NCBI GenBank assembly: GCA_041650755.1
Contig: JBAZKN010000001.1
Coordinates: 238,886-302,885 of the forward strand
DNA: 64,000 nucleotides
Origin: Patescibacteria group bacterium
GTDB lineage: Bacteria; Patescibacteriota; Patescibacteriia; UBA1558; GWA2-36-10
Reading direction: 5' to 3'
Shown here: in pieces, positions 1 to 64,000 of the stretch
How positions within the stretch are numbered: the stretch's first letter is position 1
How the letters are laid out: every line of letters begins with the position of its first letter
Position numbers and translations under genes: made by a program
Notes under the pieces: model-generated
What the model was told of the DNA's origin: nothing
Seen by the model: only the letters and a program-made list of their open reading frames with translations
Database searches by the model: none

Positions 1-628
1 ATTCGGTGTAGGCACCGCCGTCATCGCAGACTTCAGACAAAACTAATACCGCGCTACAAGAGCTGTTACAATAATCACTGCCGCTTTGCGTAGTGCCGTC
101 TCCGCAACCCTCGGTATCTGTATCGCCATCGTCGCATACCTCGGAGCCCTCCACTACCCCATCACCGCAGATTGTCGCACCGGCATTGTACCGGGTGATA
201 TTGTCACGATAAGAATAAATGGAAATCGGTGTGGTCGAAACAGCAATTTGGGCAATCACTTGCCGATTCCAATTGCCCACTGCCGAGGTGGTGGTAGCGG
301 TTGAGGTAACATATTTATATCCATCCATAATGCTAGATATTTGATATGCACAAGCAACACCGACAGTACTGATAGAGTAAGACCCTGATACAGTAGTACT
401 GGAGGAAATGCGCCACAAAGCATCATCAAGACAAGCATCAATATTATTGCTTACCTTAATTGCTTCAGAAACTTGATAATTTGATAAGGAATTAGAAGTA
501 TTTACCAGAGCAATAATCACGCTGGAAACAATTATTAAACTAGTGACCATGATTACCACCAGCAAAGCAATAAAACCCTGGTTTGACGTCTTTAATAGAC
601 TTAATAAATTTTTTATATACTTTAACAT
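1..628 (-). CDS. Pilin-like (minor pilin/pseudopilin-like) protein with Cys-rich CGDG/CDDG repeats; partial, with the C-terminus beyond the window start
   Basis: Not in the ORF track because no stop falls in the window. Manual minus-strand translation from ATG at 628-626 gives MLKYIKNLLSLLKTSNQGFIALLVVIMVTSLIIVSSV..., a prepilin-like leader plus hydrophobic helix (G|FIALL, no Glu+5). Further on come ...ICGDGVVEGSEVCDDGDTDTEGCGDGTT...SEVCDDGGAYTE, matching the CxxCGDG/E.CDDG cysteine-rich repeat type. The frame is open through to position 1. It starts 4 nt after the stop of the upstream pilin gene. Confidence 0.5.
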   Translation of the reverse strand, partial: MLKYIKNLLSLLKTSNQGFIALLVVIMVTSLIIVSSVIIALVNTSNSLSNYQVSEAIKVSNNIDACLDDALWRISSSTTVSGSYSISTVGVACAYQISSIMDGYKYVTSTATTTSAVGNWNRQVIAQIAVSTTPISIYSYRDNITRYNAGATICGDGVVEGSEVCDDGDTDTEGCGDGTTQSGSDYCNSSCSAVLVLSEVCDDGGAYTE

Positions 629-631
629 ATA

Positions 632-1912
632 TTAATTACCGGCCGATTGCAAAGCCCAAATTTCCTTATCGGTCAAAGCGCGCCCGTAAATACGGAAGTC
701 ATCCATCGTACCTTCAAAATTATAGCCGATTCGAGGATAATCAGCCGTTGAATCATTTACCAAAAAGGGCAGGGATGAAGCTGTGGTAGTGCTCACCCCG
801 CCAACTCCTTTTTTGAAAATCAGCATCTTGGCGCTATCATTGGGTTGGTCATAAACTATGGTAATATTATAAACCGTAGCGTCATCAACAACGCCAGCCA
901 CATCAAACACCGATTCACAAGTGGTGCCATCACAAAGATAAAAAACCATTTCACCCCAAGATTCTAGATTATAAAAATAATAACCCTTGATGCTGCTCGC
1001 GTTTTTATCGATAAAGGTGTGTTCAATTTCACCTGGGCTATCTGTCTTAAACCACACCGAAATTGTAAAACTGTTGCCAAGATTTAATTTTTCTGGATTA
1101 TCCACAGAACAGCTGTCTGAATCTGAAACATTAAAATCAAAAGCTTTGCTGCTGCCATTAATCAAAGGATCCACCGAAGATGGCCCGCCAGTACCGGTAC
1201 AAGTCAAATTATAGCCGCTAATACTATCTGCAGCCGTAGCTGTGTCTGTCTCATCAAATTTCCACCAAGAAATCAGGCCGCTAGGTTGCTCATTGCGCAA
1301 AACCTCTGTGCTGGTGGCGGCCGAACTGGCCTGCAAATTTACTTGGCCGGCAGATGGAACACTGACTTTGACATGGGTGGTAATACTCCTGAAACCATCC
1401 AAAGTACTGGTGGCTGTCGAAGTAGCAAAAGTCAAATCTGTATTGGTAACCATTAAATCCGGCCCGGTCAGCCAATAGCTATTGCCGGCTGTAGCTGAAC
1501 AAGCGCCATATTGACCATTGTTGGTAATATTAGGATAGCAGGTCATTTTTATCCGGTTACTAGATATGGTGATTTTCACACCACCCCCATTTTCCACGCA
1601 AGTACCCGGCAGCCAGGTGTCATTATTAAAATAAAGAGCTAAAATCGGCGGCGTCACCCCAAAACTAGAGCAATCGCCACTAGTGTCTTTCAAAAAACCG
1701 TCGGCGTTGCGTATCAAATAGCTGATGATATTTAAAGACAGGCGGCGATCCCTAGAAACATCGATATTTGAGCCCAGTTTACTGGTGGTACGGCCCAAAG
1801 TCATGCTAAACTCTATCACCGATGTCAAGATAATGCCAACAATGGCCAAATACAAAATTGTCTCAATCAGAGTAAACCCCGTTCTATTATTTTTAAAAAA
1901 TTTGGCTGGCAT
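632..1912 (-). CDS. Type IV pilin-like protein (426 aa) with C-terminal LamG/concanavalin-like domain
   Basis: N-terminus MPAKFFKNNRTG|FTLIETILYLAIVGIIL is a classic prepilin cleavage/methylation motif (G-F-T-L-I-E) plus TM helix. C-terminus ...TMDDFRIYGRALTDKEIWALQ matches the Laminin_G_3 signature. Confidence 0.65.
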   Translation of the reverse strand: MPAKFFKNNRTGFTLIETILYLAIVGIILTSVIEFSMTLGRTTSKLGSNIDVSRDRRLSLNIISYLIRNADGFLKDTSGDCSSFGVTPPILALYFNNDTWLPGTCVENGGGVKITISSNRIKMTCYPNITNNGQYGACSATAGNSYWLTGPDLMVTNTDLTFATSTATSTLDGFRSITTHVKVSVPSAGQVNLQASSAATSTEVLRNEQPSGLISWWKFDETDTATAADSISGYNLTCTGTGGPSSVDPLINGSSKAFDFNVSDSDSCSVDNPEKLNLGNSFTISVWFKTDSPGEIEHTFIDKNASSIKGYYFYNLESWGEMVFYLCDGTTCESVFDVAGVVDDATVYNITIVYDQPNDSAKMLIFKKGVGGVSTTTASSLPFLVNDSTADYPRIGYNFEGTMDDFRIYGRALTDKEIWALQSAGN

Positions 1913-1915
1913 ATA

Positions 1916-4900
1916 TTATTTAAAATTCCATTTGACTGAATATAAAGTTGGCGCCTGTGAATTACTGTTACAGTTAGTCATATCCACCTTATAGCGCAAA
2001 TAGCGCTTATGATTCAAAGTCACGGGCGTACTGCTGGTATATATACTGGCGCTAACATCGCTAAAAACGTTGGAAACCACACTGGAAAAAGCTGAACTAT
2101 CTGAAGCCTCCATGGTAATGCTCAAGCCACAACCGGACGGCACGTTTTGCTCCACCGTCACGCTGCGCAATTCTTTGTCGGCCGAACCGAGATCATAAAT
2201 AGAAGAATATATATAGCCCGGCGACTGATAGCCGGAAGCGGCCGCTTCTTCGCCAATGCTATAAAAGGTCGAAGTTGAATTTATATTATTATAGCCGGTA
2301 GTCATCCAGCCTGCACTGCGCAAAGTCAGCGAAACTCTAAATTCATCCAACTCCCCTTTGAAAAAATAATCAGTAAGAGAATACCATCTGCCTATAACCC
2401 CGTCATATGTCTCACCAATAGATAGGCCGACTGATGTAGTGGCTAGGCTAGTATCTGCCGCGGTATTAAGATAAAACTGATAACCCACATCTCTATCGGC
2501 TGTCAAAGCAGTGTAGGTCCAAGTTGAATCATCCGCTGTTATGGCACTGCTATAAAAATTACCCAACTGCGCGTGATTATCATTGCCCATGCCAAAACGT
2601 AATTTTCTTAAAGTAGGATAATAAGCAAACATCCAACCATCATCATTACTAAAATCACCATTACCAAAATATATCAGGCCGTTGGAGGTACTCACATAAG
2701 TTGCCGATGGCTTGACCCAAAACTCTACTGTGAAATCATTGGTCGTCTGATCTTTATCAGCGTTCTTCTCAACTGTCAAATAGTCATAACTACCGTCAAA
2801 GCTCTGGCCACGGCCTATTTTACCAGAAGATCCAGTCGGTGCATTGACCCCATATTTGAACCAGCCGTTGCTGCTAGTCAAGCTTGTACTCACTCCGCCA
2901 ACACCGACATCATTCATATGGCTGACTATCTGATAATTATTGCTCCAAACGCCATCAACGTTCTCTTGGGTGCTGGTAATATTTGGATTGCCGTAAAACA
3001 TGTAAATAGTTGTATTGGTAGCTAAAGACGGAATTTTCACCCAAGCCACCAATTCTCCATTGGTCGGATTATAAGTTTCTATTTCATGGTCCAATACAGT
3101 ATTACCGTCTGAATCAGAGGCAAAAATAATATCATAACCGTTTTCATTATATACCTTGCCGCCGTTGGCAACGCTTTTTAGATACTCTTGCGTCTCAGAA
3201 ATCACCACCGGAAAATCAGTGTGCGGCCCGCTTGATACTGTGCTGCCCAAGCCCAAAGTGATTGCCCGCTTATAGTCAAAAGTACCGCCGGTTGCCTTGG
3301 TAAAAGACCTGCCGATAAAATGCAGGTTTACCAGATTACTGGTGGCTACGTGATCATGCACAAAAAATCCATAAGAAGTCGTGCTATACAACATCTGATC
3401 GTAAGTATAGTAATTGGAATGCGTATTAAAGGTGGTATTACTCATGCTAGCATCCGTCGGACTTGCCCTATTGGTAATATCAATGGCATAAACGCTGGCC
3501 GGGCTATAATAATGCAGAAAAGCCATATTGGCTCGATCAGAAGTCACTTCAGCATATGACTGGCTGGTCGGTACGTTATAGGAGCCAATTTTTGTAAGAG
3601 AACTTCCCTGATCTTCTACAATCATAAATTCCTCAGTAGAAGATTCTGTGCCCAAAATAAACCTATTTTTACCGGATGAAACTTCTAAGAGCTCAATATC
3701 TGTATAGTCAGCCGTTGGACTACTGTCAACATAGGCATAAGTAGAGGTAGAGCTAAACCACTGTTTGTCAGAATCAAAACCCATTTTAATAAACTCTCCA
3801 GAATTATGGTCAGTCACTAAATATATATAGGGATTAGCCGCTGATTCATCCAAATAGACTTGATTGATCGTATAGCCAGATGCTGGAGTCAAAACTTGCC
3901 CGGCATTCAATAAAGCAAGCGTTGCTCCGCCATTGGATATGGAAAAAGTATAACCATAGCCATAATTATCAAATACATATAGTCTATCAGCGGCAGCATT
4001 GATAACCATGCTGGTAATATACCAAGTAGCGCCCGGGGGATTCAAATCATAGCAATCATTGACGGTATCTAGACTAAGATCATTTAAATCAGTTATGCAA
4101 ATCACATCCTCCGTAGTGGTAGCCAACCGCCTTCCCAAGTATGCGTAATCGCTATTGGGATTAATGGCCATAGCCATCATATGCCACCAGGATAAAGGTA
4201 TTTTAAATTCTGGCCTGATAATGCCGGCGGCTGCCCGAGAAATATCGTATTTAACAAAATCAAAATTTACCGTCCCAATGATATAAAGGCTTTTCCCGTC
4301 CGGCCCCAAATAATAATTATAAAAATCTTCCCAAGCTTGATATTTGGCCGTCACATCCTGCGTAAGATCTGCCCAGGCAGACCAGCTCATTTCCGTGCCG
4401 GAAATTTGTGAGAGGGTTAATTCACCGGACGTAGAAGTATTGACATTACTAAAACTGGACGAGGCCATAGCGGCATCGCTCCAAAATTCACGCGCACCAT
4501 TACCAGACCAATCTGTCTGCAGCCAAGATTGGCTGGACCAATTACTAAAATAAGAAGTCAAAGTATAATCGCTGATACCAAAACCAGATACAGTGACTAA
4601 GACTTTTTTAGTATCCGGATCATTGGTCCCACCGCTGGCAACAATATTATAGCTAGTATCCCTCTGCACATCACTGACTACAATAATCCTAGTTAGAGTA
4701 CCCAGAGTATTGCTGGTACCGCTATACTCCCACAGACCGCTGGCGTTTTTCACCACGCCTTTGTTGCCAGCGCCAGCCGCCGCCACAAAAGCCTGCCAGC
4801 TATTATCCCTCATGCTTTTGACTGCCTCCATGCCTTCTTGCGCAAACTGAACTACCACCTGCCGATCGCCGCCACCAAAAAAATTTCTATATGAACTAAG

Positions 4901-5005
4901 CACTACATAGGTCACTCCGGCTGCCAGAATAGCAAAAATGCCGATCGCCACCAAAAGCTCGACCAAAGAAAATCCTTGATTCTGTTTTTTGCGTCTAAGT
5001 GCCAT
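1916..5005 (-). CDS. Giant type IV pilin-like protein (1029 aa) with LamG-like domain
   Basis: N-terminus MALRRKKQNQG|FSLVELLVAIGIFAILAAGV is a prepilin motif with Glu+5. The rest is a large extracellular region containing FWVKPS...GELDEFRVSLTL, which is LamG_3-like. Confidence 0.65.
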   Translation of the reverse strand: MALRRKKQNQGFSLVELLVAIGIFAILAAGVTYVVLSSYRNFFGGGDRQVVVQFAQEGMEAVKSMRDNSWQAFVAAAGAGNKGVVKNASGLWEYSGTSNTLGTLTRIIVVSDVQRDTSYNIVASGGTNDPDTKKVLVTVSGFGISDYTLTSYFSNWSSQSWLQTDWSGNGAREFWSDAAMASSSFSNVNTSTSGELTLSQISGTEMSWSAWADLTQDVTAKYQAWEDFYNYYLGPDGKSLYIIGTVNFDFVKYDISRAAAGIIRPEFKIPLSWWHMMAMAINPNSDYAYLGRRLATTTEDVICITDLNDLSLDTVNDCYDLNPPGATWYITSMVINAAADRLYVFDNYGYGYTFSISNGGATLALLNAGQVLTPASGYTINQVYLDESAANPYIYLVTDHNSGEFIKMGFDSDKQWFSSTSTYAYVDSSPTADYTDIELLEVSSGKNRFILGTESSTEEFMIVEDQGSSLTKIGSYNVPTSQSYAEVTSDRANMAFLHYYSPASVYAIDITNRASPTDASMSNTTFNTHSNYYTYDQMLYSTTSYGFFVHDHVATSNLVNLHFIGRSFTKATGGTFDYKRAITLGLGSTVSSGPHTDFPVVISETQEYLKSVANGGKVYNENGYDIIFASDSDGNTVLDHEIETYNPTNGELVAWVKIPSLATNTTIYMFYGNPNITSTQENVDGVWSNNYQIVSHMNDVGVGGVSTSLTSSNGWFKYGVNAPTGSSGKIGRGQSFDGSYDYLTVEKNADKDQTTNDFTVEFWVKPSATYVSTSNGLIYFGNGDFSNDDGWMFAYYPTLRKLRFGMGNDNHAQLGNFYSSAITADDSTWTYTALTADRDVGYQFYLNTAADTSLATTSVGLSIGETYDGVIGRWYSLTDYFFKGELDEFRVSLTLRSAGWMTTGYNNINSTSTFYSIGEEAAASGYQSPGYIYSSIYDLGSADKELRSVTVEQNVPSGCGLSITMEASDSSAFSSVVSNVFSDVSASIYTSSTPVTLNHKRYLRYKVDMTNCNSNSQAPTLYSVKWNFK

Positions 5006-5507
5006 AATATACCAAGCCCACTGCCGTCACCGTAACAGTCAGCTGCTCGCCAATATTGTTTTTTAAAATAATAGTTTTATCATCATCGGAGCTTGACCAG
5101 CCAGAGATGGGATTAAAATAAAAGGACTGAATCTGGCTGCTTTCCAAATAAACGCCATTATTTATATTGACCACCCGGTCATAGCCCATATCGCGAGTAG
5201 AATAAGCAGTCCCCTTAAAAACTACGATGCAATCACCGCTATCCTGACAATAGCCATTATCATTGAGGACTTGCACTCCCCAGGCACTGCCAAAATAGCC
5301 GCTAGCGGCATAGCCGCGAGCTTCACTGATTAACTCTACGACTTCCCTGGCTTTGGCGTCCAAACTTTTTTGCGGAGTTTTGCTACCCAAGATTGAGACG
5401 CCAATGGATAACAAAATCAAAGCCACGGCTATCACGATCAAAATTTCAATCAAAGTAAACCCCGCCAGAGAAGCACTAAAATTATTATTTTTAAAACGCC
5501 TTGCCAT
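4995..5507 (-). CDS. Type IV pilin / pseudopilin (170 aa), candidate major pilin
   Basis: MARRFKNNNFSASLAG|FTLIEILIVIAVALILLSIGVSIL is a prepilin N-terminal methylation motif. It sits immediately downstream of pilC. Confidence 0.7.
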   Translation of the reverse strand: MARRFKNNNFSASLAGFTLIEILIVIAVALILLSIGVSILGSKTPQKSLDAKAREVVELISEARGYAASGYFGSAWGVQVLNDNGYCQDSGDCIVVFKGTAYSTRDMGYDRVVNINNGVYLESSQIQSFYFNPISGWSSSDDDKTIILKNNIGEQLTVTVTAVGLVYYGT

Positions 5508-5513
5508 AAAAAA

Positions 5514-6728
5514 TTAGGCTCCGGTTGCTTGGATTAATTTAAAAATCGGCTGAATAATGGAAATGGCGGCAAAAGCGACGGTCAAACCGATAATCACCAA
5601 AAGAGCCGGCTCCAAAACATTAGAAAAATTCTTAGTAGTATTATCCACATCCTCCTCATAAAAACTAGCCAAATATTCCAACACTTCACTTAAATTACCG
5701 GACCGCTCGCCCACTCTGATCATCCGATATAAAATGGAAGGAAAATATTTTCTATTACTCAAAGAGTCAGCCAAAGAATTGCCTTTCAAAATATTATGAT
5801 AAACAATGGTGATCTGCTCTTTGTAAACGGCGCTGGGCAAAGTCTCGGCCACAATTTGCAGAGCCTTATCAATGGTAATGCCGCTATTCAATAACGAGGC
5901 CATCGTGCGGCAAAACAAGGCCAGATTCATGTTGCGAGAAATTTTACCAAACAGGGGCAGCTTAAGGGCGATATAATGCAGCCACAGCTTGGTGTTATAA
6001 AAACGCAACATCACCTGAATAGCTACAAATATCAGAGCTACGCCGCCAACTACTGCCCACCAATATTTCTCCATAAAAGTAGCTGTGGTTATCAATATCT
6101 TGGTGGACAATGGCAAATCAGTGCCCAAGCCCACAAAAAATGTCATCAAGCGCGGCAAAACATAAACAGAAATTATGGCCACCAAAACGATTACCAAGAC
6201 GATAACTATCGTTGGGTAAATAGAGGCTGCCCTGATTTTATTTCTCAAGTCATAAGTCTTGTGCTGCTGGGCAGCTAATAATTCTAAGTTTTTGGCCAGC
6301 GTGCCGCCCGACTCACCGACCGCTACCATGTTGACAAATAAATTATCAAAATCGCGCGGATATTTTTTTAAAGACACCGACAAAGCATTGCCCTTGCGCA
6401 CATCAGATAAAACCTGGTTCATCCTTTGGGAAAAAAGCTGTGAAGCATTTTCGGATAAAACCTCCAGAGCTCCGTCAATAGACATGCCGGCTTTGATCAT
6501 GACGGACAAATGCTTAGCAAACATGACCTTCTCTAGCAGCCTGATATGGCCTATGGTTAAATTAAATTCTAAAACTTTATGTTTTTTATCTTGCAAAATC
6601 GGCTCCAGAGAAACAATGGTGCCCTCCTGCAAGGCCAGACGATTGCGGGCATCCACCAAGGTAGCTGCTTCCAATTTACCTTTGCTGATTTTACCCTTAC
6701 TATCGCTTAATTGATAAGCAAATTGCAT
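5514..6728 (-). CDS. pilC: Type IV pilus assembly platform protein PilC (GspF/T2SS-F family)
   Basis: 404 aa with two T2SSF-type repeats and 3 TM segments. Adjacent to pilB. Confidence 0.85.
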   Translation of the reverse strand: MQFAYQLSDSKGKISKGKLEAATLVDARNRLALQEGTIVSLEPILQDKKHKVLEFNLTIGHIRLLEKVMFAKHLSVMIKAGMSIDGALEVLSENASQLFSQRMNQVLSDVRKGNALSVSLKKYPRDFDNLFVNMVAVGESGGTLAKNLELLAAQQHKTYDLRNKIRAASIYPTIVIVLVIVLVAIISVYVLPRLMTFFVGLGTDLPLSTKILITTATFMEKYWWAVVGGVALIFVAIQVMLRFYNTKLWLHYIALKLPLFGKISRNMNLALFCRTMASLLNSGITIDKALQIVAETLPSAVYKEQITIVYHNILKGNSLADSLSNRKYFPSILYRMIRVGERSGNLSEVLEYLASFYEEDVDNTTKNFSNVLEPALLVIIGLTVAFAAISIIQPIFKLIQATGA

Positions 6729-6732
6729 ATTA

Positions 6733-8418
6733 TTATTCTTTAGTTACTCTGAATACTTCTTCCATGGTGGTCTTGCCAGCAAAAGCTTTGATAAAGCCGT
6801 CCTCCAGCATACTCACCATGCCATTGGCCATGGCCTGTTTTTGAATCTGATCAGAATCGGCTCGGCCAAGAATAAGCTCCTTGATATTTTCTGATAATTG
6901 CAAAACTTCAAAAATACCCAAGCGGCCGCTATAACCGGTGTGATTACAATTATCGCAACCTTTGCCTTTATATACTCTGATTTCTTTGACCTGTTGTGCA
7001 TCAACGAATTTATCAAGGTTAATTTGTTGGCGCAGATCATTTACTTCTTGTGGATTCAAAGTATAGCTATATATGCACTTCATGCAAATCCTGCGCACCA
7101 GGCGCTGGCCAATAATAACATTGATGGTCGAGGCCACCAAAAATGGCTCAATGTGCATATCTATCAGGCGCGGCAAAGCAGTGGCGGCATCATTGGTGTG
7201 CAAAGTAGACAAAACCATGTGGCCGGTCATGGCCGAATTGACAGCAATGCCGGCGGTTTCATTGTCGCGAATTTCTCCAACCATGATGACATCCGGATCC
7301 TGCCGCAGCAACGAACGCAAACCGGCCGCAAAAGTAAGATTGGTCATGGGGTTGACCTGTACTTGATTCACGCCATCCAAACTATATTCTACTGGATCTT
7401 CAATAGTACAAATATTTACATCCCGATGATTCAAAAGCTTGATCAGAGCATAAAGCGTGGTTGTTTTACCGGAGCCAGTCGGACCAGTGGACAAAACCAT
7501 GCCATAAGGCTTGTTGATGGCTTCAGTGACTTTGGCCAAATCCGCCTCACTCATCCCTAATTCTTCCAAAGTAAATTGCTTGCCCTGGGAAGACAATAAG
7601 CGCATCACTACTTTCTCTCCATGAATAATCGGCAAAATGGAAACCCTGATATCCACCTTGATACCCTCAACTTCTGTAATAATTTTGCCATCCTGGGCGC
7701 TGCGACTTTCATCGGTCCTCAACTTAGCCAATATTTTAATACGGGCCACAATCATCTCTAAAATATTTTTGGGTAGGTTGATAATATCGTACAAAATGCC
7801 ATCAATCCGAAAACGAACAACTATTTCTTTTTCGGTGGGCTCGATATGTATATCAGAAGCATGATTAATAAAGCCGTAGCTAATCACATCATCCACCAAA
7901 CGAACTACCGAAATATCTTCCTGAGTGGCTCCTTGGGCCTTGATGGCATTTTTCTGAATATTACTGACATATTCTTTTTGTATAGTCTGACGATATAAAC
8001 TAAAGCTATTATTGATTTCATAATCAGTTGAATAGAAAGGCAACACCTTATCACCCAATTTTTTTTCTAGGGCTTTAATCATCGGATAATCAAACGGATC
8101 ACTCATGGCGACCTTGGCGCCCTCGGCGTCTCTGGCAAATAATATGACTCGCTGCTTGCGCGCCACAATTTCCGGCAACAAAGTCAAAACATCCGATTTG
8201 ATATTTTCCTTGGCAAGATTAGCGTATTTAACATGTAGATTATTGGCAATCAACTGGCCTATTTCCTGGGGCTTGATTAAGTCCTGCTTAATCAAAAATG
8301 TTGCCAAATCTTCATTTTTTTCCCGAGCAGTCTTTAGAGCCATATCCAAAACATCTGGCTTAATCAGCCCAATCTTAGTGATTATTTGATAAATTTTGTC
8401 ATCAGAAAATGCTGGCAT
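6733..8418 (-). CDS. pilB: Type IV pilus assembly ATPase PilB (GspE family)
   Basis: Has a GspE N-terminal domain, Walker A LSTGPTGSGKTTTLYA, and a tetra-Cys zinc motif CMKC...CDNC. Confidence 0.9.
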   Translation of the reverse strand: MPAFSDDKIYQIITKIGLIKPDVLDMALKTAREKNEDLATFLIKQDLIKPQEIGQLIANNLHVKYANLAKENIKSDVLTLLPEIVARKQRVILFARDAEGAKVAMSDPFDYPMIKALEKKLGDKVLPFYSTDYEINNSFSLYRQTIQKEYVSNIQKNAIKAQGATQEDISVVRLVDDVISYGFINHASDIHIEPTEKEIVVRFRIDGILYDIINLPKNILEMIVARIKILAKLRTDESRSAQDGKIITEVEGIKVDIRVSILPIIHGEKVVMRLLSSQGKQFTLEELGMSEADLAKVTEAINKPYGMVLSTGPTGSGKTTTLYALIKLLNHRDVNICTIEDPVEYSLDGVNQVQVNPMTNLTFAAGLRSLLRQDPDVIMVGEIRDNETAGIAVNSAMTGHMVLSTLHTNDAATALPRLIDMHIEPFLVASTINVIIGQRLVRRICMKCIYSYTLNPQEVNDLRQQINLDKFVDAQQVKEIRVYKGKGCDNCNHTGYSGRLGIFEVLQLSENIKELILGRADSDQIQKQAMANGMVSMLEDGFIKAFAGKTTMEEVFRVTKE

Positions 8419-8427
8419 AAATTTTAT

Positions 8428-8850
8428 TTAGCTATTATGATTATTATTTTTGGCTTGCTTGCTTTGTGTCTTGGAGTTCAAATATTGGCTGACTTTATCA
8501 ACCAGCAAATCCAAAGTGATGCTGTCTTTTTTTAAATAATCAACCGCCCCCAAGTCTATGCCTTTTTTTCTGTCATTTTCCTGGGCCAGATTAGACAGGA
8601 TAACTACCGGAATATTGTGCGTCTTGGGGTTGTGCTGTAATTCAGTCAAAACCTCAAAGCCACTTTTCTTGGGCATGATCATATCTAAAATAATCAGATC
8701 TGGATCTTCCAATTGGGCTTTTTCTAGACCCTCTTCACCATCGGCTGCCAAACTGACCTGATAGCCATGATCGGTCAATTCAGCCTGATAGACTTTGCGC
8801 AAAAAAGCATCATCATCAACAAATAATATTTTTGCTTTAGCTTCTGACAT
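8428..8850 (-). CDS. CheY-like response regulator (receiver domain only; PilH/PilG-like)
   Basis: ILFVDDDAFLRKV...DLIILDMIMPKKSGFEVL is the receiver-domain acidic pocket with the phospho-acceptor Asp. Confidence 0.8.
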   Translation of the reverse strand: MSEAKAKILFVDDDAFLRKVYQAELTDHGYQVSLAADGEEGLEKAQLEDPDLIILDMIMPKKSGFEVLTELQHNPKTHNIPVVILSNLAQENDRKKGIDLGAVDYLKKDSITLDLLVDKVSQYLNSKTQSKQAKNNNHNS

Positions 8851-8856
8851 GGATTT

Positions 8857-10422
8857 TTAAATTAATTTATTAACATCTAATATCAAAATTGGCCGGCCAG
8901 CTGAAGAAATGCCAACCCCCCTGATAAAATCCAAACTGCGTAAACTAGTCGGCGATTTTTTCATCACCAATTCGCTCTCCTTCAAGTTGCCGGCAATCGG
9001 TAAAGCATATCGACCAGATTGGTTTTTGATATACAAAACATATTTAGCCAAAGGCGGCCAATGCGGTAAGGCCAAAACTTTATTTAAAGACAAGAGCTGC
9101 AGCCGTCGCTGATTGCGCACAAAAAATTTATCTTTACTAAAATCTCGTAAATCATCTAGCTTCACTAATTTATCTACCTGTGCCAGAGGTATAGCTAGCG
9201 ACCAATCACCCACCTGAAAAGTAATGCTTCTAAATACAGACAAAGTGAGCGGCAAAGTAATAGTAAACACCGTACCCTTGTTGGCCTGGCTACTGACGCT
9301 GATCTGGCCGTGTAAACCCAAAACCTTGCTTTTAACCAGGCTCAAGCCCACGCCCCGACCGGCATTGGTGCTGATCGTGCTTTGACTGGACATACCAGGC
9401 TGAAACAACAGGTCAGCGAGCTGATTGGTGGTCAATTTTTTGGCCGCCCGGGCATCAATCATTTTGTGCTTAATGGCCAGCTCTACAACTTTTTGCCAAT
9501 CAATGCCACGGCCATTATCAGATACTTTTATTACGATCTGATCTGATTCCAAAATGGCGCTAACCTTGACTTGACCATTTTTTTGTTTCAGCCAGATACC
9601 ATGGACAATAGAATTCTTTACCAACTGGACAACTACGATCAAAAGTTCATCTAGGGTAGACTTATTGAGAGATAATTTATTATCTTCGATAATAAAATCA
9701 ATTTTTTTATCTTCATCTTTGGCTACCGACCGCACTAAATATGGCAAAGAAGAAAAGGCTTGGGCCAAAGATACAATGCGCAAACGTTCTAGCTCGCGGC
9801 GCAAATTATTCACTAGGGTATCAGCCGACACACAATCAGCCAGCAGCTGACTCTGGTTTAGTTTTATAGCTTTGGCTTTTATGGCCATGATGTTGACCAA
9901 GAGGTCATCGACTATATTTTGTACCTTATCAAATTTATCATCTGTGACAGTGATTTCGCTGCTTTTAGACACAGCTACTATGCTAGGAGTGGCTGCCTTG
10001 CCGGTCTTGATTTTGTCCTTTGTTTTGGCAGATTTTGGAGCTAATGGCCGCTGCAAAATATTTTGCAAATCTCCCCTGCTTTGGGAAAAATCCAGCTGTT
10101 TGTCATTTTTTTGAATAGACTGCAAATTAGCATTCAATAAATCAACCTGACGGAATAATAAATCTAAAATGTCTTTACTTAAAATAAGGTGGCCGGCACC
10201 GGCTGCTTGAACCACGCTTTCTATATCATGGACGAAATCAACTGTCTGCTTATAGCCCATCATAGCCGCTGAACCTTTCATTGAATGCAAAGACTGGGCT
10301 AAACGCGTTACAGTAGCCTGATCTTGGGGATTCTTATCTAAAATTAAAAGCCAATCAGCTAATTCTTTGAGTTGCTCTTGGGTGCTGGTCAAATATAAAT
10401 CTTTATACTTTTCGCTAATCAT
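8857..10422 (-). CDS. CheA-like histidine kinase (Hpt - dimerization/HATPase_c - CheW domain; ChpA/PilL-like)
   Basis: N-terminal Hpt motif AQSLHSMKGSAAMMGY. Also has an N-box LVKNSIVHGI, a G1 box DNGRGID, a G2 box GRGVGLSLV, and a C-terminal CheW-like domain. Confidence 0.8.
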   Translation of the reverse strand: MISEKYKDLYLTSTQEQLKELADWLLILDKNPQDQATVTRLAQSLHSMKGSAAMMGYKQTVDFVHDIESVVQAAGAGHLILSKDILDLLFRQVDLLNANLQSIQKNDKQLDFSQSRGDLQNILQRPLAPKSAKTKDKIKTGKAATPSIVAVSKSSEITVTDDKFDKVQNIVDDLLVNIMAIKAKAIKLNQSQLLADCVSADTLVNNLRRELERLRIVSLAQAFSSLPYLVRSVAKDEDKKIDFIIEDNKLSLNKSTLDELLIVVVQLVKNSIVHGIWLKQKNGQVKVSAILESDQIVIKVSDNGRGIDWQKVVELAIKHKMIDARAAKKLTTNQLADLLFQPGMSSQSTISTNAGRGVGLSLVKSKVLGLHGQISVSSQANKGTVFTITLPLTLSVFRSITFQVGDWSLAIPLAQVDKLVKLDDLRDFSKDKFFVRNQRRLQLLSLNKVLALPHWPPLAKYVLYIKNQSGRYALPIAGNLKESELVMKKSPTSLRSLDFIRGVGISSAGRPILILDVNKLI

Positions 10423-10840
10423 AAATTTTGACTGCGGAAAAAATCTCCTCTGGATTCAAAATATATATTCTACTGGATTTATTTTTTAAATAGGTCTTAA
10501 AAATCTTCTGGCTGTGATCTCGAAAAATATTGCCAGCCGTCAGCGTGTCTTGTCCGGCTGATACCAAAAATGCGTAATACTCATCATGATAATTAAATAA
10601 CAAGGCCCGTTGGCTAAGTATCGGCTCAAGACCCAATAGCTTATCCATACGCAAAACTGTGACCAGTTGACCATTGTGATAAGTAATGCCGGCTAATCTA
10701 TCGTCTAATTTTGGTATCGATAAAATATATTCACAGCTAAAAAATTGGCTGGCAGTTGTCAAATGTATGGCATACAACTGATCGTGTAATTTGAAAGTCA
10801 CAAATTTATCCAATTTTTTGGGCATTTTAATTCCTGCCAA
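10415..10840 (-). CDS. CheW-like coupling protein (PilI-like)
   Basis: 141 aa with a single CheW-like fold (FVTFKLHDQLYAIHL...GQLVTVLRMDKLLGLEP). Overlaps cheA by 8 nt. Confidence 0.65.
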   Translation of the reverse strand: MAGIKMPKKLDKFVTFKLHDQLYAIHLTTASQFFSCEYILSIPKLDDRLAGITYHNGQLVTVLRMDKLLGLEPILSQRALLFNYHDEYYAFLVSAGQDTLTAGNIFRDHSQKIFKTYLKNKSSRIYILNPEEIFSAVKIYD

Positions 10841-11969
10841 CTAACTGATTAAGAGTGTCTGTCACCTTATTTAAGGCCAAAGATGAACGATTTAAAGATT
10901 TGGTCACGGCCAACTGATTTTGGATAACTTTATTGATATCATCGGCCTGCTTGACTAACAGCTTTGACTGCTGGCTAATATTTCTGATCACGCTATTTAC
11001 TTTACCGGCTTCTTGGTGGGTCGAATTGGTTTCATCATTAATCACGCCCACACCGGCGGCAATATTGCCAACATTACTGATAATCTTGCCAAAAAAATTG
11101 AGTGTCTGACTGACAACATTGATGCTTTTATTTGTTTCCCGCCACTCAAAAACTGCCGATTGCCTTGATTGCTCTATCTGCCGATGCATATCCTGAGCTA
11201 AATTTTGAATGCTGGAGGCTGCCTGTTCACTGGCAATATTCAAATCTCTGATTTGAGCCACTAGGCCGGTAAATTCCTCGCCAAAGGCCGCTTTATTGGC
11301 TTCAATAGATATATTGAGGCTAAAAAATTTAGCTGTATCAGCTACTATGCTAACCCGTTTGGCAATATCTGAAACTTTGTGGGCATATTCATCCAGCGCT
11401 TGGCTTAACTTCTGATTTTCAGTCAATAAATTCTTGACTGCCGCTAGGCTAGCCAAAGCCTTCTGTGATTTATCTGATCCTTCCTTGGCTAAATTATCGG
11501 CCCGATTTGTATCGTTGGCCATAGCTTTGGTTTTTTGGGCTATTTCATCCAAAGATGAGACCATGCCGGATAAAGCTTGACTACCGGATTTTAGGCCAGT
11601 TTGTTGTTGCTGGCTAGAAACCAACAAAAACTGTGAGATTTGATTATTGGTTTGACTAATGTCAGATAAGCCTTGGATTGATTTTAATAATAAATTTACT
11701 ACTTTAGATAGTTCACTGACAGAAACCTGTATAGGAGCAGTCACGACCTTGGATAAATGCCGCGTAGCCAACAAGGACAACCACAAGACCAAGGCTAGAG
11801 CCACAAAAATACCAATCCAAATAAGCCCGGGCAGATTTATCAGACGAAATATCGGATTAGTTTGGCCGGCAATATGAAAACTAAGGAGCAAAGCCACTAT
11901 TGGCAATAGAGCCACTCCAATAAACCAAACAATAAACTTGAGGTAAATTTTGGTCTCAACTATTTTCAC
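10827..11969 (-). CDS. Methyl-accepting chemotaxis protein (PilJ-like), GTG start
   Basis: N-terminal TM hairpin, then a long coiled-coil MCP signalling domain with a Q/S-rich methylation-helix region. The start codon is GTG (RC of cac at 11967-11969). Confidence 0.75.
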   Translation of the reverse strand: MKIVETKIYLKFIVWFIGVALLPIVALLLSFHIAGQTNPIFRLINLPGLIWIGIFVALALVLWLSLLATRHLSKVVTAPIQVSVSELSKVVNLLLKSIQGLSDISQTNNQISQFLLVSSQQQQTGLKSGSQALSGMVSSLDEIAQKTKAMANDTNRADNLAKEGSDKSQKALASLAAVKNLLTENQKLSQALDEYAHKVSDIAKRVSIVADTAKFFSLNISIEANKAAFGEEFTGLVAQIRDLNIASEQAASSIQNLAQDMHRQIEQSRQSAVFEWRETNKSINVVSQTLNFFGKIISNVGNIAAGVGVINDETNSTHQEAGKVNSVIRNISQQSKLLVKQADDINKVIQNQLAVTKSLNRSSLALNKVTDTLNQLVGRN

Positions 11970-12004
11970 TTTATTTTTGTTTTTGCCTTATCAATCTGGT
12001 CTTT

Positions 12005-12033
12005 ATTATAACATATTTCACCACTTAAAACAA
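12005..12033 (-). promoter_or_regulatory. Putative sigma70 promoter of the chemosensory/pilus operon: -35 TTGTTT, 17-nt spacer, extended -10 TGTTATAAT
   Basis: Minus-strand TGTTATAAT is the RC of plus attataaca at 12005-12013. It lies ~36 nt upstream of the GTG start at 11969. Confidence 0.35.
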
Positions 12034-12054
12034 AGAGTTGCCCACAGTAATTTA

Positions 12055-12098
12055 GACAAATAAAAAACCACCAATCCAGCTAGTCAAATGGGTGGTTT
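12055..12098 (-). terminator. Putative intrinsic terminator after the O-antigen-ligase-like gene
   Basis: 8-bp stem AAACCACC (12065-12072) pairs with GGTGGTTT (12091-12098) around an 18-nt loop. On the minus strand it is followed by TTTTTTATTTGTC. Confidence 0.35.
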
Positions 12099-12118
12099 GG
12101 CCATTAAAACAATGAATT

Positions 12119-14299
12119 TTATTTTAATAAATCAAGAACGGCTGTTTGTTTATTTTTGGTGGCTAGCTCAATAAAATAATTAATCTTAGCTTGATCGTTT
12201 GCATCAAAATCAATCTTGCTTTCCTTTTGGTTAAAACTCTTGATCGCCTGCAAATTGCTGGCCATGCTAGATATATCGCCTGCTCGAAAGTCAACCAAAA
12301 ATTCATTCCAGTAAGGTTCTTTGGTCCAAGTCACCAGAGATTTTAGCTCAGCGGCTATTTTTTTGGCTGAATCAATATCTCCAAGCATCAGATAGGCATT
12401 GGTCATGTGTAGGTAAATATCTGGCCGAAGCGGTGCCCAAGCGTGAATGCGTTCCAAAATCGCGACATTTTTAGAACTCAATGATGGCACCACCTGGCTA
12501 ATTACAGAATAAAAATTTGATAAAAACATGTTGAGCCTAACATCGTTGGGATACTTATCAGCTAAAGAAGACAAATTATCGTTGACTAGATTAAAGTAAC
12601 TATCTTTGATTTGATTATTTAAATTCTGGTTGTTCACCACTTGAGCAAACATATCCGGCAAGAGTTGAACTTTTTCCTTGTCACCTAAAATGGTAGTATC
12701 CCATGATTCTTGCCAAAAATTTTTGGCCTGCTCGGCATCAGCGTCAGTATTGGCCGTCATAGCCTGTCGGACAGATCGATACAACAAGGTGTTGGCGTGA
12801 TATGGTTTATAAACAAAATTCCACACCATGAAAAACATCAGAGCTAAACATAAAATGCCAAAAAAATATTTTTTCACCTGGCTATCAGTCGCCTTTAGCC
12901 CCCAGTCTTTTATGGCTAGTTTCACTTTTTGGCGCCAGGACAAAACCTGCTCGGCTATCGTTGTCTGCTTACCGGCTGGCCGGGTCAATAAATAGGCTAA
13001 TATTAAATAAAAAATAACATTAGTATTGACGCTATCAAAGATAAAAAAGTCTTGGAATAAAAAGCTAATTAAAAATATTATCCAAAAATAAGAGGGTAGC
13101 CAGTGGTCTCCTTGACGATGTTTTTTGAACAAAATAGTAATCAAATAAACAAAAATACTCAAATACAAAAGGAAACCAAGAGCGCCGCCGTCTATCAGAT
13201 GCTGAACCAATATATTGTGCGGGCGATCAAACCAAGTTTCTGAGCTGGCATCATGAAAAATTTTGGTCGGAAAATATTTATTGAATACATAATGAAAATT
13301 TTCCAAACCCCAACCAAAAATAGGCTTGTCTCTAAATCCTGATAAGCTATTCTTCCAAATCAACAAACGCGATTGGGTGGTGATATCGTTGGTAATAGAA
13401 ATGCTGGCTAGCTTAGAAAACAATGGCACATCCTGCACCCAGGGCTTGTCTTTCTGGATAAAAATCAAGCTGACTGACAAAACGCTAGCCAAACTAACGA
13501 CTAAAATAAAATAATAAAACCAAGGGCGTCGCTTTTTGCTAAACCACAAATAAGAAATAGCCAGTAGCCAAGCAAATAATAACAAACCCAGGAAAGCACC
13601 GCGTGTCTGAGTCACGATTAAAACATAAGAGAACAAAAATATGCTGACAATATAAAATAAATTTATCCAGCGCTTAGTATAATTATTCATTAGATTACTA
13701 AACCAAAGCCAAGCAGCTACTACTATATGCAAAAACATATAAGAGCCTACGTAGGCGGCGTTACCCAAGGAAGCGGTCAAACGGCTACCGCCCGAAGATG
13801 GCTGGATAAAAGAAAGACCAAAGCTAAATTCTTGGGCAAGACCATAAAGAGCTACTAGCCAAGCGACCAGCAAAGAAGCTCCAAAAAATGTTCGCCAGTT
13901 TCTATCTGATTGTAAGACGCCCAATAAAATCACTACGTACATCAAGATATGATACCAGGTCACCAGGCCGTCCATGCGTTCAAAATTGCTCCAAAAACTA
14001 AAAGCCGGATTCGGCCCCAGGATACTGGAAATGCTCAGGGCCAATACAAATAACAACAAAATCGTCCAGGCAAAATTGGCCTTTGGCCGCCACTGATTGC
14101 TTCTGGCCAATAAAAATAAATACAGACAAAAAATAATCTCAATAATCAGCCGCCAATATAGATTGCGCGGCACAATGTAAGGGAAATAAAAACCATGGCC
14201 TATGACCAAGGGGGCGAACAAACTCAAAAATAAACCTATTTTTATGAACAAAAGCAAATACTCATCTAGATTGCGCGGCCAAGTAAAAAATTTACTCAT
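12119..14299 (-). CDS. O-antigen ligase / Wzy_C family membrane protein with C-terminal TPR region (paralog 1)
   Basis: ~10 TM N-terminal domain carrying the WaaL/PglL-type periplasmic motif RPHNILVQHLIDGGALG (H-N-x9-G-xx-G). The C-terminal ~300 aa are TPR-like. Confidence 0.7.
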   Translation of the reverse strand: MSKFFTWPRNLDEYLLLFIKIGLFLSLFAPLVIGHGFYFPYIVPRNLYWRLIIEIIFCLYLFLLARSNQWRPKANFAWTILLLFVLALSISSILGPNPAFSFWSNFERMDGLVTWYHILMYVVILLGVLQSDRNWRTFFGASLLVAWLVALYGLAQEFSFGLSFIQPSSGGSRLTASLGNAAYVGSYMFLHIVVAAWLWFSNLMNNYTKRWINLFYIVSIFLFSYVLIVTQTRGAFLGLLLFAWLLAISYLWFSKKRRPWFYYFILVVSLASVLSVSLIFIQKDKPWVQDVPLFSKLASISITNDITTQSRLLIWKNSLSGFRDKPIFGWGLENFHYVFNKYFPTKIFHDASSETWFDRPHNILVQHLIDGGALGFLLYLSIFVYLITILFKKHRQGDHWLPSYFWIIFLISFLFQDFFIFDSVNTNVIFYLILAYLLTRPAGKQTTIAEQVLSWRQKVKLAIKDWGLKATDSQVKKYFFGILCLALMFFMVWNFVYKPYHANTLLYRSVRQAMTANTDADAEQAKNFWQESWDTTILGDKEKVQLLPDMFAQVVNNQNLNNQIKDSYFNLVNDNLSSLADKYPNDVRLNMFLSNFYSVISQVVPSLSSKNVAILERIHAWAPLRPDIYLHMTNAYLMLGDIDSAKKIAAELKSLVTWTKEPYWNEFLVDFRAGDISSMASNLQAIKSFNQKESKIDFDANDQAKINYFIELATKNKQTAVLDLLK

Positions 14300-16475
14300 A
14301 TTTTTTATTTAAATATTCTTCCAATAATTTTATTTGATCAATCTGTCTATTTATTCTAGCTAAATCCAAGTAAGCTTGCAAGCGATCTCGGTCAGCAGCA
14401 GTAAAAGTATCCGGTCTTTTATTGGCTGGTAGCTGGGCATTAAAAGCAATGATTGCATCCAAACACTTCCTCATATTAGCCTCATTATTATCCTGAAAAT
14501 AAACCGCCAATAGATTCCACCAAGGTTCCTTGGCCCAAGGAAAAAATGCCAACATTTTTTGAGCTGCGGCTTCGGCATTACTTATGTCTTTATTGGCCAA
14601 ATAGGCATTGGTTTGCCTGACTAAAATATCTGGGCGCTGCGGCGCAAATAAATGCATTTTATTAAGCAACGCGATATCTTTTTGGATCAGCTCCGGATGG
14701 TCAAAATTGGCCAGATTATAAAAAGTTGATAAAAAAGTGGCTAACATAATATCCTGAGGGTATTTTTCTACTGCGGCTGTCAAATATTTATCAGTTACCT
14801 GAAAAACGGCCTCGCGAGTTTTTTCGCTCACCCTAGGCGTAGCTAATATCTCCCTATATAAATTTGACAAAACCTGAACCTTGTCTTTCTCCCCACTAGG
14901 ACTCAAAACAAAAGATTTTTGCCAAGTATGCAAAGCATCCAGAATATCACTTTCTTGATTGGCGCCAATTACATTTTGGATGGTTTTTAATAAAAGCTGG
15001 TTGCTCTTGGCTGGCAAAAAAACTGTTTGCCAAATTAAAACACCGGGCAATAATAGACAAAGTGGGACTAAGATTATTTTATTTATTTTAAAATCTCTTT
15101 CTAAGCCAGCAGGTCTAGTAGGAGATATTTTGAATAAAAAGGCTAGGATCAAATAAAAATATATATTGCTGTTTAAGTGATCAAAAGTAAATAAGTCGTG
15201 AAACAAGAAGCTTATTAAAAACGCTATCCAAAAAAAATAAAATAGCCAAGCTGCCTGGCTCTTATATTTTTTATATAAAATAATCCCTAAATAAACAAAA
15301 ATAGCCAAATAGAAGCCCAGAGCCAATACACCACCCTCTATCAAATATTGCAGCAAAACATTGTGCGGCCTATCCAGCCAAATCTCCGAACTGGCTTCCT
15401 GATAAATTCGCCGGGGAAAATACTTACTAAAAACTTCGGAAAAATTTTCCACGCCCCAGCCAAGAATCGGCTTGTCTCTAAAACCTAAAAGGCTGTTTTG
15501 CCAGACAAAGAGACGTGTCTGACCAGCTACATCCACTTTATTTGATTGGCTGACGGTAGTATCTAGATTCAAGGATATGAGAGATATTTTTCTCAACAAT
15601 TCATCATTGTTTACCCAAGCTGTATCTTTTTGCCACCATAACAAAGACAAAAATAAAAGCAAAGCAATTATCAAAGATGAAATCAAATAATAAAACCATT
15701 TTTTTTGCCGCCGCTCAAACCATAAATAAAAAACACCTAAAAGAATAAAAAATAAAACCAGACTAAAAAAATCTCCCCGCGTCTGAGTTTCAAGCAAAAT
15801 AAAAATAAACAAAAATAAACTGACCAAATAAAAAATATTATGCCAATAGCCGACTGCTTTATATTTCAAATTATTTAACAGCAAATAGGCCGCTATGACT
15901 ATCTGTAAAAAGAAAAATGATGCCAAAAAAGAAGCATTGCCAAAAGTGCCGGTCAAGCGCGGCCCACCATCAGAAGAAGCTATAAATGACCAATCGAGAT
16001 TGAGCCATTGCATCAAGGAATATATGGCCACCAGCCAGGCCGCCAACACAGAAATATTGAAATAGAGCAGCCAATCCTCTTTCTTTTTTAATGTGCCCAG
16101 CAAAACTACCACATAAAGCAAAATGTGGTACCAACTTACCAGGCCATCCATGCGGACAAAGCTGCTCCAAAAACTAAAACCAAAATTCGAACCAAGCAAA
16201 GAAGAAATAGTCAGACTCAATACTAGACCGAGCAACAAAACAAAACCCCAATTAAATTTTGGCCGCCAAGCCTTATTTTTAATAGCCAAAAACATATAAA
16301 CAGCAAATATCAGGTCCACTAGCAGCCGCCAATATAAATTACGCGGCACAATGTAGGGAAAATAGAAGTGATCACCAATGATCAAGGGTAAAAACAAAAT
16401 CAGAGCCAAACCTATTTTAATAAATAAAGCTAAATAATCGTCAAAATTTTTGGGCAAATTTAAAAAAAATTTCAT
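14292..16475 (-). CDS. O-antigen ligase / Wzy_C family membrane protein with C-terminal TPR region (paralog 2, tandem)
   Basis: N-terminus MKFFLNLPKNFDDYLALFIKIGL...FYFPYIVPRNLYWRL is nearly identical to paralog 1. Contains the RPHNVLLQYLIEGG motif. Overlaps paralog 1 by 8 nt. Confidence 0.7.
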   Translation of the reverse strand: MKFFLNLPKNFDDYLALFIKIGLALILFLPLIIGDHFYFPYIVPRNLYWRLLVDLIFAVYMFLAIKNKAWRPKFNWGFVLLLGLVLSLTISSLLGSNFGFSFWSSFVRMDGLVSWYHILLYVVVLLGTLKKKEDWLLYFNISVLAAWLVAIYSLMQWLNLDWSFIASSDGGPRLTGTFGNASFLASFFFLQIVIAAYLLLNNLKYKAVGYWHNIFYLVSLFLFIFILLETQTRGDFFSLVLFFILLGVFYLWFERRQKKWFYYLISSLIIALLLFLSLLWWQKDTAWVNNDELLRKISLISLNLDTTVSQSNKVDVAGQTRLFVWQNSLLGFRDKPILGWGVENFSEVFSKYFPRRIYQEASSEIWLDRPHNVLLQYLIEGGVLALGFYLAIFVYLGIILYKKYKSQAAWLFYFFWIAFLISFLFHDLFTFDHLNSNIYFYLILAFLFKISPTRPAGLERDFKINKIILVPLCLLLPGVLIWQTVFLPAKSNQLLLKTIQNVIGANQESDILDALHTWQKSFVLSPSGEKDKVQVLSNLYREILATPRVSEKTREAVFQVTDKYLTAAVEKYPQDIMLATFLSTFYNLANFDHPELIQKDIALLNKMHLFAPQRPDILVRQTNAYLANKDISNAEAAAQKMLAFFPWAKEPWWNLLAVYFQDNNEANMRKCLDAIIAFNAQLPANKRPDTFTAADRDRLQAYLDLARINRQIDQIKLLEEYLNKKYE

Positions 16476-16495
16476 CTATTTTTTTCTTGACCTTC

Positions 16496-16525
16496 TTGAC
16501 AAAAACCAAGTAATATTATTATAAT
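16496..16525 (+). promoter_or_regulatory. Near-consensus sigma70 promoter TTGACA-N18-TATAAT for the plus-strand glycosylphosphotransferase/flippase pair
   Basis: TTGACA at 16496-16501 and TATAAT at 16520-16525. The ATG is at 16551, giving a ~18-nt leader with no obvious SD. Confidence 0.5.
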
Positions 16526-16550
16526 ATAGAATAACAATAAACACAAACGC

Positions 16551-17918
16551 ATGAAAAAATTCACCCTCTTGCTTGGCGACATCGCCTTATTGTACATCGG
16601 CTTACTACTAACTTTGTGGATCCGCTATGGACACGTCAATCAGGCCTTATGGGATCAACATTGGCGGCCCTTTTCTATTATCTTTGCCATTTGGCTAATA
16701 GTCTTTTTTATCAATGGTCTTTATGAGATACGCAAAGTCAGGAATGACTTTAAATTCTACAGTAGCTTATTACAAAACCTATTGATCAATGCTGCTATAG
16801 CCATTCTTTTCTTCTACCTGCGCTTAGGAGGTGTAGCTAGCCATATCCGACCGCAAACCATCTTGGTGATTTTGATCTGCGTTTTCGCTGTTTTATTTTT
16901 ATCCTGGCGAAGAATCTTTTACCAGCTAAGCGCCAGTCGTAGTTTTGGCAATAATCTAGCCATAGTGGGCGTCAATCCTGAGTCCCTGATGCTCGCCGAG
17001 GAAATTATCAATAAGCCACAGCTGGGCTATCAGCTAAAGCTCATCGTCAACCCCGATCATAGTCCGCTACCCGAAAAGTTTCAAATCACTCCAATTATTA
17101 AAGATATTTCTGATCTCAAAAACCAACTAATCAAACATAATATCAACACTGTTGTTTCTATCAACGACCCAAAATATGGGCCAGAAGTTGCCCGGTATTT
17201 GTTTGAAAGTATTGTCTTAAAAATCCAATACTATAATCTGGTAGATTTCTATGAAAAAATAACCGGTAAAATTCCGCTGGTGTCTTTGGAAAGAAATTGG
17301 TTTTTAGAAAATATAACCCAACAAAATAACCGCTGGTTTCCAATGGCCAAAAGATTGATAGATATTTTTTTCTCGTGTGTATTCGGCATCATCTCTCTCC
17401 CCTTTTTACTATTATTGATATTGTTTATCAAGCTAGAATCAGCCGGGCCGGCTATTTATAAACAGCAACGAGTGGGCCTTAATAATAAAATTTTTACTGT
17501 CTACAAATTGCGCTCTATGCGCAAAGATGCGGAAAATAATGGCGCTGTCTGGGCCAGCAAAAATGATGAGCGGATTACGCGCATGGGCAAATTTATGCGT
17601 CGCACCAGACTAGATGAGATACCGCAGTTTTGGAATATCTTGATGGGCAACATGAGTTTTGTCGGCCCACGACCAGAGCGTCCGGAATTTGTTGAACAAT
17701 TAAAAACTGCTATGCCTTTTTACAATGAAAGGCACTTAGTAAAACCGGGCCTGACTGGTTGGGCGCAAATCAACTACCCTTATGGTGCCAGCGTCGAAGA
17801 TGCTCGAGAAAAATTACAATACGATTTATTTTATATAAAAAATCAGTCAATTGTTCTGGATATTTCCATAATCCTCAAAACCATCAACACAATGTTTAAT
17901 ATTAGCTTTGGCCGCTAA
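16551..17918 (+). CDS. Polyprenyl glycosylphosphotransferase (WbaP/sugar transferase, Bac_transf domain), initiating enzyme
   Basis: 4-5 N-terminal TMs plus a C-terminal domain LIDIFFSCVFGIISLPFLLLL...KQQRVGLNNKIFTVYKLRSMRKDAE...DEIPQFWNILMGNMSFVGPRPERPEF. Confidence 0.85.
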   Translation: MKKFTLLLGDIALLYIGLLLTLWIRYGHVNQALWDQHWRPFSIIFAIWLIVFFINGLYEIRKVRNDFKFYSSLLQNLLINAAIAILFFYLRLGGVASHIRPQTILVILICVFAVLFLSWRRIFYQLSASRSFGNNLAIVGVNPESLMLAEEIINKPQLGYQLKLIVNPDHSPLPEKFQITPIIKDISDLKNQLIKHNINTVVSINDPKYGPEVARYLFESIVLKIQYYNLVDFYEKITGKIPLVSLERNWFLENITQQNNRWFPMAKRLIDIFFSCVFGIISLPFLLLLILFIKLESAGPAIYKQQRVGLNNKIFTVYKLRSMRKDAENNGAVWASKNDERITRMGKFMRRTRLDEIPQFWNILMGNMSFVGPRPERPEFVEQLKTAMPFYNERHLVKPGLTGWAQINYPYGASVEDAREKLQYDLFYIKNQSIVLDISIILKTINTMFNISFGR

Positions 17919-19168
17919 TGTGGGAAAAAATAAAAGCTAAAAGCTATAAATTTTTACGGTGGAGCGAAAAATACACCAAAACTGACATGGTCTATCTGGC
18001 CAGGGGTGGTTTTTGGTTATCCTTTGGTCAAGTAATATCTTCTGGCTCTACTTTTATTCTAGCCATTGCCTTTGCCAACCTCTTGCCCAAAGAAATCTAT
18101 GGCCAATATAAATACATCCTATCTATTGTGGCTATTCTGGGTATTGCCACATTAGGCGGCATGGATCTCTCGATCATGAAAGCAGTGGCCAATGGCCATG
18201 ATGGCACAGTCAGACCAGCTCTCAAAACCAAAGTGCGCTGGGCACTGCTTAGCGGCTTGGGCAGCCTAGCGGTAGCCGCTTATTATTATTTGCAGGGCAA
18301 CCACAATTTGTCTCTGGGCTTTTTGATTATCGCCTGCTTTTTGCCATTTATGGATCCTTTTTTTATCTACAATGCTGTCTTACAGGGCAAGAAAAATTTT
18401 CGTACTTCGTCTATCTACAATATGGTTGGCAAGATTATCAGCATTGCCATCATTATTCTGGTCATCTGGCTGTCAGATAACCTTTACTTACTATTACTCG
18501 CTTATTTTGCCAGCTGGACTTTCTTGAGGCTTTTTTATCTGCGCCAAACCTTAAAAAAATCTATCCAAAATAGCAGCGTTGATCCTGATGCTATTAATTA
18601 TGGTAAACATCTAAGTGTCATCAATATCATTGGTGTAGTGGCCACTTACATTGATCAATTGCTGATCTTTCACTTTTTAGGAGCTACTCGACTAGCTGTT
18701 TATGCTATGGCCATAGCTGCTCCCGAACAAATCAAGGGCGCAATAAAAAATCTAGGTACCTTGGCTTTTCCTAAATTTGCCACCAATGACCAAAATAGCA
18801 CCAAAAAAAATATACGCGGAAAAACTATAAAACTGGCTCTGGCTATTTTAGCCATCACCATTCTCTATATCATACTGGCTCCTTGGCTATTTAGTATATT
18901 TTTACCGCGCTATATGGAGTCTGTCTTATATTCACAAATATTTGCTATTTCTCTGCTGACCGGCCTGACCATTATACCGGCTACTTTTTTAGAATCGATT
19001 GGCGCCAAAAAATACTTATACATCTATAGTACCTGGTCATCAATAATACAAATTATTATGCTGATAATCTTAGTGCCTATGTTCGGCCTGATGGGCGCAG
19101 TGATTGCCAGGGTTCTATCCAGGTTTATCAATATGTTGCAAGCTTTTTGGTATATGAAAAAGGCCTAA
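17918..19168 (+). CDS. Wzx-like polysaccharide flippase (MOP superfamily)
   Basis: 416 aa with ~12 predicted TMs. Its start overlaps the previous gene's stop (TAATG). Confidence 0.65.
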   Translation: MWEKIKAKSYKFLRWSEKYTKTDMVYLARGGFWLSFGQVISSGSTFILAIAFANLLPKEIYGQYKYILSIVAILGIATLGGMDLSIMKAVANGHDGTVRPALKTKVRWALLSGLGSLAVAAYYYLQGNHNLSLGFLIIACFLPFMDPFFIYNAVLQGKKNFRTSSIYNMVGKIISIAIIILVIWLSDNLYLLLLAYFASWTFLRLFYLRQTLKKSIQNSSVDPDAINYGKHLSVINIIGVVATYIDQLLIFHFLGATRLAVYAMAIAAPEQIKGAIKNLGTLAFPKFATNDQNSTKKNIRGKTIKLALAILAITILYIILAPWLFSIFLPRYMESVLYSQIFAISLLTGLTIIPATFLESIGAKKYLYIYSTWSSIIQIIMLIILVPMFGLMGAVIARVLSRFINMLQAFWYMKKA

Positions 19169-19172
19169 AAAG

Positions 19173-20255
19173 CTAAAGATGCTCAAAAATTCTCTTGCTC
19201 ACACCGCTGTCCCAAAGGGGGATATTTTTTGTTTTAAAATCAGTGCGATTTAAATGTTCAATCATAACCTCAGCCTGATCTAGTTCTATGGGGAATAATT
19301 TGTTGGAACCAGATTCTATGGTAATTGGCCTCTCGGTATTATCCCGTAAAGTAGCGCAGGGAATACCTAGGTGTGTAGTTTCTTCTTGAATGCCCCCGGA
19401 ATCAGTAATGATGCCCTTGCTTTCAGAAACGAGTTTGATAAATGCAAAATAGCCCAAGGGGTTGATGATTTTTATATTATCCAAATATTTATTGAGGTTA
19501 TATTTCTCAATGGCTGCCTTGGTGCCGGGATGCATGGGGAAAACCACTGGGATTTTTTCGTTGACCTTATTAATAATTGAAAGAATTTTTTCCAAATAAA
19601 AAATATTATCGGTGTTTTCCTGGCGATGGAATGTCAAAACAGCATATTGTTTGGGCGCTAATGAAAGCTGCTCCAAAATTTGACAATCTTTTATCTTGTC
19701 CCAAAATATCTCCAGGCTTTCGATCATTATATTGCCTACATAAAAAATCTTACTCGGTTCAATGCCTTCCAGAAGCAAATTTTCATTACCGGATGGTTCG
19801 GTGGTAAATAATTTTTCTGATAAATGGTCGACTGTGACGCGGTTTATTTCTTCAGGCATGCGGCGGTCATGACTTCTTAGGCCGGCTTCAATATGCACCA
19901 CCGGACAGCTATTTTTGGCAGCTGCCAAAGCACCCGCTAAAGTTGAGTTGACATCACCAAACACAATGCAACCGTCAAAATTGTAGCCCTTGTATACTCT
20001 GGACAAAGCATTGAACATCTTGCCGATTTTTTCTGTGTGAAATTTGCCTTTGATATCCAGATGAATATCGGGAGTAGGAATATTTAATTCCTCAAAAAAC
20101 ACCTTGGACATATTAGGATCAAAATGCTGACCAGTATGAACTATGGTAAACTGGTATTCTGGATGATTTTTGGCCTCATGGAAAAAAGCGGCCGCTTTTA
20201 TAAAATTTGGCCGAGTGCCCAAGACCACTACATAATGCTTATTCTTTGTTATCAT
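19173..20255 (-). CDS. wecB: UDP-N-acetylglucosamine 2-epimerase (non-hydrolysing)
   Basis: Matches the epimerase_2 family: HYVVVLGTRPNFIKAAAF...VHTGQHFD...HIEAGLRS... Confidence 0.85.
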   Translation of the reverse strand: MITKNKHYVVVLGTRPNFIKAAAFFHEAKNHPEYQFTIVHTGQHFDPNMSKVFFEELNIPTPDIHLDIKGKFHTEKIGKMFNALSRVYKGYNFDGCIVFGDVNSTLAGALAAAKNSCPVVHIEAGLRSHDRRMPEEINRVTVDHLSEKLFTTEPSGNENLLLEGIEPSKIFYVGNIMIESLEIFWDKIKDCQILEQLSLAPKQYAVLTFHRQENTDNIFYLEKILSIINKVNEKIPVVFPMHPGTKAAIEKYNLNKYLDNIKIINPLGYFAFIKLVSESKGIITDSGGIQEETTHLGIPCATLRDNTERPITIESGSNKLFPIELDQAEVMIEHLNRTDFKTKNIPLWDSGVSKRIFEHL

Positions 20256-21096
20256 GCGGTTTATTTATTTCTGTTAATAATTGCTCTATACGCTGCGCAT
20301 CCCAGCCCAGGTTGGCAAATTGGGGTTGAGCTAAAGCCAAAAGCAGGGTAGCTTTGGCTGGGCCGGTTAATTTATCGCTTCTGATCATTGTCTCAAGATC
20401 TGCCAAATTAATTTCGGCAAATTGCTTGGAGTCAACTGTTGGCATTTGATTATCAACCTCAGCATACATGGCGATATCATGCAAGGAGTAGTGTTGATCA
20501 TAGATCCGCTCCACACCAACACTGACGAGCTCCGGTATTTCCAAACCCAATTTTCTCCTAAATCTGTCTTTGGCTGTCGCAAATGGATCGGCATTTTCGA
20601 AGTCCGGATTTAGCACCCCGCCCGGCGCATCTATCTTGCCACCCTCTTCTTGAGAGGCTGATGGCCGAACACTCAAATAAAAACAGTTTCTCGATCGATC
20701 ATAGACCACGCCGCAAATTGACAAAGCGCCATATTTTTCACCAAAGGTGGCTGGGTTTTCCTGGCGCAGCTGATGAGCGGCAAAGTAAACAAAATAATGT
20801 AAACGTTCGGCATCGATTACCATTTTGCCATCCTCTGCCGATCTAAAAATTGGGTTACCTAAAAGTACGCCATTGAAAGTTCCGGGTGAGTCAATTTGGA
20901 AATCTCTCGCTTTCTTAATTATTTCCCTCAAATCCTTTAGGTCAGGAAAGGCTGTCCGGACTGATAAATCTTTTTCGGGAAAATGTAAATCAATTTCTCT
21001 ATAAACCTCGCCCAAGGGCGTTTCAAAGCTAATACCCATTTTTGGCGGCTCTGGCGTCTCTTGAGTTTTATCTACTGCCATATATTCTGCTTCCAT
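20239..21096 (-). CDS. Hypothetical protein (285 aa) inside the glycan operon
   Basis: No confident family assignment. There is a weak Nudix-box-like stretch (GGKIDAPGGVLNPDFE...RFRRKLGLE). Confidence 0.4.
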   Translation of the reverse strand: MEAEYMAVDKTQETPEPPKMGISFETPLGEVYREIDLHFPEKDLSVRTAFPDLKDLREIIKKARDFQIDSPGTFNGVLLGNPIFRSAEDGKMVIDAERLHYFVYFAAHQLRQENPATFGEKYGALSICGVVYDRSRNCFYLSVRPSASQEEGGKIDAPGGVLNPDFENADPFATAKDRFRRKLGLEIPELVSVGVERIYDQHYSLHDIAMYAEVDNQMPTVDSKQFAEINLADLETMIRSDKLTGPAKATLLLALAQPQFANLGWDAQRIEQLLTEINKPHDNKE

Positions 21097-21103
21097 AAAT
21101 CCT

Positions 21104-22057
21104 CTATTTAATTTTATAATATTCTCTCATCCAGTCAATAGTCTTTTTTACTCCGTCTTCAAGTTTGATGGTCAGTTTGTGATCCAGGTCTTTGACGGCC
21201 TTGGAAATATCGACTTTTTTGGATTTGGTAGTCAAAATCTCCGTATCCCGATACTCTATCAGTTTTTTATCAGCGCCGGTATAATCCCAAATAATGTTGA
21301 CCAAGGTCTCGATGTCGTGGTATTCCAAGCCACCGATATTATAGACTTCACCGGGTTTGAACTTATCTATAATATTACATAAAGTCCGGCAAGTATCCTC
21401 CAAATAAGTAGATGTCCGATAATGGCCGCGATGCACCACTACCGGCAAACCATGCAAAGCGTGGTAGCAAAATTTGCAATTCACACTGCGGTAAGGATGA
21501 TACCACTCGCCCGGTCCATAAGTATTAAACAATCTGACAACCACTGTCTCTGTTTTGTGCTGGGCCGCTGAGTTTCTGATTTGCATTTCATTCACCCATT
21601 TGCTCATGGCATAATCATTGAGCTGCTTGATTTCAGTCTGGTCCATCACCTCCTCTTTCATCAGCTCTTCATAATCGCCATAAACCTCCGATGAAGAAAA
21701 GTGTATCAATTTAAATTTTAATTTTTCCTGCAAGCGAATAATGTTTTTCGTGCCAATGGCATTGGAATGCCAAACCTGCTCATAATAATCTTCTCCATTC
21801 CAGCGGCCAAATTCAGCGGCTGTATGATAAACAAAATCAAAAGGGCCATATTTAGCAAAAACCCTTTCCAATTGCCTAAAATTACCCACATCGCAACGCG
21901 CATAATAACTTTTGGCTTTGGACATTTCGTGCTCCCAGCCGACTTCTCCCAAGCTATGATACAAATCTATGCCAAAAACATCATGGCCCTTGTCAGCCAA
22001 CATCTTGACTAAATATGAGCCAACCACTCCTTTGCTGCCGGTGACTAAAATTTTCAT
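21104..22057 (-). CDS. NAD-dependent sugar epimerase/dehydratase (extended SDR)
   Basis: MKILVTGSKGVVGSYLV is a Rossmann-type motif, consistent with an extended-SDR sugar enzyme. Confidence 0.8.
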   Translation of the reverse strand: MKILVTGSKGVVGSYLVKMLADKGHDVFGIDLYHSLGEVGWEHEMSKAKSYYARCDVGNFRQLERVFAKYGPFDFVYHTAAEFGRWNGEDYYEQVWHSNAIGTKNIIRLQEKLKFKLIHFSSSEVYGDYEELMKEEVMDQTEIKQLNDYAMSKWVNEMQIRNSAAQHKTETVVVRLFNTYGPGEWYHPYRSVNCKFCYHALHGLPVVVHRGHYRTSTYLEDTCRTLCNIIDKFKPGEVYNIGGLEYHDIETLVNIIWDYTGADKKLIEYRDTEILTTKSKKVDISKAVKDLDHKLTIKLEDGVKKTIDWMREYYKIK

Positions 22058-22094
22058 AATATTATTTTAAAAATTTATTAACTATTTTTTCAAG

Positions 22095-22907
22095 CTATTT
22101 TCTGGTGGCGCTGACAACCAAATGCCTGCCCCAAAAACAATTTCTATCCGAAAAAAATTTCTCCAAATTGATAATGGCTCGTTGGCTAATTTTGATGTGT
22201 AATAAAATCTTCAACAAAAATTCAAACCAGCGCGGCCCATCAATAAAAGATACCGACTTGAATTCTATTATTTTCAAGCTATTGGCTTCCAGCCATTGAC
22301 GCAGCGAATCGCGGCTAAATTCTCGGACATGGGCATCGCCATGCTGGGCCAACTCTTCTTTGGAAAAAACATTGATCGGTTTGAATTTTCTTACCCCCAA
22401 TAAACGCAAAAATCTGCCCCAGACAGTGGCGTCAGCATTGAGATTTGGTACGGTGATCAACAATAAGCCGCTTGGTTTTAATACTCGGAGTAGCTCCCGC
22501 AAAGCCACATCTTTATCAAACACGTGCTCTAATACCTCGGCGCAAATAATTTTATCAAAAGTAGCCTCAGCAAAAGGTATATTTTCTACGTCGCCTTTGG
22601 CAAAGTGCAAATTATGAAAACCATTTTCATTTTTGTACTGATCAGCCATATCAATAAAATTCTGGGCAATATCAATACCATGGCCAGTACCAATCTGCCC
22701 AGCCAGCTGAAACAGCTGCTTACCGGCAGCACAGCCGCAATCCAAAACCACATCACTTTTTTGCGGATGCAAAAATTTGACGATAAAGCATTCGCGCAAA
22801 TAATTGGTCAAACCTATCCTATAAGTGGGTTGAAATTTGTAGCCCAAATACGACGCCTTGCCCTTACCAAAGTCTTCCCACATTTTTTCATAAGACTGCT
22901 GAAGCAT
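22095..22907 (-). CDS. Class I SAM-dependent methyltransferase
   Basis: VLDCGCAAGKQL is motif I; LKPSGLLLITVPN follows it. Confidence 0.8.
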   Translation of the reverse strand: MLQQSYEKMWEDFGKGKASYLGYKFQPTYRIGLTNYLRECFIVKFLHPQKSDVVLDCGCAAGKQLFQLAGQIGTGHGIDIAQNFIDMADQYKNENGFHNLHFAKGDVENIPFAEATFDKIICAEVLEHVFDKDVALRELLRVLKPSGLLLITVPNLNADATVWGRFLRLLGVRKFKPINVFSKEELAQHGDAHVREFSRDSLRQWLEANSLKIIEFKSVSFIDGPRWFEFLLKILLHIKISQRAIINLEKFFSDRNCFWGRHLVVSATRK

Positions 22908-22910
22908 AGT

Positions 22911-24017
22911 TTATTTTAATTTGGCTAAATATTCATTCATCTTTCTACCGATAATTTCCCAGGTCAAATTATTTTTGACAAACTCAATTGCCCTATCGCC
23001 CATGGCCATTCTTTCTTCTTTGCTCATCTTGTATACCTTATATAGACTCTCTTCCAGCTCTTTGACCACATCATCAGTCCCAATCACCAGACAAACATCC
23101 TTGCCCAACAAGAGCTCTTCGACTGGACCAACATTGGTCAAAATATTGACTATGCCGGTAGCCAAATATTCCGGCAATTTGGCCGGATAGGCATATTCAG
23201 TCATCATGATGCCGCTGGGGCGAGCCAAGACCAAGACATCTGATTGATTGATGATATCGTTGACCAAATGATGCTCAATATTATGATGCATGACAGTTTC
23301 TGCCTCCAAATCATTTTCGCGGATCAGTTTTCTGGTCTCTTCTGGATCTTCGCTGGTCACCAGATTGAGCTTAAAAGGAAAAAGTTTTTTCTGTTTAATA
23401 TTTTTGGCCGCTCGGCACAAAAGATCAAGGCCCTGATATGAGCGGGCATTACCCATGTAGCCAATAAACAGATAATCATGGTTTTGATATTCAGCTCTTT
23501 GAAATTCTGCCAAATCCACACCGCCGTATATCACTTCTATATTTTTATTGACATCTTTATAATAATCTTTCAGTTTACCGGACACGACAAACAGCAAATC
23601 ATAAAAACGCAAGAAAAATTTTATCATAATTTTCCTCATTATCATGGTTTTTTTGTCTATATAGCCATGATAGTATGGTTCTTCAAAGTCCAGACCGTGC
23701 AAATCTATGACGATTTTTACCCCCAACAAAAGCTTCAAAATAACCAAGAGCTTGATATTGGTGCCAGTACCACTCATCACAATGCCAATTTTTTTGTCTT
23801 TTATTATTTTTTTGAAGAATAGGAATTTCTTGAAAGGGTTCACTTTCGGAATTTCAAAAAAATTATCAGCAAAATCTTTGTGGCCGGTCTGGGCGCAAAC
23901 CCAAATATTATTGGCTTTTTGGATTTGTAAAATAAATTTATAAATCCGTAAAGGCGTGCCCCGCATAGGATTGTCCAACTTGACGCTGGAAACAAATAAA
24001 ACATTCTTGCGTTCCAT
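22911..24017 (-). CDS. Glycosyltransferase family 4 (GT-B)
   Basis: Two-Rossmann GT-B architecture with a C-terminal GT4-type region. Confidence 0.65.
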   Translation of the reverse strand: MERKNVLFVSSVKLDNPMRGTPLRIYKFILQIQKANNIWVCAQTGHKDFADNFFEIPKVNPFKKFLFFKKIIKDKKIGIVMSGTGTNIKLLVILKLLLGVKIVIDLHGLDFEEPYYHGYIDKKTMIMRKIMIKFFLRFYDLLFVVSGKLKDYYKDVNKNIEVIYGGVDLAEFQRAEYQNHDYLFIGYMGNARSYQGLDLLCRAAKNIKQKKLFPFKLNLVTSEDPEETRKLIRENDLEAETVMHHNIEHHLVNDIINQSDVLVLARPSGIMMTEYAYPAKLPEYLATGIVNILTNVGPVEELLLGKDVCLVIGTDDVVKELEESLYKVYKMSKEERMAMGDRAIEFVKNNLTWEIIGRKMNEYLAKLK

Positions 24018-24022
24018 ACTTT

Positions 24023-25399
24023 TTACATTAATTTCGATTTAATAAACTTAAACGCTTTTTTAAATATTTTGGGATTCAAAAAATAAAATCTGCCAAACTT
24101 AAATCTATTTTTATAATGCCAGCGATAGATTCTGGCTATAGTAGGGTGTTGTTCGACACCCACTCGACCAGCATATTTTTCTAAATTTTCCCAATCAAAA
24201 TCTTTGCCTTCTTGCTCTCTTAGCATCTCATAAAGCTGTGTGCCAAAATAAGGGATAGGCAAAGCCGGCTCAACCATAGTGGTTAAATTATTATCGGCCA
24301 AAAATTTCTCCGTCTCTCTGATAGTCTGTTTATCTTCACCCGGCAGATTGATAATAGAATACAAGCCAATCACTATGCCGTGCCTTTTTAAAATATCAAC
24401 ACACTTCTTGGTCTGTTCCATGGTGGTTTTCTTATCGGCTTTGTCTAGTACTTTCTGCGAACCGCTTTCAAAACCAACATTGATGCGCACGCAACCCGCC
24501 TGTTTCATCTTGATAAGCAATTCCTCATCAAGGTCGCTCACCCTGGCGTTGCATCCCCATTTGATGTCTATTTTCTCCTCAATCAGCAGATCGCAAATTT
24601 TTCTCACTCTAGCCTTATCAATCACGAATTCCCAATCCTGAAAATAAATGCCCTTGACCCCAAAATTATTGACTAAATATTTTATCTCTGCCAGCACGCT
24701 CTCCGGACTACGGGTAATGTAAAACTTATCCATCATTACCTTCAAGCAATAAGTGCAATTAAAGGGACAGCCGCGCGAACTCAAGATGATAGAAAATGGC
24801 TGGGGAATATCGCCGAAAGTGTAGCGATACTTATCCATCGGCAGCATATCATAAGCTGGAATTGGCAAGGCGTCTAAATTTCTGTTGCGTTCAGCCGGTG
24901 GATTATTGATCACCCGGCCGTCTTTGATATAAGAAATGCCCGCAACCCGGCTGACATCACCCTGCTCTGCCAAAGTTTTGACCAAGTCTAATACTATAAG
25001 CTCCGGCTCATTGCGCACCACAAAATTGACTTTGCTCTTTTCCAAAATCCACTCTGGCATGACTGAGCCATGCGCGCCAGTCAAAATAATACACGGGATT
25101 TTGGCAGCTTCAATAGTTTTGACTATATTGCCCACCAAAAGCTTGATATGGGCATGGGACGGCACTTCCCAGCGATCAACCGGCGTAGAAGTTAAAATCA
25201 AAATCTCGGGATTAAACCGCTTAATTTCTTCAATAGTATCTTCTAAGCTAAGATTCAAAACATTGGCATCCAATAATTTCACCTCATGATCGGGCTTGAG
25301 CAAGCTAGCGATATAAGCCAAAGCCAAAGGCTGCCTCTTGCGAGACATTTTAGTCAGCTTTCCTGAAAACAAGAATGGATTTAAAATAAATATCCTCAT
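24023..25399 (-). CDS. B12-binding radical SAM protein (class B rSAM)
   Basis: N-terminal cobalamin-binding Rossmann region, then SSRGCPFNCTYC (CX3CX2C). Confidence 0.8.
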   Translation of the reverse strand: MRIFILNPFLFSGKLTKMSRKRQPLALAYIASLLKPDHEVKLLDANVLNLSLEDTIEEIKRFNPEILILTSTPVDRWEVPSHAHIKLLVGNIVKTIEAAKIPCIILTGAHGSVMPEWILEKSKVNFVVRNEPELIVLDLVKTLAEQGDVSRVAGISYIKDGRVINNPPAERNRNLDALPIPAYDMLPMDKYRYTFGDIPQPFSIILSSRGCPFNCTYCLKVMMDKFYITRSPESVLAEIKYLVNNFGVKGIYFQDWEFVIDKARVRKICDLLIEEKIDIKWGCNARVSDLDEELLIKMKQAGCVRINVGFESGSQKVLDKADKKTTMEQTKKCVDILKRHGIVIGLYSIINLPGEDKQTIRETEKFLADNNLTTMVEPALPIPYFGTQLYEMLREQEGKDFDWENLEKYAGRVGVEQHPTIARIYRWHYKNRFKFGRFYFLNPKIFKKAFKFIKSKLM

Positions 25400-25404
25400 A
25401 AAAA

Positions 25405-26565
25405 CTAGTGCATAAACTCAAGAATGTTTTTTGCCCTATTGAGCCAGCTATATCCGCTCACTTCGGCCAAAGCGACTTTGGATATTCTAACACTTAAATC
25501 ATCATTTAGCAATGCTCTTTGGATGCCAGTTGCCAAAGAATCTGCTTGGTCTGGCAAGAAGAAAATACAGTTCTTTTCCTGCAAAATTTCCCTGATTGAG
25601 GGTAGGTCGCTGGCTACAATTGGTCGGCCAGCTGCCATGTATTCGAACAACTTTAAGGGCGAGGTATAAAGTCGGGAAATTTCCTCTCGGCTGGAATTGG
25701 GCAAGACCAAAACATCAGCCGCCCTCAGATATAAAGGCACCTGATAATGTGGTTTGCGACCAACCACTAAGACGTTGGCCTGCTGTTTATTTTTTTCTTG
25801 AAAAGAGGCAATGTCTTTATCGGTGCCACCGATAAAAACTACCAAAACATCCGGGGGTAAAAGCTTGGCTGCCTCAGCCAAAACTTGCGCTCCCTTCCAG
25901 CTATAAAGATGCCCGGAATAAAGAGCTATCTTTTTATCAAGTGGCAAATCTAATTTTTGCCTGGCCTGCTGTTTATTTTCTTGGACGTGACAAAATTTAT
26001 CAAGATTGACGCCATCATGAGCCACCAAAATCTTATCCTCCTTAATACCGATGCTGATCAGATCCTCTTTTAATTTATGATTAATGGTGACTAGTCCAGC
26101 GCAACGCTGCCAATACTTTTTATAATAATTTTTATTCTGGGGAATATTGTGAGCTTCCCAATAAACTTTGCTAAAAAATAATTGCAAAACCGGCAATAAA
26201 TATTCATCGCGGGTATAAATCACTGCCTCTTTTTTATTTTTTAAAAACAGACAATAAAAAAATATTTTTATAACAAACAATAGACCTTCAATTTTTATAT
26301 AGGTGCCTTTGGGAAATTTTAATAAAAATACCGGATCGAAAATAGCTAGAGTCTTGATCTTAAAATTTTTGGCTACCCGATAATAAACAAAGGGGTCCTT
26401 ATTTTCCACGCCTTCATTTTTGCGGCTAGGCACCAGCAACTCCAAATCAGCTCCATGATGAGCAAAAGATTGGCACATTTCCATGATCTGCATGCCATGA
26501 GCTTTTTCAGTCGGTATGCGGACGTTGGCGAAAAATAAAATCTTATTAGTCATTTTTTTGAGCAA
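25405..26565 (-). CDS. Glycosyltransferase family 4
   Basis: C-terminal GT4 region (VVGRKPHYQVPLYLRAADVLVLPN...EYMAAGRPIVASD). Confidence 0.7.
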   Translation of the reverse strand: MLKKMTNKILFFANVRIPTEKAHGMQIMEMCQSFAHHGADLELLVPSRKNEGVENKDPFVYYRVAKNFKIKTLAIFDPVFLLKFPKGTYIKIEGLLFVIKIFFYCLFLKNKKEAVIYTRDEYLLPVLQLFFSKVYWEAHNIPQNKNYYKKYWQRCAGLVTINHKLKEDLISIGIKEDKILVAHDGVNLDKFCHVQENKQQARQKLDLPLDKKIALYSGHLYSWKGAQVLAEAAKLLPPDVLVVFIGGTDKDIASFQEKNKQQANVLVVGRKPHYQVPLYLRAADVLVLPNSSREEISRLYTSPLKLFEYMAAGRPIVASDLPSIREILQEKNCIFFLPDQADSLATGIQRALLNDDLSVRISKVALAEVSGYSWLNRAKNILEFMH

Positions 26566-27196
26566 TAAAAAAGAAACCCAAAGGATAGCGCTGGCGCATC
26601 TTTGGTTTTATTTTTAAAAATAACTTATCCAACAAATAATAGGGGTAAAAAAGTACTACTCTCAAAATACGAGGCAAGAGAATCATGATGTTATTATAAT
26701 TGGCTGACCACGGCCCAAAACCAAGAGCAGTAATTTTTATCTGGCTAAATTTTGCCTGCTGAAGCATTTTTTCTAGAGCTTCGTGGCTATAACGAAAATA
26801 ATCGTGTGGATCCGGGTGATAATTAATGATAAATGGCACAAAGCCGATCAACTGGCCAGTCGGCTTTAATACTCGGCTGATTTCTGCCAAAAGAAAATTA
26901 TGATTATAAATATGCTCCAAAATATTAAAAGCTAATGCCTGATCAACCGAACAGTCAGCAAATGGCAAGGCATCCCGCTCCAAATCCAAGCGCTGATCGG
27001 CTTTGATATCTAAATCCAAATTTATTATTTTGGCATCTTCCATTTTATTCAAAAAACGAAAATAGCTGGAACCAGCGCCGCCGCCAATGTCCAAAACCAA
27101 ACCATGAACAGTAAATTTTTTTAAATGCAGATTGAGCAGAGCGCGCATCAATGATTTGCCCCTGCAAACCTGTTTTAATAATTCCCCACTTAACAT
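26546..27196 (-). CDS. Class I SAM-dependent methyltransferase
   Basis: VLDIGGGAGSSYF is motif I; LKPTGQLIGFVPF follows it. Confidence 0.75.
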   Translation of the reverse strand: MLSGELLKQVCRGKSLMRALLNLHLKKFTVHGLVLDIGGGAGSSYFRFLNKMEDAKIINLDLDIKADQRLDLERDALPFADCSVDQALAFNILEHIYNHNFLLAEISRVLKPTGQLIGFVPFIINYHPDPHDYFRYSHEALEKMLQQAKFSQIKITALGFGPWSANYNNIMILLPRILRVVLFYPYYLLDKLFLKIKPKMRQRYPLGFFFIAQKND

Positions 27197-27197
27197 A

Positions 27198-28382
27198 TTA
27201 ATTTTTGGCTATCAAATTATATAAATTTTGATAAATCAATGATATCTGTGACCAGGAAAACTTTTCAGCAATCAGTGCCCTAGCACCATTGCCCAGGGTT
27301 TGCCGCCAGACCAGATTTTTAGCTAGATCAATAATCGCTTCGGCTAACTGCTGCTTATCATTGGGAGCAAGCACCAAACCATTGACTTTATCCTGAATTA
27401 TTTTTTCTACACCCTGGTAATCCCCTACTATCACCGGCAGAGCAAAGGCCATAGCTTCCAAAGTAGACAAGCCAATGCTTTCTGAAGAAAAATCTGGCGG
27501 ATAAGATAGGACTGAAGAAAATATATCAATTACCGCCAAGATCTCCGGCACATCACCGCGGGGCCCCAAAAAAATTACTTGATCATTATTTAGCCCCAGA
27601 TCTTTGGCCAGCTGCCGCAAATTTGGCTCTTCAATGCCCCCACCGGCTATCAATAAAACTAAATTTTTTATCTCCTTGAGGGCAATAGCTAAAGCTCTAA
27701 TTAAATTAGCTTGTCCTTTCCAAGGCAGCAAGCGGGCGACAGACAAAACTACTGTTTTACCGGCATCTGTGCCAAGTGATTGCCGCTTGGCTTCTAAATC
27801 AATTTTTGCCTGGATTATTTTCGCTCCTTCAAGATCGACTCCATTAAATATGGTGTAAGAATTGTATTGCAATTTTTCTGTGGCTGAAGAAAAAAAGTTG
27901 CAACGGGAAAAAATTTCTTGCTCGACTTCCGGTGAATAACAAATAGTCAAACGAACAAATTTTCTCAATATTTTGGTCAGCCATCTGACCTTAAAAGAAT
28001 AAAATTTGTGGGTATTATGTTCATGAATAATAATCTGCCTAATGCCGGCCAAGCGGGCAGCTATCACACCCAGAATCACCGACCAAGGTAAGTGGCAATG
28101 AACTATATCTGGTTTGACCTTTCTCAAAAATACAAACAAATCATAGATCCTGACTAAAGTATTTCTTTTATCAGACATGGCCACAAAATCAAAACCATGT
28201 TGGGCAGCGACCCTCTGGGCATCATAATATTTATTGGTCTTTAAATCGTCTTGCCGCAAACTACAAACTGTCACGGCAAATTTATTTTTATCTAGATAAG
28301 TCGCCAAATCCAAAACCATCTTCTGGGCTCCGCCAAACAAGAAAGTGTTTATCAAATAAATAATTTTTATTTTTCTATCCAT
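27198..28382 (-). CDS. Glycosyltransferase family 4
   Basis: LSVARLLPWKGQANLIRA...FLGPRGD...EAMAFALPVIVGD. Confidence 0.75.
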   Translation of the reverse strand: MDRKIKIIYLINTFLFGGAQKMVLDLATYLDKNKFAVTVCSLRQDDLKTNKYYDAQRVAAQHGFDFVAMSDKRNTLVRIYDLFVFLRKVKPDIVHCHLPWSVILGVIAARLAGIRQIIIHEHNTHKFYSFKVRWLTKILRKFVRLTICYSPEVEQEIFSRCNFFSSATEKLQYNSYTIFNGVDLEGAKIIQAKIDLEAKRQSLGTDAGKTVVLSVARLLPWKGQANLIRALAIALKEIKNLVLLIAGGGIEEPNLRQLAKDLGLNNDQVIFLGPRGDVPEILAVIDIFSSVLSYPPDFSSESIGLSTLEAMAFALPVIVGDYQGVEKIIQDKVNGLVLAPNDKQQLAEAIIDLAKNLVWRQTLGNGARALIAEKFSWSQISLIYQNLYNLIAKN

Positions 28383-28402
28383 ATCGACAGACCAAATGCC
28401 AC

Positions 28403-29437
28403 TCAGTCAAATAATCGCACTATTTTTTTGACCAATTGATCTAAGCGGTGATTATTTACGACATATTGCCGTAAAGCTAGGCCAAGAGCTTTTCTGTCTA
28501 TTTCCTCTAGCCGCATGACTTTCCCCCTAGCTGCTTGAGGGCTAGAGAGTATCAGCTCTGGGGCTACATTTTGTAAAATCACTCGCCCCGAATCATTACT
28601 AGTAAGAACTAGCGTGCCACAGCTCATGGCTTCCAAAATAGTTTTATCTAAACTACCGGTCACACTAAAATTCAAAAAAATATCTGCCCACTGATAAAGC
28701 GCCGGGGTCTCACAATTGACTATGGAACCCAAAAAAATCACTGCATCCTGCAAGCCTAAGTTATCCACCTGGGCCCGCAGATCAGCCAAATATTTATTAC
28801 CTACCACTAGACTGGGTGCACCGGCTATTTTTAAAATTACTTCTTTCCCCTGACGCCTTAAATCGGCCACCAAATCAATCATTAAATGAATATTTTTGCT
28901 AGCCGAGATCCGGCCAACAGTAAGTAAACGCAAACCTTTGTGTATTTCTTTTTCTCGATAAGCAAAAACATCAGTATCAATACCCTGATGCAAAACAACC
29001 GCCTTCTTACTGGACAGACGAAAGCCCTGACTAGTAGAAGTAACTATTTTATCTACCAAAGCATTGAGTAGGGCTACTTTAAAATTCACTGCCCCGTGAG
29101 CATACCAGGCAATAATTGGTTTCTTAAACAAGCGAGCCCAAGGAGCCAGCATGATGCCATATTCAGGATTCTGATGGGTGAAAACACCGTCAACTTTTGG
29201 TACTAAACTAAAGGCTAATTTTTGCAAACGCCAAAATTCGAGCCAACGATTTTTACCTTTCTCCTTGCCCAAAGAGTGAACGGCCGCATTTTCCGGCAGG
29301 CCGGCTATTTCCCCCTTTTCTAGACAAATAACATCCAAATGATCTACATTGCCAGCAAATTTCTTTACCCAATTATAAGTAAAGCCGGCTAGGCCATCAT
29401 TTTTATCAACTTTTCTGGTGAACATCAATAGACGCAT
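28403..29437 (-). CDS. Glycosyltransferase family 4
   Basis: TVGRISASKNIHLMIDL...EAMSCGTLVLTSN. Confidence 0.7.
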   Translation of the reverse strand: MRLLMFTRKVDKNDGLAGFTYNWVKKFAGNVDHLDVICLEKGEIAGLPENAAVHSLGKEKGKNRWLEFWRLQKLAFSLVPKVDGVFTHQNPEYGIMLAPWARLFKKPIIAWYAHGAVNFKVALLNALVDKIVTSTSQGFRLSSKKAVVLHQGIDTDVFAYREKEIHKGLRLLTVGRISASKNIHLMIDLVADLRRQGKEVILKIAGAPSLVVGNKYLADLRAQVDNLGLQDAVIFLGSIVNCETPALYQWADIFLNFSVTGSLDKTILEAMSCGTLVLTSNDSGRVILQNVAPELILSSPQAARGKVMRLEEIDRKALGLALRQYVVNNHRLDQLVKKIVRLFD

Positions 29438-29439
29438 CT

Positions 29440-30570
29440 TTATAATTTATTATTAATAATGTCAGACCAAAATTCGGCAATTTTTTCTGTATTATCACTA
29501 AATAATTCGCGCACCAATTTTTGGCCATTGAGACCCATGGCCTTACTTTCAGACGCATGCTCAAATAAGTAGATAATTTTTTCTGCCAAAGCTGACGGGT
29601 CGCCAATCGGCACCAAATAACCATTGTAGCCATCCCGCACAATACTTACCGCGCCGGTAGTAGCGGTCGACACTACTGGTTTAGCACAGGCATTGGCTTC
29701 AACCAAAACCTTGCCAAAACTTTCGTTGGTTGAAGACATGACAAATACTGAACACTGGTTGTACTCTGCCGGCAGATCATCGTGATCAACTGCACCCACT
29801 ATATCAATAAAAGGACTATCCTGAACTATTTTTTTTAAATTATTGTACTCTGGCCCCTGACCGATAATCTTTAAATGCAAGTCGGGATATCGCTGAAAAA
29901 TAATTTTAGCAGCCGCAATCAAAGTAGGAAAATCCTTAGCAGCTACCAGTCGCCCCACTGACAAAATATCATGCGGTTTAAAATCAACTTCTGCCAAATT
30001 ATTAAATTTTTCCAAATCTACCGGCGTGGGAATTACGCGAATAATCTTGGTTGGCAAACCAAACTTGATCAGCTTCTCCTTGATGCCTTGACTCATGACC
30101 CGCAGAGCATCTGCCTTGGTCACCGTCCAATGACCCAAGATAAGTAAAAATCTATTTACCCAGGCTTCCTGGCGCCATTGTTCGTTGGCAAAAAAATCTC
30201 CATGAAAATGAATCAATAACTTGCAAGAAAATTTCCTTTTCAGCCAAATACCCACCCAAGCGGTCAAAAACGGATCCTGGGTAAGTACCAGATCGATCTG
30301 ATTTTTTTGACAAATATCCTTGGCTATCAGCCAGGCGTCCCACAAAAAACTGATCGGATTACGAGAATTGGTCGGAAAAATAAAGACATTGTCTGATAAT
30401 TTTTTATTGCCCAGGCGCGAACTTTTTTTAGAATAAGTCACAGAAAATAAATTGGCCACATAAGCACCATAAGCGATATTCCTTTTTTGGGCATCACCAT
30501 AATCGCCGCTATCACTGGCTAGGGTTGGATCCCAAGAAATTGTCAAAATATTATAGGGTAATGATGCCAT
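29440..30570 (-). CDS. Glycosyltransferase family 4
   Basis: LSVGRLVAAKDFPTLIAAAKII...EANACAKPVVST. Confidence 0.75.
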   Translation of the reverse strand: MASLPYNILTISWDPTLASDSGDYGDAQKRNIAYGAYVANLFSVTYSKKSSRLGNKKLSDNVFIFPTNSRNPISFLWDAWLIAKDICQKNQIDLVLTQDPFLTAWVGIWLKRKFSCKLLIHFHGDFFANEQWRQEAWVNRFLLILGHWTVTKADALRVMSQGIKEKLIKFGLPTKIIRVIPTPVDLEKFNNLAEVDFKPHDILSVGRLVAAKDFPTLIAAAKIIFQRYPDLHLKIIGQGPEYNNLKKIVQDSPFIDIVGAVDHDDLPAEYNQCSVFVMSSTNESFGKVLVEANACAKPVVSTATTGAVSIVRDGYNGYLVPIGDPSALAEKIIYLFEHASESKAMGLNGQKLVRELFSDNTEKIAEFWSDIINNKL

Positions 30571-30573
30571 ATA

Positions 30574-32013
30574 CTATGTTCCTCTGACTAAATTATAAGT
30601 TCGGCGCAAAAGTTTCCCCAAAAAGCCGCGCTGTTCTATGGCTAGACCAGATAAATATTCCGTCAAATAAATGTCAGCACTAAAAGCAAAGAAGCGATGT
30701 CGGATGCGCCACTCAAACCATTTTTTGATTGGCCCCAAGCGCCAATTCAAAAACTTGAAATATTCTCTGATCCGCCAAACCTTTTGAGCATCAACCCAGG
30801 GTGAATGAAAATTTTTGCGGAAGCGATCAATCTTGCCCCAATCCTCGGTTCTGGACGGCGGCACAAAACCATTTTGAATAGCAAAATCATACATGCGTGA
30901 TCCGGGATAAGGCAAATAAGCACCCAGGGTAAAAACTGCCCGGGGGTGTAATTTATAAATCTGATACATTAAATCAATAGTTGCTTCAAACTCTGCCTTA
31001 GTTTCGGTGGGCAGACCGACAATCGCTGAATAAGAGGCCGGCAAATCATGATGATGGATAATCTTGACGGTAGATATAATCTTCTCGGTGGTAATTTTTT
31101 TATCGATCATTTCCAGAAGACGATTGCTGCCTGATTCAACGCCGATCAACATGTCAAAGACTTTATAGTCTTTGAGTTTCTGCGCCACCTCGTCATTTAT
31201 AGAATCTATCCTGATCTCAAGGTGTGAGGGCAATTGAATCCTTTCCAAAATCTCAAAGGCTCTGTTTTTGTTAACAAAAAAATTATCATCATAAAATTTG
31301 ACAGCGTCTATCTGATAATTCTCTTTTAGCCACTTGATGTCCTCTACCACCGCGTCAATTGACCAGGCTCGCCATTTGTTTTTATTAAATAAATTGTTAT
31401 AGCAAAAAGCGCAATTAAAGGGGCAGCCGCGGGAAGTCTTGTAAGCAATCACCCGCTTATATTTGCCCAAAGGAAAAATAAATTTTTCTATATCCTGAAG
31501 TAAGGCGAAATCCAGACGATACTGATCCAAATTTTCTATAAAAGGCCGCCAAGGATTAACTATTGTCTGGCCGGCTTGTTTGTAGCCGACGCCCAAGACG
31601 CCAAGCGGTGCCAGGTCGGCTTTTATCTTCTCGGTCAATTCAATAATTGTAATCTCCCCCTCAGAGATCACCACATAATCAATATAGTCTTCACTTAAAC
31701 ACTGCTCTGGCAACAATGACGGATGGATACCGCCCCAAACTATCGGGATATTGCTCTGTGCTTTTATTTTTTTTGATAATTCGGCACTATGTTCGGTCTG
31801 TATGCCAGTCATGACTGACAAGCCCACATACAAAGGTCGTTCTTTGACTATACGATCTGCTGTTTGAGCTATTTCTTTTTCATTGATATTATAAAGCTCC
31901 ACTTCCCAGCCAGCTTGCTTTAGAGTACTGCCCACACACAAGATGCCCAGCGGCAAAATTTTCTCTGAGTGATCTTCGGTATAATTTATTTGTACCAAAA
32001 TAATCTTGGACAT
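30574..32013 (-). CDS. B12-binding radical SAM protein (class B rSAM)
   Basis: N-terminal B12-binding domain, then TSRGCPFNCAFC. Confidence 0.8.
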   Translation of the reverse strand: MSKIILVQINYTEDHSEKILPLGILCVGSTLKQAGWEVELYNINEKEIAQTADRIVKERPLYVGLSVMTGIQTEHSAELSKKIKAQSNIPIVWGGIHPSLLPEQCLSEDYIDYVVISEGEITIIELTEKIKADLAPLGVLGVGYKQAGQTIVNPWRPFIENLDQYRLDFALLQDIEKFIFPLGKYKRVIAYKTSRGCPFNCAFCYNNLFNKNKWRAWSIDAVVEDIKWLKENYQIDAVKFYDDNFFVNKNRAFEILERIQLPSHLEIRIDSINDEVAQKLKDYKVFDMLIGVESGSNRLLEMIDKKITTEKIISTVKIIHHHDLPASYSAIVGLPTETKAEFEATIDLMYQIYKLHPRAVFTLGAYLPYPGSRMYDFAIQNGFVPPSRTEDWGKIDRFRKNFHSPWVDAQKVWRIREYFKFLNWRLGPIKKWFEWRIRHRFFAFSADIYLTEYLSGLAIEQRGFLGKLLRRTYNLVRGT

Positions 32014-32015
32014 AA

Positions 32016-33461
32016 TTAATGCACAACAAATCTTTTGGCCAGCTTAAACTCAATCGGCCAGGAAAAAAATTTTAGTTTCCAGCGCAATTTGCATAATAAA
32101 ACAAAAATTAATTTAACCAACTTTTGCGCTCTGACGCTGGAACCCATGGCATTTTTTATGCTATGAGCGCCAAAGCGAACATAGGCTTCCATTGACTCAA
32201 CAAAATCCTTATCTTTGACCCAGGGAAAATTCTGTACTGTCAAATAGCTCAATTCATTGTGCACCAGCTCTGCCCAGGCATTGACTGATTGTGGCGCTTG
32301 CCAACCAGCCGCCAGACACTCCTCATACAGCTCCGAGCCGGGATACGGCCTAAAGGCTTGCGGCCCTAAAATCTGCACATCTTCACCCAATTTGATCAAA
32401 TCATCAATCAGCCCCAGAGTCATCATCATGTCTGCTCTGCTCTCCCCCGGCAGACCGATCATAAATGAATACTGCGGTATGATGCCGTGCTTTAGACAAG
32501 ACTTGGCTGAATAAATTATTTCTTCCGGAGTCACGTCTTTTTTTATTTTGGATAAAATGCTCGGACTACCGGACTCAGCGCCAAATGATAGCAAATAACA
32601 GCCTGATTTTTTGAGCTTGGCCATAAAATCATCATCAATCATGCCGGGCCTGATGTAGTTGGCTCGCACCGTAGTTTCCCAAGGTATAATCAAGTTTTCT
32701 TTGATCATGCCCTCGATAATTGCCCGCGCCCGCTTGATGTCGACAAAAAAATTCTCATCCCAAAAACGCAATTTTTTATCCTTAAAATAAGGTTGGCTTT
32801 TTATAATCCGCAAATCTTCAAGAACCTGCTCGGCCGTGCGAAAACGCCAGCGGTTTTTCAAAATAGCATTGATACAAAAAGTACAGCGATGCGGACAACC
32901 ACGCGAAGTCAATGAAGGGATCAAATATAAATTATGTAAAATTTCTTCTGGAACCAAATCCCACTTAAAGAGAGGCATCTTGGCCGGATCATGCAAGGTG
33001 CGCAAAGGATTAATTTTTACCTCACCAGCTTGCTTGTAGGCAATGCCATCAATGCCGGACCATTCTTTGCCTTGCACTATATCTAAGGCTGTCAGCTCGC
33101 CTTCGCCAAAACAAGCCAGATCCACCAGCGGATGGGCTATTGTTTGTTCAGTAAAAAAAGTCGGATGCGTGCCACCCCAGATAATAACTGCTTTGGGATT
33201 TATTTGCCTAATCAGCTGGCTGGCCTCAATGGCATGGGCCAGCTGCGTAGTCATAACCGACAAACCAATATAATCATAGTGTGGGGCTTTTTGCTTGATG
33301 AGCTCCAAATAATTTTTTTGTCTGACGCCGTCCAATATTTCCACTTTAATCCCCCGACTATCAAGATAAGTGGCAATACTCAAAAGACCAACCGAAACGG
33401 AGCTATCGTAATTCTCTTTGGCTATATTAAATGGCGGATTGATGAGTAATATTTTAGACAT
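32016..33461 (-). CDS. B12-binding radical SAM protein (class B rSAM)
   Basis: N-terminal B12-binding domain, then TSRGCPHRCTFC. Confidence 0.8.
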   Translation of the reverse strand: MSKILLINPPFNIAKENYDSSVSVGLLSIATYLDSRGIKVEILDGVRQKNYLELIKQKAPHYDYIGLSVMTTQLAHAIEASQLIRQINPKAVIIWGGTHPTFFTEQTIAHPLVDLACFGEGELTALDIVQGKEWSGIDGIAYKQAGEVKINPLRTLHDPAKMPLFKWDLVPEEILHNLYLIPSLTSRGCPHRCTFCINAILKNRWRFRTAEQVLEDLRIIKSQPYFKDKKLRFWDENFFVDIKRARAIIEGMIKENLIIPWETTVRANYIRPGMIDDDFMAKLKKSGCYLLSFGAESGSPSILSKIKKDVTPEEIIYSAKSCLKHGIIPQYSFMIGLPGESRADMMMTLGLIDDLIKLGEDVQILGPQAFRPYPGSELYEECLAAGWQAPQSVNAWAELVHNELSYLTVQNFPWVKDKDFVESMEAYVRFGAHSIKNAMGSSVRAQKLVKLIFVLLCKLRWKLKFFSWPIEFKLAKRFVVH

Positions 33462-34617
33462 TTTTTATCTGACTAATCAATTCTACGGTTTGTTTGATGG
33501 TGCTGTCCCAATTAAAATCAGCTAATTTCGCTTTAGCTTGCATAGTAAACTTTTTAGCTAAATCATGGGTGCTTAAAATTTTTATAGTGGCTGTCTGCAA
33601 AGCCGGCAAATCATTGTAAGTCACCAGCCAGCCACTCACGCCTGACTCAATCACTTCTGGATTGCCGCCAACATTAGTGCTGATAATAGGCACTTCCGCG
33701 CGCATGGCTTCCAATAAGGTATGCGACAAGCCTTCATAATTTGTATTTAAAATAAATAAATCGGCTGCCCGAAAATAATTAATAATCTGATGATGGTCAA
33801 TAACGCCCAAAAATTCAACCTGGTCAGCTATTTTTAAACTTTGGGCCAGCTCTTTTAAATTTTCCAATTCAGCGCCAGCCCCCAAAATCAATAGCCTAGT
33901 CGGTCCAAGCTGTTTGATGATCTGGGGTAAAATTTTTATGAGCCCTGACATCCCTTTCCAGGGCACCAGTCTAGCTGCCGAGATAATGATTTTTTCTGAA
34001 GCAGGATACTGCTGCCTGATCCTACCTGCTGCCTGCTCATCTAAAGATTCCTCACTGATGAAATCAACCGAATTATAAATGACTTTTATTTTTCCATCAC
34101 TCACGCCAATTTTTTTAGCTAGCTGGGCAATAAAATTGCTGACAGCGATAACTTTTTCAGCAGCTAATAATATTTTTTGCCGGCGCAGTTTCAGCTTTTC
34201 AATTTTCTCATCATATTGCCTGTCCTGAAAATCCATAATATAATCATAGGTCCAACCCATGGCTGTGGCTGTCTCCCAAGCGCTATCCCCGGCAAACCTG
34301 ACAATATATTTTTTGCCGAAAAATTTATTCAACAACCAGGCAAAATAGCCGACGCTATAAGTATCGGTTGCATATACCAAGTCAGCTTGACTTGCCAAAA
34401 AAAACATTTTGGCCAAATAATGCCAGCGGCTATAAAATCTATTCTTGGCAATCCGATAAACGAATCCTTTTTCATCGGCAGAATTTTTCACCGCAGAATA
34501 AGTAATGATCTTAACGCCAAAACCGTGCTCTTGCAAGGATTTGGCCAGAGCTCGCAATATGGTAGCTGGACCACCGATATCAGGCGGATATAAGCCAGTG
34601 GCGATTAATATTTTCAT
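33454..34617 (-). CDS. Glycosyltransferase family 4
   Basis: ISAARLVPWKGMSGLIKIL...EAMRAEVPIISTNVGG. Confidence 0.75.
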   Translation of the reverse strand: MKILIATGLYPPDIGGPATILRALAKSLQEHGFGVKIITYSAVKNSADEKGFVYRIAKNRFYSRWHYLAKMFFLASQADLVYATDTYSVGYFAWLLNKFFGKKYIVRFAGDSAWETATAMGWTYDYIMDFQDRQYDEKIEKLKLRRQKILLAAEKVIAVSNFIAQLAKKIGVSDGKIKVIYNSVDFISEESLDEQAAGRIRQQYPASEKIIISAARLVPWKGMSGLIKILPQIIKQLGPTRLLILGAGAELENLKELAQSLKIADQVEFLGVIDHHQIINYFRAADLFILNTNYEGLSHTLLEAMRAEVPIISTNVGGNPEVIESGVSGWLVTYNDLPALQTATIKILSTHDLAKKFTMQAKAKLADFNWDSTIKQTVELISQIKNV

Positions 34618-34631
34618 CTTTAGGATAACAA

Positions 34632-35351
34632 TTATTTTTTCTCAAACACGCAGACTAAGGCTTGACCCCAGTTTTTTAAAAAATCCAGCCGGCACAGCTT
34701 GTCATCAATGGTATGAATAAAGCGGTTACTAAACCAAAACCTGGGCAAACCTAAATAATGCAAGGGTGGCCAGAGAGTGGAAGCTCTGGATTTTTTCAGC
34801 TGCCAACCATTGGCTGACATGAACCCCAGCCATTGTTTGAGATTATAATCATATTGATGCTGATCAGGATCCCAGCCTTCCTTGATAACAGTGCGTGAAT
34901 GACGTCGCAAAATTTTACGACCAACAAATTTAAAAAAATTTTCCCATTTGTCGTGCATGGCCGGAAAAGTGATCAAAATACGGCCACCAGCCTTGGTCAG
35001 ACGATGCATTTCTTTTAAAACCAAATTGGGATGGATGACATGCTCAATAATATCGATGGCAATGCATTTATCAAATTGCTCGTCTAATGGTATAGACTCC
35101 ACGTCAGCCTGGACAGTCACAAAGTTTGCAATATTATTTTCTTTCATCAGGGCTCTGGCTGTAGCTAGCCTCTCTTCATTGATATCAACGCCGATCATTT
35201 TTTTAAATTTACCCTTATAAACTAGGGCTTGGACGCCATCGCCGCAACCAACATTTAAAACTGAATCTTCTTCTGTCAGGGGAAAAAATTTAGGATAAAT
35301 AATGCCGGAAATTAACTTACCTTTTTTAAATTTTATTGCCATTGACCCCAT
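34632..35351 (-). CDS. Class I SAM-dependent methyltransferase (first gene of the long minus-strand glycan operon)
   Basis: VLNVGCGDGVQAL is motif I; TKAGGRILITFP follows it. Confidence 0.75.
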   Translation of the reverse strand: MGSMAIKFKKGKLISGIIYPKFFPLTEEDSVLNVGCGDGVQALVYKGKFKKMIGVDINEERLATARALMKENNIANFVTVQADVESIPLDEQFDKCIAIDIIEHVIHPNLVLKEMHRLTKAGGRILITFPAMHDKWENFFKFVGRKILRRHSRTVIKEGWDPDQHQYDYNLKQWLGFMSANGWQLKKSRASTLWPPLHYLGLPRFWFSNRFIHTIDDKLCRLDFLKNWGQALVCVFEKK

Positions 35352-35414
35352 AAATTAATAATAAAAATTGGGAATTTTTTGGCCATAATTCTTGCCAAAA
35401 GATTAATAATGGGC

Positions 35415-35443
35415 TTGCATTAAGTCCATAAATTCTATAAAAT
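35415..35443 (+). promoter_or_regulatory. Putative promoter TTGCAT-N17-TAAAAT for the plus-strand GT4 gene
   Basis: TTGCAT at 35415-35420 and TAAAAT at 35438-35443. It overlaps the divergent minus-strand -10. Confidence 0.3.
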
Positions 35444-35470
35444 TATAACAGAAATGCTAAAAAAAATCAA
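35442..35470 (-). promoter_or_regulatory. Putative promoter of the 16-gene minus-strand glycan operon: -35 TTGATT, 17-nt spacer, extended -10 TGTTATAAT
   Basis: Minus-strand TGTTATAAT is the RC of plus attataaca at 35442-35450. It lies ~84 nt upstream of the ATG at 35351. Confidence 0.4.
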
Positions 35471-35500
35471 TAAATAATTTATCTAAAATTAGCCAAAAAT

Positions 35501-36697
35501 ATGCCCGAATTAGAAGCTCATAAACTACAAAATAAGAAGATCCTCTATCTGGTAACCCAAACCAAATGGGGTGGCGCACAAAAATATGTGCTCCAATTAG
35601 CCAAATATTTCAGCCAAAATAACCAGGTAACTATTGCTTTTGGCGAGGATGGCGGCCTTGACCCGCAATTTTTGGATGCCTGCCGGGCAATGAATATACG
35701 CACCATTACCCTCAAAAATCTGGTGCGCGAAATAAACATCCCCAAAGAAATGGCAGCCATCAAAGAATTGGCTAAAATATTAAACAAAGAAAACTACCAC
35801 CTGATTCATCTCAACAGTTCAAAAGCCGGCTTGATAGGCAGCTTGGCAGCCAAGCTGTATGCCAGCAATCCTTTTAATACCAAATTGCGCATTGTCTATA
35901 CCGCCCATGGTTTTGTATTTAATGAAAGGCTAAACCCTTGGATGAAAAAAATCTATGTCGCCTCAGAGACTTTCTCGGCCGGCCTGCAAAATCTGATCAT
36001 TGCCGTCTCTGAATATGACAAGCGGACTGCTCTAGCCAACAAAATTTGCCCGGCCTACAAAATCTTTGTGGTGCCCAACGGCATTGATCCGGCAGATTAT
36101 CATTTTTTGGATACCGACTCTGCCCGACAAGCGCTGCATTTGGCGCCAAATAAAAAATATTTCGGCACCATTGCCAGTTTTTATGCTAACAAAGGATACA
36201 CTTATCTGCTTGAGGCTATAAAAATCTTGCAAGACAAAAATTCTCCCCTGCTGAAAAATTGCTCTTGGGTTTTTATCGGCGATGGTCCAGAATTGGAAAA
36301 TATAAAAAAACAAATAGCCGCTGCCCATTTAGAAAATTTTATAACTATCATTGGAGCCAAAGACCAAGCCTGGCAATACTTATCAGCTTTTGATTATTTT
36401 ATCCTACCATCTATCAAAGAGGGTATGCCTTATACTATTTTGGAAGCCGGCTTGGCCAGAGTGCCGATTATAGCTAGTCGGGTGGGCGGCATACCGGAAA
36501 TTATTGATGACCAAAAAACCGGCTTGCTTACTTTGCCGGCCAATCCCCTGTCCTTAATTGAGGCCATGGAAAAAATAAGCGGCCATCCTTCTTTTGCCAA
36601 GCAACTGGCTCACCATAACTATCAAAATATTATCAGTCGCTTTTCTCTGAAAAAAACTTTGACCAGCACTGAAGACTTGTACCTAAAATTATTTTAG
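35501..36697 (+). CDS. Glycosyltransferase family 4
   Basis: GTIASFYANKGYTYLLEA...EAGLARVPIIASRVGGIPE. Confidence 0.75.
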   Translation: MPELEAHKLQNKKILYLVTQTKWGGAQKYVLQLAKYFSQNNQVTIAFGEDGGLDPQFLDACRAMNIRTITLKNLVREINIPKEMAAIKELAKILNKENYHLIHLNSSKAGLIGSLAAKLYASNPFNTKLRIVYTAHGFVFNERLNPWMKKIYVASETFSAGLQNLIIAVSEYDKRTALANKICPAYKIFVVPNGIDPADYHFLDTDSARQALHLAPNKKYFGTIASFYANKGYTYLLEAIKILQDKNSPLLKNCSWVFIGDGPELENIKKQIAAAHLENFITIIGAKDQAWQYLSAFDYFILPSIKEGMPYTILEAGLARVPIIASRVGGIPEIIDDQKTGLLTLPANPLSLIEAMEKISGHPSFAKQLAHHNYQNIISRFSLKKTLTSTEDLYLKLF

Positions 36698-36706
36698 CCA
36701 AAAAAT

Positions 36707-38425
36707 TTATAAGTCTATTTTATAAACCCGAAAAACAGTCTGCTGTCTGGCATCTTTTATTTCTCTTACCAGACTAGCCGGCGGCAAACTATTCTCCCAT
36801 TGGTTTAAGCTTTGCAATAATTCCGGGGTCACTGTTGCCTGGATGGGCAATTTATCAGTCGGCGCAATATAATACACCTGCCTTACCCCCATTTCCTTTA
36901 GGACAGCGGGCTTATCTTTTATTTTTGATGCCTGATAAGCCTCAAAAGACACTACCGGCCAGGCTTGATATAGCATCCGCCGAGTCAAGGACCAGACAAT
37001 GCCCTCATTATTTATACGATCATTATAAACAAATAGCCAGGGCTCTGCTTGGCCAATCTGTTTGGCAAAACTTTGACTGATCAAATTATCAATATTGGCA
37101 TTGACGGCCGTCAGCTTTACCGCCGGACGCTTATCTTGCAATAAATTATCCAAATAGTTGTCCAGCTGGTTATAGCCATAATTGTAGGCTTGATACTTGA
37201 GCCGAGAATAGCTGACGCCCTCTTGGCCTATTTTTTGGTAGCTGATATTGGTATTATAGCTAAAAAATGCTTCCCACAAACAAAGCGCGATAATCAATGG
37301 ATAGCTGATATTTTTTGGCCAAGATTGGCAAAAATTTAATATAGCCAGAGCTAAAAGTAAAGATAGCCAAGGCATCAATAATGCTAAAAATCTAGCCGGA
37401 CTGCCGATAAAAATAAACAAAACAATTTGCCAACCAATAATCAAAATCAACCACCAGAAATTCTGGCTGGTCTTTTTTAGACCGTTCTTAATAATTTTAT
37501 AAAGCGCCCAAATAAAACTCAGTGAAAATAAATAAAACAAAGATGGCGACAAAGAATATTTTAAGCCAGACACCATAAATGGCAAGCTTTCCAGTTTGCT
37601 GGGAATTTCCGCTCGCCCGGGTCTAGCCTGCCAGGCAGCGACCGACTGCTTGAACATAAAAGATAATTGGAAATCAAAGTGGCTAAAATTGCGATATAGA
37701 AAAATATTATAAATAATATATGGCGAACAAATCAGCAAGGTGAGCGTCAGCCCCCAATATAATTGCCTCATCCTAAAAATATCGCGACGCCAAATTATTA
37801 AGTAAGTAAAAAATACCGGTAACAAAACTATGGTAGTCAACTTGGTCATCAGGGCCAACCCCAAAACTATGCCCCAAACATAAAAATACTTTTTATTTTC
37901 TACGGACTTCAAAAATAACCAAACGCCCAAAAGGATCAACAAGATCGAGAGCGATTCTTGCAAAGCCAAGCGCGATACCCAGACATGGAGATTGTTGACC
38001 GCCAATAAAATAGCCGCCAGCCAAGCGACCCGATTATTAAATAATCTTTTGGCTATCAGATAAAGCAAATAAATACTGACCAAGCCATACAGAGCCGGCC
38101 AAAATCTGACAGCTAGAAGGCTGACGTCGGTCATCTGCAGTTGCAGCCATTGCAAAAAAAAGCTAAAGCTGGGATGATCATGAAAAGACAGATAAGACCA
38201 CCACGGCCTAGTATTCAGCCACTCCAAGGGAGTAGTTTGATAAGGGGTGGCTAGCCAGTCAAAATATCCTATGCTCCGCAAAGCCAGGGAGGCCTCGTCA
38301 GTCAGAACGTCAGCTCTAGCCAAAGCAAAAAAACGCAAAAAAGCAGCCGCGGCCGCCACTAGCAAAAATAAATAAGTAAATCGATTTTTAAATTTAGCAG
38401 TAAAATTTAAAAAGATATTTGGCAT
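36707..38425 (-). CDS. GT39 / ArnT-like (PMT family) membrane glycosyltransferase
   Basis: 572 aa with 10 or more TMs. N-terminal region ADVLTDEASLALRSIGYF is typical of dolichyl/undecaprenyl-phosphate-sugar:protein or lipid transferases (GT-C). Confidence 0.7.
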   Translation of the reverse strand: MPNIFLNFTAKFKNRFTYLFLLVAAAAAFLRFFALARADVLTDEASLALRSIGYFDWLATPYQTTPLEWLNTRPWWSYLSFHDHPSFSFFLQWLQLQMTDVSLLAVRFWPALYGLVSIYLLYLIAKRLFNNRVAWLAAILLAVNNLHVWVSRLALQESLSILLILLGVWLFLKSVENKKYFYVWGIVLGLALMTKLTTIVLLPVFFTYLIIWRRDIFRMRQLYWGLTLTLLICSPYIIYNIFLYRNFSHFDFQLSFMFKQSVAAWQARPGRAEIPSKLESLPFMVSGLKYSLSPSLFYLFSLSFIWALYKIIKNGLKKTSQNFWWLILIIGWQIVLFIFIGSPARFLALLMPWLSLLLALAILNFCQSWPKNISYPLIIALCLWEAFFSYNTNISYQKIGQEGVSYSRLKYQAYNYGYNQLDNYLDNLLQDKRPAVKLTAVNANIDNLISQSFAKQIGQAEPWLFVYNDRINNEGIVWSLTRRMLYQAWPVVSFEAYQASKIKDKPAVLKEMGVRQVYYIAPTDKLPIQATVTPELLQSLNQWENSLPPASLVREIKDARQQTVFRVYKIDL

Positions 38426-38449
38426 TGCTTGATAAACAAGCTGATATAT

Positions 38450-40783
38450 TTAGTCAAGAGGAAAATTGTCCTTGCTGACCGTTTGTTTGACGTATTGGTT
38501 AGTCCTGACTTTTTCAATAAATTTCACAGCCTCCGTTTCATAATTGCCGCCAAATTTTTTGATTTGCCCGGCAATAGCAATTGCTTTATCTTTTTCGCCA
38601 ATATTGGCATAAGACAAAGCCAAACTGATCCAGTATTCCGGATTATCCTGATAGTTTTGAGTCAGCAAAGAATAAAAGTTGACTGCCCAGGAAAAATTAT
38701 CAGCATAGACAGCTGAATTGGCCAGACGATTCAATGTTTTCTCCTTTTTATAATCAATCCCCAAAGCATCCATTTGATCAATATAGCTCTGGATTTTTTC
38801 CGGCATATCCCCCGGCAAAAGTGCCATAACCATATTAACATAAGATTCGTCTGTGTATGGATTTAGATCAATGGCTTTTTGAAAATTAGCCAGCAGCTTA
38901 TCCTGATAAATTTTGGCTTCGCCAATTTTCCCCTGCTCTTTCATCCATAAATATAGGTAAAGCTCGCCATAGCCCATTTCATAATAAAACTGCTGCCTGG
39001 TAGGGCTATATTTTATGGCTTCCTGACCGAGCTTATCTACTTCGTACAAACGATTAACGTCCAAAATATAGGTATAATTATAATGCCTCATAGCCAACAA
39101 ATAATTGGCTGCATCAAATGGGTCGGCTTGCTGGCGCTGTTTAAGCAGAGCATCTATCTTTTCCGTGTATTGCATGGCTACGTAGGGCGTAACTTTTTTA
39201 TTTATCAATAAATGATTAGAAAATTCTACCAGCTGACGCAAAAATTCATTACTACCGGAACTATGGTAATTCATGGCCTTAATAAAAGTCTGAAAAGATT
39301 TGTCAGTATCCACCGCCTCAAGGCGCAAAGCTTGGATAAAAGTAAGGTTGGCCTTGGTCTCGCGCCAGTTCACAAAATACATAATTGGAACAAAGGCCAA
39401 TAAATAAACGATAAAAGAAATTAGAACAATTTTATTATTGCGATAAGCCCGGCGCGGCTCAATATATTTCTGGGCCACCATGGCTAATAATAGTAGGAGC
39501 GGCAAATAAGTCACCAATGCTTCAAACACAACTAGGCCTTGTATAACAAAGGCTAGCGCCATCAAAAATAAAATTTGCTGGCTAAGCACGGCTTGCCAGG
39601 GCTCGCCCTTATCAAGCTGCAGCACTTTGCGGCCCAAAATATACAAAGGGCCAAGGATCAAAAATAAATACAATATAAAGCCCACCAAGCCGCCAGTCAC
39701 CAAGTGATCCAAAAATATATTGTGCGCCCGATCAAACCAGATGATCGCTCCGGCATGAGCAAAAATATTCGGATTATAATATTTATTAAAAACTCTATAA
39801 AAATTTTCCGCTCCCCAGCCAAAAATTGGTTTTTCTTTAAAGCCTTGCCAAGCCGATCCCCAAGCCATAAAACGAGTTTGCATGGTGCGCTCACCTAGGG
39901 ATATACTTGTCAAACGTGTCAGAGCAGTGCTATTTTGCACCCAAGGCTGACCTTTGTTTATATAAGCAAAAGACAAAAACCCCACAAAGATAAGGCCTAA
40001 AATTAGCAAACTATACTTAATTTTTTTCTGCGGCAAACGTAATAGATTGTAGACTATAAATACTAAAATACTAACCAGCAAAGCAATCAAAGCTCCCCTG
40101 GTGCCAGATTGAAAAATAATAAATATATCCAAAAGAATCCCCAAAATATAATAAATGCTCAAATAACGCGATTTTCTTTGCAGGGCCAAATAGGCGCCGG
40201 CAAAAACAGCAAACAGTAAATAACCGGCCGTATAGGCGGCATTGCCTATAGTTGAGGCTACCCTGTCATTGGAAATCAAAGATGATTTGTTTATCAGATC
40301 TATACCCAAATACTGCAAAAAGCCAAAAACAGCAACCACTTGCGCTGCCAAGAAAAAAATATCCCACAATACAGACCACTCTTTTTTGCTGTTTATAAAA
40401 TTGCGCAAAACCAAAAACCAGATAAATAAATGCAGCCAGAGCAAAAGCCCCTCGCTCCTCTCGGTATTGCTCCAAAAGCTAAAATAAAAATTTCCCCCAA
40501 TAAGAGAAGAAACAAACAGGCTGACAAGAAACAAGGCAAAGACAATGCTTAGCCAGTCAACTTTTAGCAGGCTGTCTTTGCGCAAATACCATCTCGCTAG
40601 CCATAAAAGCAATAAAAGTTCCGTCAGTATGCGAAAAACTATAGCTTTGCTGGAAATAAAGGGAAACAATAAATCACTGTTGACATAAGTAGGCACCAAC
40701 ATTATTAAACCCAAAACTACCCAAATAGCGCCGTCTATAAATTTTAGTTTTGACATTCTGTTATTATTTAAAACTTGGATCAA
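38450..40783 (-). CDS. O-antigen ligase / Wzy_C family membrane protein with C-terminal TPR region (paralog 3)
   Basis: SGTRGALIALLVSILV...RAHNIFLDHLVTGGLVGF (H-N-x9-G-xx-G), followed by a TPR-rich C-terminal half. Confidence 0.7.
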   Translation of the reverse strand: MIQVLNNNRMSKLKFIDGAIWVVLGLIMLVPTYVNSDLLFPFISSKAIVFRILTELLLLLWLARWYLRKDSLLKVDWLSIVFALFLVSLFVSSLIGGNFYFSFWSNTERSEGLLLWLHLFIWFLVLRNFINSKKEWSVLWDIFFLAAQVVAVFGFLQYLGIDLINKSSLISNDRVASTIGNAAYTAGYLLFAVFAGAYLALQRKSRYLSIYYILGILLDIFIIFQSGTRGALIALLVSILVFIVYNLLRLPQKKIKYSLLILGLIFVGFLSFAYINKGQPWVQNSTALTRLTSISLGERTMQTRFMAWGSAWQGFKEKPIFGWGAENFYRVFNKYYNPNIFAHAGAIIWFDRAHNIFLDHLVTGGLVGFILYLFLILGPLYILGRKVLQLDKGEPWQAVLSQQILFLMALAFVIQGLVVFEALVTYLPLLLLLAMVAQKYIEPRRAYRNNKIVLISFIVYLLAFVPIMYFVNWRETKANLTFIQALRLEAVDTDKSFQTFIKAMNYHSSGSNEFLRQLVEFSNHLLINKKVTPYVAMQYTEKIDALLKQRQQADPFDAANYLLAMRHYNYTYILDVNRLYEVDKLGQEAIKYSPTRQQFYYEMGYGELYLYLWMKEQGKIGEAKIYQDKLLANFQKAIDLNPYTDESYVNMVMALLPGDMPEKIQSYIDQMDALGIDYKKEKTLNRLANSAVYADNFSWAVNFYSLLTQNYQDNPEYWISLALSYANIGEKDKAIAIAGQIKKFGGNYETEAVKFIEKVRTNQYVKQTVSKDNFPLD

Positions 40784-41444
40784 TAGCTAATAATTTTTCT
40801 TTATACATAGCGGACTTTTCCGGATCGCTATCAGCAAAAAAAGTATACAAATATTGGTAAAATTGCCTTTGCTCCACATTGCCAGCCTTAGCTACACCCT
40901 CTAGCATTATGGCTTCTACTTTGCCGGGGTTAGCCGGCAAATAACCAGCCGTATAAAGCTCAGCATAAGATTGATAGTCAAAAAAATAGCCAATATTATC
41001 TATCTGAATTGTCTTGTCATAATAATAGACGGATTTTTCATAATCATTGCCAAATACTTTATAATAATTGCCTAAATTGCTATAAGCCAAAGGTCGCTTG
41101 GGATTCAACACAATAGCATACTGCCAAGCTTCCACTGCGCCGGCATAATCCTTTAGGCCCAGCTTGGTGTTCCCAATATCTACCCAAATGTCATATTTAT
41201 CAAAATCAATGTTTTGGCGCAAATAATCATAGTCTTTATTTAAGCGAGTGACTAGATCGCCAAAAGCAGACTCTGGGTCTTTACTCACTTGGGGAAAATC
41301 ATCTAGCGTATAAACTTTGGTAATATCGGGTTGATTACTGACCGTTGATTGCTTGTCTTTTATAAAAAATCCCAGGCCAATAAGCAGGCCAATAACAACT
41401 ACCAAAATTATGATAAAAATAAATTTTTTTCGATTTAAATGCAT
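40764..41444 (-). CDS. Membrane-anchored TPR-repeat protein
   Basis: N-terminal TM segment FIFIIILVVVIGLLIGLGFF, then TPR-like repeats (AGAVEAWQYAIVLNP...). Confidence 0.55.
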   Translation of the reverse strand: MHLNRKKFIFIIILVVVIGLLIGLGFFIKDKQSTVSNQPDITKVYTLDDFPQVSKDPESAFGDLVTRLNKDYDYLRQNIDFDKYDIWVDIGNTKLGLKDYAGAVEAWQYAIVLNPKRPLAYSNLGNYYKVFGNDYEKSVYYYDKTIQIDNIGYFFDYQSYAELYTAGYLPANPGKVEAIMLEGVAKAGNVEQRQFYQYLYTFFADSDPEKSAMYKEKLLAIDPSFK

Positions 41445-41466
41445 AATTTCTATTTAATACCTGCTA

Positions 41467-41495
41467 ATTCTAAAATATTTTGGAGCTTCTGACAA
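41467..41495 (-). promoter_or_regulatory. Putative sigma70 promoter TTGTCA-N17-TAGAAT for the TPR / ligase-3 / GT39 operon
   Basis: -35 is the RC of tgacaa at 41490-41495; -10 is the RC of attcta at 41467-41472. The ATG is at 41444 (~16-nt leader). Confidence 0.45.
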
Positions 41496-41525
41496 GCCCC
41501 CGTCCCGCATTGCGGGACGGGGGCT
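41495..41525 (-). terminator. Strong GC-rich hairpin (14-bp perfect stem, 3-nt loop), a terminator for the large surface-protein gene
   Basis: AGCCCCCGTCCCGC-att-GCGGGACGGGGGCT, 55 nt downstream of the stop at 41580. On the minus strand it is followed by TTGTCAG, and on the plus strand by TGTCTTTAT, so it could act in either direction. Confidence 0.6.
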
Positions 41526-41579
41526 GTCTTTATATAAACCACTTCAAATAAAGCAATTTATACGAGCTGTCAAGAAAAC

Positions 41580-44500
41580 TTAGCTTGACCAACCAATGAC
41601 GTAAGCTGTACCTGTGGTATTGGCACCCAAACCGGATACTAAGTAGCCGTTGTACCATTGACCATAGGCAGTAGCATTAGAGCCATCGGTAGCTAAGCCG
41701 CGGTTCTTGAAGTTATCTGACCAGACAAAGTTGCCTTGGTTCATAGTGCCCCAAGCATCAGCCAAGTTTTGGCCAGCAGCAGCTGGAGTACCAAAACTAG
41801 CGGCTGGTGTGGATGAAGCAGTATCACCCAACATAGAAACGCTCAAGTTATCACCAGTGCCAGCAGTAGCGATTGTACAATTCAACTTGTAAGTCATGCT
41901 AGCGCCCGGAGAAATCATCAAAGCCTCTTTGGTGTCACCAGCAGAAACAGTTGGATTATCAAAAACATAGCTGACATAACCTGCTGTAGTGGCATCAACA
42001 TCAGTTAAATTAGTGGAAGCACCAACTGTATTGCCCTCTGAGTCTTTAACATAACATGAAGAGACTGAGATGGCACCATCACCGCCAGTGGCAATCTCAA
42101 AGCTTGTTCTATAGAGCAAGACTTCCGAGCCATTGGCATCGGCCGCTACCTTATAGGCAAAGACGTCAGATGCGCCATTGACCATAGCAGTAGCCGCACC
42201 CAAAACATTGCCAGACTGTGAATAAGTCACAGTTGGGATAGCCTTGTGAATTATCATGGATGATGTGGTTGAACCATTGTAGGTTTCAGTAGAGACAGTA
42301 GCGTTGGATGAATTACCGATTGCGGTAATACCATCTGTACCGCCAATACCAAACCTGACATCAGCCGCTGGAGTAGCTGGAGCATTGTCCAAGTTCTGGT
42401 TGATAGTACCGATATCAGCCTTGATGGTCAAGATCTTTGACTGATCTTGTTGAACAGTCAAGACGCCGCGATCAAGGTTGAAAGTAATATAACCATTAGA
42501 TGAGACAGGACCGCTGGCAATCACCTTGGTGCCATCATAGACATAAAGTTGAGTTACGTCTTGATAGTTACCAGTAGCTGTGCCGGTCAAGCCGCCATCA
42601 GTCGTGAAGATTTTCAAAACTGTCACATCAATTGGCTCATATTGGGCATCCAATTTGATGGAGCCAAAAGTTACGCCAGTTGCACCAGCGCGCACAAAGC
42701 CGTTAGTTGGATTATTAGAGGTGCTGATAGTGATTGAACCACCGGCTGAGTAGGTCAAAACTGCGCCGTTATCAGCTGTCAAAGCCAAAGTAGCGCGATT
42801 GCCTGTGCTCACACCATAGGCCAATACTGAAGCATTGGCTGTGGTATTGGTATCAGTCAAACCAAATTCAGATGACTGATTGGTGGTAGCAGCACTGTTG
42901 ATATCACCAACTAATTGGATGGTCCTGTTAGTACCCTTGGTGATGATAATTGGATCATCAAAGGCAAAGGTTGAAGACTGGCCATCGCCGGCTGTCGGAG
43001 CATCATTGATTGGGCTCTTGGCTACGCCGCCGCTGCCATAAACACCATCATAAACTGTCAAGTTTGACACTTCGGTTGAAGAAGCGGCAAAGACCAATGA
43101 AGTTATTCTGATGTTTTCGCCAGAATTGGTAGCATCAAAGTTCCATGAACCCAATAATACGTCCTGGGCGCCTTTGATGACATTGTTGCTGGATGGCAAA
43201 GTATTGCGGGTAACTGTCAAGTATGCGGCTTTGACAGTCTGGGTGTTGGTGTCTATCTGTGAAGCAGTAGTCGGGGTAATAGCATCACCAGTTGTCTGAC
43301 CAGTAGCAATGATCTTGCTAGCTGGAGTATTCAAAGAGGCATAAATAGTGTCATTGGTTGCCCAACCACCATTAGTAGACAAATTACCAACTACCTTAAC
43401 CACTGTATCACCCACCGGCAAAGTAAAGGTATCGGTGAATGGTACGGTCAAAGCAGTCAAATCAGTTGGACCAGCCAAGGTTTTGCCATTGGCGTCAACC
43501 AACTTAACAGCCTGCAAAGCATCTTCGATCTGACTGCCAGATGAAGAAGTAATGGTCAAAGTCAAAGCAGTCACATCAATTGGCTCACCTTTGACAGTGA
43601 ATTTGAAAGCACCCAAGGTTTGATCGTTGCCAACAGTGATGTTGGTAGCGGTGACCGTGTTGCTTCTTTCAACAGTCATAGTACCACTGGAAATGGTGGC
43701 TGTATTGCCCCAGAACACCGGATTGGTGGTAGCTGAAGCAGAAGTGCCAGTGCCAGAAGTTGTCGGGGTGATATTATAGCCATAGGTTTGGCCTTGGACC
43801 AAAATATCAGTGCGGCGATAAAAGCCGACCTGAACAGTTCTGGCTGAACCACTCTCAACATCAGCCCTTATCTGGAATTGATAGGTTTGACCTTTAGGAA
43901 TGGTCAAAGGTGAAGTCAAGATAAAGTTGATGTATTTGCTATTGCTAGTATCGACAACACCATCAGCTATTTTGGTACCGTCTCTCAATAGTTCCCAATT
44001 GTTCAAATCACTGGTCAAAGAAGCAGTGCCAATCTGATAAGCTGACATTTGCTTCAAAGTCACATCTTCAGCTGAACCAGCCTGGATTTGGAAAGCGGTA
44101 AAAGTATAGTCAGTCTTACCAACTTCCAAAGCAGTGGAGGTAGCGTTTAGATATGAACCACGAGAAACAGTGGCTGAACCAATGGTGATAGTGGCATTCA
44201 ATGTCTGGGTATTGCCATAAATTGGCAAGGTGCCAGACACAGTGCCGCCGCCAGTCAAGGTGATAGATGACACACCCAAAGCTGGGGCTTCACCAGCATA
44301 GTCGGTCAAGGTACCCATATTACCAGACAAGATCAAATACTTGGTAGTATTGGCTGGAATGGTAATATCTTTGGTAAAGGTAGCTTCATGGTTAGAATTG
44401 AAAGTTTTGGAATTAGTATCAAGCGGTAAATTTGTGCTAGCATCCAAAACATCAACGCTAGAGAAAGCGCCGTCCTGACCAATGCCGCCTCGTTTGACAA

Positions 44501-45344
44501 TCATGGTGTCAATAGTAGCGGCTTGGCTGCCAGTAGTCACTGCCAATTTGGTAAATGGAGCTCTGGCTGAATTGCTGACTACCATACCAGAAGCTGGGGT
44601 ATCAGCAGCCAAAGAAACGGTCACACCACCAGTATTGCCAGGAGTGGGTGTTGAGCTGGTCAAACCGGCCAAAGCACTCTCCTTGCTGGTGATAGAAGTA
44701 CCGTCAGTGTAGGCAGACAAATCTGTGACAGTGATCACATCGGCAGTGTTGAAATTGTTATCAGCAAAGCCGGTTCCGGCAAATGGTCTCTTGGTTGAAC
44801 CATCAATATAATAAGTGGTTGAACCAGATTTAACCAGAGTACCAGTTGGGTACGTGCTGGATAAATCAGTACCTACAGTATAGGTAGAAGAGAAAAAGCC
44901 AGGGATCACATCATAGACTTTTTTGGCCCAATCGCTGCCATACAAAGTAGAAGCGGTGCTTGCATCTGGAATCCAGCGGATCACACTATTTGGTTCCACT
45001 GCGTAGATTTTTGCAGTGTTCATGTGTGTGACCAGCTTGGTGCCAGGGCGAAGACCGACAGCACCACCATCAGGATATTTATCCAACTCAGTCACTGGAA
45101 CTCTGACTACTTTGTCAAAGTTTGTGTACCAAGTGAAATATTCCTTGGTGCTGGGGAAAACCTTCTTAGTGCCATTGTCCATAACAATATAGACAGCTGC
45201 ACCTTTCTGACCTTGCAATGCCAACAATGAGCCGGCTGGGTAACTACCAGCAGCTTGGGCAGTAGATACAAAACCTGCACCCACTGACCAAAGAATGGTG
45301 GTCATTACCACAGCGGAGGTAAAAATTTTCTTGAGTAAACTCAT
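41580..45344 (-). CDS. Large secreted cell-surface protein (1254 aa), S-layer/adhesin-like, T/S/G/A/N-rich
   Basis: Signal peptide MSLLKKIFTSAVVMTTILWSVGAGFVSTAQA|AG. Long low-complexity beta-rich repeats. Aromatic-rich C-terminus (YGQWYNGYLVSGL...YVIGWSS). Confidence 0.6.
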   Translation of the reverse strand: MSLLKKIFTSAVVMTTILWSVGAGFVSTAQAAGSYPAGSLLALQGQKGAAVYIVMDNGTKKVFPSTKEYFTWYTNFDKVVRVPVTELDKYPDGGAVGLRPGTKLVTHMNTAKIYAVEPNSVIRWIPDASTASTLYGSDWAKKVYDVIPGFFSSTYTVGTDLSSTYPTGTLVKSGSTTYYIDGSTKRPFAGTGFADNNFNTADVITVTDLSAYTDGTSITSKESALAGLTSSTPTPGNTGGVTVSLAADTPASGMVVSNSARAPFTKLAVTTGSQAATIDTMIVKRGGIGQDGAFSSVDVLDASTNLPLDTNSKTFNSNHEATFTKDITIPANTTKYLILSGNMGTLTDYAGEAPALGVSSITLTGGGTVSGTLPIYGNTQTLNATITIGSATVSRGSYLNATSTALEVGKTDYTFTAFQIQAGSAEDVTLKQMSAYQIGTASLTSDLNNWELLRDGTKIADGVVDTSNSKYINFILTSPLTIPKGQTYQFQIRADVESGSARTVQVGFYRRTDILVQGQTYGYNITPTTSGTGTSASATTNPVFWGNTATISSGTMTVERSNTVTATNITVGNDQTLGAFKFTVKGEPIDVTALTLTITSSSGSQIEDALQAVKLVDANGKTLAGPTDLTALTVPFTDTFTLPVGDTVVKVVGNLSTNGGWATNDTIYASLNTPASKIIATGQTTGDAITPTTASQIDTNTQTVKAAYLTVTRNTLPSSNNVIKGAQDVLLGSWNFDATNSGENIRITSLVFAASSTEVSNLTVYDGVYGSGGVAKSPINDAPTAGDGQSSTFAFDDPIIITKGTNRTIQLVGDINSAATTNQSSEFGLTDTNTTANASVLAYGVSTGNRATLALTADNGAVLTYSAGGSITISTSNNPTNGFVRAGATGVTFGSIKLDAQYEPIDVTVLKIFTTDGGLTGTATGNYQDVTQLYVYDGTKVIASGPVSSNGYITFNLDRGVLTVQQDQSKILTIKADIGTINQNLDNAPATPAADVRFGIGGTDGITAIGNSSNATVSTETYNGSTTSSMIIHKAIPTVTYSQSGNVLGAATAMVNGASDVFAYKVAADANGSEVLLYRTSFEIATGGDGAISVSSCYVKDSEGNTVGASTNLTDVDATTAGYVSYVFDNPTVSAGDTKEALMISPGASMTYKLNCTIATAGTGDNLSVSMLGDTASSTPAASFGTPAAAGQNLADAWGTMNQGNFVWSDNFKNRGLATDGSNATAYGQWYNGYLVSGLGANTTGTAYVIGWSS

Positions 45345-45387
45345 GTTTGATTTTAATTAATCAATGCTCTTTACGATATCAATTTAG

Positions 45388-45439
45388 CCATCATGATAGG
45401 GCACCCCGCTCAGCGGAGCTAAAAAACTATCATCCTGGT
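45388..45439 (-). promoter_or_regulatory. Imperfect 12-bp inverted repeat enclosing a small CCGC-TCA-GCGG hairpin, in the leader/upstream region of the surface-protein gene
   Basis: ccatcatgatag (45388-45399) pairs with ctatcatcctgg (45428-45439) at 10 of 12 positions. The inner hairpin is at 45406-45416. Confidence 0.3.
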
Positions 45440-45748
45440 CATCCACTCTTTCGAGGCCGACCTTTCTGATAAGCCAAGTAATAGGCTCTATCAAATGATC
45501 TAAATGATAAACTATAAAGAACACCTAATTAGATACTCTCTCTGCCGTACGGACATCGAGAGCTTCCCTAAAGTCGCGCGCGATTTAGCGATAAGTTAGG
45601 GACAACAACAACTAATTAATCATTACATAATTGTTAATTGTCTCAATTAAACAATTAACTATTAGTTACTATTGCCCATAACCTATCTGCGACTGACTAG
45701 GCCGCGTCGCACACTATTTGGGAAAAATTATTTTTTTAAAATAACTTT

Positions 45749-47077
45749 TTATTGAAAGAGCTCTGTTTCTGTATTCTCTGGCATGATAATGCCTTCCTCT
45801 GCTTTAATCTCCCGATTGATATCTTCGGTATCAGTAGTCGTCTCACTGGATGATTTTATCGGCTGACCTATCGGCAAACTTCTAGTGGAAGAGGCATTGA
45901 CAGGCGGTGTACTGGTGGAATTCTTATTATCTTTGGGTTCATCAGCCTGATTTTCGATATTTTTCAAAACTGTTTCTGTGGCTTGGGTCTTTTCTTTGAC
46001 TTCCACTATCTTATTTAAAGTGTCTTTAAAGGCGCCCTTGTCCAGTAGCTCCTTAGCTTCATTCAAACCAGCTTGGGCCTCTGCCGGGCTTTTCTTGATA
46101 TTGTCGATACTTTGGGCATCAACGCCGGATTTTTCGTCTACAATCTGGACTTTATCTTTTACGCCCTGCACTTCTGAAGATAAATCTTGGATAGCAGAGT
46201 CAAGCATCTTAGAAACCGCCTCTTGGACAGCCTTTACTTCTTGAGAGCTTGGATTATTATCGTCAATTTTGACTGTGGTGCTGGCTGGGGTGTTAATTGG
46301 AGCCTGCCCGCCGTCTTGCTGGGCTACTGCCTTGGCAACCACCTCTTCATGAACCTCTAGAGCCAGGGAAACAGCTGAAGTCTTGACATCATCATTCACT
46401 TGCTTGGCGTTATCCAAAGCCTCTTCAATAACTTTATCTTGAGAATCATTGGCTTTGGCAGCCAAAGTAGAAGCAGTCTCTTTGGTGGCGTTGGTGACTT
46501 TTTCTGCCAAGGCAACGACTGCTATCGGATCTTTCTCACCTGTCTCTTTGACTACCCGCAAAGTAGTATTGGCGGCTACCACGTCTTTTTCTAAATGACT
46601 GACTGCCTGCTTAATGGCCTTTTCTTTTTGCACATCAGCCGCAGAATTATTATTGTCAGTAGTTTCACTCAAAATCTTGTCTATCTCATCCAAACGCTTA
46701 CCAGCATGCTTGATGTGTAGTTCGGTTTCTTTTACCGGCCCCCAGGCCAAGGCCAACTCCCCTTTCTCTAAACCGCGCTTGAGTGACCAAAGCGTATCAC
46801 CCGGCACAGCTGCTTGAGCAACTACGCCAAGACCAGAACCAATGGACAAAACCAAAAAAACAGCGATTGCTTTGGTCGCCTGCGACATCAATCTCACGCC
46901 CAAGCGCATGCCGAATATGTCCAATTTTTCAGCAGAAGTCAAACTTTGGGCCTTCATCAACTTATTTTGAACATAAATTTCTGACAATAAGTTGTATTTG
47001 GTAGTTCGGACCCACTTTTTTTCTGGCTGCAATTCTGGCAAATACTTGAGGTGGGATAATTTTTTTCTTAGACTCAT
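45749..47077 (-). CDS. Single-pass membrane protein downstream of ECF sigma; putative anti-sigma factor (DUF5667-like), coiled-coil-rich
   Basis: ~68-aa cytoplasmic N-terminus, a TM segment AIAVFLVLSIGSGLGVVAQAA, then ...PGDTLWSLKRGLEKGELALA..., and a long K/E/A/V-rich extracellular region. Gap to the sigma gene is 5 nt. Confidence 0.45.
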   Translation of the reverse strand: MSLRKKLSHLKYLPELQPEKKWVRTTKYNLLSEIYVQNKLMKAQSLTSAEKLDIFGMRLGVRLMSQATKAIAVFLVLSIGSGLGVVAQAAVPGDTLWSLKRGLEKGELALAWGPVKETELHIKHAGKRLDEIDKILSETTDNNNSAADVQKEKAIKQAVSHLEKDVVAANTTLRVVKETGEKDPIAVVALAEKVTNATKETASTLAAKANDSQDKVIEEALDNAKQVNDDVKTSAVSLALEVHEEVVAKAVAQQDGGQAPINTPASTTVKIDDNNPSSQEVKAVQEAVSKMLDSAIQDLSSEVQGVKDKVQIVDEKSGVDAQSIDNIKKSPAEAQAGLNEAKELLDKGAFKDTLNKIVEVKEKTQATETVLKNIENQADEPKDNKNSTSTPPVNASSTRSLPIGQPIKSSSETTTDTEDINREIKAEEGIIMPENTETELFQ

Positions 47078-47082
47078 ATATT

Positions 47083-47634
47083 TTATTGATTGATAGTCAA
47101 GCTTTTTAGCTTGGCTAAAGCGCGATGCAAGAGAACGCGCACATTATTTTTATCTTTTTGCAGAATACCGGCTATATCTTCGATGGACAAATCTTCCACA
47201 AAGCGTAAGAGCAAAACTTCTTGGTATTCTGGTTTTAAATTACGCAATAGTTTGAGCAGAGTCTCGGTGTCCATGGACTTATCTAGAGTAGCCGCTTTAT
47301 CGTCCGCTGGCTCCTGGCTCTCATCCAAATATTCCAGAGGCAGCTCTTGGCGATATGATTTGCGATAATAATCCACTACTGAATTTCTGGCAATGCGGAA
47401 AATAAAGGCGGAAAAGCTGCGAATATCTTTTTTATCAACCAGGTGCTGCCAAATCTTCAAAAATATATCTTGGGTAAGGTCCTCGGCCACCTGCTTATCA
47501 GAAACCTTGATAAAGACAAAACGATATATCCGATCTACATATTGGTCATAAAAAAAAGAAAAAGCGTCTGAATCACCGGATTTTAGCCGCAAAAAAGCTA
47601 TCTTTTCTTGTAAGTTGCTCCTTAAACTATTCAT
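47083..47634 (-). CDS. ECF-type RNA polymerase sigma factor (sigma-70 regions 2 and 4)
   Basis: Region 2 is RIYRFVFIKVSDKQVAEDLTQDIFLKIW. Region 4 HTH is LSIEDIAGILQKDKNNVRVLLHRALAKLK. Confidence 0.85.
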   Translation of the reverse strand: MNSLRSNLQEKIAFLRLKSGDSDAFSFFYDQYVDRIYRFVFIKVSDKQVAEDLTQDIFLKIWQHLVDKKDIRSFSAFIFRIARNSVVDYYRKSYRQELPLEYLDESQEPADDKAATLDKSMDTETLLKLLRNLKPEYQEVLLLRFVEDLSIEDIAGILQKDKNNVRVLLHRALAKLKSLTINQ

Positions 47635-47732
47635 AAATATAGACGCAAATAGTACCTAAATATTACACTAATAAAAACAAAAATATGCCAATATAATGAC
47701 TATTATTATAAATTGAATAAATAATTTATCAA

Positions 47733-47760
47733 ATTATAACATTTTAATTTTAATTTGTAA
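47733..47760 (-). promoter_or_regulatory. Putative promoter of the ECF sigma gene: -35 TTACAA, 16-nt spacer, extended -10 TGTTATAAT
   Basis: Minus-strand TGTTATAAT is the RC of plus attataaca at 47733-47741. It lies ~92 nt upstream of the ATG at 47634. Confidence 0.25.
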
Positions 47761-47868
47761 ACCCCGCTAGAGGTGCCCTGTAAAATATAAATGGTAGTTG
47801 ATGGTTTAAATTTATTTTCAAATTGTTTTTTATATTAATTTTGACAACTTTGGCACCTCTAGCGGGGT
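47761..47868. repeat. 17-bp perfect inverted repeat (ACCCCGCTAGAGGTGCC / GGCACCTCTAGCGGGGT) flanking a 74-bp AT-rich spacer
   Basis: Arms at 47761-47777 and 47852-47868. The spacer contains a TTGACA at 47841-47846. It lies in the divergent sigma/HTH intergenic region. Confidence 0.6.
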
Positions 47869-48039
47869 GAACCCATAAAATTGCATATTAAACCCCTACT
47901 TGATAGCTGTCTTTGAGCTTGATTTCTGTACTGCCCATGATTATACCATCCCCATTATATAAAGCAAAAAATACCCAGCACATACCAAAATAAAGCCAAA
48001 AAATGCCCTACTTTAAACATATAAAAGTTATCCACTTTT

Positions 48040-48068
48040 TTGACAAAATATATCGGAAGGTGTAGAAT
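48040..48068 (+). promoter_or_regulatory. Near-consensus sigma70 promoter TTGACA-N17-TAGAAT; the predicted TSS is ~6 nt before the ATG, so the mRNA is essentially leaderless
   Basis: TTGACA at 48040-48045, TAGAAT at 48063-48068, ATG at 48082. Confidence 0.55.
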
Positions 48069-48081
48069 AGTGTATACTTAA

Positions 48082-48381
48082 ATGCAAAAAAATATGGAAA
48101 ATATCCTACGCCTATCAGTGTCTGAAGCAGCTAAGCTATTTGGCGTTTCTTCCAAAACTATACGCCAAGCCATTAAGGATGAGGAGTTAAAATACATTGT
48201 GGTAAAAGGCAGGTACAAAATAAACTTTTCTTCCCTGATTGACTGGTCACAAAAATCTACTCGCCGCGCCAATCTGCTGAAAAACTCCGGCCTGGGTCAA
48301 TATGTGGAGCAGTGGAAAATACGCAACAAAAAATACAGCCCCAGTCCAGAATTATTAAAAGATAAAGAAAAACCCTCCTAA
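48082..48381 (+). CDS. Small helix-turn-helix DNA-binding protein (excisionase/MerR-like HTH_17 type), 99 aa
   Basis: LSVSEAAKLFGVSSKTIRQAIKDEELKYIVVKGRYKI matches the 'excisionase family DNA binding domain' pattern. It is a lone plus-strand gene with a basic C-terminus. Confidence 0.55.
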   Translation: MQKNMENILRLSVSEAAKLFGVSSKTIRQAIKDEELKYIVVKGRYKINFSSLIDWSQKSTRRANLLKNSGLGQYVEQWKIRNKKYSPSPELLKDKEKPS

Positions 48382-48400
48382 ATTAAAGGAAGGTTTTTTT
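48373..48400. terminator. Putative bidirectional intrinsic terminator between the convergent HTH and HtrA-like genes
   Basis: CCCTCC-taaattaaa-GGAAGG (5 of 6 bp) followed by T7. An A-tract lies upstream, which serves the minus strand. Confidence 0.35.
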
Positions 48401-48419
48401 ATTTTAATATAAAATGATA

Positions 48420-49496
48420 TTACGGCTTGATTTCAAGATCCTGCTCTGTGCCTTGGCGATTAATTTTTAAGATAATCTTATCACCCGAGCGATAATTTTG
48501 CAGAATAGATGTTATTGTCCTGTCTTTGGAGATCACATCATTATTGACAGCTATTAGACGATCGCCAGCTTTTAGGCCAGCTTTGGCGGCCAAACTATTG
48601 GCTGTTAAGGGCTTGCCGTTTGGACCATATATCATATTACCTTTTTCTTCAAAGCCGGTATTATTTTCCAAATCAACATAAGCTATGCCCCAAGTCGTGC
48701 GACTGGTATTATTCAATAAATGCTTGACTGCTTGACGCAGATATTCAGACGGTAATAATAAGGTCTCTTGATTCAGTTGGTAGCCCATGCCTATCATATC
48801 GCCTTTAACGTTAAAATATGGGGCAGCCAAAATCCTAGTATTGCTGCCTGAAATCTGCAAATAATAATCAACGTTGTCAGTAGATAAATAAGGCGTCAAA
48901 GTATAGTGGGTACTAGCCACCAAAGCCGATTGAAAAGAATGGCCCAGGCTATTGGGAATATCTAGGTTGGTATATACTCTCTCACCGGGTTTAAGACCAT
49001 CAGCCAAAGGAAAATTGACAGGCTGCAAACCACTGGCCTCAATTTTTATAAAAACTGCGCCGGAAAATTTATCAACCCGAGTAGCTTTGACGTCGTAAGA
49101 CTCGCCGGCCAATAGCACCACCTCCTTACTGCCATCAATCACCTGATTAGTGGTCATCAGCCAACCATCTGAGGTCACAACCACTGCTGAACCTAAAAAA
49201 TCATTATTGGTATAGAGCGGTTCGCCTACCCCGGCTATGACTTTACTAGATCGATAAATGCCGGCAATACTTTTTTGATTGTTATCAGCCAAGTTTACTA
49301 AGGGCTGTTCGAGATTTATCTTTAAATCCGGCTGATTATTAAAAAAATTAAATTGAGTTGGCAAAAAAGTCCTACCCAATAAATACCCGCCCAAGCCAGC
49401 TACCAAACCAAAAAATATCGCCAATAATGAAAGGTTAAATAATGATGGTGGCCGATCAGTAGTTGGTCGGACAAAGTGTTCTCGCCTGTCTGACAT
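48420..49496 (-). CDS. HtrA/DegP-like PDZ-domain protein with apparently degenerate catalytic triad (pseudoprotease)
   Basis: N-terminal TM segment, a trypsin-fold region and a C-terminal PDZ domain (AGLKAGDRLIAVNNDVI). Aligned to the DegP motifs, TNNHVV reads TTNQVI (His to Gln), DIALIQI reads GAVFIKI (Asp to Gly), and GNSGGAL reads GSNTRIL (Ser to Asn). Confidence 0.6.
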   Translation of the reverse strand: MSDRREHFVRPTTDRPPSLFNLSLLAIFFGLVAGLGGYLLGRTFLPTQFNFFNNQPDLKINLEQPLVNLADNNQKSIAGIYRSSKVIAGVGEPLYTNNDFLGSAVVVTSDGWLMTTNQVIDGSKEVVLLAGESYDVKATRVDKFSGAVFIKIEASGLQPVNFPLADGLKPGERVYTNLDIPNSLGHSFQSALVASTHYTLTPYLSTDNVDYYLQISGSNTRILAAPYFNVKGDMIGMGYQLNQETLLLPSEYLRQAVKHLLNNTSRTTWGIAYVDLENNTGFEEKGNMIYGPNGKPLTANSLAAKAGLKAGDRLIAVNNDVISKDRTITSILQNYRSGDKIILKINRQGTEQDLEIKP

Positions 49497-49507
49497 AATT
49501 TTTTTAA

Positions 49508-50236
49508 TTATAAATTAAATAAAGAAGTAGCTAGTAGTACAATATTGGCTAGCATAAATAAGGTCAAAGACCCCAAAAAATGCGGCCCAGCTTCTACTAT
49601 ACTATCGGAAATAAAGAAAAACCACAAGCTAAGTAGGGCCCCGGCTACATAAAAATTCACTGGCAAAAAATATATGACAAGCACCAGCTGGAGCATGATA
49701 AAAAATAAAAGCAGCATATTGAGCCAGCGAGTATGCCAAGGCCCGGTCGACAAATCATAGCCCGATAATAATACAACCAGCAATAAAACCGCCGCGGAAT
49801 AATACATAGGTAAACCGACAAAAATAACTAGAGCATAGGCGCTACTAGATAAGAGCCAAAAATTGAAATAATACCAAAACCTCCTAAAGACAAGATAATC
49901 TTTTGATTGCCAGAGTAAGACATTACGAGAATATCTGATCACCAGAAACCAAACGGCCGACCAAAGGGCAGAAAAAACAAAAGCCAAAATATAGCGCCAA
50001 TGTTCGGTTTTTAGCAGCAGTAAAAATAAAAATTGCCCAAAATAACACCATAAAAAATTTAGCCACATACCCTTTAGTGACCACCACTGGCTTTTAGCTA
50101 TAAAACGACCAGTCAAAATAATCAATATAGCAGAAACAATGGCTATAATGCCAACGCCGCGTTGATAATAAAAAAACCACCACCACGAGGCTAAAAACCA
50201 AATCGAACTAATAAATGGCAATAAAACCTTAAACAT
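49508..50236 (-). CDS. Polytopic Trp-rich membrane protein, unknown function
   Basis: 242 aa with ~7 TMs. No recognisable motif. Confidence 0.45.
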   Translation of the reverse strand: MFKVLLPFISSIWFLASWWWFFYYQRGVGIIAIVSAILIILTGRFIAKSQWWSLKGMWLNFLWCYFGQFLFLLLLKTEHWRYILAFVFSALWSAVWFLVIRYSRNVLLWQSKDYLVFRRFWYYFNFWLLSSSAYALVIFVGLPMYYSAAVLLLVVLLSGYDLSTGPWHTRWLNMLLLFFIMLQLVLVIYFLPVNFYVAGALLSLWFFFISDSIVEAGPHFLGSLTLFMLANIVLLATSLFNL

Positions 50237-50642
50237 CTTCAGCTAATATATTTTCTAATCTTTTTATCTCCGAATCTAGAGCTGGCATTTTTTCATCAGC
50301 TCTTTGCAAAAAATCACTAATCTGATTTTTGAGATCAGGATTCTTTGTTTTTAAATACTCCTGCCAAACATCAAAAGCTAAAAATAAATTCATGTGAGCA
50401 TCACCGACCGATTTATCGTGACTTTTTAAATATAGCAGTTTATCGTGAATATTGGCAATGTCTCGAGCTTGATATGTTTCAGTAACCGAACCCAACCAAG
50501 GCGACACAGTCTCAAGATACTCTCGTTCGTTGTTAATAATTTTTGTTTGATTGTGTAAATTATAAAATAAAATTAAAAAAATGGCTAATGTTAGCAAAAA
50601 AATAACAATAAACCACTTATTTTTCGCTAAAAATTCTTTCAT
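50229..50642 (-). CDS. Small membrane-anchored protein, unknown function
   Basis: N-terminal TM segment WFIVIFLLTLAIFLILFY, then a soluble helical domain. Confidence 0.4.
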   Translation of the reverse strand: MKEFLAKNKWFIVIFLLTLAIFLILFYNLHNQTKIINNEREYLETVSPWLGSVTETYQARDIANIHDKLLYLKSHDKSVGDAHMNLFLAFDVWQEYLKTKNPDLKNQISDFLQRADEKMPALDSEIKRLENILAEDV

Positions 50643-50645
50643 ATT

Positions 50646-50966
50646 CTATTTGAAAAAACCTGTCCCCTCTACTTTTAACCAATCGTCTCTATCCTCTGAC
50701 CATTGATAAACCTCTAGATGATGCACTTTGACTTCCGGATCATAAATATACTCGACTTTGACACCAGAGCCTATGCGATTTGAATATTGGGTTTTCTTAC
50801 CTAAGACTTTTGCTTGACTAAGTAGCTTTATTTTAATCTTGCCCATCGGCCCCACAAACTCAAGCACTTCGCTGGTACCAGAGTCAAGCTCTTCTTGATA
50901 TTCAGCTAAAACTGAAAATTTACTTTTAATTTCTGACTTTAAATCTGACCAACGTTCTGGTGTCAT
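50646..50966 (-). CDS. Hypothetical small protein (106 aa)
   Basis: ORF tightly packed in the operon (3-nt and 6-nt gaps). No motif recognised. Confidence 0.4.
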   Translation of the reverse strand: MTPERWSDLKSEIKSKFSVLAEYQEELDSGTSEVLEFVGPMGKIKIKLLSQAKVLGKKTQYSNRIGSGVKVEYIYDPEVKVHHLEVYQWSEDRDDWLKVEGTGFFK

Positions 50967-50972
50967 AAAAAA

Positions 50973-51500
50973 CTAAATGTTTTTAAATATTACTTTGTCG
51001 CCGGCCTTAATCCCCAAGGCATCAATGGTGCCGCTACCAAACTCCAGAACTTTGTCGACTGCCACCGGTGAACTATAGCGCAATAGCTGATCATCACTAA
51101 TACCAGCTGCCGGTGCCGGCATATTTTTTTCAAAAGCTACTATGCTGTCATCCTTGATCCAGAGCAAATCAACATTAAATTTCATGTCTTTCATCCAAAA
51201 AGTCAAAATTTGGTAACCAGCATAAACAAACAGCATGCCGCTATCTTCTGCTAAATCAGCCTGGCTAGATAGACCCTCGCGCTGTAAAGCCGGCTCATTG
51301 GCCACCACTACTTTAAAAACTTTATCTTTGATTATTACCTGCGGCTCGATAACAGAGTTCTCGGCTGGCTGGACAACTATTGAATTGGTCTGATTGGCTA
51401 TAAAATTTGGCTTAGGCCATGGCCGTGAAGCCAAATACCAGGCAAGCAGCACTAAAGCAACTATCAATACGATTAGCCAAAAAATTTTATTTTTAAACAT
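50973..51500 (-). CDS. DUF192-family protein (COG1430-like), N-terminal signal anchor
   Basis: GLSSQADLAEDSGMLFVY...FWMKDMKFNVDLLWI...IVAF resembles the DUF192 core. Confidence 0.55.
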   Translation of the reverse strand: MFKNKIFWLIVLIVALVLLAWYLASRPWPKPNFIANQTNSIVVQPAENSVIEPQVIIKDKVFKVVVANEPALQREGLSSQADLAEDSGMLFVYAGYQILTFWMKDMKFNVDLLWIKDDSIVAFEKNMPAPAAGISDDQLLRYSSPVAVDKVLEFGSGTIDALGIKAGDKVIFKNI

Positions 51501-52551
51501 AGTTTTTATTTTTTAATTTATAATTCAGCCATAAACTAATGGCCAACATAATTATTATTAATAAAACCAAAGCGCTCAATTTGGCTCTAGTAGTCACAAA
51601 TAAAGACACCAAACCAAAAGCTAAACTAATAAAACTAAGCAGCAACACTGCTTGATATTGTTTTAGGCCGGCTGACAACAAACGAAAATGCAAATGTTCT
51701 TGGTCACCCTGCCACCATGGTTTATGTTTTATCAAGCGGCGGATAATCACAATCAAAATATCCAAAACTGGCAAGCCCATCACTAGTAAGGCGGTAGCAA
51801 TCTTGCTGCCAGAAATAATGGCCAATACCCCCAAAGTAAAACCAATCAATGTGCTGCCACCTTCACCTAAAAAAATTTTGGCTGGCTGCCAATTCCAAAA
51901 CAAAAACCCAGCCAAAACTCCAGCCAAACTTATGGCCAACCAAGAAGTGGTGGACCCAACCACATCCCAAGATAAACTGACCAAAAATATAACTATACTG
52001 GCTACTAGACCGATACTGGTGGCTAGGCCATCTAAACCATCTAATAATTTAGTAGTGTAGGTCATGCCTAAAAGCCAAACAAATGTCAAAATTATACTAA
52101 AAAAACCTCCCCACCAATGATCAAGATACAAAACCCCTCCGCCTGGGTTGGTAATATAAGAAACCTTTAGGCCGGCCAACATAAGCACCATAATAGCTAA
52201 AATTGGCCCCCAAATGCTCCATTTGGCTGGTAAATGCCATTTATCATCGGCTAGGCCGGCTAGCACTAATAATAGCCCCCCCAGCAAAAACCAGACCAAT
52301 AAATCAGTATTTACCCTAGTGTCAATAAGGCTATTATTTAACCATAAAAAAATAACCACCAGCAGCCAAGATAAATAAATAGCTATGCCCCCAGCCAAAG
52401 GTAGGGCTTGAGTGTGTATTTTTCTGGCTGCCAGCTCAGGGCGATCAACTATCTGATACTTACTAGCAAAAATCATGACCAGCTTTGTCAAAACCAAGGC
52501 CAGAACAAAGGCTAGACAAAATACAAAAATAATTTTACTATAATCCAACAT
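51493..52551 (-). CDS. GT4-family polyprenyl-phosphate N-acetylhexosamine-1-phosphate transferase (WecA/TagO/MraY-like)
   Basis: 10-11 TMs. Motifs LAGLADDKWHL and TKLLDGLDGLATSIG (DGxDGL). Confidence 0.75.
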   Translation of the reverse strand: MLDYSKIIFVFCLAFVLALVLTKLVMIFASKYQIVDRPELAARKIHTQALPLAGGIAIYLSWLLVVIFLWLNNSLIDTRVNTDLLVWFLLGGLLLVLAGLADDKWHLPAKWSIWGPILAIMVLMLAGLKVSYITNPGGGVLYLDHWWGGFFSIILTFVWLLGMTYTTKLLDGLDGLATSIGLVASIVIFLVSLSWDVVGSTTSWLAISLAGVLAGFLFWNWQPAKIFLGEGGSTLIGFTLGVLAIISGSKIATALLVMGLPVLDILIVIIRRLIKHKPWWQGDQEHLHFRLLSAGLKQYQAVLLLSFISLAFGLVSLFVTTRAKLSALVLLIIIMLAISLWLNYKLKNKNYV

Positions 52552-52939
52552 TATTTTTTTGCAAATAAGTATCTAGAATAGCTGTTGCTGAGTGCTTATC
52601 TAAATCTTGCTTAATCCCCTGGCGACTATAAAGTTGCGAAGTAAATTGCTCATCTACTGCCTCCACTGGAATATTTAGATGTTTTTTTAACTGTTCAATA
52701 AAATTTTTGGTGATGGATAAGCGTTCATTAATATTACCAGACAAGCTATGAGGCAGACCAACTACTACTGCCTTAATATCTTCTTCACCAATAATTTGTT
52801 CTAATTCGGCAAATAAACTTTGGCCGGAATTAGTCATGATCTTAAAAGGCACTGCAATGCTGCCAACATTAGCCAAAGCTAAACCCAAACGCTTGTCGCC
52901 ATAATCTATGCCTAAAATTTTGTCGCCCTTATTCAACAT
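52538..52939 (-). CDS. yqgF: YqgF/RuvX-like putative Holliday junction resolvase / pre-16S rRNA nuclease
   Basis: ILGIDYGDKRLGLALAN...AVVVGLP is an RNase H-like fold motif. Confidence 0.8.
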   Translation of the reverse strand: MLNKGDKILGIDYGDKRLGLALANVGSIAVPFKIMTNSGQSLFAELEQIIGEEDIKAVVVGLPHSLSGNINERLSITKNFIEQLKKHLNIPVEAVDEQFTSQLYSRQGIKQDLDKHSATAILDTYLQKNNVGL

Positions 52940-52940
52940 T

Positions 52941-53687
52941 TTATTCAGTCAAAATTAAATAGCCATCATCTGTGACAGCCACAGTATGCTCAAAATGGGC
53001 GGTCAAACTATGATTATATGATTGGACAGCCCAACCATCTTCGGCTACTATAACCCGATCGTCATTACTGGCAATGATCATTGGCTCAATGGCAATTACT
53101 AGCCCGGGAAACATTTTATCCATTTTGAAGCCCGGATCATAATTTGGCACCATAGGATCTTCATGAATTTGGCGACCGACGCCATGGCCAGCCAAATCTT
53201 TGACAATGCCAAAACCAAATGGTTTGATAAACTTAGCTATGGCCCGGCCTATATCGCCGATATAATTATCCGGACCGACCTGGCCAATACCTATAGTCAA
53301 GGCCTGTTGGGTAACTTTTAATAATGTCTTGGCTTCAGGGCTTATTTTGCCCACTCCCACAGTGGTAGCCATATCGGTATATAGACCCTTATACTTCATG
53401 CCAATATCCAAACCAACAATATCGCCCCCCTGAAATTGTGTGTCATCAGGTAAACCATGCACTACGGTGTTATTCAACGAAACACATAAAGTATAGGGAA
53501 AGCCGCGATAATTCTTAAAAGCTGGCTGGCCGCCGGCTTTTTGAATCAAATCAGAGGCCAACCTATCCAAAGTTATACCAGTAGTACCAGGTTTCACCGC
53601 CGCTGCCAATTGCTCCAAAATCAAAGCCAACTTATGGCCGCCTTCTTTTAAGATCAAAATTTCTTGGTCTGTTTTTTTATCCAACAT
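52941..53687 (-). CDS. map: Methionine aminopeptidase, type I
   Basis: Pita-bread fold metal ligands: ...DIVGLDIG...GHGVGRQIHEDP... Confidence 0.9.
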   Translation of the reverse strand: MLDKKTDQEILILKEGGHKLALILEQLAAAVKPGTTGITLDRLASDLIQKAGGQPAFKNYRGFPYTLCVSLNNTVVHGLPDDTQFQGGDIVGLDIGMKYKGLYTDMATTVGVGKISPEAKTLLKVTQQALTIGIGQVGPDNYIGDIGRAIAKFIKPFGFGIVKDLAGHGVGRQIHEDPMVPNYDPGFKMDKMFPGLVIAIEPMIIASNDDRVIVAEDGWAVQSYNHSLTAHFEHTVAVTDDGYLILTE

Positions 53688-54330
53688 TTTCTTTTAAATA
53701 GGCTAAAATCCTTTCACTTACTTGGGGTATGCTGCCAGTGCCATCAAAGACAACCAGCTTGTGCTGCTGATCATAATAAGATAATAGTTTACTGGTCTCC
53801 TGACGATAAATCGCCAGTCTCTTTTTGACTAGCTCAGGCTTATCATCTTCACGGTAAAATAAGGCCTGATGGCAAATATCACAGAGTTCTTCTTTGAGAG
53901 ACTTTTTATGCTCAATGTGCCAAACGTGGCCATTGGGGCAAATACGCCTGCCGGATATCCTCTCAATAGCCGTCTCATCCGGAATCTCGATATTAAAAAC
54001 CTTATCGATTAAATAATGCCGATCAAGATTGGCAGCTTGGTTTAAATTTCTAGGAAAGCCGTCCAAAATAAAGCCACCTCCATATTGATCTTGCTGAAGC
54101 TGCGTTAAAAATAAATCTATCATCAGAGCATCGGGTATTAGCTCGCCTTTATTTACAAAATTAGCCAAGCGGTTTCCCAGATCTGTTTTTTGACTGATAG
54201 CCTTACGCAAAAGGTCGCCGCTGGCTAGAATCGGAACATGCAAAAAATCGGCAATTACTTTGTCTTGAGTGCTTTTACCTGACCCTTGAGGCCCCAGCAA
54301 AATAATCTTTTTTAGGCTAGTCTTTGCCAT
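53677..54330 (-). CDS. adk: Adenylate kinase with zinc-binding lid
   Basis: P-loop ILLGPQGSGKSTQ. Lid cysteines CPNGHVWH...CDIC. Confidence 0.9.
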   Translation of the reverse strand: MAKTSLKKIILLGPQGSGKSTQDKVIADFLHVPILASGDLLRKAISQKTDLGNRLANFVNKGELIPDALMIDLFLTQLQQDQYGGGFILDGFPRNLNQAANLDRHYLIDKVFNIEIPDETAIERISGRRICPNGHVWHIEHKKSLKEELCDICHQALFYREDDKPELVKKRLAIYRQETSKLLSYYDQQHKLVVFDGTGSIPQVSERILAYLKENVG

Positions 54331-54400
54331 AATTTAGTATTATTTTATCTAATGACTATCAAATTATATCAAAATAAAACATTTTACTCAATTTTGCCCT

Positions 54401-54429
54401 AAAAAAATCAAGCCCCTGAAAAAGGGGCT
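54401..54429 (-). terminator. Intrinsic terminator between secY and adk
   Basis: AGCCCCT-gaaaa-AGGGGCT hairpin at 54411-54429. On the minus strand it is followed by TGATTTTTTTAGGG. It starts 15 nt after the secY stop. Confidence 0.5.
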
Positions 54430-54443
54430 GATATTATATATTT

Positions 54444-55721
54444 TTAGAAGCCTTCATAATCCCGCATAATCAGCTGGGCATCTATTTGTTTAATAGTTTC
54501 TATTACCACCGACACTACGATCAATAATCCGGTACCGCCCAAAGCAACCGTACTAATGCCAGTCAATGGACTGCTAATAATAGGCAAAATAGCAACTATG
54601 CCCAAAAATATAGCGCCAGCCAAAACTACTCTGTTCATCACCAAATTAAGATAATCAGCTGTTGGCCGGCCAGGGCGAATACCGGGTATGAAGCCACCCT
54701 GCTTTTGCAAATTTTCCGCAATCTGCTGCGGCTTGAAAATCACGGCTGTATAAAAATAAGTGAACAGGAAAACTAAAACAAAATAACTAATGGCATAAAT
54801 AGTCTGGTCCTTAAAAACATCAATGGTCCATTGGGCAACATGGGCCATCCAAGCCACCTGCGATCTGATAAAAAATTGAGCAACCATCGGCGGCACCAAA
54901 ATCACGGAAATGGCAAAGATAATGGGGATCACGCCAGCCTGATTGACGCGTAATGGCAAGTGAGTAGTCACTCCGCCAACGCTTCTGGAGCCAACCATGT
55001 GTCGAGCATAAGACACTGGTATGTTTCTCTGACCTTCGGTCATCAACACTACGCCGGCGATAGTAATCAAGGCCACAGCGGTAAAAATAATCAAATTCAA
55101 AACCATGGTGCTATCAAAGGCCAGCAGGGTATTACGGATAGAGCTTGGCACTCTGGCCACAATACCAGCAAAGATAATCAAAGAAACGCCGTTGCCGATA
55201 TGTTTTTCAGTAATCAATTCGCCTATCCACATCAAAAACATAGTACCGCCAGTGATAATCACCATGGTGGTCAGCAATTGAAAAGTAGACATGCCGGACA
55301 ATAGGGCACCGCCGGTTTGATTTGACAATATTTTTAAATAGCCATAAGCCTGAATAAAAGACAATGGCACCGTCAAAATCCTGGTATATTGATTGATCTT
55401 CTGCTGGCCATACTCCCCTTCTTTTGACAAAGATTCTAAACTGGGGATTATCATCACTAAAAGTTGGAAAATAATAGAAGCAGTGATATATGGACCAACA
55501 CCCAACATGATTATAGAAAAATTCTGCAAAGCTCCGCCAGAAAACAAGTTTAATAAGCCCAAGGCTTGATTACTGGCCAAATAGTCTTTGAGCTCTACTA
55601 TATTGATGCCCGGAATAGGGATATGAGCAGCAATTCGATAGACAATCAGTAAAGCCAAAACATAGCCGATGCTATTACGAACATCTTTGGCTTTCCATAA
55701 TTGTTTTAATTTTTCTAGCAT
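54444..55721 (-). CDS. secY: Preprotein translocase subunit SecY
   Basis: 425 aa with 10 TMs, in the conserved position after L15. Confidence 0.9.
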   Translation of the reverse strand: MLEKLKQLWKAKDVRNSIGYVLALLIVYRIAAHIPIPGINIVELKDYLASNQALGLLNLFSGGALQNFSIIMLGVGPYITASIIFQLLVMIIPSLESLSKEGEYGQQKINQYTRILTVPLSFIQAYGYLKILSNQTGGALLSGMSTFQLLTTMVIITGGTMFLMWIGELITEKHIGNGVSLIIFAGIVARVPSSIRNTLLAFDSTMVLNLIIFTAVALITIAGVVLMTEGQRNIPVSYARHMVGSRSVGGVTTHLPLRVNQAGVIPIIFAISVILVPPMVAQFFIRSQVAWMAHVAQWTIDVFKDQTIYAISYFVLVFLFTYFYTAVIFKPQQIAENLQKQGGFIPGIRPGRPTADYLNLVMNRVVLAGAIFLGIVAILPIISSPLTGISTVALGGTGLLIVVSVVIETIKQIDAQLIMRDYEGF

Positions 55722-55730
55722 ATAATTTGG

Positions 55731-56249
55731 TTATTTTGCCTGTTTTACTTTATCGCCCTTGATCTGTTTGGCTGACAATATTTTTATTTGGCCACCAGCG
55801 GCTTCGATTTTCTCTTGAGCGATCTTGGAAAAGGCCTCGGCTTCAACAATTAATTTCTTTTTTAGCTCTCCGCTGGCCAAAATTTTTATGCCGTTAATTC
55901 TGGTCTTTATTAAGCCTAATTTTAATAAGGCCTGGCCATTGACTTTATCACCATTCTTAAAATTTTTGTCCAGATCAGTTAAATTGACAACGGCAAATTT
56001 TGGATAAATTGATTGAAATCCGCGACTCTTGGGAATACGTAAAACATAGGTGCGCATACTACGCAAAGCTAAACCGGATTTGCCACCAGAACGAGCCCTT
56101 TGCCCTTTCATACCGCGAGTAGAATAATTACCATGGCCAGAACCGCTACCACGACCAATGATTTTTCGGCGGCGGGTAGATTTTTTGGCTGCTTTTAGGT
56201 TATGTAATCCTAACATATTATTTCTTATTATTAACCGGGGTTTTATCAT
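55731..56249 (-). CDS. rplO: 50S ribosomal protein L15
   Basis: Gly-rich N-terminus RGSGSGHGNYSTRGMKGQ. Overlaps rpsE by 32 nt, leaving no room for L30. Confidence 0.85.
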   Translation of the reverse strand: MIKPRLIIRNNMLGLHNLKAAKKSTRRRKIIGRGSGSGHGNYSTRGMKGQRARSGGKSGLALRSMRTYVLRIPKSRGFQSIYPKFAVVNLTDLDKNFKNGDKVNGQALLKLGLIKTRINGIKILASGELKKKLIVEAEAFSKIAQEKIEAAGGQIKILSAKQIKGDKVKQAK

Positions 56250-56877
56250 GTTCTTTATGGTGTATGGGCTGCGCTGGCTTATTTTCTGGCTTAGCAGCTT
56301 TGGCTATTGTGCTGGTTTTGGGGAACGAGCGCGGCACAAAAGAATCTAGGGCCAGCAAAGTAGCTCTGGCATTATTGATCTTATTATTGGCACCCAAAAT
56401 CTTGGCTGATATGTCTTTGATGCCGGCTAATTCCAAAACTGTACGCACCACACCACCAGCCTTGATACCGCTACCTTTTTTGGCTGGCTTTATCATTATT
56501 TTAGCTGATTTCAGCTTAACTGTCACTTGATGGGGAATGGTGCCGTCAATAATCGGCACGTTCTGCCAATGTTTTTTGGCTTGCGTGACTGACTTGGCAA
56601 TGGCCATAGAAACATCAGCACCCTTAGCCAAGCCCATACTGACACGTCCATTTTTATCACCAATCACCATACAGGCTCTAAATTTCATACGCTTGCCACC
56701 GGCCATCACCCTAGTTACGCGCGCTAAATCTACAATCCTCTGCTCGAACTCTTCGGCAGGCTTTTCAGCCCTACGACCACGCATAGGTGGACGAGGACCG
56801 CGTCTGCCACCCTTGACCTTTTCGCTAATCGGCATACTGGTAGATTTTTTTTGTTCGCTTGTATCGATTTTATCCAT
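56218..56877 (-). CDS. rpsE: 30S ribosomal protein S5 with N- and C-terminal extensions
   Basis: Core VTRVMAGGKRMKFRACMVIGDKNGRVSMGLAKG. It has a ~45-aa basic N-terminal extension and a ~45-aa K/P-rich C-terminal extension. Confidence 0.85.
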   Translation of the reverse strand: MDKIDTSEQKKSTSMPISEKVKGGRRGPRPPMRGRRAEKPAEEFEQRIVDLARVTRVMAGGKRMKFRACMVIGDKNGRVSMGLAKGADVSMAIAKSVTQAKKHWQNVPIIDGTIPHQVTVKLKSAKIMIKPAKKGSGIKAGGVVRTVLELAGIKDISAKILGANNKINNARATLLALDSFVPRSFPKTSTIAKAAKPENKPAQPIHHKEHDKTPVNNKK

Positions 56878-56886
56878 ATCTATAAC

Positions 56887-57243
56887 TTAAAATTTTATAC
56901 CTGACTTCCTTAAGCCTTCGGCTATGGCCTTGACGCGACCATGATACTTATAGGCTCCTCTGTCAAAAATTATTTGACTGATTTTTTTGGCTTGCAATTT
57001 TTTACCCATCAGTTCTCCCAAGGCCAAAGCAATATCTGTCTTTTTGCCCTTAGTACTAAGCTCGGTATCAGCGGCCGCCACTAAAGTCACGCGCTTGATA
57101 TCGTCTATGGCCTGGGCAGAAACATGACTTAAACTTCTAAAAACCGACAAGCGTGGTTTAGTAGCCGTGCCGACTATTTTTGCTCTGGTGCGACGTTGAC
57201 GACGGAAGGCCTGGTCGCGTTTTACTTTATTTAAATTTTTCAT
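56887..57243 (-). CDS. rplR: 50S ribosomal protein L18
   Basis: RRQRRTRAKIVGTATKPRLSVFRS. Confidence 0.85.
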   Translation of the reverse strand: MKNLNKVKRDQAFRRQRRTRAKIVGTATKPRLSVFRSLSHVSAQAIDDIKRVTLVAAADTELSTKGKKTDIALALGELMGKKLQAKKISQIIFDRGAYKYHGRVKAIAEGLRKSGIKF

Positions 57244-57260
57244 AAACTTATATTAAAATT

Positions 57261-57836
57261 TTATGCTTTGACTACCTTACCAGCCTTACGACGAATAAGC
57301 TCGTCTTGATATTTTATGCCCTTACCTTTGTAGGACTCCGGTTTCTTGATGTGCCTAATCTCAGCGGCTGTTTGGCCAACAATTTGTTTATCAATACCGC
57401 TAATGATTATTTGATTTTTATCCACGCTAATATTTATACCGGCGCTTGGATTGTACTCTACCGGATGAGAAAAACCAACATTAAGAATCAATTTTTTGCC
57501 CTGCATGGCAGCCTTAAAACCAACACCGTTGATTTCTAGAGTTTTGCTAAAACTATCAGTCACACCCTTGACTGCATTATTGACCAATGAGCGAGCCAAA
57601 CCCCATAAAGCTCGGTTATTTTTGCTTTCATCGCCCAGTAAGCTAAAAGTCAGCTGTTGTTCTGTATTGCTAGCCTTGATGCCCACTGGCAAAGCCACGC
57701 TTAAAGTACCCTTTGATCCTTTAAGGTTTATCACCTCATGATCAGCCAACTGACTAATCTGGACAGTCACTCCGCTGGGTAAAACAATTGGTTTTTTTCC
57801 TATTCTAGACATAAATTTATCATTACCAAATTTCAA
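57261..57836 (-). CDS. rplF: 50S ribosomal protein L6
   Basis: MSRIGKKPIVLPSGVTVQI. Confidence 0.85.
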   Translation of the reverse strand: MKFGNDKFMSRIGKKPIVLPSGVTVQISQLADHEVINLKGSKGTLSVALPVGIKASNTEQQLTFSLLGDESKNNRALWGLARSLVNNAVKGVTDSFSKTLEINGVGFKAAMQGKKLILNVGFSHPVEYNPSAGINISVDKNQIIISGIDKQIVGQTAAEIRHIKKPESYKGKGIKYQDELIRRKAGKVVKA

Positions 57837-58254
57837 ACATTAGCTCGCCGCCAATATTTTCTTGACTGGCTTCCTGACCGGTCATCAGGCCGCGAGAAGT
57901 AGATAAAATAGTAGTACCATAACCGTTGAGCACTTTGGGGATTTCTTTGCCGGCCACATAAATTCTCTGGCCAGGCGTAGAAACACTCTTAATATGGCGA
58001 ATGGCTGGACCGCGATCAGAATACTTTAGACCAATCTTAATAAAATCAAAATTATCCATCTTCACTTTCTCTGCGCTACTGATATAATTTTCGCGAACCA
58101 GAATTTGAGCAATGCTAAACTTAATTTTGGAAAAAGGTAAAACTACCTCTGGCTTTTTGACGGCCACAGCATTACGAATTCTTGTTAGCATGTCTGCGAT
58201 AGGATCTGTCATATTATTGCTTATGGCTAATAGCGTATGGCTTATAGTCTCCAA
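57823..58254 (-). CDS. rpsH: 30S ribosomal protein S8 (TTG start)
   Basis: TDPIADMLTRIRNA. The start codon is TTG (RC of caa at 58252-58254), immediately after an in-frame TAG. Confidence 0.85.
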   Translation of the reverse strand: METISHTLLAISNNMTDPIADMLTRIRNAVAVKKPEVVLPFSKIKFSIAQILVRENYISSAEKVKMDNFDFIKIGLKYSDRGPAIRHIKSVSTPGQRIYVAGKEIPKVLNGYGTTILSTSRGLMTGQEASQENIGGELMFEIW

Positions 58255-58277
58255 CTACCGTTTTATCTATAAGCCAT
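58237..58277 (-). promoter_or_regulatory. Perfect 11-bp inverted repeat ATGGCTTATAG / CTATAAGCCAT bracketing the S8 start codon (RNA hairpin with the start codon in a 19-nt loop)
   Basis: Arms at 58237-58247 and 58267-58277. The TTG start at 58252-58254 lies in the loop. The motif recurs at 62418-62449. Confidence 0.45.
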
Positions 58278-58347
58278 TGTATCAGCAAATATTTATTATT
58301 TATATCTTTTTGATAAATTATTATCTATATTATGGCTATGAGCCATT

Positions 58348-58533
58348 TTACCAGCTAGATTTGGTGACACCCGGGATCTCTCCCTTGTCAGCCAACTCCC
58401 TAAAACAAATGCGGCAGAGGTCAAACTCGCCCATATAGGAGCGATTCCGTCCACAGCGCCAGCAACGCCGTACAATTCGAGTGGAATATTTTGGCGTTTT
58501 TCTAGATTTTGCTTTTTTTGCTTCGGTTGCCAT
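58348..58533 (-). CDS. rpsZ: 30S ribosomal protein S14 type Z (zinc-binding)
   Basis: 61 aa with CWRCGRNRS...CRIC. Confidence 0.85.
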   Translation of the reverse strand: MATEAKKAKSRKTPKYSTRIVRRCWRCGRNRSYMGEFDLCRICFRELADKGEIPGVTKSSW

Positions 58534-58539
58534 AATTGT

Positions 58540-59100
58540 TTATTTCTTAGTTTTCTTAAAGGGAAATCCTAGGGAGCTCAAAAGCGCCAGTGTTTGCTCA
58601 TCATTTTTAGCTGAAGTGTTGATGGCGATCTCCAAACCATGTATCTTATCAACATCTTCCATACCAATTTCTGGAAAAACTATATGCTCTTTAAAACCCA
58701 TCATATAATTACCGCGACCATCGAAACCTTGCTTGCGATCCAAGCCATAAAAATCACGCAAACGCGGTATAGTGGCATTGACCAACTTTTCCAAAAAGTC
58801 ATACATCCTAGCTCCCCGCAGAGTCACCTTAGCACCGATCAGCATGCCTTCTCTGATCTTAAAATTGGAGATTGACTTTTTGGCCTTGGTCAAAATTGGC
58901 TTCTGGCCAGTGAGGCGAGTCAGGATTGATTCCGCCAGCTCAATATACTTTTTATCTTGGCTAGCTTGACCAGCACCGATATTTACCACCACTTTACGCA
59001 CTTTGGGCACGGCCATAATATTATCCAGACCCAAGTCAGCCTTTAATTTTGGCCTAAGTTCGGTCTGATATTTTTTTTGTAATTTATTCATATTAGTCAA
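58540..59100 (-). CDS. rplE: 50S ribosomal protein L5
   Basis: VPKVRKVVVNIGAGQA. Confidence 0.85.
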   Translation of the reverse strand: MTNMNKLQKKYQTELRPKLKADLGLDNIMAVPKVRKVVVNIGAGQASQDKKYIELAESILTRLTGQKPILTKAKKSISNFKIREGMLIGAKVTLRGARMYDFLEKLVNATIPRLRDFYGLDRKQGFDGRGNYMMGFKEHIVFPEIGMEDVDKIHGLEIAINTSAKNDEQTLALLSSLGFPFKKTKK

Positions 59101-59431
59101 TTACTTCTTGGCAATGTCGGCAAATGCGCACCTTGGTTTTTTTAGTTTTGCCTTCAATGGTTACTGAGCCCAATTTAAAACCAATACGAGAATTTTTGCC
59201 ACATTTGGGGCAAACTAGCAAAACATTAGCCACATTAATTGGGCCATTGAATTGTACTCGCTGACCTTTATCGCCCTTCTTTTGCGAACGCAAGTGCTTA
59301 TACATTACATTGACACCATCGACCACCAGCTGATTTCTGGTAGGTAAAACTTGGATGACCTTGCCGGTCTTCCCCTTGTCTTTGCCGCGCATGACGGCTA
59401 CCTTGTCATTGGTTTTAATCTTTAATTTCAT
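59093..59431 (-). CDS. rplX: 50S ribosomal protein L24 with C-terminal CxxC...CxxC zinc-ribbon-like motif
   Basis: KOW motif KVAVMRGKDKGKTGKV. C-terminus CPKCGKNSRIG...CRHCQ. Confidence 0.8.
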   Translation of the reverse strand: MKLKIKTNDKVAVMRGKDKGKTGKVIQVLPTRNQLVVDGVNVMYKHLRSQKKGDKGQRVQFNGPINVANVLLVCPKCGKNSRIGFKLGSVTIEGKTKKTKVRICRHCQEVID

Positions 59432-59433
59432 AA

Positions 59434-59805
59434 TTATAATACCTCCGGCGCTAAAGAGATTATTTTATTGTACCCTTTGACCCTTAATTCTCTGGCTACT
59501 GGCCCGAAAATACGGGTGCCAACCGGCTCTTTAGTTTTTTTATCAACAATCACAACAGCATTTTCATCAAAACGGATATAAATACCGTTGCTGCGACGAA
59601 TTTCTTTGCGTTGCCTGACTAGCACCGCGTGCAAAACTTGGCTCTTTTTGACCGGCGCATGTGGCTGGGCCTCTTTGACCACCACATTGATCATGTCGCC
59701 AATTTGAGCATAGCGTTTTTTGTAGCCACCCAAAACCCGGATGCACTGCACTAGCTTGGCACCAGAATTATCAGCAACTTGTAACATTGACCGATGTTGT
59801 ATCAT
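59434..59805 (-). CDS. rplN: 50S ribosomal protein L14
   Basis: [17 protein letters not shown]. Confidence 0.9.
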
Positions 59806-59818
59806 ATGCTTATTTTAT

Positions 59819-60100
59819 TTATTTTGAATTGTCGTTCTTTTTAATCACTCGCCAGGTCTTGTCCTTGGATATCGGTCGGCAAGCTTCAATCACCACCTTA
59901 TCGCCGATATGATATTCTTGCTTGGCATCGTGAGCTTTATATTTTTTGCTGACTTTGTAGTGCTTTTTATACTTGGGGTGCAATTTGACGGTCACTACAC
60001 TGACTACTACCGTCTTGTTCATTTTATTGCTCAGCACTACACCGCTCAACTGACGACGATGCTTGCCTGACTGATTAATCTTGGTTTTATTAACTGTCAT
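59819..60100 (-). CDS. rpsQ: 30S ribosomal protein S17
   Basis: LSGVVLSNKMNKTVVVSV. Confidence 0.85.
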   Translation of the reverse strand: MTVNKTKINQSGKHRRQLSGVVLSNKMNKTVVVSVVTVKLHPKYKKHYKVSKKYKAHDAKQEYHIGDKVVIEACRPISKDKTWRVIKKNDNSK

Positions 60101-60115
60101 ATTTACCCTTTAAAA

Positions 60116-60337
60116 TTATTTTTTATCAATTTCTTTTTCTGGTAATGCGTCATCTGCCCGGCCATTTAAAACCGTCAAAATTTGGGCGATCTCGCGTTTA
60201 ACCTGCCTAGTCAAACGGACGTTTTTTAATTGATTGTTGACAATACTAAAACGATGTTCACGCACTTGCTGGCGTAATTCGGCCAATCTGGCCTGCAATT
60301 CAGTTTTATTTAATTTCTGTAAATCTTTGAATTCCAT
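60116..60337 (-). CDS. rpmC: 50S ribosomal protein L29
   Basis: 73 aa, helical, in the conserved position between L16 and S17. Confidence 0.75.
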   Translation of the reverse strand: MEFKDLQKLNKTELQARLAELRQQVREHRFSIVNNQLKNVRLTRQVKREIAQILTVLNGRADDALPEKEIDKK

Positions 60338-60341
60338 AATT

Positions 60342-60758
60342 TTATCTTAATTCTTTACTGACAAATTTACTTTTCACCGAAAGCTTGTGTCGAGCTAACT
60401 CCATAGCTCGTTTGGCAGACTCTCGACTGACACCGCGCATCTCAAACATAATGGTGCCTGGTTTGACCTCGGCGACATAGTGATCAACCGCACCCTTACC
60501 TTTACCCATCGGCATTTCATTGCCTTTGAAAGTAATCGGCTTATCCGGAAAAATACGAATAAAAACATCGCCACCGCGTTGGATATAGCCAACAATGGCT
60601 CGACGAGCAGCTTCAATCTGACGGGCGCTGACCCAGCCGGCTGATAGACATTTGAGGCCATATTCGCCAAACACCAAATTGGTGTTGCGGGTGGCCTTAC
60701 CTTTGATCTGATCACCGCGCTGCCACTTTCTATGTTTTACTTTCTTGGGTGCTAACAT
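60342..60758 (-). CDS. rplP: 50S ribosomal protein L16
   Basis: [15 protein letters not shown]. Confidence 0.9.
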
Positions 60759-60763
60759 ATAAT

Positions 60764-61540
60764 TTATTTCTTAGTTTTAGCTTTCTTGCTGCTAGACGGG
60801 GCTTTAGAACCTTTAGCCAAAGATTCCAAAGATACAGTCTTGTCCTTGCTAAATAATTTGACTGTCTTACTGGGAATTTTGGTAGTTTCTTTTTTGGCAG
60901 TAGTTTTATCAAAATACTCGCCCTTATAGATCCAAACCTTGATACCGATGACACCATAAATGGTTTGGGCCATACCACGACTATAATCAATGTTGGCCCG
61001 CAAAGTGTGCAAAGGAATTTTACCTTCACTCAATTTTTCTGTACGAGCAATCTCGGCGCCGTTTAAACGACCAGCCACTACAATCCTGACGCCCTGTGCA
61101 CCGGCTTTCATCACTTTGTCAATGTTTTGCTTCATCACCCGGCGAAAAGGCATACGTTTTTCCAAATCTTCTTTGATATTCAAAACAATAACATTGGCTG
61201 ATAGATTGGCAACCGACACCTCGGTAATATTGATCTGTAATTTGGTTTCTTTATCTAAATATTGGCGACGCACTTTCAGCTTCAATTCTTCAATGCCGCT
61301 ACCGCCCCGACCGATAATCACGCCTGGCTTGGCAGCGCTGATATTAATAATCACTTCGCCACGGCTGCGCTCAATATCTATTCGGTCAATGCCAGCCTCT
61401 TTGAGCTCTTGCTGCAATAATTTACGAATCAAAATATCCTGGCGTAAAAATTTCTTGAAATCTTTATTGGAATACCAGCGTGAACGCCATTTTTCACTCA
61501 AGCCCAAACGAAATACTCTTGGATTTATTTTTTTCCCCAT
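60764..61540 (-). CDS. rpsC: 30S ribosomal protein S3 with K-rich C-terminal extension
   Basis: MGKKINPRVFRLG...KH domain. Confidence 0.9.
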   Translation of the reverse strand: MGKKINPRVFRLGLSEKWRSRWYSNKDFKKFLRQDILIRKLLQQELKEAGIDRIDIERSRGEVIINISAAKPGVIIGRGGSGIEELKLKVRRQYLDKETKLQINITEVSVANLSANVIVLNIKEDLEKRMPFRRVMKQNIDKVMKAGAQGVRIVVAGRLNGAEIARTEKLSEGKIPLHTLRANIDYSRGMAQTIYGVIGIKVWIYKGEYFDKTTAKKETTKIPSKTVKLFSKDKTVSLESLAKGSKAPSSSKKAKTKK

Positions 61541-61546
61541 ATATTT

Positions 61547-62089
61547 TTAACCTTTTTTGACTTTTACGCCCTTGACGGCACGATCTAAGTTCTGGGTATC
61601 CTTTATTTTTTTCAAGGGGTTTATCTTATCTTTAAACTTCTTATCCTTGGCGCCAGCCTTCTTGGCTTCAGCAGCGGCTTTTGGCTCAACCTTAGTCAAA
61701 TCAACAGTAGACACCTCGGCTGCTTTTTTTTCATGAGATTTGACGGTTGCGCCTTCTTTTAGACCCAAGGTCAAAATCACACTGCAAGAATGCTTACTAA
61801 AAGGATGAGCCCGGCCAAAAGCTGAAGGCTTCCAGCGCTTGGTATCCACGCCTTTATTGACCAATATACTTTTGATAAATAAATCCTCTGTTTTCACTTC
61901 ATATCTGTCGTGGGCATTGGCAATGGCTGACTTAAGCAGCTTGTCTAATGGCTGGGAAGATTTCTTGAAAATAACCTGCAAGCGAGCTTCGGCTTTGACC
62001 ACGTCCAAACCACGGATGGCATCCGCTACCAATCTGACTTTTTTGGCTGAAATTTGTGCTCTGCGCAATTGGGCTTTGACTTCAATCAT
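61547..62089 (-). CDS. rplV: 50S ribosomal protein L22 with ~65-aa K/A-rich C-terminal extension
   Basis: MIEVKAQLRRAQISAKKVRLVADAIRG. Confidence 0.85.
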   Translation of the reverse strand: MIEVKAQLRRAQISAKKVRLVADAIRGLDVVKAEARLQVIFKKSSQPLDKLLKSAIANAHDRYEVKTEDLFIKSILVNKGVDTKRWKPSAFGRAHPFSKHSCSVILTLGLKEGATVKSHEKKAAEVSTVDLTKVEPKAAAEAKKAGAKDKKFKDKINPLKKIKDTQNLDRAVKGVKVKKG

Positions 62090-62094
62090 ATATT

Positions 62095-62388
62095 TTATTT
62101 AGCCGATTCTTCTTTAGTTTGACTCTTGGCCATCTTACCGCCATGAACAACAAACTTTCTGGTTGGAGCAAATTCACCCAAGCGATGACCAACCATATTT
62201 TCTACCACATGCACTGTAGTGTGCTCTCTGCCGTTATGAACACCAAAAATATAGCCTACCATCTCCGGTGTAATCACCGAGGCTCGAGACCAAGTTTTTA
62301 TAACCCTACCGTCCTCCGGCCTAATTTTGGCCAGCTTATTTAATAGTTTGGGATCAGTAAAGGGGCCTTTTTTCAAACTTCTGGACAT
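62095..62388 (-). CDS. rpsS: 30S ribosomal protein S19
   Basis: [10 protein letters not shown]...[13 protein letters not shown]. Confidence 0.9.
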
Positions 62389-62417
62389 ATTTTTTTGCTT
62401 ATTGCTTATGGCTTATT

Positions 62418-62449
62418 GCTTATAGTATCATTATTGTTTACCTATAAGC
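62418..62449 (-). promoter_or_regulatory. 8-bp inverted repeat GCTTATAG-N16-CTATAAGC in the L2-S19 spacer; the same core as the S8-start hairpin
   Basis: Arms at 62418-62425 and 62442-62449. The spacer also holds tandem GCTTAT(T/G)GCTTAT repeats (62401-62425). Confidence 0.4.
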
Positions 62450-62455
62450 TATTAG

Positions 62456-63343
62456 CTATTTCTTGCGTCTTTGAATAATAAATCTATTGGAATATTTATT
62501 GGCTTTTCTAGTTTTGACACCCAAGGCTGGCTTACCGGTGTAGGTCTTAGGATGTTTCATACCAATTGGGTTGTGGCCTTCACCACCACCATGAGGATGA
62601 TCGACCGGATTCATGACTTTGCCTCTGACAGTCGGCCTGATGCCGCGATGGCGCATACGGCCAGCTTTGCCCCAGCGGATATTTCTAAATTCTATATTGC
62701 TGGGCACACCAATACTGGCAGCGCAATTCTCTGATACGGCCCTGATTTCGCCGCTTGGCATCTTGAGCTGGGCCATGCCGTCAGCTAGCGACATCAAAAC
62801 CAAACCATTACCAGCGGCTCGAGCAATTTTACCGCCCTTGCCGGGAATCAGCTCTACATTATATATAGTAGTGCCGGTAGGAATATTTTTTAAAAGCGTA
62901 CGATTACCGGGTTTAATGGCTATACTACTTTTGGAAGAAACAACTTGATCACCCACCTGTAAACCATCCGGGGCTATGATATAAGCACGGACACCATTGG
63001 TGTACAAAAGCAAAGCAATACTAGTATTACGGTTTGGATCATGCTCCAAAGCTACGACTCTAGCTGGAATATCAAAACGCTCTTGTTTAAAATCAATAAT
63101 GCGAACCAGTTTACGACTGCCGCCACCCTGATGTCGAACAGTGATTTTACCAGAATTATTGCGACCAGCGGCTCTTTTTTTATAAAATAACAAAGACTTG
63201 ACCGGTTTGGTTTTGCTCAAATTACGATTTACCAAAACACTGGTCTTACGACGAGCAGCAGTAGTTGGTTTGTAAACTTTAATTGGCATATTTTTTGTTA
63301 TGACGTGTGGCTTATATTCCTTCGTATAATTTAATGGTTTCAC
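62456..63343 (-). CDS. rplB: 50S ribosomal protein L2
   Basis: GGGSRKLVRIIDF...HPHGGGEG. Confidence 0.9.
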   Translation of the reverse strand: MKPLNYTKEYKPHVITKNMPIKVYKPTTAARRKTSVLVNRNLSKTKPVKSLLFYKKRAAGRNNSGKITVRHQGGGSRKLVRIIDFKQERFDIPARVVALEHDPNRNTSIALLLYTNGVRAYIIAPDGLQVGDQVVSSKSSIAIKPGNRTLLKNIPTGTTIYNVELIPGKGGKIARAAGNGLVLMSLADGMAQLKMPSGEIRAVSENCAASIGVPSNIEFRNIRWGKAGRMRHRGIRPTVRGKVMNPVDHPHGGGEGHNPIGMKHPKTYTGKPALGVKTRKANKYSNRFIIQRRKK

Positions 63344-63731
63344 CTTTTTTCAAGGTCACAATGGCCTTTTTGACACGCTTGCGTGTGCCAAAAGTACGAC
63401 CGACTCTCACCTTTTTTCCAGCTTGATTAATAATATTGATACTTAGGGGAGCAACTTTATAAAGCTCTTGAATAGCTTTTTTTATCTCTACCTTATTGGC
63501 GCGAACATCAACTTCAAAAACATATTGCTGTAAAGAATTGGCAATAGTGGCCTTCTCTGAAATGACCGGCTTAAGTAAAATCCGATAAGGGCGCTGAGTC
63601 ACCGGCAAATCCATAGCTACCTTTGGCTTGGCTGTAGCAGTCTTTTTGGCCCGAGGCTTTGTTTCTGATTTTGGTTTATCAGCTACTGGGGCCTGGTGAC
63701 TAGTTTTATCTTTTTTGGCAAAAATTCCCAT
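63312..63731 (-). CDS. rplW: 50S ribosomal protein L23 with ~38-aa basic N-terminal extension
   Basis: RPYRILLKPVISEKAT...YVFEVDVRANKVEIKKAI. Confidence 0.8.
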   Translation of the reverse strand: MGIFAKKDKTSHQAPVADKPKSETKPRAKKTATAKPKVAMDLPVTQRPYRILLKPVISEKATIANSLQQYVFEVDVRANKVEIKKAIQELYKVAPLSINIINQAGKKVRVGRTFGTRKRVKKAIVTLKKGETIKLYEGI

Positions 63732-63735
63732 ATCT

Positions 63736-64000
63736 TTATGAATAATGTTCCGTTATTTTAGCCAGCAATTTTTTGCTAACTAGTAAATATTCGTTTTTCA
63801 ATAAATCAACCACATTCAAGCTGCCATAATGAATAGTCTGAATTTTTGATAAATTCTTGGCGGCCAAGACAATTTTGTCTTTGGCGGTTTCTGTGACAAT
63901 CAGAACTGACTTTTTGGCAACTGGCAATTTGGCAATGCCGGCTACTAAAACTTTAGTCTTGGCATCAGTAAAATTATAATCCTCCACAACAATCAAATGA
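63736..64000 (-). CDS. rplD: 50S ribosomal protein L4, C-terminal part (gene continues beyond the window end)
   Basis: The C-terminal ~86 aa resemble the L4 C-terminus. The frame stays open to position 64000. The start shown in the ORF track (TTG at 63994-63996) is an artefact of the window edge. Confidence 0.7.
   Translation of the reverse strand, partial: HLIVVEDYNFTDAKTKVLVAGIAKLPVAKKSVLIVTETAKDKIVLAAKNLSKIQTIHYGSLNVVDLLKNEYLLVSKKLLAKITEHYS

What the first reader, a model, noticed from the sequence alone, without database searches (positions are those of the whole stretch)
1..12033. Type IV pilus machinery and a Pil-Chp-like chemosensory module encoded as one compact operon
MCP, CheW, CheA (Hpt-HATPase-CheW, no P2), CheY, PilB, PilC and four pilin-like genes follow each other on the minus strand with overlaps or gaps of 6 nt or less. 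A putative extended -10 promoter sits upstream of the MCP gene. In model organisms the Chp chemosensory system and pilus structural genes are dispersed. This fusion into one 12 kb operon implies direct sensory control of pilus extension or twitching in a minimal genome. Type IV pili are proposed to mediate host attachment in episymbiotic CPR bacteria. No CheB, CheR or PilT is present in this window.
Basis: partly seen in the sequence, partly recalled or inferred. Interest (0 to 1): 0.6.

Follow-up and report, generated by a model that had tools for sequence, protein, structure and literature searches.

The report
Chemoreceptor-to-pilus-motor operon in CPR bacteria
A group of ultra-small (CPR/Patescibacteria) bacteria carries a stripped-down chemotaxis-type signalling chain in the same operon as the motor and parts of a type IV pilus, which suggests that a phosphorylated CheY-like switch protein directly controls when the cell extends its attachment filament.

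Summary
On the minus strand, MCP, CheW, CheA (P1-P3-P4-P5, no P2), CheY, PilB, PilC and four pilin-like genes follow each other with gaps of -11 to +9 nt. They sit behind a terminator-like hairpin and a TGTTATAAT extended -10 element, and that element is present upstream of the MCP gene in 22 of 22 orthologous loci.

The window cuts the cassette. Just past position 1 lie the rest of pilin 4, a PilM-TM fusion and a major pilin with its own TGTTATAAT, giving 12 genes over about 14.7 kb.

The cassette is not a one-off. The same gene order is found in 26 species-level Patescibacteria genomes and 16 metagenome contigs.

It resembles Pil-Chp only by analogy. The CheA has one Hpt and no receiver domain, and there is a single CheY. 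The 380-aa MCP has no sensor domain and no HAMP, and looks like a 44H receptor (Thermotoga/Bacillus type). No CheR, CheB, PilT or PilD was found in the window or in the ~9.4 kb read beyond its left edge.

Related operons keep CheY-PilB-PilC-pilins-PilM but change the kinase: a full Che module, a truncated CheA without MCP or CheW, a plain HisKA kinase, or no adjacent kinase. The conserved core is therefore CheY acting on the pilus extension machine, most likely on PilB. This is a new variant of a known kind, and I found no description of it in the searched literature.

The parts
12059..12098 (-). Terminator-like hairpin (8+4 bp stem) followed by UUUUUU, just downstream of the upstream Wzy_C gene. 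It separates that gene from the che-pil operon.
   Evidence: Sequence. The fold shows the hairpin in both the MFE and centroid structures. The energy z-score of the 81-nt stretch is not significant, so this is weak evidence.
12005..12033 (-). Promoter: -35-like TTGTTT (12033..12028), 17-nt spacer, extended -10 TGTTATAAT (12013..12005). It lies about 36 nt upstream of the GTG start of the MCP gene.
   Evidence: Sequence. Exact TGTTATAAT is found upstream of the MCP gene in 22/22 orthologous loci. There are only 3 copies in the 64-kb window, all just upstream of operon starts, and almost no internal copies in orthologous cassettes.
10827..11969 (-). Minimal chemoreceptor (MCP), 380 aa. It has two TM helices joined by a ~10-residue variable loop, no sensor domain and no HAMP, and a ~44-heptad signalling hairpin with its tip at residues 228-230.
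   Evidence: Pfam; family alignment; PDB profile hit to TM1143; AF2 model with pLDDT 80; Foldseek hits to McpB/YvaQ/TM1143; 76 homologues, almost all ~380 aa; conservation profile.
10415..10825 (-). CheW coupling protein, 136 aa (ATG at 10825; the TTG at 10840 is unlikely to be the start).
   Evidence: Pfam CheW 38.7 bits; gene call on the identical contig; ortholog lengths of about 138 aa.
8857..10422 (-). CheA histidine kinase, 521 aa: P1 (Hpt, His46), a ~45-aa linker, P3, P4 and P5. There is no P2 and no receiver domain.
   Evidence: Pfam. The profile aligns to E. coli CheA P1 and P3-P5 and to T. maritima P3-P5. Invariant residues are H46, N270, D302-G304-G306, F340 and G355-G357-G359. The Patescibacteria-specific family is sharply separated from other CheAs.
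8428..8850 (-). Single-domain CheY-like response regulator, 140 aa. Its stop lies 9 nt before the pilB start.
   Evidence: Pfam. D12, D13, D56, S86, Y105 and K108 are invariant in 20 orthologs. It is one of the two most conserved genes of the cassette, at 70% mean identity.
6733..8418 (-). PilB-type extension ATPase, 561 aa, with an MshEN-like N-domain and a CxxC...CxxC zinc motif.
   Evidence: Pfam T2SSE 426 bits. PDB best hits are PilF/PilB at 385-400 bits over the full length, against PilT at about 120 bits. NCBIfam scores for GspE and PilB are similar and both below cut-off.
5514..6728 (-). PilC/GspF platform protein, 404 aa.
   Evidence: Pfam T2SSF x2, 212 bits; NCBIfam.
4995..5507 (-). 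Minor pilin, 170 aa (G|FTLIE, GspH-like N-terminus). Orthologs carry variable C-terminal inserts (Fib_succ_major, LamG, DUF2341).
1916..5005 (-). Giant pilin-like protein, 1029 aa (G|FSLVE, DUF2341). Ortholog length varies from 304 to 1227 aa, which makes it a candidate tip adhesin.
632..1912 (-). Pilin-like protein, 426 aa (G|FTLIE plus a Laminin_G_3 lectin-like domain).
1..628 (-). N-terminal 209 codons of the fourth pilin-like gene (287 aa in full). It is GspK/PilX-like: hydrophobic N-terminus G|FIALLVV without Glu5. It is cut by the window edge.
   Evidence: There is no Pfam hit, and the GspK/PilX resemblance rests on my own recall of those N-termini.
12119..16475 (-). Two Wzy_C (O-antigen-ligase-like) membrane proteins of 726 and 727 aa. 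This is context rather than part of the operon, but a Wzy_C gene is conserved immediately upstream of the cassette in many loci.

Best explanation
**What it is.** A self-contained sensor-to-motor cassette of a Patescibacteria (CPR) clade.

**Transcription.** One transcript, started at a conserved TGTTATAAT promoter, encodes 11 genes. These are a minimal chemoreceptor array (a sensor-less, HAMP-less MCP of about 44 heptads, CheW, and a P2-less CheA), one CheY, and the core of a type IV filament machine (PilB extension ATPase, PilC platform, four minor pilins of which two or three carry lectin/adhesin modules, and a PilM-TM fusion). The major pilin follows under its own copy of the same promoter.

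**Proposed mechanism**
1. The MCP/CheW/CheA complex sets the rate of CheA autophosphorylation at His46.
2. The phosphoryl group passes to CheY Asp56.
3. CheY~P binds the extension machinery, most probably PilB, whose gene it abuts in every relative. PilC or PilM are alternative targets. Binding switches pilus extension on or off.
4. There is no methylation-based adaptation. The signal decays by CheY autodephosphorylation.

The output would be gated deployment of an adhesive pilus (attachment to a host or surface), not gradient-climbing chemotaxis.

**Shown here:** domain identities, catalytic residues, operon anatomy, promoter conservation, synteny, and the modular swapping of the kinase.

**Inferred:** co-transcription, phosphotransfer, the target of CheY~P, the nature of the stimulus, and the biological role.
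For: **Anatomy**
- Ten genes in the window have gaps of -11 to +9 nt, and the row continues to PilM and the major pilin on the identical contig.
- There is no excess of promoter-like sites inside the cluster and no internal TGTTATAAT.
- The promoter 9-mer is conserved in 22/22 loci.

**Competence of the signalling proteins**
- CheA has invariant His46 and N/G1/F/G2 boxes, and its P1 and P3-P5 align to solved CheAs.
- All CheY phospho-acceptor residues are invariant.
- The MCP profile, model and fold match receptors.
- PilB is of the extension type.

**Linkage**
- The gene order is identical in 26 species-level genomes at 37-57% CheA identity.
- It is identical in 16/16 metagenome contigs whose CheY is >=56% identical.
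- CheY (70%) and PilB (71%) are the most conserved genes. CheW (34%) is the least conserved.

**Modularity.** PilB-anchored sampling shows REC-PilB-PilC-pilins-PilM preceded by one of four inputs:
- a full Che module (L081, L082, L086);
- a CheA cut down to Hpt-HATPase with no MCP or CheW (L029; L083, whose PilB sequence is carried on 24 contigs);
- a soluble HisKA kinase (L085);
- no adjacent kinase (L084).
The REC keeps the same alpha4-beta5 motif (SNLGQ..D..G..LGA.DYL.K) in all of them.

**Precedent.** Chemotaxis-derived PatA-type response regulators bind PilB1 and PilC in Synechocystis (10.1101/2021.06.11.447907). Type IV pili mediate host association in cultivated CPR bacteria (PMC9894109, PMC11623550).
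Against: - There are no expression or biochemical data, so co-transcription and phosphotransfer are inferred.
- The CheY target is inferred only from gene adjacency and conservation. In Synechocystis it is the PATAN domain, not the CheY-type regulators, that bound PilB1 (same preprint).
- The window MCP alone is 0.9 bits below Pfam's gathering score, and its hairpin tip is one residue shorter than canonical.
- No stimulus can be named. The extracytoplasmic loop is short and unconserved.
- PilT, PilD, CheR and CheB could only be excluded for the 64-kb window plus about 9.4 kb beyond its left edge, not for the genome.
- NCBIfam scores PilB/PilC/pilin about equally as GspE/GspF/GspG, so the filament could be a short pseudopilus.
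Confidence: 0.65

Rival explanations
1. This is true chemotactic twitching motility, as in the Pil-Chp or Frz paradigms. The array senses external chemicals and biases cycles of pilus extension and retraction so that the cell moves along gradients.
For: A full MCP-CheW-CheA-CheY set is present. A sister clade of the cassette has a ~620-aa MCP with a ~265-aa extracytoplasmic insert that is weakly dCache-like, so ligand sensing exists in relatives. Twitching has been shown for Saccharibacteria (PMC11623550).
Against: - The window receptor has no sensor domain and no HAMP.
- No conserved methylation consensus was found.
- No CheR/CheB and no PilT were found in the 64-kb window or in the ~9.4 kb read beyond its left edge.
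- In TM7x the PilT-less pilus locus serves host association, not twitching (PMC11623550).
- Relatives dispense with the receptor altogether.
Confidence: 0.15
2. The filament is a non-motile pseudopilus of the T2SS or Com type, used for DNA or nutrient uptake or for secretion. The Che/REC module gates that process rather than adhesion.
For: - PilB, PilC and the major pilin score as well against GspE/GspF/GspG as against PilB/PilC/PilA, all below cut-off.
- The PilM-TM-C-terminal-domain fusion has a GspL-like architecture (the GspL comparison is from my own knowledge).
- There is no PilT in the locus.
- CPR bacteria depend on scavenged nucleotides (general knowledge).
Against: - The minor pilins carry large, rapidly varying lectin/adhesin-type modules: LamG, DUF2341, Fib_succ_major and Big_5, in proteins of 304-1578 aa. 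These are typical of tip adhesins.
- The major pilin has its own strong promoter, as expected for an abundant fibre subunit.
- The N-domain of PilB aligns over its full length with T4aP PilB/PilF.
Confidence: 0.15
3. The che genes and the pil genes are neighbours for reasons other than signalling to the pilus. For example, CheY might control another target, or the upstream glycan/Wzy genes. Alternatively the che genes are relics.
For: No direct evidence exists for a CheY-pilus contact. A Wzy_C gene is also conserved next to the cassette.
Against: - The CheY gene abuts pilB in every one of more than 45 loci, whatever the kinase type.
- The Wzy gene is separated from the cassette by a hairpin and the conserved promoter.
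- CheY has no DNA-binding or enzymatic output domain.
- All catalytic residues and protein lengths are conserved at down to 37% identity, which excludes decay.
Confidence: 0.05

Closest known systems
Pil-Chp system of Pseudomonas aeruginosa (PilG/H/I/J/K-ChpA/B; Tfp class of chemosensory systems)
   Same: It is a chemotaxis-type MCP-CheW-CheA-CheY pathway whose output is the type IV pilus rather than a flagellum.
   Different: - Pil-Chp (from my own knowledge) has a giant ChpA with several Hpt domains and a C-terminal receiver, two CheYs (PilG and PilH), a PilJ receptor with periplasmic domain and HAMP, and CheR/CheB homologues. It lies apart from pilB/C and the pilin genes.
- Here there is one Hpt and no receiver, one CheY, a sensor-less and HAMP-less receptor, and no CheR/CheB nearby. 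Everything sits in one operon with pilB.
- The CheA and MCP are closer to T. maritima, Bacillus and archaeal proteins.
Cyanobacterial Tax/Pix chemotaxis-like systems (PixJ-PixL-PixG/H; PatA-type regulators acting on PilB1/PilC)
   Same: It is a chemotaxis-derived phosphorelay whose response regulators act at the pilus extension motor (10.1101/2021.06.11.447907; PMC11181946).
   Different: - The cyanobacterial output uses a PATAN domain fused to the receiver. The CPR regulator is a bare receiver, or in some loci a receiver plus a C-terminal zinc ribbon.
- The cyanobacterial receptors carry photosensory domains.
- Those genes are not in the pilB operon (my own knowledge).
F1-type chemotaxis systems with 44H receptors (Thermotoga maritima, Bacillus subtilis, and the archaeal Che system that steers the archaellum, a type IV filament machine)
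   Same: - It is the best sequence and structure match for the receptor: TM1143 at E 5e-13, and McpB/YvaQ/TM1143 as top Foldseek hits.
- It is also the best match for CheA: T. maritima P3-P5 at 219 bits against E. coli at 182, and NCBIfam CheA_Halo at 235 against the E. coli type at 139.
- In archaea such a system also steers a type IV filament motor (my own knowledge).
   Different: - There is no P2 domain.
- No CheC/D/V/R/B or CheF was found nearby.
- The receptor lacks HAMP and a sensor domain, and its tip is one residue shorter.
- The output is a PilB-type assembly ATPase rather than a rotary motor.
- Class membership was not tested by phylogeny.
Type IV pilus loci of cultivated CPR bacteria (Saccharibacteria TM7x T4P-1 and T4P-2)
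   Same: Both are CPR type IV pili with PilB, PilC, PilM and several divergent pilins. TM7x locus two likewise lacks a retraction ATPase and serves host association (PMC11623550).
   Different: That paper mentions no chemosensory or response-regulator gene for the Saccharibacteria loci: zero occurrences of chemotaxis, CheY or response regulator. Here the regulator is the most constant neighbour of pilB.

Membership tests
Chemosensory core (MCP-CheW-CheA-CheY) | Receptor with an MCP signalling hairpin | tested here: met
   Pfam MCPsignal is 33.7 bits for the window protein against a cut-off of 34.6, and orthologs reach 66 bits. The family profile hits TM1143 at E 5e-13 and 5,734 receptor clusters at E<=1e-10. 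The AF2 hairpin matches receptors by Foldseek.
Chemosensory core (MCP-CheW-CheA-CheY) | CheA with a phospho-accepting His in P1, P3 dimerisation, a P4 kinase with N/G1/F/G2 boxes, and P5 | tested here: met
   P2 is absent; from my own knowledge it is dispensable in other CheAs.
Chemosensory core (MCP-CheW-CheA-CheY) | CheW, and a CheY with the Asp-Asp/Asp/Thr(Ser)/Lys quintet | tested here: met
   CheW 38.7 bits. CheY D12, D13, D56, S86 and K108 are invariant.
Chemosensory core (MCP-CheW-CheA-CheY) | Methylation-based adaptation (CheR, CheB, methylation sites) | tested here: not met
   No CheR or CheB domain was found in the scanned window ORFs or in the ~9.4 kb read beyond the window's left edge. 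No conserved methylation consensus occurs in 36 receptors. Genome-wide absence could not be tested.
Pil-Chp / Tfp-class system | ChpA-type kinase with multiple Hpt domains plus a C-terminal receiver | tested here: not met
   There is a single Hpt and no Response_reg domain, and the length is a constant ~516 aa.
Pil-Chp / Tfp-class system | Two antagonistic CheY-like regulators (PilG, PilH) | tested here: not met
   There is one receiver gene per cassette in all loci.
Pil-Chp / Tfp-class system | PilJ-type receptor with a periplasmic domain and HAMP | tested here: not met
   The extracytoplasmic loop is about 10 residues, and a single helix runs 46-227 from TM2 to the tip.
Pil-Chp / Tfp-class system | Output is the type IV pilus | tested here: inconclusive
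   This is supported only by operon structure and conserved synteny. There is no functional test.
Type IVa pilus machinery | PilB-type extension ATPase and PilC platform | tested here: met
Type IVa pilus machinery | Prepilin-type subunits (G|FxxxE): a minor pilin set and a major pilin | tested here: met
   Three minor pilins have the motif and a fourth lacks Glu5. The major pilin of 176 aa lies just outside the window.
Type IVa pilus machinery | PilM/N/O alignment proteins | tested here: met
   A 589-aa protein carries a PilM_2 domain, a TM helix and a ~175-aa C-terminal domain. It lies outside the window on the identical contig. Homology of the C-terminal domain to PilN/PilO was not tested.
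Type IVa pilus machinery | PilT retraction ATPase and PilD prepilin peptidase | tested here: not met
   Neither was found in the window or in the ~9.4 kb read beyond its left edge. A PilT-like gene is adjacent in one distant relative, L085. The rest of the genome could not be searched.
44H class of chemoreceptors | Cytoplasmic hairpin of 44 heptads (two arms of about 154 residues) | tested here: inconclusive
   The model gives helices 71-227 (157 aa after TM2) and 231-377 (147 aa). The C-arm aligns without gaps to TM1143, but the N-arm needs 10 residues of gaps. The top fold matches are B. subtilis and T. maritima receptors, which are 44H receptors by my own knowledge.

The most novel reading that the evidence does not exclude
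The sensor-less receptor monitors the pilus machine itself. It might sense the membrane pool of pilin, or load and conformation of the PilC/PilM platform, through its strongly conserved N-terminal stub and TM1. The cassette would then be a closed mechanosensory loop: pilus tip adhesin contacts a host, the array changes CheA activity, and CheY~P acts directly on the PilB hexamer to lock or repeat extension. This would be a minimal 'touch sense' for host capture by an episymbiont. It would also make the single-domain receiver a new class of direct PilB effector that different CPR lineages plug into interchangeable kinases.
Probability: 0.2. Interest if true: 0.8.

Novelty: new variant of a known kind. 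Interest (0 to 1): 0.58.

Why it matters
- CPR/Patescibacteria are usually described as lacking chemotaxis. Their type IV pili are the only experimentally supported host-attachment organelle, yet how pilus activity is controlled in them is not addressed in the papers I searched.
- This cassette offers a complete and very compact candidate pathway from receptor to extension motor. It is conserved across a clade.
- Natural 'deletion mutants' exist: the receptor lost, the kinase swapped, or the regulator alone. These point to CheY-PilB as the functional core.
- The 380-aa receptor has no sensor domain, no HAMP and no sign of methylation adaptation. This is a very reduced transmembrane chemoreceptor architecture.
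- The hypothesis is directly testable with recombinant proteins, without cultivating the organism.

Tried and rejected
- **Literature.** Searches for CPR/Patescibacteria/Parcubacteria/Komeilibacteria combined with chemotaxis, chemosensory, CheA or methyl-accepting terms found no description of such a cassette. One CPR genome paper states that chemotaxis genes are absent.
- **Sigma-70 promoter scan.** It gave no enrichment (33 sites against 33.3 expected) and missed the real candidate because its -35 matches only 3 of 6. The excess of terminator-like sites it reported (20 against 10.4) consists of weak intragenic stems without true T-runs, so I disregarded it.
- **Looser -10 pattern.** TGNTANAAT is not enriched (19 against 19.4), so its two intragenic hits in the cluster are taken as chance.
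- **Terminator hairpin.** Its energy is not significant against shuffles, so it is kept only as a shape argument.
- **NCBIfam.** Nothing scored above curated cut-offs, so no equivalog names can be assigned.
- **PilB N-domain.** The c-di-GMP motif scores below cut-off (21 against 38 bits). By eye the key Arg, Gly and Gln positions are replaced, so c-di-GMP control is not proposed.
- **Horizontal transfer.** I considered this and rejected it: GC of 0.39-0.44 matches the rest of the window.
- **Rfam and tRNA scans.** Both were empty.
- **Structure prediction.** I could not predict structures for the PilM fusion or for ortholog alignments taken from loci, because of tool restrictions. I did not attempt a CheY-PilB complex, since there is no multimer tool.

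Full report
**1. What is in the window**

The left 12 kb holds an unbroken row of minus-strand genes. Pfam assigns them as follows:

| Gene | Coordinates | Size | Pfam result |
|---|---|---|---|
| MCP | 11969..10827 | 380 aa | MCPsignal 33.7 bits (cut-off 34.6) |
| CheW | 10825..10415 | 136 aa | CheW 38.7 bits |
| CheA | 10422..8857 | 521 aa | Hpt, HATPase_c, CheW domain |
| CheY | 8850..8428 | 140 aa | Response_reg 89.5 bits |
| PilB | 8418..6733 | 561 aa | T2SSE 426 bits + MshEN |
| PilC | 6728..5514 | 404 aa | T2SSF 212 bits |
| Minor pilin | 5507..4995 | 170 aa | N_methyl |
| Giant pilin-like | 5005..1916 | 1029 aa | N_methyl + DUF2341 |
| Pilin-like | 1912..632 | 426 aa | N_methyl + Laminin_G_3 |
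| Fourth pilin-like | 628..1 | cut by the window edge | no hit |

- Gaps between successive genes are +1, -8, +6, +9, +4, +6, -11, +3 and +3 nt.
- The rest of the window holds no PilT, PilD, PilM, CheB or CheR domain.
- That remainder comprises two Wzy_C genes, a ~25-kb glycan-synthesis cluster, an ECF sigma factor, HtrA, SecY and a ribosomal-protein operon.
- In the ribosomal operon S5 runs straight into L15 with no L30 gene. This is typical of CPR bacteria.
- The CheA sequence is identical to NCBI MFA5126614.1 from a 405-kb 'Patescibacteria group bacterium' contig.
- GC content gives no sign of foreign origin.

**2. The cassette is cut by the window**

A Logan contig is identical to the window over 11,912 bases. 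It shows that the row continues past position 1:
- the fourth pilin-like gene, 287 aa in full;
- 19 nt later, a 589-aa protein with a PilM_2 domain, a low-complexity linker, one TM helix and a ~175-aa C-terminal domain;
- a 134-nt spacer;
- a 176-aa pilin with a perfect G|FTLIE prepilin motif, the likely major subunit.

MacAB-type efflux genes, hrcA and grpE follow. The full unit is 12 genes over about 14.7 kb.

**3. Transcription signals**

- Between the upstream Wzy_C gene and the MCP gene lie a hairpin with a U-run (12098..12059) and TTGTTT-17 nt-TGTTATAAT (12033..12005).
- The exact 9-mer TGTTATAAT is found within 160 nt upstream of the MCP start in 22 of 22 orthologous loci. The background for the looser pattern TGNTANAAT is about 0.05 per 160 nt.
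- In the 64-kb window it occurs three times, always on the coding strand just upstream of an operon start: the MCP gene, a methyltransferase gene, and the ECF sigma gene.
- A further copy precedes the major pilin gene.
- Inside the cassettes it is essentially absent.
- This supports one long transcript from MCP to PilM plus a separate pilin transcript. No transcript data exist.

**4. The signalling proteins**

*CheA.*
- It belongs to a tight family of about 515 aa, found only in Patescibacteria/Parcubacteria/Komeilibacteria MAGs. The family scores >=379 bits and is sharply separated from all other CheAs, the next of which scores 223 bits.
- The family profile aligns P1 (residues 3-108) and P3-P4-P5 (138-516) to full-length E. 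coli CheA, and it aligns to T. maritima P3-P5. Only P2 has no counterpart.
- His46 and the N, G1, F and G2 boxes are invariant.
- P3-P5 scores higher against T. maritima (219 bits) than against E. coli (182 bits). NCBIfam ranks the archaeal CheA model (235 bits) above the enterobacterial one (139 bits).

*MCP.*
- The receptor family has 76 members in the 90%-identity database, almost all 380 aa long.
- Its profile hits TM1143 at E 5e-13 and thousands of receptors in an exhaustive search: 46,961 at E<=1e-3 and 5,734 at E<=1e-10. Only 23 clusters reach E<=1e-30.
- The AF2 model (pLDDT 80) has TM1 at 2-36 and a short loop. One uninterrupted helix runs 46-227, from TM2 straight to the tip, so there is no HAMP. 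The turn is at 228-230 and the return helix at 231-377.
- Its best structural matches are B. subtilis McpB/YvaQ and T. maritima TM1143, ahead of Tsr.
- The extracytoplasmic loop is the least conserved part. The first 19 residues are as conserved as the signalling tip.
- No methylation consensus is conserved.

*CheY.*
- It keeps D12, D13, D56, S86, Y105 and K108 in all 20 orthologs aligned.
- It has no output domain, and its nearest solved relatives are generic receivers.

**5. The pilus proteins**

- PilB aligns over its full length with the T4aP extension ATPases PilF and PilB at 385-400 bits, against about 120 bits for PilT. NCBIfam does not separate it from GspE.
- The four minor pilin-like proteins keep conserved ends but vary greatly in length. 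One ranges from 164 to 545 aa and another from 304 to 1227 aa. They carry LamG, DUF2341, Fib_succ_major or Big_5 modules. This is what one expects of exposed tip adhesins.

**6. Comparative evidence**

- A scan of one genome per species found 26 loci with a CheA 37-57% identical to the window's. Every locus that extends far enough has the order MCP-CheW-CheA-CheY-PilB-PilC-pilin-pilin-pilin-pilin, often preceded by a Wzy_C gene. PilM and one or two pilin genes follow wherever the sequence continues.
- A metagenome scan seeded with CheY gave 16 contigs with a CheY >=56% identical. All 16 show part of the che-pil order. CheA lies directly upstream of CheY in 15 and PilB directly downstream in 14; the exceptions are cut by contig ends. 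Weaker hits were ordinary response regulators.
- Mean identity to the window across 15 loci is PilB 71%, CheY 70%, PilC 57%, MCP 52%, pilin 47%, CheA 44% and CheW 34%.

**7. Natural variants**

I sampled the neighbourhoods of progressively more distant PilB homologues. Together with L029, they show a constant block of REC-PilB-PilC-minor pilins-PilM-pilin. The input in front of it varies:
- (a) The full Che module. In several loci the CheY carries a C-terminal zinc ribbon. In a sister group the receptor is ~620 aa, with a ~265-aa extracytoplasmic insert (L081, L082, L086).
- (b) A CheA reduced to Hpt-HATPase, with P3 and P5 lost and no MCP or CheW. This occurs in L029 and in L083, whose PilB matches Parcubacteria GW2011_GWA2_36_10. 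That PilB sequence is carried on 24 contigs.
- (c) A soluble HisKA-HATPase kinase, with a PilT-like gene divergently upstream (L085).
- (d) The receiver alone (L084, named Buchananbacteria).

The receivers of all variants share the alpha4-beta5 motif SNLGQ..D..G..LGA.DYL.K. The receiver-pilB pair is therefore the conserved functional unit, and the chemoreceptor array is one of several interchangeable inputs.

**8. Interpretation**

- The most economical reading is a phosphorelay whose single-domain regulator acts on the pilus extension machinery, most likely on PilB.
- There is no sensor domain, no HAMP, no sign of methylation adaptation, and no retraction ATPase in the locus. This argues against classical gradient sensing. 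It favours on/off gating of an adhesive filament.
- The stimulus is unknown. Intramembrane or machine-state sensing is possible. However, conservation of TM1 is also seen in the sensor-bearing sister receptors, so it may be structural.
- Alternatives that remain open are a pseudopilus function and true twitching taxis (if pilT, cheR and cheB lie elsewhere in the genome).

**9. Relation to known systems and novelty**

- Functionally this parallels Pil-Chp and the cyanobacterial Tax/Pix systems, in which regulators bind PilB1 and PilC (10.1101/2021.06.11.447907).
- It fails the architectural tests for the Tfp class. By sequence and fold it is nearest to Thermotoga/Bacillus/archaeal-type components.
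- Type IV pili drive host association in cultivated Saccharibacteria (PMC9894109, PMC11623550), but no regulator is mentioned there.
- No paper in the searched library describes chemosensory genes in CPR pilus operons.
- Automated annotation already labels these genes 'CheA' and 'methyl-accepting chemotaxis protein'. The novelty therefore lies in the system-level picture: a minimal array wired in one operon to PilB, conserved in a CPR clade, with modular input swapping.

Noticed in passing
window 12005-12013, 35442-35450, 47733-47741 (all minus strand); L080 about 14004: The exact 9-mer TGTTATAAT marks operon starts: the MCP gene, a methyltransferase gene, the ECF sigma factor gene, and the major pilin gene outside the window. 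It looks like this lineage's strong extended -10 promoter and could be used to map transcription units genome-wide.
   Followed up: partly
window 12119-16475 and 38450-40783; glycan cluster 16551-41444: There are three ~700-aa Wzy_C (O-antigen-ligase-like) paralogs, and one or two of them are conserved directly upstream of the che-pil cassette in many relatives. They sit beside a ~25-kb cluster of glycosyltransferases, methyltransferases and three B12-binding radical SAM enzymes (24023-25399, 30574-32013, 32016-33461). In an organism without an outer membrane these may be O-oligosaccharyltransferases that glycosylate pilin or S-layer protein (PglL/TfpO-like). This was not tested.
   Followed up: no
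window 41580-45344 (minus strand): A 1254-aa ORF has no Pfam hit. It lies in the only part of the window with positive GC skew and the highest GC (0.44-0.46, at 42-46 kb).
   Followed up: no
window 55731-56877: Ribosomal protein S5 runs straight into L15 with no L30 gene between them. This is a known hallmark of CPR/Patescibacteria and agrees with the NCBI label of the source contig.
   Followed up: partly
L021, L024, L026, L029, L081, L082, L083, L086 (CheY genes): In a subset of the cassettes the CheY carries a long low-complexity linker and a C-terminal CxxC...CxxC zinc ribbon (Pfam Zn_Ribbon_1). This is a possible extra docking module.
   Followed up: partly
L029 6362-7297; L083 8229-9233: A CheA is reduced to Hpt-HATPase (311-334 aa), with P3 and P5 deleted, and the MCP and CheW genes are lost. 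It is still followed by CheY-Zn-ribbon, PilB and PilC. The PilB sequence of L083 is carried on 24 contigs, so the variant is not an assembly artefact.
   Followed up: yes
L085 7487-9999; L084 773-1159: More distant relatives of the operon use a soluble HisKA histidine kinase in front of the same receiver-PilB pair (L085, with a PilT-like ATPase divergently upstream) or no adjacent kinase (L084).
   Followed up: yes
L082 5510-7399 and proteins P0329-P0338: A sister group of the receptor is about 613-634 aa, with a ~265-aa extracytoplasmic insert between TM1 and TM2. The insert has only a faint dCache_1 similarity (E 0.008). The 380-aa form in the window therefore looks like a sensor-less derivative or relative.
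   Followed up: partly
L080 12168-13937 (outside the window, identical contig): PilM is fused through a low-complexity linker and one TM helix to a ~175-aa extracytoplasmic domain. The architecture is reminiscent of GspL or of a PilM-PilN fusion. The C-terminal domain has no Pfam hit.
   Followed up: partly

What the first reader, a model, noticed from the sequence alone, without database searches (positions are those of the whole stretch)
12119..40783. Three paralogous Wzy_C/O-antigen-ligase-like proteins fused to TPR domains: candidate protein O-oligosaccharyltransferases
Three ~730-780 aa paralogs (two in tandem at 12119-16475, a third at 38450-40783) combine a 10-12 TM Wzy_C domain with a ~300-aa TPR region. 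Each carries the WaaL/PglL signature H-N-x9-G-xx-G in the periplasmic loop. PglL and PilO O-oligosaccharyltransferases that glycosylate pilins and other surface proteins belong to this family. Here the genes flank a large glycan-assembly operon, a GT39/PMT-like transferase, a type IV pilin cluster and a 1254-aa Ser/Thr-rich surface protein. A TPR domain is a plausible protein-substrate recognition module. The locus may therefore be a general protein O-glycosylation system for pili and S-layer rather than an LPS O-antigen system; nothing in the window argues for an outer membrane.
Basis: partly seen in the sequence, partly recalled or inferred. Interest (0 to 1): 0.7.

Follow-up and report, generated by a model that had tools for sequence, protein, structure and literature searches.

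The report
WaaL-like glycan transferases with TPR domains
A tiny-genome Patescibacteria (CPR) bacterium carries three "O-antigen ligase"-type membrane enzymes, each fused to an outward-facing TPR domain; one sits in a conserved gene module beside a giant secreted surface protein, so they probably attach finished sugar chains to surface proteins, a job known from Gram-positive S-layers.

Summary
Three minus-strand genes (12119-14299, 14292-16475, 38450-40756) encode 726, 727 and 768 aa proteins. Each has a Wzy_C domain, a WaaL fold, the WaaL/PglL Arg-Arg-His residues, 13 TM helices and an extracytoplasmic C-terminal TPR-type domain.

Corrections:
- C starts at the ATG at 40756, not the TTG at 40783.
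- There are 13 TM helices, not 10-12.
- The A and B C-terminal domains are about 230 aa and degenerate.
- B misses the last Gly of the motif.

The host is a Patescibacteria MAG. The family is large (about 1,900 clusters at E<=1e-30), and the 80 best genome loci are all Patescibacteria.

New evidence:
- The order [quoted passage not shown] recurs in at least 7 other loci, with C-type orthologs down to 36% identity.
- Homologs sit beside either PGT/Wzx or Wzm/Wzt exporters. That is ligase-like, not polymerase-like.

The closest precedent is the predicted S-layer O-oligosaccharyltransferases WsfB and WsaA/WsaB.

Verdict: the protein O-glycosylation reading is partly supported. It is plausible for C. 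It is open for A and B, where the pilin link is weak. A cell-wall glycopolymer ligase is the main rival. This is a new member of a known kind, of moderate interest.

The parts
12119..14299 (-). Paralog A (726 aa): WaaL-fold Wzy_C transferase with 13 TM helices. The outer catalytic loop is aa 285-367 (nt 13199-13447). The TPR-like C-terminal domain is aa 500-726 (nt 12122-12802).
14292..16475 (-). Paralog B (727 aa): tandem, faster-evolving copy of the A type. Its stop overlaps A's start by 8 nt (ATGAGTAA). The C-terminal domain is aa 491-727 (nt 14295-15005).
   Evidence: Pfam Wzy_C E 3e-20. 44% identical to A overall, 31% in the C-terminal domain. Deviates at near-invariant positions E107V, Y187F, F357L, G375A, E542D, R588M. 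Overlap read.
38450..40756 (-). Paralog C (768 aa from the ATG at 40756): WaaL-fold Wzy_C transferase with a TPR superhelix of about 300 aa (aa 466-768, nt 38453-39361).
   Evidence: Pfam Wzy_C E 2e-19. AF2 pLDDT 90.5. Foldseek WaaL E 2e-5 and OGT TPR E 5e-5. Identical to P0121.
40764..41444 (-). 226-aa protein with one N-terminal TM anchor and an outward-facing TPR domain. Its stop lies 7 nt before C's start. Candidate partner of C, analogous to WsaA.
   Evidence: Pfam TPR_11, TPR_2 and TPR_1 at E about 5e-6, just below cutoff. Sequence. A gene in the equivalent position (same strand, similar size) is present in L001-L004, L007, L089 and L090. Homology was confirmed by sequence for L001-L004 and L050 and not detected for L007 at E<=1e-5. 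L008 carries a 222-aa TPR gene in a different order.
41495..41525 (-). 14-bp GC-rich hairpin in the 135-nt spacer after the surface-protein gene, followed by a promoter-like site (41495-41467). Likely a transcript boundary or attenuator.
   Evidence: A GC hairpin of different sequence lies at the same place in all six other loci folded: L001, L003, L004, L007, L089 and L090.
41580..45344 (-). 1254-aa secreted protein rich in Thr and Ser. It has a Sec signal peptide, three N-terminal repeats of about 60 aa, and Ser/Thr/Pro-rich linkers at aa 216-245 and 523-545. Candidate S-layer-like acceptor glycoprotein.
   Evidence: No Pfam or PDB match. Family of 214 hits of conserved length, all 'hypothetical', named ones in Patescibacteria. 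45% identical over 1108 aa to the L004 neighbour.
16551..19168 (+). Initiating polyprenyl-phosphate glycosylphosphotransferase (16551-17918) and Wzx-type flippase (17918-19168), transcribed divergently from B and A.
   Evidence: Pfam Bac_transf E 3e-69 and Polysacc_synt E 3e-15. NCBIfam EPS_sugtrans E 1e-113. The same divergent pairing occurs in 22 of 61 species loci.
19173..36697 (.). Glycan assembly and tailoring genes: UDP-GlcNAc 2-epimerase, an NAD epimerase/dehydratase, 7 Glycos_transf_1 (GT4-type) genes, 3 SAM methyltransferases, 3 B12-binding radical SAM enzymes and one 285-aa ORF with no family.
   Evidence: Pfam.
36707..38425 (-). 572-aa PMT_2/GT-C membrane glycosyltransferase (ArnT/PMT-like) directly downstream of C.
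   Evidence: Pfam PMT_2 E 5e-25 and PMT E 1e-12. Also in the clusters of L004 and L007, but absent next to C in L001 and L003.
45749..47634 (-). ECF sigma factor (47083-47634) and a DUF5667 protein (45749-47077; a putative anti-sigma partner, inferred only from its position next to the sigma factor), upstream of the surface-protein gene.
   Evidence: Pfam. Conserved upstream in L001, L002 and L007, and the DUF5667 gene in L089. In L003 the equivalent 476-aa gene has no Pfam hit but is a tblastn homolog. Absent in L004.
632..11969 (-). Context: pilin-like proteins (632-5507), PilC (5514-6728), PilB (6733-8418), a CheA-like kinase (8857-10422) and an MCP (10827-11969), downstream of A.
   Evidence: Pfam. 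The same order follows A-type orthologs only in L005, L006 and L009.

Best explanation
The three genes encode WaaL-fold (GT-C_B type) transferases that act on undecaprenyl-pyrophosphate-linked glycans at the outer face of the cytoplasmic membrane. Each carries an extra 13th TM helix that places a TPR-type helical-repeat domain outside, next to the catalytic loop.

Proposed pathway (inferred from the gene content):
1. The PGT at 16551 primes the lipid carrier.
2. The seven GT4-type enzymes, the methyltransferases and the B12-radical-SAM enzymes build and decorate an oligosaccharide on the cytoplasmic side.
3. The Wzx-type flippase at 17918 exports it.
4. The Wzy_C-TPR enzymes transfer it en bloc from the lipid carrier to an acceptor. 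The conserved Arg233, Arg311 and His361 (A numbering) handle the pyrophosphate donor.

For paralog C the acceptor is most probably the 1254-aa secreted Thr/Ser-rich protein encoded two genes upstream. The TPR superhelix of C and the co-translated 226-aa membrane-anchored TPR protein would hold the acceptor. This would make C an S-layer-type O-oligosaccharyltransferase like WsfB or WsaA/WsaB.

A is a ligase-type enzyme of the same pathway whose acceptor is undetermined: another surface protein or pilin, or a cell-wall or lipid anchor. B is a diverged tandem copy of A.

Shown: fold, topology parity, conserved residues and gene linkage. Inferred: donor, acceptor and the role of the TPR domain.
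For: Fold and active site:
- Pfam Wzy_C hits in all three.
- A family profile hits C. metallidurans WaaL 7TPG at E 5.7e-12. It aligns TQTRG, SRLxIW and DRxHN onto WaaL R191, R265 and H313.
- These residues are invariant in 40 and 43 homologs.

Topology:
- 13 TM helices. The outer loop at aa 285-367 is followed by three helices, a K/R-rich loop (7 of 35 residues) and TM13, which puts the C-terminal domain outside.
- PglS, a proven O-OTase, likewise has 13 TM helices plus a C-terminal periplasmic domain (PMC12800693).

The TPR nature of the C-terminal domain is shown. The best structural matches include OGT, SPY and peptide-binding TPR domains.

Linkage for C:
- The order 'about 1200-1290-aa secreted protein, about 225-263-aa TPR protein, Wzy_C-TPR' occurs in L001/L002, L003, L004, L007, L050, L089 and L090, with a variant in L008.
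- It persists at 36% Wzy_C identity with different flanks (L004).
- The surface proteins are homologous (45% over 1108 aa), and so are the small TPR proteins.
- The TPR gene and C are 3-7 nt apart.

Ligase rather than polymerase:
- Homologs pair divergently with PGT/Wzx in 22 of 61 loci.
- They sit near Wzm/Wzt ABC exporters in 9 further loci. Four of these are directly divergent and the others lie 2-6 kb upstream. Three pairs were confirmed by Pfam.

Precedent:
- WsfB is Wzy_C plus a C-terminal TPR, and WsaB is preceded by the 168-aa TPR protein WsaA (PMC2943079).
- O-OTase genes are often adjacent to their targets (PMC3643930).

Host is Patescibacteria.
Against: - No biochemical or glycoproteomic data exist for any member.
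- PglL-specific Pfam models (PglL_A PF15864, Wzy_C_2 PF11846) are not hit, and no NCBIfam model fits.
- Direct similarity to WsfB or WsaB could not be tested because no sequence was at hand. Those two are themselves called 'predicted' or 'putative' in the review cited.
- Adjacency to the surface-protein gene is equally expected if the enzymes build the wall glycopolymer that anchors that protein, as proposed for B. anthracis WpaA/WpaB (PMC6030368).
- TPR domains also serve polysaccharide export scaffolds. NCBIfam gives weak PgaA and PrsT TPR hits.
- 28 of the 61 species loci with enough upstream sequence show no recognised partner gene, at tblastn E<=1e-5 with this window's proteins and after the Wzm/Wzt search.
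- Much of the synteny comes from related lineages.
Confidence: 0.5

Rival explanations
1. These are cell-envelope glycopolymer ligases. They transfer the finished Und-PP-glycan to a non-protein acceptor: a glycolipid anchor (as proposed for pneumococcal TacL, from my own knowledge) or a wall-linkage unit (as proposed for B. anthracis WpaA/WpaB). The 1254-aa protein would then bind that polymer non-covalently through its N-terminal repeats. Gene adjacency would reflect anchoring, not glycosylation.
For: - The enzymes have a WaaL-like fold and residues.
- They pair with both Wzx and Wzm/Wzt export routes, as WaaL-type ligases do.
- WpaA/WpaB belong to the same Pfam clan, and their depletion disturbs S-layer assembly (PMC6030368).
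- The surface protein has three N-terminal repeats of about 60 aa that could be wall-binding modules.
- The cluster has a UDP-GlcNAc 2-epimerase (ManNAc supply), which is typical of wall polymers.
Against: - The one Wzy_C plus TPR protein named in the literature searched, WsfB, is assigned to protein glycosylation (PMC2943079).
- The best structural matches of the C-terminal domains include peptide- and protein-binding TPR domains.
- The tight coupling of C to a second outward-facing TPR protein, and the conserved position two genes after one particular secreted protein, is more specific than expected for a general wall polymer.
- No LCP (LytR-CpsA-Psr) ligase gene was seen in the window.
Confidence: 0.27
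2. One or more paralogs, most plausibly A or B next to the Wzx flippase, are Wzy-type repeat-unit polymerases. The TPR-like domain would hold the growing chain or set its length, since no Wzz is present. Only C would be the terminal ligase.
For: - The cluster is Wzx-dependent and has no other Wzy candidate and no Wzz/PCP gene among the ORFs scanned.
- Two to three Wzy_C paralogs per locus recur in other genomes: L005, L008, L089 and L090. That would fit a polymerase-plus-ligase split.
- The A/B and C C-terminal domains are not detectably similar.
Against: - A, B and C all keep the same WaaL-type Arg-Arg-His set.
- Family members are paired with Wzm/Wzt ABC-transporter pathways, which need no Wzy polymerase.
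- With 7 GTs plus a PGT, a non-polymerised oligosaccharide is sufficient.
- L006 and L009 have a single A-type gene beside PGT/Wzx.
Confidence: 0.13
3. The TPR domains are scaffolds for secretion of a free exopolysaccharide, as in PgaA, BcsC, AlgK or PelB. The enzymes would release or hand over polymer rather than attach it.
For: Weak NCBIfam similarity of the C-terminal parts to the TPR regions of PgaA (E 3.5e-5) and PrsT (E 7e-4). BcsC appears among the profile hits.
Against: - Those hits lie far below the family cutoffs and reflect generic TPR similarity.
- The known scaffolds work with outer-membrane porins, which a Patescibacteria cell is not expected to have.
- A WaaL-type active site implies transfer to an acceptor.
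Confidence: 0.05

Closest known systems
WsfB (Paenibacillus alvei) and WsaA/WsaB (Geobacillus stearothermophilus): predicted S-layer O-oligosaccharyl:protein transferases
   Same: - A Wzy_C membrane enzyme with a C-terminal TPR region (WsfB), or with a small separate TPR protein encoded just upstream (WsaA, 168 aa, before WsaB).
- A monoderm host.
- Located with a lipid-linked glycan cluster that starts with a Bac_transf-type initiating enzyme.
- The S-layer gene is transcribed separately (PMC2943079).

Here C has both the fused TPR and the upstream 226-aa TPR protein. The surface-protein gene is followed by a conserved hairpin.
   Different: - Sequence relatedness to WsfB or WsaB was not tested.
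- Those systems export by Wzm/Wzt. This window uses a Wzx-type flippase, although other family members do use Wzm/Wzt.
- The putative acceptor here is an uncharacterised Patescibacteria-specific protein of about 1250 aa, not a known S-layer protein.
- There are three paralogs instead of one.
WaaL O-antigen ligase (C. metallidurans 7TPG/7TPJ; E. coli WaaL)
   Same: - A profile hit at E 5.7e-12.
- The R191, R265 and H313 equivalents are invariant.
- Family members are indifferent to the export route (Wzx or ABC).
   Different: - An extra 13th TM helix and a 230-300-aa outer TPR domain.
- About 15-19% identity.
- The host is not expected to make lipid A-core.
PglL, PglS, TfpO/PilO protein O-oligosaccharyltransferases of Gram-negative bacteria
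   Same: - Wzy_C core with the same Arg-Arg-His residues (PMC3643930).
- PglS is modelled with 13 TM helices plus a C-terminal periplasmic domain forming a cleft (PMC12800693).
- The gene is often adjacent to its target.
   Different: - No hit to PglL_A (PF15864) or Wzy_C_2 (PF11846).
- The C-terminal domain here is a TPR array.
- Adjacency to pilin genes is not conserved beyond close relatives.
OGT/SPY and eukaryotic TMTC1-4 (glycosyltransferases that use TPR arrays to select protein substrates; from my own knowledge)
   Same: A TPR superhelix is fused to a glycosyltransferase. OGT and SPY TPR domains are among the best structural matches of the C-terminal domains. TMTCs are also GT-C membrane enzymes with lumenal TPRs.
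   Different: These have unrelated catalytic domains, donors or both. The resemblance is one of design, not of descent.
WpaA/WpaB (Bacillus anthracis) and TacL (Streptococcus pneumoniae): WaaL/Wzy-clan enzymes of monoderm wall polymers
   Same: The same Pfam clan, a monoderm host, and a link to S-layer assembly (PMC6030368).
   Different: They are assigned to a different Pfam family (PF13425). No TPR fusion is reported in the text read. Their activity is also unproven.

Membership tests
Wzy_C / O-antigen ligase superfamily (PF04932; WaaL fold) | Pfam PF04932 hit above the gathering score | tested here: met
   81.9, 72.8 and 70.1 bits against a cutoff of 31.7.
Wzy_C / O-antigen ligase superfamily (PF04932; WaaL fold) | WaaL-type multi-helix fold | tested here: met
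   [not shown]
Wzy_C / O-antigen ligase superfamily (PF04932; WaaL fold) | Conserved Arg, Arg and His of the outer-face active site (E. coli R215, R288, H338) | tested here: met
   R233, R311 and H361 (A numbering) are invariant in 40 sequences and present in A, B and C. They align to WaaL R191, R265 and H313. The E. coli and PglL equivalences come from PMC3643930.
Wzy_C / O-antigen ligase superfamily (PF04932; WaaL fold) | Motif H[NSQ]x9Gxx[GTY] | tested here: met
   Met in A and C. B ends in Ala.
WaaL proper (LPS O-antigen ligase) | A lipid A-core acceptor, meaning an LPS pathway and an outer membrane in the host | not testable with these tools
   No Lpx, Lpt or Bam gene among the window ORFs scanned. 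The whole genome was not available. The host is Patescibacteria, generally regarded as lacking LPS (my own knowledge).
WaaL proper (LPS O-antigen ligase) | 12 TM helices and no large C-terminal outer domain | tested here: not met
   13 TM helices plus a C-terminal domain of 227-304 aa.
PglL/PglS-type O-oligosaccharyltransferase | Hit to PglL_A (PF15864) or Wzy_C_2 (PF11846) | tested here: not met
   No such hit at E<=0.01 in A, B or C. PF11846 is precomputed for only 2 of 120 C-type homologs.
PglL/PglS-type O-oligosaccharyltransferase | 13th TM helix and a C-terminal periplasmic domain | tested here: met
   The PglS description is in PMC12800693. The fold of the PglS domain was not compared.
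PglL/PglS-type O-oligosaccharyltransferase | Demonstrated transfer of Und-PP-glycan to Ser or Thr of a protein | not testable with these tools
   Needs experiment.
WsfB / WsaA-WsaB S-layer O-OTase type | Wzy_C enzyme with a C-terminal TPR region and/or a small TPR protein encoded directly upstream | tested here: met
   Fused TPR domain. The 226-aa TPR gene ends 7 nt before C. Conserved in at least 7 other loci.
WsfB / WsaA-WsaB S-layer O-OTase type | Genomic association with a surface-layer protein gene and its glycan cluster | tested here: met
   Met for C. That the 1254-aa protein forms an S-layer is an inference.
WsfB / WsaA-WsaB S-layer O-OTase type | Sequence relatedness to WsfB or WsaB closer than to other Wzy_C proteins | not tested
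The afdb50 library was unavailable.
Wzy repeat-unit polymerase | Occurs only with Wzx-dependent pathways, usually with a Wzz co-polymerase | tested here: not met
   Homologs are also paired with Wzm/Wzt. No Wzz/PCP was found in the window.
TPR repeat domain | Pfam TPR model above the gathering score in the protein itself | tested here: not met
   Only sub-threshold hits in A and C, and none in B.
TPR repeat domain | Helix-turn-helix repeat superhelix recognised at profile or fold level | tested here: met
   [not shown]

The most novel reading that the evidence does not exclude
Patescibacteria possess a dedicated, widely conserved surface-glycoprotein biogenesis module. In it, TPR-bearing WaaL-fold enzymes act as acceptor-specific protein O-oligosaccharyltransferases. 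One paralog (C) would be hard-wired, together with a membrane-anchored TPR partner, to a lineage-specific structural surface protein of about 1250 aa. Others (A and B) would serve further acceptors. The outer TPR array would select the protein substrate, a solution convergent with OGT and TMTC. This would explain what 'O-antigen ligases' do in a phylum without LPS.
Probability: 0.3. Interest if true: 0.65.

Novelty: new member of a known kind. Interest (0 to 1): 0.5.

Why it matters
Patescibacteria (CPR) are a large share of bacterial diversity. They live attached to other cells and have very small genomes, yet this one spends more than 6.5 kb on three paralogs of an enzyme class named after an LPS function that the phylum is not thought to have.

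Public annotation calls them only 'O-antigen ligase family protein'. One recent paper even refers to an 'outer membrane lipopolysaccharide' of Patescibacteriota (PMC12911398). The literature therefore does not say what the acceptor of these glycans is.

The conserved module found here gives a concrete, testable hypothesis for how the CPR cell surface is built and decorated. The module is: secreted protein of about 1250 aa, hairpin, anchored TPR protein, Wzy_C-TPR enzyme, glycan cluster. The cell surface is the interface for host attachment and phage recognition.

If the TPR domains set acceptor specificity, the family would also be a source of new O-OTases for glycoconjugate engineering.

If the reading is wrong, the locus is simply a wall-polymer cluster and is ordinary.

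Tried and rejected
- A single-sequence search of A against PDB sequences gave nothing. Only a family profile of the TM domain reached WaaL.
- NCBIfam gave no family for A, B or C beyond weak generic TPR similarity.
- The afdb50 fold library was unavailable. Relatives outside Patescibacteria, including WsfB, could therefore not be compared.
- AF2 model coordinates are not exposed to scripts. The distance and orientation of the TPR groove relative to His361 could not be measured.
- The idea that A and B are pilin-specific O-OTases of the PilO/TfpO kind was considered and downgraded. Pilus and chemosensory genes follow the A-type gene only in L005, L006 and L009. One further locus (L065) has pilB about 6 kb downstream. 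The PGT/Wzx or Wzm/Wzt pairing is much more widespread.
- A mirror-tree or co-evolution test of the C TPR domain against the surface protein was considered and dropped. With only about 8 pairs, shared phylogeny would dominate.
- Rfam and tRNA scans of the window found nothing.
- Full-text searches pairing 'O-antigen ligase' or 'O-antigen' with Patescibacteria, Candidate Phyla Radiation, Parcubacteria or Saccharibacteria, plus one for Patescibacteria + S-layer + glycosylation + pili, found no description of these proteins.
- My running note of '8 GT4' was a miscount. The window has 7 Glycos_transf_1 genes.

Full report
**1. What is there**

The window is low-GC (about 0.40) and almost entirely coded on the minus strand. 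The three ORFs of the finding exist.

| Paralog | Coordinates | Length | Pfam Wzy_C (PF04932) E-value |
|---|---|---|---|
| A | 12119-14299 | 726 aa | 5e-23 |
| B | 14292-16475 | 727 aa | 3e-20 |
| C | 38450-40783 as the maximal ORF | 768 aa from the ATG | 2e-19 |

All three Pfam scores are far above the gathering score.

C almost certainly starts at the ATG at 40756. That is 7 nt after the stop of the upstream gene, and it matches the deposited 768-aa protein exactly. B's last codons overlap A's start by 8 nt (ATGAGTAA), so B and A are translationally coupled.

A is 100% identical to a GenBank protein named 'MAG: O-antigen ligase family protein [Patescibacteria group bacterium]' on a 405-kb contig. 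The organism is therefore a CPR bacterium.

**2. Anatomy of the proteins**

- **Topology.** Hydropathy gives 13 TM helices with the N-terminus inside. The large loop at aa 285-367 is outside. It is followed by three helices, a K/R-rich inner loop (7 of 35 residues) and a 13th helix that carries the C-terminal domain outside.
- **Models.** AF2 models are confident and show the same helix order. A has pLDDT 91.5 and pTM 0.90. C has pLDDT 90.5 and pTM 0.87.
- **Active site.** A profile of the TM domain hits WaaL at E 5.7e-12. It aligns TQTRG, SRLxIW and DRxHN with WaaL R191, R265 and H313. These residues are invariant in alignments of 40 and 43 homologs and are present in all three paralogs. They correspond to E. 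coli WaaL R215, R288, H338 and N. meningitidis PglL R224, R298, H349, as listed in PMC3643930.
- **Motif.** H-N-x9-G-xx-G is exact in A and C. B ends in Ala.
- **C-terminal domain.** It is all-helical: 227 aa in A, 237 aa in B and 304 aa in C. No Pfam TPR model reaches threshold in any of the three proteins. The family profile, however, hits consensus TPR and OGT TPR arrays at E 1e-72 to 1e-40. The models match HOP, PP5, PEX5, MamA, OGT and SPY TPR domains.

**3. Relationship of the paralogs**

| Pair | TM domain identity | C-terminal domain |
|---|---|---|
| A-B | 49.5% | 31% identical |
| A-C | 31.6% | not detectably similar |
| B-C | 33.4% | not detectably similar |

(All.)

Among the 44 closest relatives of A from other genomes, every one is nearer to A than to B. 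B also departs from near-invariant positions: E107V, Y187F, F357L, G375A, E542D and R588M. B therefore looks like a faster-evolving tandem duplicate.

C has its own orthologous group in Komeilibacteria, Parcubacteria, Portnoybacteria, Doudnabacteria and others.

**4. Size and range of the family**

An exhaustive phmmer search with A finds 1,937 cluster representatives at E<=1e-30 and 4,822 at E<=1e-10. Most of the best 150 are 700-850 aa long, which is full architecture.

A scan of one genome per GTDB species gave at least 556 confirmed relatives. The best 80 are all Patescibacteria MAGs.

**5. Context in the window**

Pfam and NCBIfam scans give the following map.

| Coordinates | Content |
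|---|---|
| 632-8418 | Pilin-like proteins, PilC, PilB |
| 8857-11969 | CheA-like kinase and MCP |
| 12119-16475 | A and B |
| 16551-17918 (+) | Bac_transf initiating phosphotransferase, divergent from B and A |
| 17918-19168 (+) | Polysacc_synt flippase |
| 19173-36697 | UDP-GlcNAc 2-epimerase, an NAD epimerase, seven Glycos_transf_1 genes, three methyltransferases, three B12-binding radical SAM enzymes |
| 36707-38425 | PMT_2 GT-C protein |
| 38450-40756 | C |
| 40764-41444 | 226-aa protein with one TM anchor and an outer TPR domain |
| 41580-45344 | 1254-aa protein |
| 45749-47634 | DUF5667 protein and ECF sigma factor |
| beyond about 48 kb | Housekeeping genes, then (from about 53 kb) map, adk, secY and ribosomal protein genes |

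The 1254-aa protein has a Sec signal peptide, 24.8% Ser+Thr, two Ser/Thr/Pro-rich linkers, and no Pfam or PDB match.

No Wzz, separate Wzy, LCP ligase or LPS/outer-membrane gene was seen among the ORFs scanned.

**6. Conserved linkage: the key new evidence**

(a) *The C module.* Around C-type orthologs the order is the same: a secreted protein of about 1200-1290 aa, then a TPR protein of about 225-263 aa, then the Wzy_C-TPR gene, then GT4 genes.

- Loci with this order: L001/L002 (55% identity), L003 (51%), L089 (40%), L090, L007, L050 and L004 (Doudnabacteria, 36%). L008 has three Wzy_C genes beside the big protein.
- In L004 the upstream flank is different (NusB, an LTD protein, HU), yet the three-gene module persists.
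- The big proteins are homologous: 45% over 1108 aa, and 214 hits of conserved length, all 'hypothetical'. The small TPR proteins are homologous too.
- The TPR gene and the Wzy_C gene are 3-7 nt apart.
- A strong GC hairpin of varying sequence follows the big gene in the window and in all six other loci folded. This suggests a separately terminated, probably highly expressed structural gene.

(b) *The A/B position.*

- Close A-type orthologs (L005, L006, L009) share the order 'PGT and Wzx, divergent from Wzy_C, then MCP-CheW-CheA-PilB-PilC-pilins'.
- Among the 80 species loci from the scan, 61 have enough upstream sequence. Of these, 22 have PGT and/or Wzx divergently upstream.
- 9 others have a Wzm/Wzt ABC exporter within about 7 kb upstream. 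In four of them (L021, L026, L029, L063) it is directly divergent. In the others it lies 2-6 kb away. Three pairs (L021, L026, L070) were confirmed by Pfam, including the Wzt_C domain.
- Pilus genes are not conserved neighbours beyond the close clade.

**7. Mechanistic reading**

The fold, the conserved residues and the outer-face loop indicate an enzyme that takes an Und-PP-linked glycan as donor.

The family pairs with both export routes. That is how WaaL-type ligases behave, and it is not expected of Wzy polymerases, because ABC-transporter pathways finish the chain in the cytoplasm. This argues for a terminal transfer step.

The extra TM13 and outer C-terminal domain resemble the proven O-OTase PglS, modelled with 13 TM helices and a C-terminal periplasmic domain forming a cleft (PMC12800693).

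The architecture 'Wzy_C plus C-terminal TPR', and the variant 'small TPR protein encoded just upstream of the Wzy_C gene', have both been described before. They are the predicted S-layer O-OTases WsfB of P. alvei and WsaA/WsaB of G. stearothermophilus (PMC2943079). C combines both features and sits beside a conserved secreted protein. O-OTase genes are frequently next to their targets (PMC3643930).

My best explanation is therefore as follows. C, helped by the 226-aa TPR protein, transfers the cluster's glycan to the 1254-aa surface protein. A is a ligase-type enzyme of the same pathway with an undetermined acceptor. B is a diverged copy. I put this at about 0.5 overall. It is close to certain for 'WaaL-fold transferase with outer TPR domain', about even for 'C is a protein O-OTase', and lower for all three.

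**8. Rivals**

- **Wall or lipid glycopolymer ligase (0.27).** WpaA/WpaB of B. anthracis belong to the same clan and affect S-layer assembly (PMC6030368). Adjacency to the surface-protein gene would then reflect anchoring through its N-terminal repeats.
- **Polymerase for A or B (0.13).** This fits the absence of another Wzy and the recurrence of 2-3 paralogs per locus. It is weakened by the Wzm/Wzt pairing and the identical catalytic set.
- **Exopolysaccharide export scaffold (0.05).** It rests only on generic TPR similarity.

**9. Comparison and membership**

The proteins are members of the Wzy_C/WaaL superfamily: the Pfam hit, fold, residues and motif are all met.

They are not classical WaaL, because of the extra TM helix, the TPR domain and the host. 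They are not members of the PglL subfamily as defined by PglL_A or Wzy_C_2, which are not hit.

By architecture and context they work most like WsfB and WsaA/WsaB. Sequence membership in that group was not tested.

**10. Novelty and interest**

The genes are already deposited and generically annotated. The fusion type and the idea of a TPR-assisted S-layer O-OTase are published.

Three things are new:
- The scale of the family in Patescibacteria.
- The conserved surface-protein, TPR and Wzy_C module.
- The ligase-type pairing with both export routes.

No paper in the searchable library describes these. One recent paper speaks of Patescibacteriota 'outer membrane lipopolysaccharide', which shows that the acceptor question is open.

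I rate this a new member of a known kind, with interest 0.5. It is a good, testable lead for CPR surface biology, not a surprise for glycobiologists.

Noticed in passing
window 24023-25399, 30574-32013, 32016-33461: Three B12-binding radical SAM enzymes sit inside the glycan cluster, next to three SAM methyltransferases. An adjacent pair of them is conserved in L001, L002 and L003. This is unusual tailoring chemistry for a surface glycan, possibly C-methylation.
   Followed up: partly
46 of loci L010-L088 (e.g. L021 13125-15545), plus L091 (12421-14787): secA lies about 0.3-6 kb downstream, on the same strand, of the Wzy_C-TPR gene in 46 of the 80 Patescibacteria species loci, often with murB between them. 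This could be plain synteny or a link between secretion and glycan transfer.
   Followed up: partly
L019, L021, L022, L026, L029, L055, L063, L070, L085: In these genomes the Wzy_C-TPR gene lies near a Wzm/Wzt ABC exporter (ABC2_membrane, and ABC_tran plus Wzt_C) instead of PGT/Wzx. The exporter is directly divergent in four loci and 2-6 kb upstream in the rest. The family therefore serves both export routes.
   Followed up: yes
window 41495-41525; same position in L001, L003, L004, L007, L089, L090: A strong GC-rich hairpin of 11-17 bp, with a different sequence in each genome, follows the gene for the secreted protein of about 1250 aa. In the window a promoter-like site follows it, before the TPR gene. 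It looks like a conserved transcript boundary.
   Followed up: partly
window 41580-45344: The 1254-aa secreted protein belongs to a Patescibacteria family of conserved length (about 1170-1290 aa). The family has 214 hits, all annotated 'hypothetical', and no Pfam or PDB match. It has three N-terminal repeats of about 60 aa and only 2 Cys. It is a candidate major surface or S-layer protein.
   Followed up: partly
window 14292-16475: Paralog B has substitutions at positions that are at least 88% conserved across the family (E107V, Y187F, F357L, G375A, E542D, R588M). It also has a 10-residue insertion in the outer loop. No other genome in the hit list has a closer B-type ortholog.
   Followed up: yes
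L008 3018-10463; L089 7001-11705; L090 4760-9079; L005 10001-13961: Other Patescibacteria carry two or three Wzy_C genes in a row, some without a full TPR domain (622-692 aa), beside the surface-protein gene or the PGT/Wzx pair. Paralog multiplicity is recurrent.
   Followed up: partly
window 632-5507: The pilin-like proteins with N-terminal methylation motifs are very large. One is 1029 aa with DUF2341 and another is 426 aa with a Laminin_G_3 (ConA-like lectin) domain, next to a 170-aa pilin.
   Followed up: no
window 20239-21096: A 285-aa ORF inside the glycan cluster has no TM segment and no Pfam or NCBIfam match.
   Followed up: no
L001 12400-12969 and L002 9438-10007: A Y1 (IS200-like) transposase gene sits directly after the C-type gene, where the window has the PMT_2 GT-C gene. 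The PMT_2 gene is therefore a variable part of the module.
   Followed up: no
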